A stretch of 27,993 nt of DNA from Clostridia bacterium (lineage in GTDB: Bacteria; Bacillota; Clostridia; Christensenellales; Aristaeellaceae): contig JAZRWA010000093.1 in NCBI GenBank assembly GCA_045599485.1, positions 1-27,993 of the forward strand, read 5' to 3'. Below, one piece after another: positions 1 through 27,993 of the stretch. Below the pieces are notes generated by a model. It was not told where the DNA came from, searched no databases, and saw nothing but the letters and a program-made list of their open reading frames with translations. Both the position numbers and the translations under genes were made by a program. Positions within the stretch are counted from its first letter, which is position 1. Each line of letters opens with the position of its first letter.

Positions 1-1224
1 GCCAACTTTTAGGTTTTCCGCATTCTTAATTTGCAGAATTCCCATCAATCGTTCTGATACAACAGCGCGGTCAATCGTGTCCAGCAAATCACTCCGTTTA
101 TTCGGATCAGTCTGCTTACGCAGCACTTCAGCAGCAGAACCGAGATCATGCGATTTGAACTTCCGTGTCAGAATACGGAGCAGGAACTGATGGTTCATAC
201 TTTCGATGATTCGGTTGATGGCACCGGTCAACTCACCTGCATCATACAGCGATTGCAGATGCCGGAAGTATGCACCGTCACGACAACATTTCAGTGAATG
301 CTGGATGTTCTGACAAATAGCAGTATCGATGTACCGACGAGTCGATTCGTCATCACGGAAAGAAGCATCAGGTTCGTTGGCATCGTCATCATCAAAAGCG
401 GTTTCTCCAGCCTTCATTGTGCCGCCATAACGAATATACTCATCGATGTCATTGATGCGCAACAGACGACTGAATTCCCGGAAAGGAATAAACGTCGTGT
501 GGATGGTTATAGCACGGTCATACAGTTCACCACGTAGCGTAAACCAGAAACCAAGTGAGTCCGTGCCAGACAGCACAACCTTCATGCCCATGGCCGCATA
601 GATATCCGACAGCAGCGCGGCAGAATCTATGAAGTCCTCAACCAAAGTAATCTCATCAACGAAAATATAGCGATATCCCTGTTCTCTCAGCAACTTCAGA
701 TCCATGTTCAGATCAGACATCGTGTGATCTGTCGTTGCTTTGATATAGACAGCTTTGCTGAATTGTTCGTCTGTCAGTTCATTGATAGCTTGCAGAAGCA
801 GCGTAGTTTTACCCGTACGACGTAGACCATACAGCAAACAAACCTTGCCTGCATAATCGGTGGTCATATATTTATGGATACGCTTGTAGCAGTCCCGCTT
901 GCGCAAATGCTGCACTGGGAGGATGAGCGCTCGTAGGTTATCGCCATTGATGACATTCGTGCGAAAAGAAGGATAAACAGATACTGTCCGTTGTGGCTGT
1001 TCCTTCAGCTTCTTTAGCTCCGCAAGAAGTCGATCTCGCTGTTCCAGCTGCTGAAAGACTGCATCCCGCTCCGCAACTTTAATATAGTGTGACACGGTTT
1101 TACCATTTTCGCTTCGCTGTAAATATGGTTGCTCTTTTCCTTTGATTGTTTTGTAGGTCAGTTTACCCATCGGAAGAATGTTCAACTGCTTCTCGATTTC
1201 TGCAATATGTTCATTGGTCGTCAC
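1..1224 (-). CDS. AAA+ ATPase, AAA_14/DUF4143-like (C-terminus beyond window edge)
   Basis: Hand translation gives a stop-free minus-strand frame from GTG at 1224-1222 to position 1 (408 codons). It is absent from the ORF track because there is no stop in the window. A GGAGGTG RBS lies 6 nt upstream. Walker A is GLRRTGKTT and the Walker B-like motif is YIFVDEI. Confidence 0.75.
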   Translation of the reverse strand, partial: MTTNEHIAEIEKQLNILPMGKLTYKTIKGKEQPYLQRSENGKTVSHYIKVAERDAVFQQLEQRDRLLAELKKLKEQPQRTVSVYPSFRTNVINGDNLRALILPVQHLRKRDCYKRIHKYMTTDYAGKVCLLYGLRRTGKTTLLLQAINELTDEQFSKAVYIKATTDHTMSDLNMDLKLLREQGYRYIFVDEITLVEDFIDSAALLSDIYAAMGMKVVLSGTDSLGFWFTLRGELYDRAITIHTTFIPFREFSRLLRINDIDEYIRYGGTMKAGETAFDDDDANEPDASFRDDESTRRYIDTAICQNIQHSLKCCRDGAYFRHLQSLYDAGELTGAINRIIESMNHQFLLRILTRKFKSHDLGSAAEVLRKQTDPNKRSDLLDTIDRAVVSERLMGILQIKNAENLKVG

Positions 1225-1244
1225 TGTAATCACCTCCCACAGAT

Positions 1245-1289
1245 AAGATAACACGAGATAACCTTTAAGTCAAGTTATCTCGTGTTATC
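1245..1289 (-). promoter_or_regulatory. Candidate promoter (-35 TTGACT, 17-nt spacer, extended -10 TGtTATCTT) embedded in a perfect 16-bp inverted repeat (operator candidate) upstream of the ATPase gene
   Basis: On the minus strand, TTGACT is at 1273-1268 and TATCTT at 1250-1245, with a 17-nt spacer. The arms gataacacgagataac (1247-1262) and gttatctcgtgttatc (1274-1289) are perfect reverse complements with an 11-nt spacer. Confidence 0.5.
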
Positions 1290-1494
1290 AGTTCGTTTAT
1301 TATTTTCGGTTTTGCGGCGGGGATGCACATGACAGATTATGCAAGGCCAACAGCATGCTTGATTCTTTAGGGCATATGAAGTAGCATGCTGTGCTGCCAC
1401 ATCATAGCTCTTTTCTTTCGCAGAGTACTGGGATTTGTTTACCGGGGTTTATTTGTTCATTGGTCCTTTCATCTTTATTGAAGTGTCGTGCGTA

Positions 1495-1785
1495 TCAATG
1501 GTCAGCTGACCACAGGATTGCATCATTGAGCCGTTCTTCAAAACATGGTAGTGTTTTTCCATTGAAGAAGTCAACTATCAAATCTTTCAGGAGGGGGGAT
1601 TGGCTCAAGACTTTTGTCAGGTCATTATAGTACCAATTAGGTTGCTCGCTATCTAGTATGCATAGAATGCCATCTGTTAGTTGCTTCTTGCGTCTTCTTT
1701 GATCTCTTGCATCCAGAAATTTCCCCGCATATTCAGAAAAAGCAAACGACACGACTTGATCTATAAGGTCTTTGATTATGCTCAT
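1495..1785 (-). CDS. Hypothetical 96-aa protein
   Basis: ATG-initiated ORF with a weak purine-rich RBS (AAAGGTAGAG), co-directional with and 92 nt downstream of the 479-aa gene. I recognise no motif in it. Confidence 0.4.
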   Translation of the reverse strand: MSIIKDLIDQVVSFAFSEYAGKFLDARDQRRRKKQLTDGILCILDSEQPNWYYNDLTKVLSQSPLLKDLIVDFFNGKTLPCFEERLNDAILWSADH

Positions 1786-1877
1786 TTATAATCTCTACCT
1801 TTCTTCTGATACTGCTTGCTTTATCTAAACAAAGGTACAATATCTGAAAAATCATAATGTATTTGAGGGAACAATCA

Positions 1878-3317
1878 TCAGTTATTTTCTTCATTGATGA
1901 CATATCGCTGATTCTTGCTCTTGGGCCTATCTGGCATAGTCAGCCGAAGTTTTCCTTCTTGAACCAACGGTAATACATACTGACGCATCATGAAAGATGA
2001 TGCCTGCACACCTAAGTACTCGGCAATCTCTTTGCGTGAACGTGGCGTACTGCAGAAAGTCAGCAGTGGTGTCTCTTGCGGCTTTTCTTCGATACGAACC
2101 GAGTTCTTCAAGATAACAACGAACTCACCGCGGCGGTTTTCAAAAATCGGTTCCTCAAGCCCATATTCTTCCATTTCTTTTCGAATTGTCGGGATACCGG
2201 AATAACGATTTTCTGCGCCAAGCAAAGCCTCTGCCATAACGGCAAGAGAAGGATTGCGTAGATCTGGTTTGACATAACCAAGTTGCTCCACTGTGATTCT
2301 TCCATACAGTCCGCCGGGGCTATGAATCTCGAGCCTGTCGCTAAAGAAGTTTACCTGAATAGGTGTGCCTTCGGTTAGCGGGCTGTAATCACGATGGATC
2401 AATGCATTTAAGATTGCTTCGCGGATAGCTTTCGGCGGATACTCGGTCCGGTCTTCACGACGTCCATCTTTCGAATGAATGATGGTTTTTCGCTTCATGT
2501 TCCTGAGGCAGAAGCCCATCGATTCTTCTAACATGGTCTTCAAATTACCTTCTATTCTGCGATTATCCAAGAAACGTGCCTCAGCAGAATCAGTGTCACC
2601 AATCTGTGCTCCGGGAACAACAATGGCAGTTACAGCCAATTGCGGAAAGAAACCTTGGGGAAACAAACCGAAGTTCATAACGGCAGCCAACGTAAACTGT
2701 TCATTTATGGTTATATTCAGCAGCTCAAATGTTTGATCATTACTTAGTCTCGAAAACATTGGACGTTCAGAACGCATCCTCTGAATATAAAATTGGATAT
2801 TATCACTGTCCATCAGTCCTATAGTAGCACGTTCAACAATTCGTTCATCATCACGTTGATGCTTGCGGAATGCTTCCAAGCTGTACAGTTCGTATTCTGT
2901 CATAGGCAGATCCGCATCTCCAACACGAACATACGAACCATTGAGCCTTCCTGCACCTTTGTAATAACAAGGACGATCTGTTAAGTCAATTCCAGGAATC
3001 TCAGCAGCGCAAATATGCATTTCGTGGAATTCACACATTGTAAATACAGCTCGTACAGGTGGTTCCATCTGCAAGCATTGCTCAGTCACCTTTTTTTGAA
3101 GGTCCTGTAAATCATAAACACCCACAGCAGAAAAGTCTAAACGCTCGTCAAGTCCAAAGAGAATAATACCTCCGCCATCCTGATTGGAAAAACTCGACAA
3201 AGTATCATATAACCGCCTGGGACATCCCTGCGTAGCGGCTTTCACTTCAAGACATTGACCTTCTGCTTTCATATGCAGCGTACGTTCAACAAGTTCATGA
3301 AGTTCTTCAATCGTCAT
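1878..3317 (-). CDS. AlbA_2 (Schlafen-like) N-terminal domain plus HATPase_c_4 domain protein with a C-terminal wHTH-like tail; putative DNA-binding regulator (family often mis-annotated as RecG-like)
   Basis: 479-aa ORF with a GAGGTGG RBS. It has an N-terminal EGQCLEVK motif (the AlbA_2 E..LEFK type) and the NALIHRDY motif characteristic of HATPase_c_4 family proteins. Confidence 0.8.
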   Translation of the reverse strand: MTIEELHELVERTLHMKAEGQCLEVKAATQGCPRRLYDTLSSFSNQDGGGIILFGLDERLDFSAVGVYDLQDLQKKVTEQCLQMEPPVRAVFTMCEFHEMHICAAEIPGIDLTDRPCYYKGAGRLNGSYVRVGDADLPMTEYELYSLEAFRKHQRDDERIVERATIGLMDSDNIQFYIQRMRSERPMFSRLSNDQTFELLNITINEQFTLAAVMNFGLFPQGFFPQLAVTAIVVPGAQIGDTDSAEARFLDNRRIEGNLKTMLEESMGFCLRNMKRKTIIHSKDGRREDRTEYPPKAIREAILNALIHRDYSPLTEGTPIQVNFFSDRLEIHSPGGLYGRITVEQLGYVKPDLRNPSLAVMAEALLGAENRYSGIPTIRKEMEEYGLEEPIFENRRGEFVVILKNSVRIEEKPQETPLLTFCSTPRSRKEIAEYLGVQASSFMMRQYVLPLVQEGKLRLTMPDRPKSKNQRYVINEENN

Positions 3318-3573
3318 TTTATGCCACCTCTACTCTAATTTATCACATAACTACGCTAATTTCAAGAAACACTACTCTAATTTATTCGTTTTCTAACGAT
3401 TTTATTCGTAAATTTAATTTTTATAGTATTTTAAGTTTTAAAATATTCATGTTATTTATGATGTCTGTAATCAAAACAACTCGCTAAGCTAGTGGCAAAC
3501 TTCGTGCCTTCAAGGCATAATACAAGCAACACCTAAAAGCCAAACCGATGGGGGGCGAAAAGAGAGTATCAGA

Positions 3574-3614
3574 ACAACAAAAAACTTGCTGCATCATCCT
3601 CAACACAGCAAGTT
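3574..3614 (-). terminator. Rho-independent terminator candidate (minus strand)
   Basis: A 9-bp stem (aacttgctg 3583-3591 / cagcaagtt 3606-3614) with a 14-nt loop. On the minus strand it is followed by TTTTGTTGTT. Confidence 0.45.
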
Positions 3615-3814
3615 AACTGATATGTCCCCACAGCTTCAGGCCTTTTCTCCATGACCTAATCCATATTCACCTTTCTGACAACCACCTTTATATCAAGGCG
3701 CAGCAAACACACGACCTTTTGACACTTTTCTTCATCGTCATGGGAGCATACCGTACCCTCAAACCCTTGTGCCACCTGCATTTCTCGTTCATCGTCCAAA
3801 TTAGCCTCCAAATT

Positions 3815-3860
3815 TATAACGGTTTTTATAACAGAGAATACCGTTATAGATACCGTTATA
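3815..3860. repeat. Clustered short repeats (candidate recombinase arm-type binding sites) next to the island junction
   Basis: ataccgttata occurs at 3838-3848 and 3850-3860 (direct, 12-nt period). An inverted copy tataacggt is at 3815-3823 and a partial tataac at 3827-3832. Confidence 0.45.
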
Positions 3861-3919
3861 ATTCAAAACCTGAGCCTCGCAAACTCTTATTTTTCAAGGC
3901 TTTACGCTTCATCAGCCGT

Positions 3920-3969
3920 TTCGACTACGAATCAAAAGGTCGTGGGTTCGAATCCCGCGGAGCGCGCCA
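3920..3969 (+). tRNA. 3' fragment (anticodon arm to CCA) of a tRNA-Arg(ACG) gene; attR-like remnant, not an intact tRNA
   Basis: Anticodon loop CTACGAA is at 3925-3931 with ACG at 3927-3929. The T-arm gtggg-ttcgaat-cccgc is at 3942-3958, the acceptor 3' strand ggagcgc is followed by discriminator g and CCA (3959-3969). There is no D-arm or matching 5' acceptor strand upstream. The anticodon stem has one mismatch at its 5' boundary. Confidence 0.65.
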
Positions 3970-3970
3970 C

Positions 3971-4001
3971 AAGAAGCAGTTGCAAAACTGCTTCTTTTTT
4001 T
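3971..4001 (+). terminator. Rho-independent terminator directly after the tRNA fragment
   Basis: A perfect 11-bp stem (aagaagcagtt / aactgcttctt) with a gcaa tetraloop, followed by a T-run. Confidence 0.8.
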
Positions 4002-4310
4002 GCGTTTTGAAGGCTGTGCCCGGTGTGCTTTGCAGTCCGTTAAACATGAACCCGATCGTAGCGCTCACGATCACACCTTCCGTTGTCTCGGTTTCGGCCT
4101 TGCCATTGTGGATCTTCATTGTGAAAGGATAAGTCTTTCCATCCACACGCCATACAGCAGCATGGCATAATCACCGTCTTCCCTCACTCCGGCACACTGC
4201 TCCGATCATTTGGTCTGCATCATGATCCTATACACCGCGGCAAATATGCGGCAGGTCATTCCTTTTATACAAGAAAGTGCCCTTTTTTATTCGGACAACA
4301 CACCGGGGGA

Positions 4311-5348
4311 TCAGCGGCTCGACGCGTCAAAGGTAACGGAACAGTCGGTGCCGGCGATATAGATTGTCTGATCATCATGATTCGGGATGAATTCCGTTAC
4401 ATACATGAACGCAGGCACATGCAGGGCTTCGAAACGGGTGCTGTTCAGTTCTGCGGAATCGGAGATCGGTTTGTACCATGCCGTCGTATCTTCAAGGGCA
4501 TAACCGCCCATGCTGAAGCGATCTTCCGCGGACATGCCGAAATAATAGACCGAGCCATACCCATCGCAGTCAACGATGCCCCATGTCGGATCAATGAAAT
4601 AGCTGCCGCCGTCGATGCGGGCGATCACCCACGCATGCGATCCTGCGCCGTTTTTATTGCCGGGGTTCTGCACCATATCGGCAGAGATACCTGCCAGATT
4701 GTAGAGGAAAGCCAGTCCGTTTGAGAAGCCGGTGCAGATGCCCGTATGATTCACGATGGCGGAGAAGGAGCCTTCCCAGTAATGCTGCTCCTGAAGCGTA
4801 TAGCTGTCAGCGTCATTGTAGATGGCATAATCGTATGTGCTGTCAATGGTGAAAGCATAATAGAGGATCAGGGCGCGCATGGCTTCGCTGTCGTCTTTGC
4901 GGAGCAGACTCATGTATTTATCCACAGAGGCCTCAAATTGCCGAACCAGCTCCATGGTCTCATCCGCATCATACATGTAATTGAGTTTGAGTATACCGGT
5001 GCGCGTGTTGAAATTCCGGTTGACATCATAATCCGTCAGTGCCATGACCGGCGGACACATGCGGTACAGCACGCCGCCGATGTAATCGACATCACCGAGA
5101 GACAGACCGTGAAGATCCACCTTTGTCTCATGGGCAAAGAAAGCGTCGACGACCCGTCTTGCACCATCGATGACCTTCGGATCCAGGCAGGCAGCGGTCA
5201 GTTCGGGTACATTGTGATAGTCGATCTCATATTCGTATCTTTCGTACGATCTTTCCACAGGTTCGGCTTCCTCCGCCGCCGTGAACGGGACGGCAAGTAT
5301 CATCATTGTCAGAATAACCGTTACCAGAAAACAGAGTTTCCTTTTCAT
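4311..5348 (-). CDS. Secreted transglutaminase-like (cysteine protease fold) protein
   Basis: 345-aa ORF with an AAGGAG RBS 8 nt upstream. The N-terminal signal peptide is MKRKLCFLVTVILTMMILAVPFTAA. Cys-His-Asp core candidates are GICTGFS, SHAWV and IDPTW. Confidence 0.8.
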   Translation of the reverse strand: MKRKLCFLVTVILTMMILAVPFTAAEEAEPVERSYERYEYEIDYHNVPELTAACLDPKVIDGARRVVDAFFAHETKVDLHGLSLGDVDYIGGVLYRMCPPVMALTDYDVNRNFNTRTGILKLNYMYDADETMELVRQFEASVDKYMSLLRKDDSEAMRALILYYAFTIDSTYDYAIYNDADSYTLQEQHYWEGSFSAIVNHTGICTGFSNGLAFLYNLAGISADMVQNPGNKNGAGSHAWVIARIDGGSYFIDPTWGIVDCDGYGSVYYFGMSAEDRFSMGGYALEDTTAWYKPISDSAELNSTRFEALHVPAFMYVTEFIPNHDDQTIYIAGTDCSVTFDASSR

Positions 5349-5566
5349 ATCATTTACTCCTTTTCATTTCTCCCGGATGCCGTGAATCCCTTATGGATCG
5401 TCCTGAAGCGAGGGAGCATATCCGGCTCCTGTTCACTTTCAGCCATGGGCAACTTCAATGATATTCGGGTATGACCATATTCGTCTATATATTGAATGAT
5501 TCTGTCAGAGCTTGGTTTTTCTCTTTCAAATCCATCGTCTTTCCATCGATACACAACTGCATTCGC

Positions 5567-5595
5567 ATTATAAGACCCAAATGGGACGCTGTCAA
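5567..5595 (-). promoter_or_regulatory. Consensus sigma-A/sigma-70 promoter (TTGACA, 17 nt, TATAAT) about 215 nt upstream of the transglutaminase-like gene
   Basis: On the minus strand, TTGACA is at 5595-5590 and TATAAT at 5572-5567, with a spacer of exactly 17 nt. Confidence 0.6.
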
Positions 5596-5805
5596 TCTTT
5601 GCTCTGTTTCCGCGCAAAGAAGGTCACGTGCGGGGTTTATATCGACTTGGAAAGGTCCCTCCTCCCACCGGACGGAGGTTTTCATATGCGGGCGCAGCCC
5701 TTTGTTTCTGTCCCGCCCTTGAGGTCGTAATACGGTCCGGCATTTGCTTGGGCTTGTTACCTGCTGTCCGTACATTAAACCGGTGCCTGGCGAATTCATT
5801 TCAAG

Positions 5806-5838
5806 CAACAAAAAACCACCCGAAGCTTGTCGGGTGGT
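5806..5838 (-). terminator. Rho-independent terminator of the hydrolase gene
   Basis: An 8-bp GC-rich stem (ccacccga 5816-5823 / tcgggtgg 5830-5837). On the minus strand it is followed by TTTTTTGTT. It sits 18 nt after the stop codon. Confidence 0.75.
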
Positions 5839-5855
5839 GCCAGGGGAGCGCCTGA

Positions 5856-6959
5856 TCACTGCACGTTTTCGCCGATCCACTGATCGACCACAGCAGCGAT
5901 GTCGAGGCTGTTCATTTCAATCATCATCATGTGACCATTGCCGTGAATGTCCAGATCGGGAAGGCTGATGTAGTCAATGTCGACACCGGCCTGAGACAGA
6001 AACATGGCGGTCAGATAGTCGTAGGTGTTATGATAGGAAGCTTCGGAGGTGATGATGGTCATCGGAATGTTCTTCAGGTTGACCAGCTGGCGGGCAGGTT
6101 CCTTCTGCAGCTTACCTTCACGCAGGCCGCTTTCCGCAGCGGGGGTGTAAGTTTCCGTTTCGATATCCTCGGGGCCGTTAATCGCGGGCTCAAAGGTCAT
6201 CGGCAGGCCGGTCACACCATAATCCGTATTGTTCTTGGAGAAGTTGGGTCCGGAGGGCTCCAGAGCCACAACCGCCTTGACCAGTGCAGGACGTGCATCC
6301 GCCAGCAGCCAGCCATAGGGACCGGACTGGGAATGTGTCACAACGATCGCGTCGCCGATCTTGTCCAGCAGGGCAGAGCCGGCATTCAGCGCGAGCTCCT
6401 GCATCACGATGTTGCTGCTGATAGAAACATTTTGAGTGGCATAAAACTGACGATAGGCTTCAGATTCCATGCTGATGTCTGCGGGCCACTGGGTCTGCAG
6501 CTCATTGTCAGTGCCGGCAAAGCTTGTCAGACCACGCTCGGCAGTCACATTGCGGTATGTTGTGGATGCATCAACAGGATAAGAAGCACGGCCGCGCGTA
6601 GGCATATCGCAAACATACACGATGTAGCCCTGGCCCACAAAGTAGTCAGTCCAGCCATCCTTGCCATCCACGGTGCCCATCCAGTTCAGACCGGTCTGGT
6701 AATTGCCGTGCAGGAAAACGATGGGATAAGGCTTGGTGACTTCTACGGGCTCAAACACTTCAACATACATCTGGCCGCGCATCACAGAGCCCTTGTCGGC
6801 TTCGCTGTTCACGTATTCACCGCCAACATAGAAGAAGCCCCAGTTTTTCAGGTTCGTGCGGTCATGCATCGGAATTCCATCAGGGACTTTTGCACCCTCA
6901 GCAAGCGCGCTGAAAGCAAACAGCATCAGTGCCAGGACGATCAAAAACACCTTTTTCAT
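5856..6959 (-). CDS. Secreted alpha/beta-fold hydrolase (esterase/lipase-like)
   Basis: 367-aa ORF with a GGAGG RBS. The signal peptide is MKKVFLIVLALMLFAFSALA. It has an HG oxyanion motif (VFLHGN) and a nucleophile elbow THSQSG. Confidence 0.85.
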   Translation of the reverse strand: MKKVFLIVLALMLFAFSALAEGAKVPDGIPMHDRTNLKNWGFFYVGGEYVNSEADKGSVMRGQMYVEVFEPVEVTKPYPIVFLHGNYQTGLNWMGTVDGKDGWTDYFVGQGYIVYVCDMPTRGRASYPVDASTTYRNVTAERGLTSFAGTDNELQTQWPADISMESEAYRQFYATQNVSISSNIVMQELALNAGSALLDKIGDAIVVTHSQSGPYGWLLADARPALVKAVVALEPSGPNFSKNNTDYGVTGLPMTFEPAINGPEDIETETYTPAAESGLREGKLQKEPARQLVNLKNIPMTIITSEASYHNTYDYLTAMFLSQAGVDIDYISLPDLDIHGNGHMMMIEMNSLDIAAVVDQWIGENVQ

Positions 6960-7303
6960 TGTTCAACCTCCGAATTATTCATCTTAACCAACAGCAACGT
7001 CAACGCTGCTGTAAAGTACAGTATCGTGGATCTGCACCGGTTCAAATCCTTATATAAATATCTTATAAGTATTGCCGGATAAAGTCCAATACATAATAGT
7101 CATAGTCACCGTACTGCTGCTCATAGATGCCCCGGCCGGCTTCATCGAAGGAAGGCATGCAGCCGTTCTCGCCTTGGCTTCTTGGGTTCAGCAGCGGAAC
7201 GATTCGATTGCTCGTATCCTTCAGTCGGCGGCGTTTACGACGAGATCGGTTCTTTCCGTTTGTGCGGATCGTAGTGCATAATGGCACGGCCGCGGCGGAT
7301 ACA

Positions 7304-7332
7304 TTGCAAAAGCATATGAAATATGGTAAGAT
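7304..7332 (+). promoter_or_regulatory. Candidate promoter of the Sel1/J-domain/HIRAN operon (-35 TTGCAA, 17 nt, extended -10 TGgTAAGAT)
   Basis: TTGCAA is at 7304-7309 and TAAGAT at 7327-7332, with TG at 7324-7325. It lies 47 nt upstream of the start codon. Confidence 0.45.
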
Positions 7333-7378
7333 TTAACAAGGTTTCATCGATAGAGGCATAGCGAAGGAGATGGTCACA

Positions 7379-8263
7379 ATGACATACGACGAAGCGATGA
7401 AGATCGGACGGAATTTCTACAGCCTCGCAAATCCGTCCGAGAATGATGTGATCCTGTTCATCGAAGCCATGGATTATCTGATCGATACCACCCATGGGGC
7501 ACGATTCATGATGATGCTGGGCGGGTATTATTACGGTGTCAAGAATTATCACCTGGCCCGGAAATACTATGAGATGGCCGCGGAAATCGGCAACACGGAT
7601 GCTTATGCCGGACTGGGCTATATCTATTACTATGGCCGTACCGGGGAACCGGATTACGAAAAAGCCTTCAAGTATTATTCGAAGGCGATGGAGGCCGGTG
7701 ATCTCCAGTGTACCTACAAGGTCGCCGACATGTACAAAAACGGCTTTTTTGTGGAAAAGGATTACGAAAAGTATAAACAGATCATCGAACAGCTGTACCC
7801 GAAGGTGAAAAACGCACGACGGCTGGGAGACTGCTTGCCGGAGGTATTCACGCGGCTGGCAAGGATCCGGAGCAAGGAAGGCCGCACCGATGAAGCGCTG
7901 CAGCTGTACTGGAACGCACGCGATTTTCTCCGCCAGCGGATCTGCTATAATCCTTTCTTTGGCAACCTGAGCATCATGAAAGGGCTGATCGCCGATCTGT
8001 ATTCGCTTCAGCCCTTTGACCCGGAGGACTTTTCCCTTTATGACCTGTATTGGGTTTTGCGAACACCAAACCGTGTGCGTTTCTGGTATGACGAGAAGAA
8101 ACACACGGTCGAATCGCTCACGGAAGAGAACGCTGTCGTGATTCATTTCGACGACCGTTGGTACCGCACAGTGGATGATTTCTTTGCAAAGGCTGAGATC
8201 GATGGGGAACTTCTGACATCCCTTGAGGATGAACTGTATATGTTTGAGGTAGATAAGAAATGA
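7379..8263 (+). CDS. Sel1-like repeat (SLR/TPR-family) protein with an uncharacterised C-terminal half
   Basis: Tandem Sel1-type repeats are visible (ARKYYEMAAEIGNTDAYAGLGYIYYYG, YEKAFKYYSKAMEAGDLQCTYKVADMYKNG). I chose the ATG at 7379 because AAGGAG (7364-7369) lies 9 nt upstream. The track start at 7370 abuts the RBS. Confidence 0.8.
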   Translation: MTYDEAMKIGRNFYSLANPSENDVILFIEAMDYLIDTTHGARFMMMLGGYYYGVKNYHLARKYYEMAAEIGNTDAYAGLGYIYYYGRTGEPDYEKAFKYYSKAMEAGDLQCTYKVADMYKNGFFVEKDYEKYKQIIEQLYPKVKNARRLGDCLPEVFTRLARIRSKEGRTDEALQLYWNARDFLRQRICYNPFFGNLSIMKGLIADLYSLQPFDPEDFSLYDLYWVLRTPNRVRFWYDEKKHTVESLTEENAVVIHFDDRWYRTVDDFFAKAEIDGELLTSLEDELYMFEVDKK

Positions 8264-9039
8264 GCGGGATCATCCGTGTAAAGACCGCAGGCTATGACCG
8301 ATATGAGGAATTGCTGCTTCAGCGTGACCAGTACAGGAAGGACGCGGACACGGCGTTTTTGAACTATGTGCGCGAGTTCGGCGAGGAAATCCGGGCGAAT
8401 TTTGAATTGAAGGTCGAATGCATCCGCATCCGCAAATCCATTGCCTATTGTCAGGCGGCGCTGAATCACGGAAAAAAGATCGACGCGGTAGCCATGCAGC
8501 AAATGCTCGCCCTTGAAATGCAGCAGTATTATGATGAGCTTCAGCAAATGACAGAAACCAACGAAACCTGCCGGCGTCTGGAAACCGCTTCCGCGTATGA
8601 CGTGCAGCAGATCAAAAAGCTCTACCGTGAGCTGGCCAAACAGCTGCACCCGGATATCAATCCCGAAACAAGCAAATCAAAAAAACTCATTGAGATCTGG
8701 AATTGCATCGTGGCCGCCTATAAGGCCAATGATCTGTCGGAGCTGAACGCGCTGCGGGTGCTGGCCAACAAGGCGCTGAACGAGCTGGGGATGGGCAGTG
8801 AGGAGATCGAGATTCCCGATATCGACAAACGCATTGCCGAATTGGAGGAAGAGATCGAAAGCATCGTCAGCAAAGACCCGTATCAATACAGGTTCCTTCT
8901 CCGTGCCCCCGATCTGGTGGAACAAAAGCATGATGAGCTGAAAAAGGAGCACCGGGAATATGAAGAAGCACGCCAACAGCTGCAGGCCCTTCTGGACGAT
9001 CTGATGCAGCAGGGAGGTGCAAAATGGGTACTGAACTGA
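8260..9039 (+). CDS. J-domain (DnaJ-like) protein lacking the G/F, zinc-finger and C-terminal substrate domains; coiled-coil flanks
   Basis: The J-domain helix II-HPD-helix III pattern is IKKLYRELAKQLHPDINPE...LIEIWNCIVAAYKA, with HPD codons at 8647-8655. The start overlaps the upstream stop as ATGA (8260-8263). There is a GAGGTAG RBS. Confidence 0.85.
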   Translation: MSGIIRVKTAGYDRYEELLLQRDQYRKDADTAFLNYVREFGEEIRANFELKVECIRIRKSIAYCQAALNHGKKIDAVAMQQMLALEMQQYYDELQQMTETNETCRRLETASAYDVQQIKKLYRELAKQLHPDINPETSKSKKLIEIWNCIVAAYKANDLSELNALRVLANKALNELGMGSEEIEIPDIDKRIAELEEEIESIVSKDPYQYRFLLRAPDLVEQKHDELKKEHREYEEARQQLQALLDDLMQQGGAKWVLN

Positions 9040-9404
9040 GCATCACCAACGGTCAGATGATCGCGCTGACGGAAAAGGAAATGATCAAGCCGCTGATTCG
9101 AGAAATCCACCTGTTTGATTCCTATATCGCCGGCACAACGCATCTGGAAGACCCCTCTGTACTGGAGAACATACCGGAAGGCATGAAGCTGCGCCTCCGC
9201 CGGGAAGACAACAAGTTTGACAGCAATGCCATATTGATATTGAACGAACAGGGGAAAAAGATGGGCTATGTGCCGGAAAAGGACAATATCATTTTTGCCC
9301 GTTTGATGGATGCCGGAAAAATGCTGAACGCGAAGGTAAAAAAGACAGAGCATCACGGCAGCTTCATCAAGGTAGCCATTGGCATATTTCTGGTGGATTT
9401 TTGA
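9024..9404 (+). CDS. Stand-alone HIRAN-domain protein
   Basis: 126-aa ORF. The sequence IAGTTHLEDPSVLENIPEGMKLRLRREDNKFDSNAILILNEQGKKMGYVPEKDNIIFARLMDAG matches the HIRAN pattern (G..y....l..G..l.L.RE..N..D.NAI.v....g..iGYvp...a..la.l.d.g). The start overlaps the J-domain gene by 16 nt. There is a GGGAGGTG RBS. Confidence 0.8.
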   Translation: MGTELSITNGQMIALTEKEMIKPLIREIHLFDSYIAGTTHLEDPSVLENIPEGMKLRLRREDNKFDSNAILILNEQGKKMGYVPEKDNIIFARLMDAGKMLNAKVKKTEHHGSFIKVAIGIFLVDF

Positions 9405-9487
9405 TACGGCACCCCCGCTGCCGGCTGTTTCACGATCAAAATCCATCATGGAGCAAATCGGCTCATCATCGACCCTGCCCACATGAC

Positions 9488-9530
9488 AAAGGCACGATCT
9501 CCGTCTGTAGGGAGATCGTGCCTTTTGTTG
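9488..9530 (+). terminator. Rho-independent terminator of the three-gene operon
   Basis: A perfect 12-bp stem (ggcacgatctcc 9491-9502 / ggagatcgtgcc 9511-9522) with an 8-nt loop, followed by TTTTGTTG. Confidence 0.8.
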
Positions 9531-9534
9531 ATGG

Positions 9535-9566
9535 TATAAAAGCCGCTCCCGACAGGAACGGCTTTG
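9535..9566 (-). terminator. Terminator candidate for the symporter gene
   Basis: A 7-bp stem (aaagccg 9539-9545 / cggcttt 9559-9565). On the minus strand it is followed by TTTTATACC. It sits 12 nt after the stop codon. Confidence 0.5.
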
Positions 9567-9577
9567 ATCGGACAGGA

Positions 9578-10909
9578 TCAGGCGTTGTAGGTTTCCTCGT
9601 CCAGCTTGTTTTCGGTCTTGGCGACCACAATAGCAGCCACGGAGTCACCCACGCAGTTCAGGCTGGTCACCAGCATCTCGATGGGACGGTTGATGGCCAG
9701 GATCAGGGCGTAACCCATCATAGCAGCTTCACCGGTGAAGCCAACACCGCTCAGGATGGTGAAGAGGATGATCGCGCCCGCACCGGGAGCAGCGGGAGTG
9801 CCGGCCGAGGCGATCAGGGCCAGCGCCATGATCATGATCAGCTGGGGAATGGACACAGCGTAGCCGCCCACACCGGCAAGGAACAGGGTAGCCACCACCT
9901 GCATGATGGCCGTGCCGTCCATGTTGATGGTCATGCCCAGAGGCAGCACATAGCTGGCGATCTGGTTATCTACGCCCAACTCCTTGGTGTTGGTATCAAT
10001 GTTCAAAGGCAGGGTCGCGGCGCTGGAGGAGGTGGAGAAACCAAACACCATCACCTTGAAGATCTTCTTGATGAACTTGATGGGATTCAGTCTGGTCAGC
10101 ATGGTCAGCAGCGCGGGGTAGCACACAAACAGGTATACCAGTAGCAGCGCCACCGTCAACAGTACATAGCTCAGGGCAGGCATCAGGTAGGTGATGCCGT
10201 AGGTAGCAAAGGTACGGCACAGCAGCATGAAGATGGCGACAGGGCCGAACTTCTCAACCACAAAATTCAGGAACACCACAATGATATTGCTCAGTTCCTT
10301 GCACAGCTTGTGCATGGTGCTGCCCTCGCCCATGCCCAGCTTGTTCATGCACAGACCGGTGCCGACAGCCAGGAACACCACGGCCAGCACAGCGTTGTTG
10401 ACGCTGAAGGTTGCACCGATGTTGCTGGGAATGATGTTCAGGATCACATTCAGCGGGTTGCTGCCGGTGGAGCCGGAAGACGCGCTCAGGCCCTCCACCA
10501 CGATGTTGAACATACCGGCGCTGTAGCACACCAGACCGACGACGCCGGCAATGATCAGAGCCACAACGCTGGTGAGCAGGAAAACACCAAAGGTTTTGGC
10601 AGACACACGACCCAGGGTCGATGCATCGGAAATGTTGCCAATGGCAATCACGATGGAGCTGAACACCATCGGCACGATGACCAGCTGCAGGCTGCGGATA
10701 AACAGCTGACCGATGATATAGAACAGGCCGATGGCCTTTTCCGCACCGGCGGCGGTGATATCCTGGAACAGCAGGTTGTTGATGGTCTTCCAGGTGTCAG
10801 AGGTAGCGCCCAAGCTTTCACGGATGCTCATGAAGATGAGGCCTGCAACGATGCCCAGCACCATGGCAGCCAGCATTTTCACAGCCAGCTTGTTGTTCTT
10901 GGATTTCAT
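9578..10909 (-). CDS. Dicarboxylate/amino acid:cation symporter (DAACS family)
   Basis: 443-aa polytopic membrane ORF with a GGAGGAAAC RBS. Conserved DAACS C-terminal motifs are present (ASAGTPAAPGAGAI, NRPIEMLVTSLNCVGDS). Confidence 0.9.
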   Translation of the reverse strand: MKSKNNKLAVKMLAAMVLGIVAGLIFMSIRESLGATSDTWKTINNLLFQDITAAGAEKAIGLFYIIGQLFIRSLQLVIVPMVFSSIVIAIGNISDASTLGRVSAKTFGVFLLTSVVALIIAGVVGLVCYSAGMFNIVVEGLSASSGSTGSNPLNVILNIIPSNIGATFSVNNAVLAVVFLAVGTGLCMNKLGMGEGSTMHKLCKELSNIIVVFLNFVVEKFGPVAIFMLLCRTFATYGITYLMPALSYVLLTVALLLVYLFVCYPALLTMLTRLNPIKFIKKIFKVMVFGFSTSSSAATLPLNIDTNTKELGVDNQIASYVLPLGMTINMDGTAIMQVVATLFLAGVGGYAVSIPQLIMIMALALIASAGTPAAPGAGAIILFTILSGVGFTGEAAMMGYALILAINRPIEMLVTSLNCVGDSVAAIVVAKTENKLDEETYNA

Positions 10910-10939
10910 GATGTTTCCTCCTGTCTTTGGTTGAGTTGA

Positions 10940-10965
10940 AAAATGCTCAAATCTTCAGCATTTTA
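10940..10965 (-). promoter_or_regulatory. 8-bp inverted repeat overlapping a candidate extended -10 (TGaTAAAAT) of the symporter promoter
   Basis: The arms are aaaatgct (10940-10947) and agcatttt (10957-10964) with a 9-nt spacer. On the minus strand TAAAAT is at 10965-10960. Confidence 0.35.
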
Positions 10966-11078
10966 TCAGGAATGATCCCAAAAAGCAAGAGAAAACACTA
11001 AATTTGTGCTGTATCGTATGCGCACCCGGAAAACGCAGCGGCAAAAAGCCGCAGAACGGCTGACACGAAATCATCATC

Positions 11079-11107
11079 TTGTATCGTCTGGAGGAGCATG
11101 GTATAAT
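11079..11107 (+). promoter_or_regulatory. Candidate promoter of the S41 peptidase gene (-35 TTGTAT, 17 nt, extended -10 TGgTATAAT)
   Basis: TTGTAT is at 11079-11084 and TATAAT at 11102-11107, preceded by TGg. A ~115-nt leader follows. Confidence 0.5.
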
Positions 11108-11222
11108 TCTTTCGGTACAGAAGAAGAAAAGTGTTAAAATAGCCCTGTTTTCAGGGCGGAGCAACGCCTGTGCCGCCGTCCGCGCGAGGCGGCTCGGAGC
11201 ATTCCACAAGAAACGAGGTTTT

Positions 11223-13067
11223 ATGCAAATGATCAAAAAACTGACAGCGCTGCTGCTGGCAGCCATGATTGCGCTTCTGGCCGTGTCCGCAGGAGCAGAG
11301 GCATTGTCCGCGGAAGAGGACGCCCCCGTTTTCCAAACGCTTCCCATCTATTATCACAGCAGTACGTTGGAAAAAACGCTTGACGTTGCTTTCTTCAACG
11401 GCTGCATGGACATCCCCTATTGTTCTGCCGAAACGGCGGCCGAGCTGCTCTACGCCTTGAACGGCTACAACATGCGATACGGCTTCACCACCTACCGGCT
11501 GCTGGAGAATGCCGGCATGCTTTCCCGCCTGGATGAAGACGGCATGGACATTGAGGTGTTTTACATGCTGCGGGAGAACGGTTCCTTTGTGCTCATCAAC
11601 CATGAAGAAAACCTGATCTGGATCAACGACCGCGACCTGTTTGCGGCGCCCTCCTTTGCCGTCTCCGGCGGCGACCTGGTCACCGCCAGCGGGCTTTGCT
11701 ACAACGATGACGGTTCCGTCCGTTGGAACGATGCCCGGGACATTCCCTTTGCAAACCTCTATCGCCGCGTTGCAAGCCAATCCTATAAGCGCGAGGGCGA
11801 GGTCACGGAGATCCTGCTGGACGACTATAACATCCGCATCGAGGCCTACGACGGCCATTTCTATGTGCCACTGGCGACCCTGTCCGATCTTTTGCTGCCC
11901 TGCCCTGTCACCTACAACGGGGAGGCCCTGTTTGCCCTCCGGCAAGGGCTGGATCAGAAACGTGTCAACGCCGACGGCCTCACCCAATACGATCTGTATT
12001 ATCGTCCCGGTGCGCGGCAGCGCAGCGAGGAACTGGCCTGTTTTACCTACAATGAGCTGTGCCTGATGCTGGATCATTGTTACGGTCTTCGGGAAGAGCA
12101 TGGCGCGCTGAACGGATTCAACAACTATTTTATCGCCAGCGGTCTGGAAGCAGGCTTGAACAATACCGATCCCCAAGTGTTTACAGATGCTTTGAATCAG
12201 GTGCTGGCCGGCAACTTCGGCGACCTGCATTCCGGTCTGACCTATCTGTCCTCCTATGCCGGAAGTGACTATACGGTCTCCCATCAAAACAGCTCCATTA
12301 CGCTGACGGACTACAACCGTGTCCTCAGCCGTTTTCTGAAGGCCCGTGCGGAAAGCGGGATCGCCATCGGCGATAACATTCAGGATGGCTATTATGAGAT
12401 CGGCGATACCGCCTATGTCACCTTTGACTCCTTTGTCAGCGCCACCCACGACTATTACGATCCTGACCTGGCCGATCAGCTGGAAGATCTCTACATGTCC
12501 GATACCATCTCGCTGGTCATCTGGGCCCACCAACGCATTCACCGGGAAGGCAGCCCGATCCGCAAGGTCGTCATTGACCTGTCCTGCAACACCGGCGGTC
12601 ATCTGAACGCCTGCATGTACATTGCCGCCTGGGTGCTGGGCGCCGCCAACCTGAGCGTCGAAAACGTGACCACCGGCGCGCAGTATACGACCGTGTACTG
12701 GGTGGATGTGAACCTGGATGGTCAGTGCCTGGAAGACGATGAACTGGGTGTGGATCAGTTGGACGTCTACTGTCTGGTCAACGGCAGCTCCTTCTCCTGC
12801 GGCAATCTGCTGCCCACCCTGTTCAAGCAGGATGGGCGTGTGACGCTGCTGGGACAGACCACCGGCGGCGGCGCCTGCGTGGTCCGCAGCACCTCTGCCG
12901 CGGATGGCACGCTGTTTGACATCTCGGATTATCACCGCCTTTGCATCGTCAAAAACGGCACCTTCTACAGCATTGACCGCGGTGTGGACGAGGATATCCC
13001 CCTGCGCAAGCCTGCCTCGTACTATGACCGTGCCGCGCTGGCGGAATATCTGGACACCATCCGCTGA
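11223..13067 (+). CDS. Secreted S41-family (C-terminal processing/tail-specific type) peptidase
   Basis: Signal peptide MQMIKKLTALLLAAMIALLAVSAGAEA. S41 motifs are VVIDLSCNTGGHL and LVNGSSFSCGNLLPTLFKQDGRVTLLGQTTGGG. I chose the ATG at 11223 (ACGAGG RBS) over the upstream track start. Confidence 0.85.
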   Translation: MQMIKKLTALLLAAMIALLAVSAGAEALSAEEDAPVFQTLPIYYHSSTLEKTLDVAFFNGCMDIPYCSAETAAELLYALNGYNMRYGFTTYRLLENAGMLSRLDEDGMDIEVFYMLRENGSFVLINHEENLIWINDRDLFAAPSFAVSGGDLVTASGLCYNDDGSVRWNDARDIPFANLYRRVASQSYKREGEVTEILLDDYNIRIEAYDGHFYVPLATLSDLLLPCPVTYNGEALFALRQGLDQKRVNADGLTQYDLYYRPGARQRSEELACFTYNELCLMLDHCYGLREEHGALNGFNNYFIASGLEAGLNNTDPQVFTDALNQVLAGNFGDLHSGLTYLSSYAGSDYTVSHQNSSITLTDYNRVLSRFLKARAESGIAIGDNIQDGYYEIGDTAYVTFDSFVSATHDYYDPDLADQLEDLYMSDTISLVIWAHQRIHREGSPIRKVVIDLSCNTGGHLNACMYIAAWVLGAANLSVENVTTGAQYTTVYWVDVNLDGQCLEDDELGVDQLDVYCLVNGSSFSCGNLLPTLFKQDGRVTLLGQTTGGGACVVRSTSAADGTLFDISDYHRLCIVKNGTFYSIDRGVDEDIPLRKPASYYDRAALAEYLDTIR

Positions 13068-13094
13068 CCGCCTTTCCCCTTCGGCAAAGAAAGC

Positions 13095-13137
13095 AAAAAA
13101 GGACACCGCCATGGATCCAATGGCGATGCCCTTTTTT
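13095..13137. terminator. Bidirectional terminator between convergent genes
   Basis: An imperfect 12-bp stem (13101-13112 / 13120-13131; 10 pairs, 2 mismatches), flanked by an A-run (13095-13100) and a T-run (13132-13137). Confidence 0.6.
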
Positions 13138-13148
13138 CGTAAGCCCGG

Positions 13149-14114
13149 TCAGCCGGAGATCTTCTCCAGCAGGGACAGCACGGTAAGCACCTGTTCTTCC
13201 GTCACGATCGGCGAGGGAATGTTTTGCTCCGCGCAGGCAACAAAATGGCTCAGCTCGCGATAGAACCAGCCATTGGCGGGAAGATTTGCCCCGCCGGGGA
13301 TCATGACCGGATCGGTGGTATCATAAGTCACGGTCTGCCCGGCGGCGTCATAGCCCCGGACGGATGCGCCGTCATAGATGAGCATGCCGCTTTCAAAGCT
13401 GACCCGCCAGCGCGCGGTAAAGGGAATGCAAGCGTTGAACCACGCGGCCTCCGCGGAGGCGGTCATGCCATTTGCCCACTTATAGATAAGACGGCACTGC
13501 GTCGGAAGGCTTCCGTCGGCGTGTTCGGCGGCGGTAAAGACTTCGCCGGGCGCGCCGAACAGGCTGACCGCCAGATCGAGATCGTGAATGTGCAGATCAA
13601 AGGGCAGCAGACCGCTCTTTTCCTTCTCCATCAGCCAGGAGCCCTGCGTCCACGCGGGGCGGGCGCTCAGCCGCTCAAACACCGCGTCCACCGGCGCGCC
13701 ATAGGTCTTTTCTTCGATCACCCTGCGCAGGACCGCCGTTTCCGGGGTGAAGCGAACCACCTGCGCGACATACAACTGTCGTTGGGCGGCTTTGGCCGCG
13801 TCAAACATTTGCCGCCCATCCGCAAGGCTCAGGGCGCAGGGTTTTTCACAGATCACATGCAGGCCGCAGGCAAACGCCTGCAATGCCAGCTCCTTGTGCA
13901 GATAGGTGGGCACGCAAATATCCGCCGTGTCGACCTTTATCGCCTGCGCGGCCTCGTAAATCGAAGCAAAGCACGGAATGCCCCAGCCTTGAGCGGTATC
14001 GCGATCCTGCTGCGTGGTTCCCACCAAGGCGGCGACCTGCACGCCGTCCATTTGACGATAGTTGTTGTAATGCGTTGTTCCCATGCCGCCGGCACCGACA
14101 AGCAGGATATTCAT
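13149..14114 (-). CDS. Gfo/Idh/MocA-family NAD(P)-dependent oxidoreductase
   Basis: N-terminal Rossmann motif MNILLVGAGGMGTTH. The ATG at 14114 has a GGGAGGAAG RBS 7 nt upstream, so the longer track start at 14198 is rejected. Confidence 0.85.
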   Translation of the reverse strand: MNILLVGAGGMGTTHYNNYRQMDGVQVAALVGTTQQDRDTAQGWGIPCFASIYEAAQAIKVDTADICVPTYLHKELALQAFACGLHVICEKPCALSLADGRQMFDAAKAAQRQLYVAQVVRFTPETAVLRRVIEEKTYGAPVDAVFERLSARPAWTQGSWLMEKEKSGLLPFDLHIHDLDLAVSLFGAPGEVFTAAEHADGSLPTQCRLIYKWANGMTASAEAAWFNACIPFTARWRVSFESGMLIYDGASVRGYDAAGQTVTYDTTDPVMIPGGANLPANGWFYRELSHFVACAEQNIPSPIVTEEQVLTVLSLLEKISG

Positions 14115-14201
14115 CTGATCTTCCTCCCGATAACAGCACTCCCCCGCCGCAAACAACGATCCGTCTGCCACGGGGGAGGATGTGATTTTCTTTTTCAATG
14201 A

Positions 14202-15017
14202 TTATAAAGCAATGCCGTGAGAACGGAAAAACGCCGCGCTGTCGCGTACCGCCCGGTTCACCTCTTCGAGGTTGGAAGGACCGGCTGCCGTGAACTCGAT
14301 CTCCACCGAGAAGGGGCTGTTGTTGCCGTTTTGATCCAGCACACCAAAGATGCCGTCAAAATCGATAGAACCCTTGCCGGGAGCGGGGAAATTCCACTCG
14401 TCCACGGCACCGGCCTTGTCCTTGATGTGCAGGAACGCCACATCATTCACGCAGGCTTTCAGGTCTTCCACGGGGTCGACCCGACCGTAAAAAACGACGT
14501 TTGCCGTGTCATAGTTCACCTTGACCCGGTCGCTGTTTACCTTGCGCACGATCTAAGCCAGACGGACGCCCGTGCCGTGATCCTTCCCGTGCGTTTCCAG
14601 CACCAGCATCATGTCCGCCGCCCTGAGATCGGGCACAAAGGCTTCGATGCAGCGCACCGTTTCATCCAGATCGGCCTCGTGCCCATCCCGGATGTGCGCC
14701 TCGCCGATGGAGGACACGATGTAGCGGCAGCCGAAAAGCTGCGCCAGACGGATGTTGTCGCGAAAATCACGGCTGCGGGCAGGGTCGGTCAGGTTGGTGT
14801 GACCGCTCATGGCGAACGGGGTCAGGTCATGATCGCGAAGCATATCCCGCACACGCAGCAGACGGCGCAGAGGCTGATCGGGAAAAACATGCTCTGTCCA
14901 TCCCTTGGTGGCCGTCAGTTCCATATAACGGAAGCCCGCCCGCGCGGTGCCCTCGATGGCATCCTCCAGAGAAAAGCCATGATAGCTGTTGGAATTCATT
15001 GCAACGATTCTGTCCAT
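14202..15017 (-). pseudogene. Xylose-isomerase-like TIM-barrel sugar-phosphate isomerase/epimerase, interrupted by a single in-frame TAG at 14555-14553 (a pseudogene under code 11, or a read-through gene)
   Basis: Track ORFs 14553..15032 and 14202..14549 are in the same frame, separated only by TAG and ATC. The N part (GFRYMELTA...MLVLETHGKDHG) and the C part (VKVNYDTANVVFYG...FLHIKD...FSVEIEF) are the two halves of one TIM-barrel fold. The likely start is the ATG at 15017, with a GAGGAGAAG RBS. Confidence 0.8.
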
Positions 15018-15028
15018 GGTGCTTCTCC

Positions 15029-16066
15029 TCACGCGTTGATGGTCACGGTGCGGCCCGTTTCGGCGGATTCGGCGGCGGCAAACACGGCACGCATGGCCGG
15101 CAGCACGCTCTCGGCGGAAATGTACGGCTGGATCGGATCGATCAGATGCGCCACAAACAGATCGATGATGCCCGAGCTGGTCTGATTGTCGTTGGTCTGG
15201 ATCTGATCGACATCATAGTATTCGGTCGTGCCGTCGCGCCTGCCCAGCACGATGCTGTGCGCGGGGTCGTCATAGATGCGCAGTACGCCCTCGGTGCCAA
15301 ACAGCACGGTCGAGTTGTCCTCGCCGCTGTAATCGGTCCAGGAGGCCGTCATGGTGCCCACCGCGCCGCCGCTCATCTGATAAATGCAGATGGCATTGTC
15401 ATCCACCGAGATGGGCTTTCCATCCGGCGTTTTCTTGTCGAGCGAGCCGAGGTAAGCGGTGACTCCGGTGACCGTCTGCCCCAGCAGATACTGGATCAGA
15501 TCCGTTTTGTGCACGCCCAGGTCGGCCATGGCGCCAAACGCGGCATGGGTCTTGTCAAAAAACCAGGTGCCGCTGCCGGAATCCACGCTCCAGGTCTCCG
15601 GGCCGCCGTGACGGAAGGCGGTGGTAAAGGTGATCACTTTGCCGATCGCGCCGCTGCGGATCAGCTCATACGCCTTCCGGTGTGCCGCCGCCAGCCGCTG
15701 GTTTTGACCGATCATAAGCACCTTGCCGCACTCCGCGGCGACACGCACCATCTCCTCACAATCGGCAAGGGTGATGGCCATCGGCTTTTCGCAAAGCACG
15801 TGCTTGCCCGCCTTCAGGGCGGCAATGGCCATCTGCGCGTGCGCGGCATTGGCCGTGCAGATGCTGACGGCGTCGATCTGCGGATCGTCCAGCATGCTTT
15901 CAAAAGTATCATACGCCACAGCGCCGTACTGAGCCGCAAGCCCCGCCGCGCGCCCGGCGTTGAGGTCAAACAGGCCCCAAATCTGTGCATCCGGGTTCGC
16001 CTGATATTCCGGCAGGTGGCGGACCTGGGCGATCTTGCCGCAGCCCGCAATGCCAACACGAATCAT
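15029..16066 (-). CDS. Gfo/Idh/MocA-family oxidoreductase (inositol/sugar dehydrogenase-like)
   Basis: 345-aa ORF with the Rossmann motif MIRVGIAGCGKIA, the family motif KHVLCEKP, and a GAGGTG RBS. Confidence 0.9.
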   Translation of the reverse strand: MIRVGIAGCGKIAQVRHLPEYQANPDAQIWGLFDLNAGRAAGLAAQYGAVAYDTFESMLDDPQIDAVSICTANAAHAQMAIAALKAGKHVLCEKPMAITLADCEEMVRVAAECGKVLMIGQNQRLAAAHRKAYELIRSGAIGKVITFTTAFRHGGPETWSVDSGSGTWFFDKTHAAFGAMADLGVHKTDLIQYLLGQTVTGVTAYLGSLDKKTPDGKPISVDDNAICIYQMSGGAVGTMTASWTDYSGEDNSTVLFGTEGVLRIYDDPAHSIVLGRRDGTTEYYDVDQIQTNDNQTSSGIIDLFVAHLIDPIQPYISAESVLPAMRAVFAAAESAETGRTVTINA

Positions 16067-16092
16067 AGGAGCACCTCATTTCCGAATCTGAA

Positions 16093-17124
16093 TTATTTTT
16101 CTTTCTTCTGCAGCATGACGGCGGCCACCACGATGAAGCCCTTGAAGGCCTCACGCAGGAAGGGCGGTACGCCGATCAGGTTGAGCAGGTTATTCATGAC
16201 GGCGATGATGAGCATGCCCAGCACCGTGCCCAGGATGGAGCCCTTGCCGCCACTCATGCTGGTGCCGCCGACCACGACCGCGGCGATGGCATCCATTTCG
16301 TAGCCGCTGCCCGCGTTGGCGTAGTCCATGCTGCCGATACGGGCGATCTGGATGACCGCGGTGATGGCCACCAGCACGCCGGACAGCACATAGATCAGGG
16401 TCTTTACACGCTCGACATTGACACCGGACAGGCGGGCCGCGCGCTCATTGGAACCGATGGCATAGACATGACGGCCAAAGGTCGTCCGCTTGGAGACGAT
16501 GTGCAGCAGCAGCGCGATCACAAACCAATAGATGATCGGCAGAATGATCTCACCGCCGATGCGGGTGTTGGCAATGGCCAGGAAATCTCTGGGCACCTTC
16601 ACGCCGACCGTCTGCATGAACTGCTGCGTCACGCTGCGGCAGATTTTCATCATGCCCAAAGTGGCAATGAAGGCGGGAATTTTGCTGCGCGCGATCAGCA
16701 CGCCGTTGATGCCGCCGATGGCCGCGCCGGCCAGCAGCGCCGCCGCGATGCCGATGATGAAGGCGGGAACGCCGGTAATGCCGACAGCCGTCAGCACGCC
16801 CGCCGCGTTGCTGTTGATGAGCACCATCATGATGGCGCCGACCGCCACCAGCGTGGAACCGACCGCCAGATCGATACCGCCGGAGATGATGACAAACGTC
16901 ATGCCCAGGGCGACAATGCCGACGCCGGCGTTGTTGCGCAGGATGTTGATCCAGTTTTTGCCCCAGTTGGTAAACCATTCACCGAAGCTGGCGTAGTTGA
17001 AGCCCAGCGCGATCGTCTGGATGATGATCATCAGGATCAGCACGGTGCCGGTCGAAATGAGGGGATTCTCCTGCCATTTGTCGATAAACCGGTGAAGGGG
17101 ATTTTTGCGTTTTTCAATCGTCAT
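16093..17124 (-). CDS. Sugar ABC transporter permease (ribose/xylose-type, BPD_transp_2 family)
   Basis: Polytopic membrane ORF. The ATG at 17124 has a GGAGGAAG RBS. Its hydrophobic repeat pattern is typical of RbsC-like permeases. Confidence 0.9.
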   Translation of the reverse strand: MTIEKRKNPLHRFIDKWQENPLISTGTVLILMIIIQTIALGFNYASFGEWFTNWGKNWINILRNNAGVGIVALGMTFVIISGGIDLAVGSTLVAVGAIMMVLINSNAAGVLTAVGITGVPAFIIGIAAALLAGAAIGGINGVLIARSKIPAFIATLGMMKICRSVTQQFMQTVGVKVPRDFLAIANTRIGGEIILPIIYWFVIALLLHIVSKRTTFGRHVYAIGSNERAARLSGVNVERVKTLIYVLSGVLVAITAVIQIARIGSMDYANAGSGYEMDAIAAVVVGGTSMSGGKGSILGTVLGMLIIAVMNNLLNLIGVPPFLREAFKGFIVVAAVMLQKKEK

Positions 17125-17173
17125 AACAATCTTCCTCCGGGATGGATGTAATATCATTTATCGCTTTGGGTGA

Positions 17174-18652
17174 TCAGCCGCCGGTGGCCATGCGCATGAT
17201 GTTATCCTCTGTCATGGTGCTGCCGGAAACCTCGCCGCAAATATCCCCGTGGTACATGACCAGGGCGCGTCCGCAGACACGGATGATTTCTTGCGCTTCG
17301 TTGGACAGCACCACCACGGCAACGCCCTGCCGGGCCAGCTGCAGAATGATATCGTAGATCTCTTCCTTGGCGCCGACATCAACGCCCTGCGTCGGGTTAT
17401 CCAGCACTAGCAGTTTGGGCTTGGCCATCAGCCATTTGGCCAGCACGACCTTTTGCTGATTGCCGCCGGAAAGGCTGCCGATGGGGTCGGAGGGCTTGCC
17501 CATTTTGATGCGCAGATCCTCTTTTTGCCGGTTGAAGGCGGCCCGCTGACGGATCCTGCTGATCAGGCCGAAACGCCTAAGCTGCTTCATGGTGATGATG
17601 GTGCCGTTATCGAGGATGTCCATATCCTTGATGATGGCGTTTTCCTTGCGGTTGCGCGGCACATAACCGACACCCAGCTGCATGGCATGCTGAATGGAGC
17701 GGATCGCCGTTTCCTTTCCGGAAAGGAAGATCCTGCCGCTGTATTTGTTCATATCGCCAAAGACGGTGCGGAAGACCTCGCTGCGTCCGTCGCCCAGCAG
17801 ACCGGTGACGCCCAGCACCTCGCCGGCATGCACCTGCATGTTGATGTGGCGGTAGCAGGGCTCGAGGGTCAGATCCTCCAGACGAAGGACCTCCTCGCCC
17901 CGCGCGGCGTTTTGCTCCAGCGCGTCCATGCGCACATCATGTCCTACCATGTCATGTGACAGCGCGGCAATGGTGGTATCCTTGACATCGCCGGCGGAAA
18001 CCATGTTGCCGTCGCGAAGCACCACGTATTTATCGCAGATCTCCATCACCTCGCGCAGCTTGTGCGAGATGAAGATCACGCCGACATTTTGCTTTTTGAG
18101 GGAACGGAGCATATCAAAAACGCGCTCGATCTCCGGATCGGTCAGGGAGGTGGTGGGCTCATCCATGATGATTATGGAAGCGTCCATCATCAGCGCGCGT
18201 GAAATTTCGGTAATCTGTTTATAGCTGGCATCCAGGGAGGCCACCTGCACCGCGGGGTCGATATCAATGTTCAGCCTGCGGAACAGTTCCCTTGTCTGCT
18301 TCAATTCTTCCTTGTGGTCGATCAGTCCGGCTTTGGAGACGATCTCCCTGCCGATGAACATGTTTTCGTACACGGGCAGATCGTTGATCAGATTCAGCTC
18401 CTGATGAATGAAAGCGACCCCGGCATTCAGGGACTGTGCCGGAGAAGCAAAGGTGACAGGCTTTCCGTCCAGCAGGATCTGGCCAGCATCGGGGCGAAGG
18501 ACACCGCCCAGGATATTCATCAGGGTCGATTTTCCGGCGCCGTTCTCTCCCAGCAGGGCGCAGATCTCACCGGATTCCAGTGAAAAATCCACCTTTTTGA
18601 GTACGTCATTGGCGCCGAAGGATTTTACGATCCCCTTCATGGATAGATTCAT
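17174..18652 (-). CDS. Sugar ABC transporter ATP-binding protein with two fused ATPase domains (RbsA/MglA-like)
   Basis: Walker A is GENGAGKST. The second-domain signature is LSGGNQQKV, and Walker B is IIIMDEPT. I chose the ATG at 18652 (MNLSMKGIVKSFG). Confidence 0.9.
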   Translation of the reverse strand: MNLSMKGIVKSFGANDVLKKVDFSLESGEICALLGENGAGKSTLMNILGGVLRPDAGQILLDGKPVTFASPAQSLNAGVAFIHQELNLINDLPVYENMFIGREIVSKAGLIDHKEELKQTRELFRRLNIDIDPAVQVASLDASYKQITEISRALMMDASIIIMDEPTTSLTDPEIERVFDMLRSLKKQNVGVIFISHKLREVMEICDKYVVLRDGNMVSAGDVKDTTIAALSHDMVGHDVRMDALEQNAARGEEVLRLEDLTLEPCYRHINMQVHAGEVLGVTGLLGDGRSEVFRTVFGDMNKYSGRIFLSGKETAIRSIQHAMQLGVGYVPRNRKENAIIKDMDILDNGTIITMKQLRRFGLISRIRQRAAFNRQKEDLRIKMGKPSDPIGSLSGGNQQKVVLAKWLMAKPKLLVLDNPTQGVDVGAKEEIYDIILQLARQGVAVVVLSNEAQEIIRVCGRALVMYHGDICGEVSGSTMTEDNIMRMATGG

Positions 18653-18738
18653 GGCTTCACATCCTTGTTTGCCCCCGGGCACGCAGCACGGTATGTTCAG
18701 GGGCTCTTGTTTCTTCTTGTTTTCGGCAGTAATACGGG

Positions 18739-18816
18739 GTTGCGCCTCTGGGCTTCCCCGGAGGCGCAACGGCTTGTCCGCGTTTTAGGGACTGCCCCCC
18801 GAAGGAGGCAGTCCCT
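18739..18816 (-). other. Two strong intercistronic stem-loops between the binding-protein and ATPase genes
   Basis: Two 10-bp perfect stems: agggactgcc/ggcagtccct (18787-18816) and gttgcgcctc/gaggcgcaac (18739-18770). No U-tract follows on the minus strand, so these are more likely mRNA-stabilising or processing structures than full terminators. Confidence 0.5.
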
Positions 18817-18833
18817 GCTTATTTGCGTTCAGA

Positions 18834-19775
18834 TCAATAGATGGTGTTGCTGGGATCGAGGTAGCTTTCCACGTTTTCGCTGCTCACGATCTGGGAGGGG
18901 ATGACGGTCACGGCCTCAACGGGCTCGCCGGCCAGCTTGGCCAGGGCAACGTCGAAGCAGTCACGGATCATCAGGGGGCTGTACAGAGAAGAGCTGACAG
19001 CGATGTCCTTGTTCTCGGCGATCATGGCGAAGTATTCCTGGCAGCCGCCGCCGCCGGTGATGGCCTTGATGTCGGTACGGCCGGCATCTTCGATGGCCTG
19101 CAGAACACCGATGGAGGTTTCGTCATCCAGGGAGTACACAGCGTCGATCTGGGGATTGGCGGCCAGGATATCGGCGAAGTCCTTCAGACCGTCTTCACGG
19201 GTGAACTTGGTGGCGTATTCGATGACCTTCAGTTCGGGAGCGATTTCCTTGATGGTCTCGTTGAAGCCGGCCATGCGCAGCTCAGAAACGGAGCCGCTGG
19301 TGGGAACGGGCAGCGCCACGACGGTAGCGGTGGGGCCGACCTTTTCCACGATGAACTTGGCACCGGCCACGCCCATGGACTTGTTGTCGCCGGTGACCTT
19401 CAGGATGCCGTCAGCGTCGATGTCCATATCGAAGGCCACAACGATGAGGCCCTGATCGATGGCGTTCTGCACGGGCACTTCCATGCCGGTCCACTGGGGA
19501 GCGATGACCAGGATCTTGGCGCCCCACAGGATGGCTTCATCCATCTGGGTGGTCATTTCTTCGGCGTTGCTGGAGGTGGTGAGCTTGTACTCGATGGTGC
19601 CGGCAGCAGCCAGTTCCTTGGCATAGGCTTCAGCCTGATAGGTGATGCCGCTGACCCAGCCATGCGTCATGACGGGCACGAGCACGCCGACCTTGACGGG
19701 AGCATCGGCCGCGAGGGCGGGCAGAACGCCCAGACACATCACGAGAGCGAGAACCAGAGCGAGAACCTTTTTCAT
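18834..19775 (-). CDS. Sugar ABC transporter substrate-binding protein (periplasmic-binding-protein type I fold)
   Basis: 313-aa ORF with an AAGGAGGA RBS and the signal peptide MKKVLALVLALVMCLGVLPALA. It heads the transporter gene order. Confidence 0.9.
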   Translation of the reverse strand: MKKVLALVLALVMCLGVLPALAADAPVKVGVLVPVMTHGWVSGITYQAEAYAKELAAAGTIEYKLTTSSNAEEMTTQMDEAILWGAKILVIAPQWTGMEVPVQNAIDQGLIVVAFDMDIDADGILKVTGDNKSMGVAGAKFIVEKVGPTATVVALPVPTSGSVSELRMAGFNETIKEIAPELKVIEYATKFTREDGLKDFADILAANPQIDAVYSLDDETSIGVLQAIEDAGRTDIKAITGGGGCQEYFAMIAENKDIAVSSSLYSPLMIRDCFDVALAKLAGEPVEAVTVIPSQIVSSENVESYLDPSNTIY

Positions 19776-19871
19776 GAGGGATCCTCCTTCAGAAAATGAA
19801 TTTCAGAGACCTGTACACCCGTTTTCTTCTTATTTCATGTCGATTTCGGGCGTACAATTCCCTTTTAAGGC

Positions 19872-19900
19872 ATTTTATAATATTGCCTGTCAAAAGTCAA
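19872..19900 (-). promoter_or_regulatory. Candidate promoter of the ABC/catabolic operon (-35 TTGACT, 17 nt, -10 TAAAAT)
   Basis: On the minus strand, TTGACT is at 19900-19895 and TAAAAT at 19877-19872. Confidence 0.45.
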
Positions 19901-19957
19901 TGATTTGTACTGTTGTTACATTTTGTTACATTTTTCTTCCCATTCCGCACAAATGGA

Positions 19958-19987
19958 CAAAAAAAGAGAGGGCTCCCGCGCTCTCTT
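19958..19987 (-). terminator. Terminator candidate after the LacI-family gene
   Basis: Stem agagag/ctctct around a GC-rich loop region (19965-19986). On the minus strand it is followed by TTTTTTT. It sits 10 nt after the stop codon. Confidence 0.55.
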
Positions 19988-19996
19988 TGTTGTTTT

Positions 19997-20980
19997 TTAT
20001 GTGGATTCGCGCACGATCAGCTCATGCGGAAGATAGATGCTGCTTTGACGGACCGCCCCGCCGATGCGGTCCAGCAGCAGCTGCATGGCGGTGGAGCCGA
20101 TCTGCTCCCGCGGCTGCGCCACGGTGGTGATCTGCGGCGTGAGCTGCGTACAGAGCTTGATGTTATCCACGCCGATGACGGCGATATCGCCGGGAACGCC
20201 GAGCCCCCGGCTCTGGATGGCGCGGATGGCCCCCGCAGCCACATGATCCGAAATGGCAAACACCGCGCGGGGGATCTTGTCACCCTGCAAAAAGCTCTGC
20301 ATGCCGATAAAGCCGCTTTCATAGGAATAGCTGGCGCGGTAGATGGGCTTTTCCCGTCGGGATTCGCCCGCCGCCTTCAGAGCATCGGTAAAAGCTTTTT
20401 CGCGCAGGCGGGTGGAAATGAAACGGTTGGCGGAGGACAGCATGACAATGTCATCATAGCCCCGCTGCAGCAGGAATTCGGTCGCCTGCCGCCCCACCGC
20501 GTAGTTATCGACCGAAACGTGGATGATCTCCGCCGCGTCCGCATATTCGCAGCACTGCACGGTGGGAAAACGCTCGGCGATGCTTTGCATCTCCTCCGCG
20601 GGCAGGACGGAGGACAGGAAGATGACGCCGTCCGCCTGCCGGTTGTGCAGGATGCGCATGATTTCCCTTTCGCGCTCCACCATGGAGTTGGTGGCCGCCA
20701 CCATCAGGGTATAATCGTTTTTCAGCGCGGTGTCGTTGAGACCGCTGATCACATCGCTCATGAAGCTGTTGCGGAAATCGGGCAGCACCACCAGGATGCG
20801 CTGTGTGCCGGCGGCGTATTGGGCGCTGCGGTTGATCACCAAAGAGTACCCCAGCTTTTCGGCGGCTTCGTTGACCTTGTTCACCGTTTTGCGGGAGACT
20901 TTTTCGGGCGTATTCAGCACGCGGGAGACCGTTGCGGTCGATACCCCGGCTTCGGCAGCGACGTCCCTGATGGTCGGCAT
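19997..20980 (-). CDS. LacI/GalR-family transcriptional regulator
   Basis: N-terminal HTH MPTIRDVAAEAGVSTATVSRVLN. The ATG at 20980 has an AGGAGGAAG RBS. The rest is a periplasmic-binding-protein-like sugar-binding core. Confidence 0.9.
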   Translation of the reverse strand: MPTIRDVAAEAGVSTATVSRVLNTPEKVSRKTVNKVNEAAEKLGYSLVINRSAQYAAGTQRILVVLPDFRNSFMSDVISGLNDTALKNDYTLMVAATNSMVEREREIMRILHNRQADGVIFLSSVLPAEEMQSIAERFPTVQCCEYADAAEIIHVSVDNYAVGRQATEFLLQRGYDDIVMLSSANRFISTRLREKAFTDALKAAGESRREKPIYRASYSYESGFIGMQSFLQGDKIPRAVFAISDHVAAGAIRAIQSRGLGVPGDIAVIGVDNIKLCTQLTPQITTVAQPREQIGSTAMQLLLDRIGGAVRQSSIYLPHELIVREST

Positions 20981-21130
20981 GGCTTCCTCCTGTGATACAG
21001 AAAACAGCAGCATTGGAGCGGATAATCTGCTTTCATTATATGAATGCCGCGGCAAATGTCAATGTTTCGGCAGTGAAGGACGAACGGCATCGGCAGGAAA
21101 AGATACAAAAAGTTTATTTGTGTTTTGTTC

Positions 21131-21159
21131 TTGATTTCATTTCCCTCTTACACTATAAT
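21131..21159 (+). promoter_or_regulatory. Candidate promoter (-35 TTGATT, 17 nt, -10 TATAAT) for the divergent TIM-barrel gene
   Basis: TTGATT is at 21131-21136 and TATAAT at 21154-21159. Confidence 0.55.
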
Positions 21160-21235
21160 GGAACCAGAGTAACGGGCTTGTTTTGCCTGTTGCGGGATAT
21201 TTATACAGCATCATATAGAAAGGGATGACAAGCCC

Positions 21236-22150
21236 ATGAAACTCGGTCTCGTCAGTGCCATTCTGGACGGATGGAATTTTGATGAAATGGCTGCCGCCGC
21301 CGCCAAGGCGGGCTATACCTGCGTGGAGGTCGCCTGCTGGCCCGTCGGCAAAGCCGAACGCCGCTATGCCGGCGTCAGCCACATCAATGTGGATACGCTT
21401 GATGACGCGCAGGCCGCGCACATTCACGAAGTCTGTGCCCAATACAATCTGGAAATTTCCGCCCTCGCCTATTATTCCAACTGTCTGGACAGCAACCCCG
21501 ACAAGCGGGAGACCAGCATCCGGCACCTGCTGAAGGTGATCGACGCCAGCGCGGCGTTGGGCGTCAACCTGGTCACCACCTTCATCGGACGCGACCAGTA
21601 TAAAAACGTGGAAGAGAACCTGCAGCTTGTCAGCGAGATCTGGCCGCCCATCCTGGAACACGCCAAGAGCAAGGGCGTGCGTGTGGCCATTGAAAACTGC
21701 CCCATGCTCTTTGGTCCCGATCAGTGGCCGGGCGGACAGAACATCATGACCACGCCCGACCTGTGGCGCAAAATTTTTGCCCTTCTGCCCTATGACAACT
21801 TCGGTCTGAACTTTGATCCGTCCCACTTTGTGTGGCAGATGATGGACTACATCAAGCCCATCTATGAGTTCAAGGACAAGCTGTTCCACATCCACTTCAA
21901 GGACATCAAGCTGTACCCCGACCGTCTGAACGAGGTGGGCATCATGGCCTATCCCCTCTCCTACATGAGCCCCAAGCTGCCGGGTCTGGGCGATGTGAAC
22001 TGGGGCAAGTTTGTCTCCGCGCTGACCGATATCGGCTATGACGGCCCCGCCTGCGTGGAGGTGGAAGACAAGTCCTTTGAAGGCACCCGGGAAAAGATCC
22101 TCGATTCGCTCCGCCTGTCCTGCAAGTGCATTTCGCAGTACATGCCCTGA
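21236..22150 (+). CDS. Xylose-isomerase-like TIM-barrel sugar-phosphate isomerase/epimerase (intact paralogue-type gene)
   Basis: 304-aa ORF with family-typical motifs (YTCVEVA, VRVAIENCP, LNFDPSHFVWQ, HIHFKD, ACVEVED). Confidence 0.9.
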   Translation: MKLGLVSAILDGWNFDEMAAAAAKAGYTCVEVACWPVGKAERRYAGVSHINVDTLDDAQAAHIHEVCAQYNLEISALAYYSNCLDSNPDKRETSIRHLLKVIDASAALGVNLVTTFIGRDQYKNVEENLQLVSEIWPPILEHAKSKGVRVAIENCPMLFGPDQWPGGQNIMTTPDLWRKIFALLPYDNFGLNFDPSHFVWQMMDYIKPIYEFKDKLFHIHFKDIKLYPDRLNEVGIMAYPLSYMSPKLPGLGDVNWGKFVSALTDIGYDGPACVEVEDKSFEGTREKILDSLRLSCKCISQYMP

Positions 22151-22167
22151 CAAGAGCGGCATGATGG

Positions 22168-22197
22168 GAAGCGGCCCAAAAAGCCGCTTCTTTTTTT
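22168..22197 (+). terminator. Rho-independent terminator
   Basis: An 8-bp stem (gaagcggc / gccgcttc) with a 7-nt loop, followed by TTTTTTT. Confidence 0.85.
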
Positions 22198-22207
22198 GTT
22201 TTTTCTC

Positions 22208-22236
22208 TTGAAAGGCCGAAAAAGATGTGATATGGT
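22208..22236 (+). promoter_or_regulatory. Candidate promoter of the GGDEF-EAL gene (-35 TTGAAA, 17 nt, extended -10 TGaTATGGT)
   Basis: TTGAAA is at 22208-22213 and TATGGT at 22231-22236. Confidence 0.5.
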
Positions 22237-22323
22237 AATAGACAGAAGATGTATACAACACCATAGACCGCGTTTGGAGCTGCCCGCCGCGACTGCAAAA
22301 CGCGATCATCAAGGAGCGGTCAT

Positions 22324-24864
22324 ATGGATGCCTTCTGTCCGATCTTGTATGGAAAAAAGAATATCAATGCCGGATTTTTCGATCAGACAGCGTTTGACGA
22401 AAAATTTGAGATCGAGCCGGAGAACGATTTCGTCCGGAATCTTTATCATATTGAAAACAAATACCTGGTTCCCGTGCTGTCGGGCGGCTTCCGGGACATG
22501 GTTGCCTATTGCAGCAAAAACCTGATCCATCCCGCCGACCGGAATTACGATGCGCTGATGGACCCGGACACCATGGCGGAGCGCTTTGCCCGGGCCGAGG
22601 ACGGCATGCTGCGCGCGCAGTTCCGCCACAAGCTGGTGGACGGCTCCTACCGTTGGGTGCGGTACATCGGCCTCACCGGCGAGGAGCGCGGCGTACCCGC
22701 GGGAAAGATCTATTTTTACATCTATGACGTTCAGAACCAGATGGACCGTCTGGAGGGGCGCACCCACAGCACCCTGTACAAAAAAGACCGCGACTCGCTG
22801 ACGGGACTGAGGACCCCGGAGGACTTTTTTCCCGCCCTTGCGGAAAAAGCAGCTCACAGCTGCAATACCGCCAAATGGTGCTGCGTCGCCATCGATATTC
22901 AGCATTTTACGGTGTTCAACGCCTGGTTCGGGCACGAAAAGGGCGACTACCTTTTGTCCCGCATCGGCAGCTATCTGTCCTCGCTGGAAGACACATAGGA
23001 CGCGGTGGCGGCTTACTTCGGGCGGGATAACTTTGCCGTTTTTCTCCGCCATGACCAAAAAAAGATCGAGGAAATATACACCTCGATCCGCCGCCTGATC
23101 TTTTCCCATGCCAATGTGGCGGGCTTTTTGCCGGCCCTGGGCGTATATGTGCTCAAGGAAGGCGAAAAGCCCGGCCTGCAGATCTATGACAACGCCCACC
23201 TTCCCCTGGAGGACGCCAAGAAGAATTATACCGAGCGCGTCCGTTATTTTGACTCCACCGGATATGAAAAGACACGGAAGAATTTTGAATTCCTGACCGA
23301 TTTTCAACGGGCCATCCGCGAGGAGGAGATCACCTTTTACCTGCAGCCCCAATGCCGCGTTGCCGACGGAAAGATCGTGGGCAGCGAGGTGCTGGCCCGC
23401 TGGGTGCGCAAGGACGGCACCGTCATGACCCCCGGAAGCTTTATCCCCTTTCTGGAGGCTAACGGCTTTATCACTGAGCTGGACAAGCACATCTGGGATC
23501 AGGCCTGCCAATGGATCCGCAGCCTGATGGACCGCGGCCTTGACCCCCTGCCCGTATCGATCAATGTATCGCAGATCGACCTGCTGAGCATGGATGTGGC
23601 GGAATACCTGGGCTCCCTGACGCGGCAGTACAGCATTGCCCCCGAATACATCAAGGTGGAGATCACGGAATCCGCCTACGCGGAAAACTATGACACCATC
23701 TCCGCCGCCGTCACAGCGCTGAAAAAGCGCGGTTTTACCGTGTATCTGGACGATTTTGGGGCGGGGTATTCCTCCCTGAACCTGCTGGACAAGATCCATG
23801 TGGATCTGATCAAGCTGGACATGCTGTTTATCAAAAAGGATACCCGTCTGGACAAAAAGGGCATCAGCATTGTGGAATCCATCTTTGGCATGAGCAAAAT
23901 GCTGGGGCTGCCCGTCATTGTGGAGGGCGTGGAAAACGAGGAACAGCTGCGGTTTTTGAAAAATCTGGGCTGCCGCTACGCCCAGGGGTATTATTTCCAC
24001 AAGCCCCTGCCCATGGACGCGTTTGAACAGCTGCTGGCGGAGGGCAGCCGCATCGACCGCGGCGGGCTGGGAAAAACGACCTCCGGCTTTTTCCGCGCGC
24101 AGGAATTTTTGCGGGAAAACATGTTTACGGAAAGCACGCTGAACCGCATTCTGGGCGCGGTGGCCTATTATGCCCTGGAGGGCGACAACATCACCATCAC
24201 CCGCTTCAACGGGCCCTTCCGCAGCGCCATCGGCGATACGCAGATGGATCACCGCATCGTCAATATTCAAAACTTTGTAGTGCCGCAGGATCACCCCGCA
24301 CTGTATGAGGCGCTGCGGCGTGCCGAGCAGAACACCGCCGAGGGCGGACGGTGCGAGATCCGCTTCATCAAGTCCGACGGCAGCATTTTCTGGTTCCGGA
24401 TGCAGTTCTATTTTCTGCACGGCGATGAAAACCGCAAGCTGTTCTTTGGGCAGGTGGAGGACATCACCGGGCAGCGGGAGCAGACCCTGCACTTTTTTGA
24501 CGTGCTGCGCCGACAGGCGGATGTGACCATGTGCATCGAATTGGACCGCAACCGCATCCAATATGTCACCGGCGAAAACACCCTCTATCAGCCCGACCTG
24601 CCCTCCATTGCGCTGGACCAGAGCGTGCAGCAGACGGCGCAGAACCGCATCCCATTGGAAAAGGACCGTCAGGCCTTCCTTCACTTCTTTGACAAGGACC
24701 GCCTGCGGGAGGCGTATAACAAGGCCATCTACCACGAGGTGCTGACCATCGCTTTCCGCCTGCACGGTTTTCCGGAGCCGGTGGAGTTTTCCACCTATTC
24801 CATCCGCTACAGCAAGGACGACGATCTGATCGTATACGCCTTTGCCAAGCGGCGGCCGACGTAA
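22324..24864 (+). pseudogene. PAS-like / degenerate GGDEF (GRDNF) / EAL / C-terminal PAS c-di-GMP phosphodiesterase-type protein, interrupted by one in-frame TAG at 22996-22998 (a pseudogene under code 11, or a read-through gene)
   Basis: Track ORFs 22324..22998 and 23005..24864 share a frame. The TAG falls inside the GGDEF fold, between DIQHFTVFNAWFGHEKGDYLL and AAYFGRDNFAVFL. EAL motifs are intact (EVLARW, DDFGAGYSSL, EGVENEEQ). There is an AAGGAG RBS. Confidence 0.8.
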
Positions 24865-25028
24865 AAAAGCTTCACAAACCCGATGTTTTTGCCCGCGTCT
24901 CCGGCCCTCTTCCACCCCTCTCCCCAGCCCGCTGCCGCCTCATTTTGGATCAAAAACGCCCCTTTTTTGCCCCACCGCACCGCGTCCGGGGCGTATCCCA
25001 TGATTGCCGTAAAGGAGGACGACCCCAC

Positions 25029-25643
25029 ATGAAAAAATGGCTTTGCACCCTGCTGTGCCTGTTGCTGTCCCTCTGCCTGGCGGCCGCCGCGGAACAGGCG
25101 CCCTTTGCCTACCTGCACGACCCCACCCTCAACCCCTCCGCCATGGCGGACATCGTGGCGGACCCCCACGCCGTGTACGGCTTCTCGCCCAGCCCCGAAA
25201 GCAAGCGCCTCGGCTCCTATGCGGAGTTTGACTGGACCGACCCCGAGTTTGTGGCCCGGGCACGCCAGGAGCGCCTCGATTATCACGAATCGCTCTTTTC
25301 CCTCTACGACCTGATGCAGCAGATGGAGTTTGCCGGCTGTACATTGGAGGAGATCGCCCGTGCCGTCAGCCACGAGCGCAACATGCTGCGGCTTGATGCC
25401 TACCGGGATAACCCCGAGGGCCTGGCCGCCGTCCTGGCCAGCAATCTGGCATCCTACGGCAGCGAGGAAGGCCCCACCGCCGATTCACTGTACGAAAAAT
25501 ACGGCAGCTGGGAGACCGTGCTGGAAAAAGCCTTCAGCATCAACAGCGGCATGGACGCCGTCTGCGGCCTGTATGACGATTTCTATTATGTGTATGTCAA
25601 ATCCGGCCAGGTGGCGGATGACGGTCTGACCAAGGGACGGTAA
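25029..25643 (+). CDS. Secreted hypothetical protein (204 aa)
   Basis: The ATG at 25029 has an AAGGAGGA RBS. The signal peptide is MKKWLCTLLCLLLSLCLAAAA. I recognise no domain. Confidence 0.7.
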   Translation: MKKWLCTLLCLLLSLCLAAAAEQAPFAYLHDPTLNPSAMADIVADPHAVYGFSPSPESKRLGSYAEFDWTDPEFVARARQERLDYHESLFSLYDLMQQMEFAGCTLEEIARAVSHERNMLRLDAYRDNPEGLAAVLASNLASYGSEEGPTADSLYEKYGSWETVLEKAFSINSGMDAVCGLYDDFYYVYVKSGQVADDGLTKGR

Positions 25644-25661
25644 AAAACGGCGTTTTCCCCA

Positions 25662-25710
25662 CAAAAACAGCTCCGGCGGCGCTTTTTTGCCCCCGGAGCT
25701 TTCTTTTTTT
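25662..25710. terminator. Bidirectional terminator between convergent genes
   Basis: An 8-bp stem (agctccgg 25669-25676 / ccggagct 25693-25700), with an A-rich run before it and TTCTTTTTTT after it. Confidence 0.65.
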
Positions 25711-25722
25711 GCCTGAATGCGA

Positions 25723-26670
25723 TCAGATACTGAACCGCGGATCGGCGTCTTCATCCAATGCGCAGCGGGCACCCAGCACCTTGCAAACGATCCTCAGCAG
25801 GTCCTTTTCATAGCTGGTAATGTACATGTCCTTGCGGTAACAGAAGTAAAAATGCCGTTCATAATGCGTATCGCGGATGTTATAAATGTTCACGCGCGCC
25901 CTGTCGGGCATCGTCTCGGGCACATACACCTTCGGCACCAGAAAGACCGCGTCTGATCTCGCAGCAATGGCCTTGGCCGTTTCCATGCTGTGCGTTTCCA
26001 GCAGAATACGCGGCTGAATGCCGTTTTCTTCAAACAGGCGGTTCTGCGTCGCGCGTACGCTGTGATCCCCGGTCATGGCCACAAACACCTCGTTTTGCGC
26101 GTCCGTGATGTCGATCGTGCTGCCATCCGGATACTGCTTGGCCAGGCGTGTAGTCTTGGCGGCGATCAGCACCAGCTGCTCATTTTCGATCAGCATATAG
26201 TGCAGATGATTGCGCTTGCTGGTGGTGGTGATGAACGCCACATCACACATGCCCTCGCTGATCATGTGCTCCAGGCGTCCGCTGCCTTCCTCGCACAGCT
26301 TGATCTTTACATGCGGGTACATGCGCACAAATTCCGGCAGCACGTTGGGCAGCAGCTGCATGCCGCGCTGGGTGGAAATGCCCAGCCGGAACTCGCCGTA
26401 CACCACTTCCTTGGAATCCGCCACCCTGGAGTGCAGATTGCTGTCCATTTCCAGCATCTGCTGACCGGCCTCCAGATACAATTGCCCGGCATAGGTCAGC
26501 AGCAGGCGGCTTCCCTTGCGCTCAAAGATCGGCGCCCCCAGCTCCTCCTCAATGCTCCTGAGCATCTGGGACAGTGCCGGCTGTGAAATATACATTTTTT
26601 TGCTGACTGCTGTAATGGAGCCCTCCCGCGCGATGGCCAGCACCGTCGGGACATGCTTCAGGTTGATCAT
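25723..26670 (-). CDS. LysR-family transcriptional regulator
   Basis: N-terminal wHTH MINLKHVPTVLAIAREGSITAVSKKMYISQPALSQMLRSIEEELG. I chose the ATG at 26670 over the longer track start. Confidence 0.9.
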   Translation of the reverse strand: MINLKHVPTVLAIAREGSITAVSKKMYISQPALSQMLRSIEEELGAPIFERKGSRLLLTYAGQLYLEAGQQMLEMDSNLHSRVADSKEVVYGEFRLGISTQRGMQLLPNVLPEFVRMYPHVKIKLCEEGSGRLEHMISEGMCDVAFITTTSKRNHLHYMLIENEQLVLIAAKTTRLAKQYPDGSTIDITDAQNEVFVAMTGDHSVRATQNRLFEENGIQPRILLETHSMETAKAIAARSDAVFLVPKVYVPETMPDRARVNIYNIRDTHYERHFYFCYRKDMYITSYEKDLLRIVCKVLGARCALDEDADPRFSI

Positions 26671-26757
26671 GATAAACCTCGGATCTTTCTGTGTAAAAAA
26701 ACTTTTGCCGTCAGTATTGTTTAATGTCAGTATAAAAGCAGCCGCTGCAAATATCCA

Positions 26758-26772
26758 ATGCCTTATTGGCAT
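26758..26772. promoter_or_regulatory. T-N11-A type palindrome (candidate LysR box)
   Basis: ATGCC-ttatt-GGCAT, with a 5-5-5 dyad symmetry. It lies 88 nt upstream of the minus-strand LysR start. Confidence 0.3.
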
Positions 26773-26959
26773 AATATTTATCTTAAGTGTTATAGTTCAC
26801 GTTTCATTTTTTACTTTATTTACATTTCACATTTCAACTTTTGTTCATATCCTGCTCCTTTTGGGGCCGACATACCCCCTTGTGGTTTTGCTTTTTTTCT
26901 TGATTTTTCATAAGTTTTTTCTTATTTATCACATAATCGTTTCCGTATTTGATTTATGC

Positions 26960-26974
26960 ATAACAAAGCGTTAT
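26960..26974. promoter_or_regulatory. T-N11-A type palindrome (candidate LysR box)
   Basis: ATAAC-aaagc-GTTAT, with a 5-5-5 dyad symmetry. It lies 90 nt upstream of the plus-strand LysR start. Confidence 0.3.
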
Positions 26975-27063
26975 ACTTGGTATAAGTTCTTCTCTATATT
27001 CTCCATAAATGTTCACCATTCCGATCAGTGTGCCCGGTACTTCCGGGCAAAGGAGCCTTCCCG

Positions 27064-27993
27064 ATGAAATCTCAGGAGCTGCAGTACATCCTTGCCATCG
27101 CGCGTGCGGGCACCATATCCCGCGCCGCAGAAGAACTTTTCATCACACAGCCCGCCCTCAGCCGCGCCCTCGCCTCTGTTGAGACCGATCTCGGCTCCCC
27201 CCTGTTTGAACGTCACGGACGCCAGATGACCCTCACCGCCGTGGGCAGCGTCTATCTCAAATACGCCGAGCGTATCCTCGAAATGGAAAAGCAGATGAAG
27301 ACGCAGCTGCAGGAGATCATCCAAAGGCACGATGATGATTTACGCATCGCCGTCCCCATGTACTTCACCTCCCTCATCTCCTACTGCGTCTTTACCGAGT
27401 TCAACCAAAGGTATCCTTCTGTGCCGGTCAGCATCAACATTGCCGGCAGCAGCGAGATCGGCAGCGAGATCGCCAACGGCAATTCCTCGCTCGGTCTGGC
27501 GGTCCTCAAGGATAACCTGTCCGATCTTTTTGCCTACCACATCGTCGGGCAGGTGGAAACGGTCGTAGTCGTCAGCAGCAATCATCCGCTGCTGCAGCAG
27601 GCCGTGCCGGTCGAAGGGCGCCGTTACCCCTGCGTCACCTTTGAGCAGATCCGGGATTATCCCTTTGCCCGTTCCGCCGAGCATCAGCGCAGCTCCATCC
27701 TCTCCACCGCTTATTTTGAAAGGCACAACGCCAAGCCCAACATCGTCTGCCGGGTCGCCTATACCGGCTATCTGTACACCGCCGCAGCCACCGGCAGCTG
27801 CATCGCCCTGGCGCCCGGTCTGCCCATTCCGGAGGGCGGCTCCGATTTTCCCTCCGTCCGCTACCTCAGTCTGCGGGATACCTGCCTGATGGATACCCTT
27901 GCCGTCATCCGCTGCCACGAGCACAACCTTTCCGAGCCTGAAAAAGAGCTGATCGGCATGATCCGCCGCCTCTTCCAGCACGACGTTCTGTAA
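27064..27993 (+). CDS. LysR-family transcriptional regulator
   Basis: N-terminal wHTH MKSQELQYILAIARAGTISRAAEELFITQPALSRALASVETDLG. The ATG at 27064 has an AAAGGAG RBS. The TAA stop is at the window end. Confidence 0.9.
   Translation: MKSQELQYILAIARAGTISRAAEELFITQPALSRALASVETDLGSPLFERHGRQMTLTAVGSVYLKYAERILEMEKQMKTQLQEIIQRHDDDLRIAVPMYFTSLISYCVFTEFNQRYPSVPVSINIAGSSEIGSEIANGNSSLGLAVLKDNLSDLFAYHIVGQVETVVVVSSNHPLLQQAVPVEGRRYPCVTFEQIRDYPFARSAEHQRSSILSTAYFERHNAKPNIVCRVAYTGYLYTAAATGSCIALAPGLPIPEGGSDFPSVRYLSLRDTCLMDTLAVIRCHEHNLSEPEKELIGMIRRLFQHDVL

Follow-up and report, generated by a model that had tools for sequence, protein, structure and literature searches.

In-frame TAG codons in a gut Clostridia bacterium and its nearest sequenced relative suggest that TAG is translated, probably as glutamate

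A 27,993-nucleotide stretch of DNA from a gut Clostridia bacterium (contig JAZRWA010000093.1; hereafter the window) raises the question of whether the TAG codon functions as an ordinary terminator in this organism. The original prediction held that two in-frame TAG codons within otherwise undamaged genes, together with the absence of TAG terminators, reflect amber suppression, weakening of RF1 or sense reassignment of TAG rather than two coincidental nonsense mutations. We first verified whether both in-frame TAGs are present. The first one (positions 14555-14553, minus strand) is codon 155 of a 271-codon gene (15017..14202, minus strand, stop TAA) encoding a xylose-isomerase-like TIM-barrel protein (sugar phosphate isomerase/epimerase), for which 120 full-length homologs of 271 aa were found. 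The second one (22996-22998, plus strand) is codon 225 of an 846-codon GGDEF-EAL-PAS signalling gene (22324..24864, plus strand, stop TAA), whose GGDEF domain is degenerate and which is present in the public collection as two fragments, P0242 (224 aa) and P0121 (619 aa). Single Pfam domain matches run straight across both TAGs: AP_endonuc_2 over residues 24-266 of the former, and GGDEF over residues 156-301 of the latter, which is followed by EAL and PAS_3.

Next, we analyzed the stop codons of the genes in the window. We counted 13 TGA, 6-7 TAA and 0 TAG terminators among 19-20 credible genes, which differs slightly from the 15 TGA, 6 TAA and 0 TAG among 21 genes proposed originally. At least one long ORF (21137-22312, minus strand) is not a gene, but the antisense shadow of a second AP_endonuc_2 gene located at 21236-22150 on the plus strand. 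Every TAG-terminated ORF of 130 aa or more in the window has a non-coding-like codon-usage score (between -0.02 and -0.38 per codon), in contrast to the Pfam-verified genes, which score +0.30 to +0.63. Neither were TAG terminators seen among about 12 genes of the closest relative described below. However, as was cautioned originally, the absence of TAG terminators is weak evidence on its own, because relatives use TAG for only about 8-11% of their terminators (19 of 244 orthologs and 5 of 46 called genes), which gives a probability of roughly 0.1-0.2 of finding none among 20 genes. The two internal TAGs, on the other hand, are far beyond chance: 568 homologous genes in 159 other loci (199,329 codons) contain no internal stop codon of any kind.

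The decisive evidence is comparative. The minus strand of the window contains a sugar-utilisation operon (13149..21055) encoding a LacI regulator, a binding protein, an ABC ATPase, a permease, an oxidoreductase, the TIM-barrel protein and an oxidoreductase, all of which end in TGA or TAA. This operon is syntenic with Christensenellales-like relatives and with contig JAKSQG010000018.1 of a MAG from horse faeces (Horse_feces223, hereafter HF223), which is about 92% identical in DNA over window positions 11195-21037. Interestingly, HF223 has the same TAG in the TIM-barrel gene, and this codon and its context (CGTCTGGCT TAG ATCGTGCG) are identical in both genomes. The TIM-barrel genes differ by 51 synonymous against 11 non-synonymous changes overall, and by 33 against 6 downstream of the TAG. 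The TAG is conserved between genomes that are about 8% divergent (dS about 0.3). Moreover, HF223 contains six further in-frame TAGs: two in the ABC ATPase gene, one in an oxidoreductase gene, one in the GGDEF-EAL gene and two in a gene found only in HF223. When its TAGs are read through, the latter gene encodes a single surface protein of 1417 residues with an N-terminal signal peptide, Cna_B and FctA domains, and a VPDTG motif followed by a hydrophobic segment and an RRRR tail, which is a sortase sorting signal. This signal lies after the second TAG. No in-frame TAA or TGA codons were found. In total, there are 8 distinct TAG sites in 6 genes of the two genomes. The shared genes that carry TAGs (TIM-barrel, oxidoreductase, ABC ATPase and GGDEF-EAL) are all under purifying selection, with dN/dS values of 0.07-0.18 (0.07 for the TIM-barrel gene).

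We then determined which codons are present at the corresponding positions in the other genome. At the GGDEF-EAL site 22996-22998, HF223 has GAG (Glu), and 16 of the 20 closest homologs have Glu. Reciprocally, the GAG at 24775-24777 (plus strand; Glu, codon 818 of the GGDEF-EAL gene) is TAG in HF223. The NCBI protein MCQ2453377.1 is truncated at this position, but the downstream sequence (PVEFSTYSIRYSKEDDLIVYAFAK, about 24 residues) stays in frame and is conserved, and 14 of the 20 closest homologs have Glu at this position. In the sugar ABC ATPase gene, the GAG at 18050-18052 (minus strand), encoding a Glu four residues after the H-loop His of the first ATPase domain, and the GAA at 17288-17290 (minus strand), encoding the Glu at the equivalent position of the second ATPase domain, are both TAG in HF223. 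These columns are Glu in 68 of 68 and 67 of 67 homologs, respectively. The exception is the TGG at 15977-15979 (minus strand; Trp, codon 30 of the GFO/IDH/MocA oxidoreductase gene at 16066..15029), which is TAG in HF223 and corresponds to a variable column (A/T/Y/V and others). The column of the shared TIM-barrel TAG contains D in 69, E in 30 and Q in 7 homologs. Thus, four of the five polymorphic sites pair TAG with a Glu codon (three GAG and one GAA). According to the original prediction, a sense codon at both of its positions in related strains would argue against recoding, but this is the case at only one of them, and the reciprocal presence of TAG in HF223 where the window has GAG or GAA is the pattern that interchangeable codons, and not decay, would produce.

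To assess the identity of the amino acid, we calculated column log-odds over 6 sites, which gave +7.2 for Glu and -9.3 for the next best residue, although the sample is small. In addition, we used substitution rates at 4-fold sites to estimate the numbers of codon pairs expected if exchange were neutral. About 14 CAG/TAG, about 23 TAY/TAG and about 6 AAG/TAG pairs were expected and none was observed, whereas about 8.5 GAG/TAG pairs were expected and 3 were observed, plus one GAA/TAG pair. New TAGs arise by a single step from GAG, and hence part of the association with Glu could be mutational. However, GAG makes up only about 20% of the one-step neighbours, and the binomial P for at least four of five sites is about 0.007, a figure that counts the two-step GAA site as a GAG hit.

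These results support the original interpretation that TAG is not an ordinary terminator here. In this lineage of Christensenellales/'Limiplasma'-like gut Clostridia, comprising the organism of the window, HF223 and probably a third member seen as a 2.4-kb contig in run SRR21150928, UAG is most likely translated as an amino acid, which is probably glutamate. The trait was absent from all the 159 other loci, including those of the nearest outgroups (70-77% protein identity), which do use TAG terminators, although only two genomes define the clade. The mechanism is inferred, as no tRNA gene of any kind, and hence no tRNA(CUA), was found in the about 47 kb of the lineage that could be analyzed. 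Most simply, a tRNA-Glu whose anticodon changed from CUC to CUA (position 36, C to A) may be charged with Glu, which would be possible if the GluRS is of the non-discriminating type, since such enzymes probably tolerate variation at anticodon position 36 because they must also charge tRNA-Gln. RF1 would then be lost or weakened, with RF2 terminating at the TGA and TAA codons that end every credible gene seen.

A possible, though less likely, alternative is that decoding is ambiguous: RF1 is retained, and a suppressor tRNA, encoded by the chromosome or carried on a prophage or plasmid, reads UAG only part of the time. In line with this, TAG is rare as a codon (about 0.03% of the codons in the window and about 0.12% in HF223), only one of the six TAG sites in shared genes is common to both genomes, GAG/TAG exchange runs at roughly 35-45% of the neutral expectation, and close relatives still use TAG as a terminator. 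Decoding may therefore be inefficient or ambiguous. However, two TAGs are located in a single essential ATPase subunit of a transporter and two in one 1417-residue surface protein, which would require efficient read-through because yields multiply across sites. In addition, the TAG in the TIM-barrel gene has persisted through a dS of about 0.3, and no TAG terminator is seen in the sequences of either genome analyzed.

It is unlikely that UAG is read as glutamine by a tRNA-Gln-derived suppressor. This is the usual outcome in phages and in many eukaryotes (PMC8629427, PMC10879173), Gln occurs in 7 of the 120 homologs at the TIM-barrel column, and Glu to Gln is a mild substitution. However, no TAG site pairs with CAG, although the CAG/TAG transition would be the synonymous route, both ABC ATPase columns lack Gln, and the column log-odds for Gln is -11.4.

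The possibility that the TAGs are artefacts, i.e., consensus or assembly errors or G-to-T miscalls caused by DNA damage or base modification, is very doubtful, even though reads could not be inspected, both sequences are MAGs and most sites differ from a Glu codon by a G-to-T change at the first codon position. The same TAG is present in two independently assembled genomes that differ at about 8% of the flanking bases. Errors would also convert GAA into TAA and GGA into TGA, and GAA is more common than GAG (235 against 209), yet all 9 in-frame stop occurrences are TAG, and one site requires two changes (GAA to TAG). The TAG contexts share no sequence motif, the substitution spectrum between the genomes is ordinary (63% transitions), and the low dN/dS values indicate no general excess of errors.

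It is also very improbable that the TAGs are true premature stops in pseudogenes or in split genes whose downstream halves are re-initiated. A GTG lies 2 codons after the TAG of the TIM-barrel gene and 3 codons after that of the GGDEF-EAL gene, and an EAL-only product might suffice because the GGDEF domain is degenerate (GRDNF). However, no Shine-Dalgarno-like sequence precedes these GTGs, purifying selection acts on both sides of the TAGs, and only TAG is ever seen. Moreover, the ABC ATPase would be cut into three pieces within its two nucleotide-binding domains, and the stretch after the second TAG of the surface protein, the end of a Cna_B-like domain plus the sorting signal, is useless as a separate peptide. 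Finally, genome-wide decoding of UAG as pyrrolysine, although Pyl is the only natural UAG-decoding system known in bacterial cells and methylamines are available in the gut, is equally improbable, because TAG occupies invariant-Glu columns and exchanges with Glu and not Lys codons, a bulky lysine derivative is implausible at the conserved Glu in both ATPase domains, and in bacteria Pyl is limited to a few methyltransferases and one serine dehydratase (10.1101/2024.09.30.615893). The TAG-bearing genes are unrelated to methylamine metabolism, and no pylTSBCD genes occur in the about 47 kb available.

TAG-recoded bacteriophages of the gut (code-15-like; crAss-like, Lak and others) also have in-frame TAGs in conserved genes. 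They do not use TAG as a terminator and are presumed to use a suppressor tRNA(CUA), both of which are only inferred for the present lineage. Here, however, the genes are ordinary chromosomal housekeeping and operon genes, syntenic with those on contigs of 100-500 kb from standard-code relatives, without phage matches and with only trivial plasmid matches of about 60 nt, and the inferred amino acid is Glu instead of Gln. In the bacterial UGA reassignments (code 4, UGA to Trp; code 25, UGA to Gly), a stop codon is likewise captured as sense, and by analogy a change in the cognate tRNA and loss of a release factor are expected, but these involve another codon, another release factor (RF2 rather than RF1) and another amino acid, and the window is not AT-rich (about 55% GC). 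We found no report of TAG reassignment for a bacterial chromosome; the papers examined describe only UGA changes for bacteria (PMC8629427, 10.64898/2026.05.24.727570, PMC13462651). In archaeal Code 34, UAG is used as sense genome-wide in a prokaryote and is hard to detect because coding density under code 11 hardly drops, but that system depends on the Pyl machinery, while the substitution pattern found here points to a standard amino acid. In amber-suppressor strains and RF1-deleted recoded E. coli (C321.deltaA and related strains), UAG is read by a suppressor tRNA and RF1 is dispensable once few or no genes end in TAG. Those strains are engineered, whereas the situation described here appears to be a natural, evolutionarily maintained state shared by genomes that are about 8% diverged. 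Given that TAG is still rare as a codon and that most sites in shared genes are not common to both genomes, the reassignment in this lineage looks young or not fully neutral, and would represent either codon capture in progress or an ambiguous intermediate.

The sequence of the window has a GC content of about 55% and looks like bacterial chromosome. The original prediction held that two in-frame TAG codons are present and that none of 21 confidently called genes ends in TAG, with 15 terminating at TGA and 6 at TAA. Translation of the corresponding regions confirmed both in-frame TAGs. The first is codon 155 of a 271-codon xylose-isomerase-like TIM-barrel gene (15017..14202, minus strand; TAG at 14555-14553), and the second is codon 225 of an 846-codon GGDEF-EAL-PAS gene (22324..24864, plus strand; TAG at 22996-22998). 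When the TAG was masked, single Pfam domain matches ran straight across both sites. Next, we re-annotated the window using Pfam and a codon-usage score, which resulted in 19-20 credible genes, of which 13 end in TGA, 6-7 in TAA and none in TAG. All TAG-terminated ORFs score as non-coding. The observation is therefore confirmed, although with slightly different counts.

Nearly every gene in the window is accompanied by a very long antisense ORF (22309-24915, minus strand; 11151-13112, minus strand; 5931-7082, plus strand; 21137-22312, minus strand), reaching 868-877 codons opposite the GGDEF-EAL gene. These are shadow frames; the ORF at 21137-22312, for instance, is only the antisense shadow of a second AP_endonuc_2 gene. 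The sense codons TCA and TTA are very rare (10 and 12 of 7,123; CTA was not counted), and the antisense ORFs, which could easily be mis-called as genes, have non-coding codon scores. A generic screen for ORFs spanned by homology across a stop codon was swamped by such frames and was discarded.

The window contains a lower-GC island at positions 1-4300 (40-47% against about 55%) with atypical codon usage, which encodes an AAA_14/STAND-like ATPase (1-1269, minus strand, truncated) and a Schlafen AlbA_2 + HATPase_c_4 + Fic-like_C protein (1878-3317, minus strand). This segment is possibly horizontally acquired or defence-related. Just upstream of the Schlafen-like gene, at 3330-3395, lies an AT-rich imperfect 21-nt tandem repeat (about 2.7 copies, consensus CTACTCTAATTTATCAAAAA), which places a TAG every 21 nt on the minus strand and may be an operator or promoter repeat.

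We then analyzed which residues homologous proteins have at the two TAG positions. For the TIM-barrel protein, 120 full-length homologs (about 271 aa) were found, the best being 77% identical; those that are named come from Clostridia or 'Candidatus Limiplasma' MAGs. At the TAG column they have D 69, E 30 and Q 7. For the GGDEF-EAL protein, 16 of the 20 closest homologs have Glu. The GGDEF motif of this protein is degenerate (GRDNF), so that it is probably a phosphodiesterase or sensor rather than a cyclase, and several relatives have a longer form of about 1,137 aa with an extra C-terminal GGDEF domain. The public protein collection stores the window gene as two fragments, of 224 and 619 aa. 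A split TIM-barrel pair in another MAG turned out to be two 'partial' fragments missing five residues between them, most likely reflecting a sequence gap rather than an in-frame TAG.

To search for close relatives, species-representative genomes were scanned with the adjacent oxidoreductase. One was found, contig JAKSQG010000018.1 of MAG 'Clostridia bacterium Horse_feces223' (GCA_024404275.1; here HF223), whose DNA is 92% identical to window 11195-21037. The whole 18,950-nt contig was rebuilt from two loci. Interestingly, HF223 has exactly the same TAG in the TIM gene. Across this gene the two genomes differ by 51 synonymous and 11 non-synonymous changes, of which 33 and 6, respectively, lie downstream of the TAG.

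Moreover, HF223 contains six further in-frame TAGs. Two are located in the sugar ABC ATPase, for which no gene at all is listed in the public annotation, and one is located at codon 30 of the oxidoreductase. Another is codon 818 of the GGDEF-EAL gene; the NCBI protein MCQ2453377.1 ends there, being truncated by about 30 residues, yet about 24 downstream codons remain in frame and nearly identical to the window. The last two are located in a gene within a 4.3-kb insertion (HF223 contig 4110-8366, between window positions 21037 and 21096) that the window lacks. When read through, this gene encodes a single 1417-residue surface protein with a signal peptide, Cna_B and FctA domains, and a C-terminal VPDTG motif followed by a hydrophobic segment and an RRRR tail, which is a sortase sorting signal located after the second TAG. 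When TAG is read as a stop, the gene becomes two ORFs, neither of which has both targeting signals; the public gene calls split it into ORFs of 685 and 625 aa at a TAG. No in-frame TAA or TGA occurs in any gene of either genome; the two TGA hits obtained lie upstream of the real start codons.

Nei-Gojobori dN/dS values between the two genomes are 0.07 for the TIM gene, 0.125 for the oxidoreductase, 0.09 for the ABC ATPase and 0.18 for GGDEF-EAL, with dS ranging from 0.07 to 0.34. The TAG-bearing genes are therefore maintained by selection. As a control, tblastn searches with 12 Pfam-verified window proteins were performed against 159 other loci drawn from genome and metagenome collections. These gave 568 homologous genes and 199,329 aligned codons with no internal stop of any kind. 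In contrast, the same search in HF223 revealed 5 internal stops in 10 genes (4,216 codons), all of them TAG.

Relatives at 70-77% identity do use TAG as a terminator, in 5 of 46 genes called in the public collection and in 19 of 244 orthologs. The trait is thus confined to this small lineage, which is represented only by the window, the 19-kb HF223 contig and a 2.4-kb Logan contig of what is probably a third member (88.7% identical) that contains no TAG; a metagenome scan found no further member, the best hit being 74% identical. The absence of TAG terminators in the window is by itself unremarkable (P about 0.1-0.2). TAG seems to be an uncommon terminator across the wider Christensenellales-like clade (about 8-11%; 0 of 16 and 4 of 18 in two of the loci from relatives, L165 and L166), and this scarcity could have eased capture of the codon. 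However, the clade-wide frequency is not settled, because two gene callers of our own gave contradictory values (1.5-2.7% against 20-26%). The window has no phage similarity and only trivial plasmid matches, and its operon is syntenic with large chromosomal contigs of relatives.

We wanted to know which amino acid TAG might specify. Of the five sites where the two genomes differ, four pair TAG with a Glu codon: window GAG at 18050-18052 and at 24775-24777, window GAA at 17288-17290, and HF223 GAG opposite the window TAG at 22996. The fifth site pairs TAG with TGG, at a highly variable column. The two ABC ATPase sites (window 17288-17290 and 18050-18052; HF223 contig positions 12125 and 11363) correspond to the Glu four residues after the H-loop histidine, the structurally equivalent residue of the two nucleotide-binding domains, and these columns are Glu in 68 of 68 homologs (18050-18052) and 67 of 67 homologs (17288-17290). 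The flanking DNA is unrelated, so gene conversion is unlikely; the location could be coincidence or a sign of site preference. A simple column log-odds over six sites gave +7.2 for Glu and -9.3 for the next best residue, and without the ABC sites it was still +1.8 against -2.2. GAG makes up only about 20% of the one-step neighbours of TAG in this genome, and the binomial P for at least 4 of 5 is about 0.007, although this is approximate because one of the four Glu sites is GAA, which is two steps from TAG.

Next, substitution rates at 4-fold degenerate sites were taken as a neutral yardstick over 4,207 aligned codon pairs. Neutral exchange would then give about 14 CAG/TAG pairs, about 23 TAY/TAG pairs and about 6 AAG/TAG pairs, none of which is seen. 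About 8.5 GAG/TAG pairs would be expected, and three are seen, counting the codon-818 site that the automated alignment missed, plus one GAA/TAG. TAG therefore behaves as nearly synonymous with Glu codons and not with Gln, Tyr or Lys codons.

The simplest model for these results is a tRNA-Glu-derived tRNA with anticodon CUA (C36 to A), charged with Glu, combined with loss or weakening of RF1, such that RF2 would terminate at TGA and TAA. Many Bacillota probably lack GlnRS and use a non-discriminating GluRS, which must accept both C36 and G36, and if this applies here, such relaxed reading of position 36 would make charging of an A36 variant plausible. This mechanism is inferred: searches for tRNAs and Rfam families in the window, HF223 and all loci found no suppressor tRNA and no recoding element, and no tRNA, Rfam element or release-factor gene lies in the 47 kb of the lineage that was analyzed. 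TAG makes up about 0.03% of codons in the window and about 0.12% in HF223, only one of six sites in shared genes is common to both genomes, and exchange with GAG runs somewhat below the neutral rate. The reassignment is probably recent, or decoding is still somewhat costly or ambiguous.

The exchange pattern argues against a phage-type reading of TAG as Gln. An artefact is not indicated either, as far as can be judged without read data: the substitution spectrum between the genomes is ordinary, with 63% transitions and no gross G-to-T excess; GAA is more frequent than GAG, yet no TAA appears; one site needs two base changes; and one TAG is shared by two independent MAGs with diverged flanks. 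In addition, the nine TAG contexts share no motif, so that neither a modification or miscall motif nor, leaving downstream RNA structure aside, a PYLIS/SECIS-like signal is apparent. A lysine-like Pyl reading is likewise argued against by the exchange pattern.

Published work states that all known bacterial code changes reassign UGA, counts three codes in bacteria, describes genome-wide UAG reassignment only for Pyl in some archaea, and describes bacterial Pyl as limited to a few enzymes (PMC8629427; 10.64898/2026.05.24.727570; 10.1101/2024.09.30.615893; PMC13462651). TAG to Gln is known in gut phages (PMC10879173), and UAG reassignment is also described for eukaryotes. In a literature survey that was not exhaustive, and which therefore provides absence of evidence only, we found no report of a bacterial chromosomal UAG reassignment to a standard amino acid. 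Stop-codon reassignment is thus a known phenomenon, and what would be new here is that the codon is UAG, in a bacterial chromosome, and that it is read as a standard amino acid. We are highly confident that TAG is translated in this lineage and reasonably confident in the combined explanation that UAG is most likely translated, probably as glutamate, whereas a true UAG-to-Glu code, using a tRNA-Glu(CUA) with RF1 lost or disabled, is about as likely as not.

A bacterial chromosome that reads UAG as Glu would add a new natural genetic code, and would be the first bacterial UAG sense reassignment to a standard amino acid. It would supply a naturally evolved UAG-decoding tRNA/synthetase solution, and possibly an RF1-free bacterium, of interest for genetic-code engineering, and it would expose systematic annotation errors such as the truncated, split and missing proteins described here. 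It would also bear on phage-host code conflicts in the gut, since a TAG-decoding host could be permissive to TAG-recoded phages. Finally, the change in this free-living (gut) lineage would have been caught at an early stage, when TAG codons are still rare, mostly lineage-specific and exchanging with GAG, and would thereby give a natural test of the codon-capture and ambiguous-intermediate models.

Follow-up and report, generated by a model that had tools for sequence, protein, structure and literature searches.

The cassette of three genes described here, encoding a Sel1-repeat protein (gene A), a J-domain protein (gene B) and a HIRAN-domain protein (gene C), is a real and conserved unit. The same gene order recurs across 160 loci, and in about 14% of these the cassette is associated with enzymes that remove ADP-ribose, an association that is new here. 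This association suggests a chaperone-assisted pathway of repair or defence that has not been described before. It was analysed in a window of 27,993 nt, which is the whole stretch of DNA studied (Clostridia bacterium, contig JAZRWA010000093.1), and some of the results bear on claims made in an earlier reading of that DNA (the sequence-only reading).

Organization of the locus

ORF calling in the window identified three ORFs on the same strand, at 7370/7379–8263, 8260–9039 and 9024–9404. The features of the locus are listed below.

7304–7332, plus strand: candidate sigma-70-type promoter, TTGCAA-17-TAAGAT with TG upstream of the −10; weak, read from the sequence
7363–7369, plus strand: ribosome-binding site GAAGGAG, 9 nt 5′ of the ATG at 7379, read from the sequence
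7379–8263, plus strand: gene A, Sel1 protein (Pfam Sel1); 294-aa protein on record at NCBI (P0241)
8260–8263, plus strand: ATGA stop/start overlap of genes A and B, read from the sequence
8260–9039, plus strand: gene B, predicted class-C J-domain protein of 259 aa (Pfam DnaJ)
8647–8655, plus strand: HPD tripeptide (H130-P131-D132) of the J-domain, invariant in 24/24 B-family sequences
9024–9039, plus strand: 16-nt overlap of the end of gene B with the start of gene C, read from the sequence
9024–9404, plus strand: gene C, stand-alone HIRAN protein of 126 aa (Pfam HIRAN)
9488–9530, no strand assigned: intrinsic terminator with a 15-bp stem (9488–9525), 8-nt loop and U-run, from RNA folding

The three genes and their two overlaps are present as the sequence-only reading had described them. 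Gene A likely starts at the ATG at 7379, in agreement with the spacing of the ribosome-binding site and with the length of the NCBI protein. The claim of a strong terminator was also borne out: the hairpin has a folding energy of −28 kcal/mol (z = −7.13), and none of 200 shuffled sequences was equally stable. An A-run is present on the 5′ side of its stem, and it is situated between the cassette and a convergent gene for an SDF symporter (9578–10909, minus strand), so the terminator is probably bidirectional. The promoter that had been attributed to the operon exists as a motif, but it is weak, matching the consensus at only 8/12 positions; it was not called in a promoter scan of the window, and it lies in a region that could not be aligned with the nearest relative (L090) and is not conserved there. 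An operator search revealed no SOS, CIRCE or CtsR operators upstream of the cassette, so that there is no indication of membership in a DNA-damage or heat-shock regulon.

Horizontal acquisition of the operon had been argued from a G+C content lower than that of flanks said to be ~60–65%. Neither flank averages that value. The G+C content of the operon is 0.504, that of the upstream flank (1–7378) is 0.471 and that of the downstream flank 0.571, so that only the latter is higher and the argument fails. The GC3 values of the three genes (0.64–0.66) are like those of the upstream genes, with higher values (0.72–0.82) in the downstream metabolic genes. Compositionally, the operon is not distinct by itself but as part of the entire left-hand ~9.4 kb of the window.

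Domain composition of the three proteins

The Sel1 assignment of protein A passes the Pfam threshold (PF08238, 4.5e–15; 55.9 bits against a cut-off of 30.7). The protein consists of a Sel1-like-repeat (SLR/TPR) solenoid, approximately residues 1–226, followed by an α/β C-terminal domain of ~80 aa (nt ~8012–8260), which matched nothing in Pfam or the PDB and had already been called unknown. The AlphaFold2 model has a pLDDT of 92.8, and Foldseek matched A with a probability of 1.00 to LpnE, LceB, HcpC and Oxalobacter SLR proteins. The A family comprises 1827 matches of ~292–298 aa.

Protein B matches Pfam DnaJ (PF00226, 8.3e–7) with 29.5 bits against a cut-off of 27.8, helices II–III alone being matched. 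The J-domain (residues ~105–175, nt ~8572–8784) is preceded by a long helical hairpin (residues 12–106) and followed by C-terminal helices. The assignment was upheld by an alignment of 24 B sequences from diverse relatives, in which both the HPD and the flanking N134-P135 are invariant within the motif YRxLAKxxHPDINP; this signature is the same as in DnaJ and CbpA. When the family profile was compared with the PDB, more than 40 matches were obtained, all of them to J-domains (that of CbpA included) at profile positions 111–157. The J-domain had been described as embedded in coiled coil, but AlphaFold2 gives a compact all-helical fold (pLDDT 88.4, pTM 0.79), with the HPD placed between helices 112–129 and 141–155; a structure search of the PDB gave no whole-fold match. 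Pfam and NCBIfam gave no match to DnaJ_C or zinc-finger models; of the DnaJ models, B matches the J-domain part alone. It is apparent from these sequence comparisons that B is a class-C J-domain protein, with no G/F region, zinc finger or DnaJ C-terminal domains, as expected from the earlier statement that it lacks the canonical client-binding modules. Members of the B family (313 clusters at E ≤ 1e–30) are all of similar length, and B is the fastest-evolving of the three proteins (mean pairwise distance 0.54).

In protein C, a family-specific N-terminal extension of ~30 aa precedes a HIRAN domain at residues ~30–126, which passes the Pfam threshold (PF08797, 1.7e–11; 44.2 bits against a cut-off of 24.7), as had been proposed. 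The family profile matches PDB entry 3k2y at 1e–10 and the HIRAN domain of HLTF weakly, at E = 0.025. In that weak alignment the invariant residues N63, D66, A69, I70, G81 and Y82 correspond to HLTF N91, D94, A97, I98, G109 and H110, the nearly invariant F65 and N68 correspond to Y93 and N96, and T39 and H40 occupy the positions of R71 and Y72. HLTF N91, Y93 and D94 act in 3′-end binding, by reading the 3′-OH and by base stacking. The sequence-only reading gave fusion to nucleases or helicases as the usual state of bacterial HIRAN domains, which is at odds with the stand-alone and HipS-fused prokaryotic forms that have been described (PMC8262856, PMC11090510); the prokaryotic domains have been termed uncharacterised (PMC11090510).

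Conservation and distribution of the cassette

About 160 loci were surveyed overall. Gene C lies directly after gene B in 78 of the 80 loci of the genome set and in all 68 metagenome loci used for this count, and B occurs without C in two loci (L071 and L081). Gene A precedes B in ~85% of loci and is absent or displaced in the remaining ~15%; the conserved core is the B–C pair. The overlap of B and C is exactly 16 nt in 55 of 79 loci, which implies a fixed stoichiometry of the two proteins, and the spacing of A and B clusters at −8, −4, −1 and 0 nt. Pairwise distances are correlated most closely for B and C (r = 0.81), followed by A and B (0.76) and A and C (0.72). DNA homology to the nearest relative spans exactly 7379 to 9404. 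The triad thus recurs outside this genome as a translationally coupled unit, as the sequence-only reading would have it, and neither the literature nor PADLOC yielded a description of a J-domain/HIRAN/Sel1 system, which accords with its view that no system of this composition had been described.

Gene B was found in at least 248 of 185,579 species representatives, a lower bound obtained with a single peptide pattern. Since, in addition, almost all of the 80 genome loci belong to rumen and gut Clostridia, the cassette does not serve a core function. Its distribution is patchy, its position is not syntenic and its flanks differ even among close relatives; the cassette is a self-contained unit, any other gene being shared by at most 7 of 81 loci (~9%). 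Most neighbours are ordinary metabolic or transport genes, and no Hsp70 gene was present among the top Pfam families listed for the 143 immediate neighbours. It had been suggested that a neighbourhood survey would reveal whether the triad co-occurs and whether it sits in defence or mobile islands. Co-occurrence was confirmed; defence genes (DruE, type IV REase, HKD-Snf2, HsdR and Cas12a) are immediate neighbours in ~6/80 loci, and searches with B gave no match among phage records (50,697) or plasmid records (72,556), with a single match in 2.9 million viral contigs. The location of the cassette is chromosomal.

Association with ADP-ribose-removing enzymes

Genes for ARH, Macro, PARG or NADAR proteins were found near the cassette, mostly on the same strand, in ~23 of 160 loci (~14%). 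The remaining ~86%, the window included, have no ADP-ribose hydrolase nearby, and no ARH, Macro, PARG, NADAR, WYL or Nudix gene was found in the window. The earlier claim that no enzymatic effector is encoded is therefore true of the window copy, but related loci encode four families of ADP-ribose hydrolases, adjoining the cassette or fused to B. At rank 1, ARH, Macro or PARG accounted for 8 of 146 neighbours, compared with 3 of 374 at ranks 4–9 (odds ratios 5.5–7.1, p = 0.004–0.001); related loci are included in these figures, and the p values are optimistic because loci such as L042/L044, L037/L038 and L124/L127 are not phylogenetically independent. All eight rank-1 neighbours lie on the same strand, 2–107 nt from the cassette, and the association was replicated in the metagenome loci.

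In one lineage, an ARH domain is fused to B (P0481, locus L088), and the HIRAN gene follows with the identical 16-nt overlap. Locus L037 has the order Macro...ARH-SseB, A, B, C, Macro, with ARH-SseB in the same operon; in L122 a WYL gene lies upstream of A, B and C, and MacroD+NADAR follows; and NADAR is located directly after C in L141, L149 and L142. WYL genes occur near ~20 of 160 loci, at least some of them being BrxR of an adjoining BREX system. The top 25 Pfam families represented in the 143 immediate neighbours included no ADP-ribosyltransferase family. The NADAR and MacroD partners would be consistent with ADP-ribosylation of DNA bases, as in DarT/NADAR systems. The link to ADP-ribose may apply to a subset of cassettes, or may reflect shared residence in variable islands.

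A proposed function and its alternatives

We tentatively favour, as quite possible, a specialised DnaK (Hsp70) targeting complex, in which a B–C complex with A as scaffold would bring DnaK to nucleic-acid 3′ ends or to ADP-ribosylated nucleoprotein targets. Protein B, with its intact signature, would switch on the DnaK ATPase wherever B is held. Protein C, made in step with B via the conserved overlap, probably binds B through its N-terminal extension, and its HIRAN pocket would recognise a free nucleic-acid 3′ end. Protein A, frequent yet dispensable, would be a protein–protein adaptor that holds a client or partner enzyme. DnaK remodelling would thereby be placed at 3′ ends, for example on blocked or gapped DNA, and recruitment of DnaK to DNA ends, as put forward in the sequence-only reading, is plausible. 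Since related loci attach ARH, ARH-SseB, MacroD, PARG and NADAR, and one carries the ARH–B fusion, the likeliest targets would be ADP-ribosylated DNA or proteins on DNA; the cassette might in that case provide the sensing and chaperone functions of a repair pathway or counter-measure against ADP-ribosylating toxins of phages or competitors. The proposal is weakened by the large majority of loci with no ADP-ribose hydrolase nearby, by the weak HLTF alignment with its differing residues at the R71 and Y72 positions, by the lack of a linked Hsp70 gene among the listed neighbour families and by the missing SOS, CIRCE and CtsR operators. It is a rather doubtful extension of this proposal that the cassette forms the core of a pathway not recognised before, in which HIRAN reads the 3′ end at an ADP-ribosylated or blocked template and the J-protein loads DnaK there to strip off or remodel the proteins bound at the site, so that Macro, NADAR, ARH or PARG, encoded in cis or elsewhere, could remove the adduct.

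Stand-alone defence against phages or plasmids is somewhat unlikely. HIRAN would sense invading linear ends or replication intermediates, and the J-protein would divert or over-activate DnaK, so that the invader would be deprived of a chaperone on which it depends or an abortive arrest of growth would follow; a classical effector would not be required. The patchy distribution with differing flanks, the defence neighbours noted above, BREX systems adjoining the cassette in L153 and L141, the occurrence of HIRAN in the defence candidate PDC-M03 and the rapid evolution of B are consistent with such a role. However, the enrichment of defence neighbours is modest and an uncontrolled figure, most neighbours are of the ordinary kind, A and B match no PADLOC-DB v2.0.0 model (best E values 0.008–0.02), the length and sequence of A, B and C alike are strongly conserved, which is not the case in many fast-diversifying sensors, and the attachment of ADP-ribose hydrolases is left without explanation. 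That last objection applies also to a housekeeping-type accessory of replication or repair, in which an end-tethered J-protein would help DnaK to disassemble stalled replisome, recombinase or initiator complexes with no link to conflict or ADP-ribosylation; the hydrolase fusion and adjacency would then be coincidence. The restricted presence among species representatives, the lack of synteny and the absence of an SOS box upstream likewise argue against this role, which we regard as unlikely, even though DnaK and DnaJ are established disassemblers of replication complexes (PMC8215388), as they are of λ O–P–DnaB or RepA, the HIRAN domain of HLTF acts at stalled forks and the cassette is chromosomal and mostly among ordinary genes.

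The B–C pair might instead be a regulated J-protein pair or resemble a toxin–antitoxin pair, with C masking the J-domain of B, which would be harmful to DnaK function if unregulated, and releasing it upon binding of a ligand, either a nucleic acid or a molecule similar to ADP-ribose; A would act as client or second regulator. There are precedents in CbpM, a small protein encoded directly 3′ of the J-protein CbpA that blocks access of the J-domain to DnaK (PMC8215388), and in the HIRAN-containing HipN, predicted to serve HipI kinases as antitoxin or regulator (PMC8262856), and the fixed stoichiometry implied by the overlap would suit such a pair. The proposal is nevertheless improbable: C is related to CbpM neither in sequence nor in fold, B does not belong to the DNA-binding J-proteins of class B, and B is kept without C in two loci. 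That HIRAN binds ADP-ribose, a nucleotide ligand or a protein, so that the cassette would be a quality-control adaptor for ADP-ribosylated proteins with no part for DNA, is very unlikely, in that the residues aligned with the 3′-OH-reading and base-stacking positions of HLTF are conserved and the NADAR and MacroD partners would suit ADP-ribosylated DNA bases. In its favour, the chaperones of ARG-centric systems have been proposed to bind ADP-ribosylated proteins, HIRAN has been paired with an ARPP protein under a unifying sugar-moiety theme (PMC9503650), and prokaryotic HIRAN domains are, as mentioned, termed uncharacterised.

If the extended pathway outlined above, rather doubtful as it is, exists, it would be the first bacterial case of an Hsp70 targeted to DNA ends by a HIRAN reader, and would represent chaperone-assisted repair of, or immunity to, DNA ADP-ribosylating toxins. 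J-domain proteins decide where Hsp70 acts, and bacteria have few members of class C, most of them unexplained; no function has been assigned to the HIRAN domains of prokaryotes; and host counter-measures to ADP-ribosylating toxins are so far predicted only. These questions are linked in a compact cassette of three small soluble proteins with cultured hosts (Butyrivibrio hungatei NK4A153, Butyrivibrio sp. YAB3001 and Sarcina sp. DSM 11001), which opens the questions of the ligands of bacterial HIRAN, the targeting of DnaK to nucleic-acid ends and the handling of ADP-ribosylation by gut and rumen Clostridia. Were the link to ADP-ribosylation incidental, the cassette would still represent a predicted adaptor of DnaK that is both uncharacterised and widespread in one of the major clades of gut bacteria.

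Comparison with known systems

The HIRAN domains of HLTF and Rad5 belong to the same Pfam family as C, and the core N-x-[YF]-D-x-N-A-I is conserved. In these eukaryotic proteins the domain is joined to a SWI2/SNF2 motor and to a RING domain and drives fork reversal, whereas C is stand-alone and coupled to a co-chaperone. DNA bases are freed of ADP-ribose by Macro and NADAR hydrolases, types that also accompany some of the cassettes. DarT–DarG and DarT1–NADAR are toxin–antitoxin pairs that include the transferase and carry out reversible DNA ADP-ribosylation; unlike the cassette, they have no J-domain, HIRAN or Sel1 component. HipN/HipL and PDC-M03 resemble the cassette in having a prokaryotic HIRAN domain in a small operon as a predicted DNA-sensing or regulatory subunit. 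In PDC-M03 a HipA-family kinase is the partner, and a HipS-like domain precedes HIRAN in the same protein, where C has just its extension; C matches the PDC-M03B profiles of PADLOC in the HIRAN part only (positions 107–217 of 250), and neither the window nor the top Pfam families listed for the 143 neighbours included a kinase.

CbpA–CbpM of E. coli, like B–C as proposed above, combines a DNA-linked co-chaperone of DnaK with a small, co-expressed downstream partner. CbpA is, however, a nucleoid-associated class-B protein that binds DNA via its own C-terminal domains; B has no such domains, so that DNA binding in the cassette would fall to a separate HIRAN subunit, and C is unrelated to CbpM. 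In the E. coli cluster hscC-djlC-ybeU-ybeT-djlB-ybeR-ybeQ, J-domain genes adjoin Sel1-repeat genes, as in the cassette, and the pairs ybeR/djlB and ybeU/djlC overlap by 4 nt each. The likeness of A to YbeQ is at the generic Sel1-repeat level only, and B has no significant similarity to DjlB or DjlC (E ≥ 1). That cluster encodes a dedicated Hsp70 (HscC), and its J-proteins are tail-anchored in the membrane (PMC8215388); it contains no HIRAN gene.

The ARG-centric systems (Iyer, Burroughs, Anantharaman and Aravind 2022, PMC9503650) are predicted to counter viral ADP-ribosylation and combine ARG with WYL or Nudix regulators, Macro or NADAR proteins and varied, interchangeable predicted chaperones, SseB among them. 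Like the cassette loci, they have no linked ADP-ribosyltransferase. The likeness is evident in L037, where ARH-SseB, typical of the published systems, and Macro surround the triad, and in L122, with WYL upstream and MacroD-NADAR downstream. The published account makes no mention of DnaJ, J-domain or Sel1 proteins, and its systems are from Actinobacteria, Planctomycetes and Proteobacteria, whereas the cassette is from Clostridia. The core gene of those systems is ARG, which is absent from the window, and the core of the cassette is J plus HIRAN; by analogy, the J-protein would fill the role that the chaperones fill in the ARG-centric systems.

Organization of the cassette in the window

The cassette consists of three genes encoding a Sel1-repeat protein (A), a J-domain protein (B) and a HIRAN protein (C), and is followed by a hairpin:

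7370/7379-8263, gene A, same strand as B and C (ORF call)
8260-9039, gene B, same strand as A and C (ORF call)
9024-9404, gene C, same strand as A and B (ORF call)
9488-9525, 15-bp hairpin and then a U-run, 3′ of the cassette (RNA fold -28 kcal/mol, z = -7.1)

It is apparent that the coupling described in the sequence-only reading is present, since the stop codon of A and the start codon of B overlap as ATGA at 8260-8263 and the overlap of B with C is 16 nt long. The start of A is most likely the ATG at 7379, as GAAGGAG (7363-7369) precedes it by 9 nt and the 294-aa protein on record agrees with this start. The strong terminator claimed after C was likewise found, in the form of the hairpin; because this lies between the cassette and a convergent SDF symporter gene, it probably terminates both. 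The promoter candidate of the operon, at 7304-7332, is weak: it matches only 8 of 12 consensus positions and was not called by a promoter scan. No Rfam families or tRNAs were found in the window.

The same reading had placed the G+C content of the operon below that of both flanks and had considered this suggestive of horizontal acquisition. The values are 0.504 for the operon, 0.471 for the upstream 7.4 kb and 0.571 for the downstream part. The compositionally distinct unit is the left third of the window as a whole, not the operon alone, and the dip is not supported as a sign of horizontal transfer.

Distribution and conservation of the cassette

One peptide pattern yielded 248 species-representative genomes with relatives of B, and a full HMM search gave 313 clusters (50% identity) at E ≤ 1e-30, nearly all of 245-270 aa. 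The 80 genome loci fetched come mostly from rumen and gut Clostridia (Lachnospiraceae, Butyrivibrio, Saccharofermentans and others), and cultured strains of Butyrivibrio and Sarcina are among the hosts.

The neighbourhoods of these loci and of a metagenome set reveal that the triad, first described from a single contig, co-occurs widely. C lies directly 3′ of B in 78 of 80 genome loci and in all 68 metagenome loci with enough sequence, and this coupling is established as obligate; 55 of 79 loci show an overlap of precisely 16 nt between the two genes. A lies directly 5′ of B in roughly 64/80 genome and 52/61 metagenome loci. No A-like gene was found nearby in 11 genome loci, and in one locus (L028) such a gene is located after C. 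For L071 and L081, the idea that another gene replaces C was rejected, the next genes (CN-hydrolase, GNAT) being unrelated.

Pairwise distances among A, B and C correlate (r = 0.72-0.81), and when all flanking ORFs were clustered, any other gene recurred in at most 7 of 81 loci. The nearest relative, whose B is 80% identical, is homologous at the DNA level from the ATG of A to the stop codon of C (7379-9404, 78% identity), and the flanks are unrelated. Taken together, the loci, overlaps and flanks indicate that the conserved entity is a core of B and C to which A is frequently added as a subunit, and that the cassette is without conserved regulatory DNA.

Additional Sel1-repeat genes were observed at some loci. 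At 13 of the 160 loci the cassette is bordered by the gene of a second, shorter protein (approximately 208 aa):

after C: L015, L023, L107, L108, L144, L151, L153, L165, L168, L170
before A: L061, L110, L154

A-like paralogues of approximately 305 aa are situated downstream of the cassette in L031, L057, L067 and L076, and in the last two a same-strand gene for an ADP-ribosylglycohydrolase (ARH, also ARG) adjoins the paralogue.

Domain structure of the three proteins

The domain identities proposed initially are established, each Pfam match exceeding its curated cut-off (bit scores: Sel1 in A, 55.9; DnaJ in B, 29.5 against a cut-off of 27.8; HIRAN in C, 44.2). The J-domain signature of B is intact: in an alignment of 24 sequences (41-86% identity), H130-P131-D132-x-N134-P135 is invariant within YRxLAKxxHPDINP. 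The PDB matches of the B family profile are exclusively J-domains, among them DnaJ and CbpA. The AlphaFold2 model of B is confident and all-helical (pLDDT 88, pTM 0.79), with a long N-terminal helical hairpin, the J-domain helices and then C-terminal helices. No PDB structure resembles the whole fold, and the non-J parts gave no Foldseek match with E < 0.3 and no PDB profile match. From the signature and profile, the model and the lack of a whole-fold PDB match, it was concluded that B is a J-protein of class C whose flanking domains are new. A 353-aa relative of B (P0398) was rejected as a fusion, its extension being of low complexity and resembling a frameshift product.

For C, the family profile matched 3k2y, an uncharacterised HIRAN protein of L. 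plantarum (1e-10), and the HIRAN domain of HLTF (E value 0.025). The core motif is conserved: the invariant N63, D66, A69, I70, G81 and Y82 align with N91, D94, A97, I98, G109 and H110 of HLTF, and the nearly invariant F65 and N68 with Y93 and N96. The N-terminal stretch of approximately 30 residues is specific to the family. A was modelled as a Sel1/TPR solenoid (pLDDT 93) with Foldseek matches to LpnE, LceB and HcpC, followed by an alpha/beta domain of about 80 residues for which no fold or family match was found in Pfam or the PDB.

Association with ADP-ribose hydrolases

In P0481, a 606-aa relative of B, an ARH domain is fused to full-length B. This protein is encoded on 4 contigs, two of which come from two different assemblies; its gene is followed by a HIRAN gene, again with a 16-nt overlap, and its flanks are Bacteroidota-like.

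The most frequent Pfam families among 143 immediate neighbours of the cassette include ADP_ribosyl_GH (4), Macro (2) and microbial PARG (2). ARH, Macro and PARG genes account for 8/146 neighbours at rank 1, 4/137 at rank 2 and 3/374 at ranks 4-9; the near ranks are enriched with odds ratios of 5.5-7.1 (p = 0.004-0.001), in statistics that ignore kinship of the loci. All eight rank-1 hydrolase genes share the strand of the cassette, at a distance of 2-107 nt. The gene order is Macro...ARH-SseB, A, B, C, Macro in L037 and GmrSD-like, WYL, p241, A, B, C, MacroD+NADAR in L122, and NADAR directly follows C in L141, L149 and L142. The pattern is repeated in the metagenome set, where about 13 of 80 loci show it. 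Over both sets, one of the four ADP-ribose-removing families is present at about 23 of 160 loci (14%), a lower bound since many contigs are short. The attachment to ADP-ribose hydrolases, gene fusion included, is statistically supported and replicated. None of these genes accompanies the window's own copy.

Mobile elements, defence genes and regulation

A phage- or plasmid-borne function was rejected, B being found in 0 of 50,697 phage and 0 of 72,556 plasmid records. Among 2.9 million IMG/VR contigs one, of 8.3 kb (L087), carries B; it is the sole viral-collection contig with the cassette. The immediate neighbours are for the most part ordinary genes. Bona fide defence genes (full-length DruE, type IV REase, HKD-Snf2, HsdR, Cas12a) adjoin about 6 of 80 loci and BREX abuts 2 loci, a modest and uncontrolled association. 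The following arrangements include WYL genes:

L153, 7884-10539, and L141, approximately 10649-11846: WYL, then BrxA-like and BrxB-like genes (BREX with BrxR), directly downstream of the cassette
L122, 879-4798: GmrSD-like DUF262/DUF1524 protein (626 aa), 104-aa protein, WYL and Cys-rich 241-aa protein, upstream of the cassette
L073, 3591-5793: WYL and the N-terminus of a Cas12a-like protein (by eye, from an N-terminal motif), immediately 3′ of the HIRAN gene

The L122 stretch looks like a small defence island, and its Cys-rich protein recurs in L125 and L142. WYL was rejected as a dedicated cassette regulator at least for the L153/L141 type, where it is the BrxR of the adjacent BREX, as BrxA and BrxB come next. 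Membership of a heat-shock or SOS regulon was also rejected, as 56 upstream regions share neither a CIRCE, CtsR or LexA operator nor any 8-mer.

Other features of the window

At positions 1-1878 (G+C content 0.39-0.47), the ORFs of both strands do not exceed 96 aa and neither tRNAs nor Rfam families were detected; this edge of the contig may be non-coding or decayed. Other features are as follows:

1878-3317, - strand, 479-aa protein with Schlafen/AlbA_2, HATPase_c_4 (RecG-C-like) and Fic-like_C (gene G+C content 0.44)
4311-5348, - strand, weak transglutaminase-like protein upstream of the cassette (Pfam sub-threshold)
5856-6959, - strand, putative alpha/beta-hydrolase upstream of the cassette, N-terminus signal-peptide-like by eye (Pfam sub-threshold)
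7063-7287, - strand, 74-aa ORF (putative gene) just upstream of the cassette, very basic N-terminus, no Pfam match
11151-13112, 21137-22312 and 22309-24915, all - strand, large ORFs of 652, 390 and 867 aa, no significant Pfam match
14553-15032, - strand, 158-aa ORF, AP_endonuc_2 (xylose-isomerase-like TIM-barrel), profile positions 4-132 of 249 only
14202-14549, - strand, separate 115-aa ORF following the preceding one

The 479-aa protein is encoded in the lowest-G+C part of the window; its architecture is often found on mobile or variable regions. The region of the 74-aa ORF could not be aligned with the nearest relative. The ORFs at 14202-15032 could represent a frameshifted or split gene. 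The three large ORFs are set in an otherwise ordinary sugar-catabolism/ABC-transport cluster (GFO/IDH/MocA oxidoreductases, permease, ATPase, LysR regulator).

Possible function of the cassette

In the mechanism proposed here, B and C, with A, would form a complex that the HIRAN domain of C would tie to a nucleic-acid 3′ end, where the J-domain of B would switch on DnaK; A would bind a client or partner enzyme, and the biological target would be ADP-ribosylated DNA or nucleoprotein. As a whole, from complex to target, this is put forward tentatively, with somewhat less than an even chance of being correct. The cassette would link Hsp70, HIRAN and ADP-ribosylation in a way that is open to testing.

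The rival readings overlap in part. It is unlikely that the cassette is a stand-alone defence system acting via the diversion of DnaK. Lower still is the probability assigned to a replication or repair accessory without a role in conflict, and a regulated pair, CbpM-like or toxin-antitoxin-like, is judged equally improbable. A HIRAN fold with a non-DNA role, in the quality control of ADP-ribosylated proteins, appears very unlikely.

Comparison with known systems

Iyer et al. 2022 (PMC9503650) predicted ARG-centric host systems that undo viral ADP-ribosylation, in which ARG occurs together with WYL/Nudix regulators, with Macro/NADAR and with predicted chaperones that are interchangeable, SseB for instance; DnaJ, the J-domain and Sel1 are not mentioned there. 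With its ARH-SseB gene, L037 puts at least some cassettes inside this predicted class, whereas J and HIRAN form the conserved core here.

The nearest precedent is CbpA/CbpM, in which a J-protein linked to DNA shares its operon with a small partner, but these proteins are unrelated to those of the cassette. The E. coli hscC cluster also has J-proteins beside Sel1 proteins; orthology to hscC/djlBC/ybeQT was nonetheless rejected, as the similarity is of generic repeats and the J-domain alone. With PDC-M03/HipN the HIRAN domain is the sole common feature, and membership of PDC-M03 was rejected because the PADLOC match of C is HIRAN-only and PDC-M03 requires a HipA kinase.

A large survey of J-protein architectures mentions neither HIRAN nor ADP-ribosylation, and a search for literature on the J-domain together with HIRAN, ARH or anti-phage defence found nothing relevant. 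The cassette is a widespread, uncharacterised, bona fide module, new in that its targeting subunit and composition are undescribed, and it fits among class-C J-protein targeting modules and, in part, ARG-centric conflict systems.
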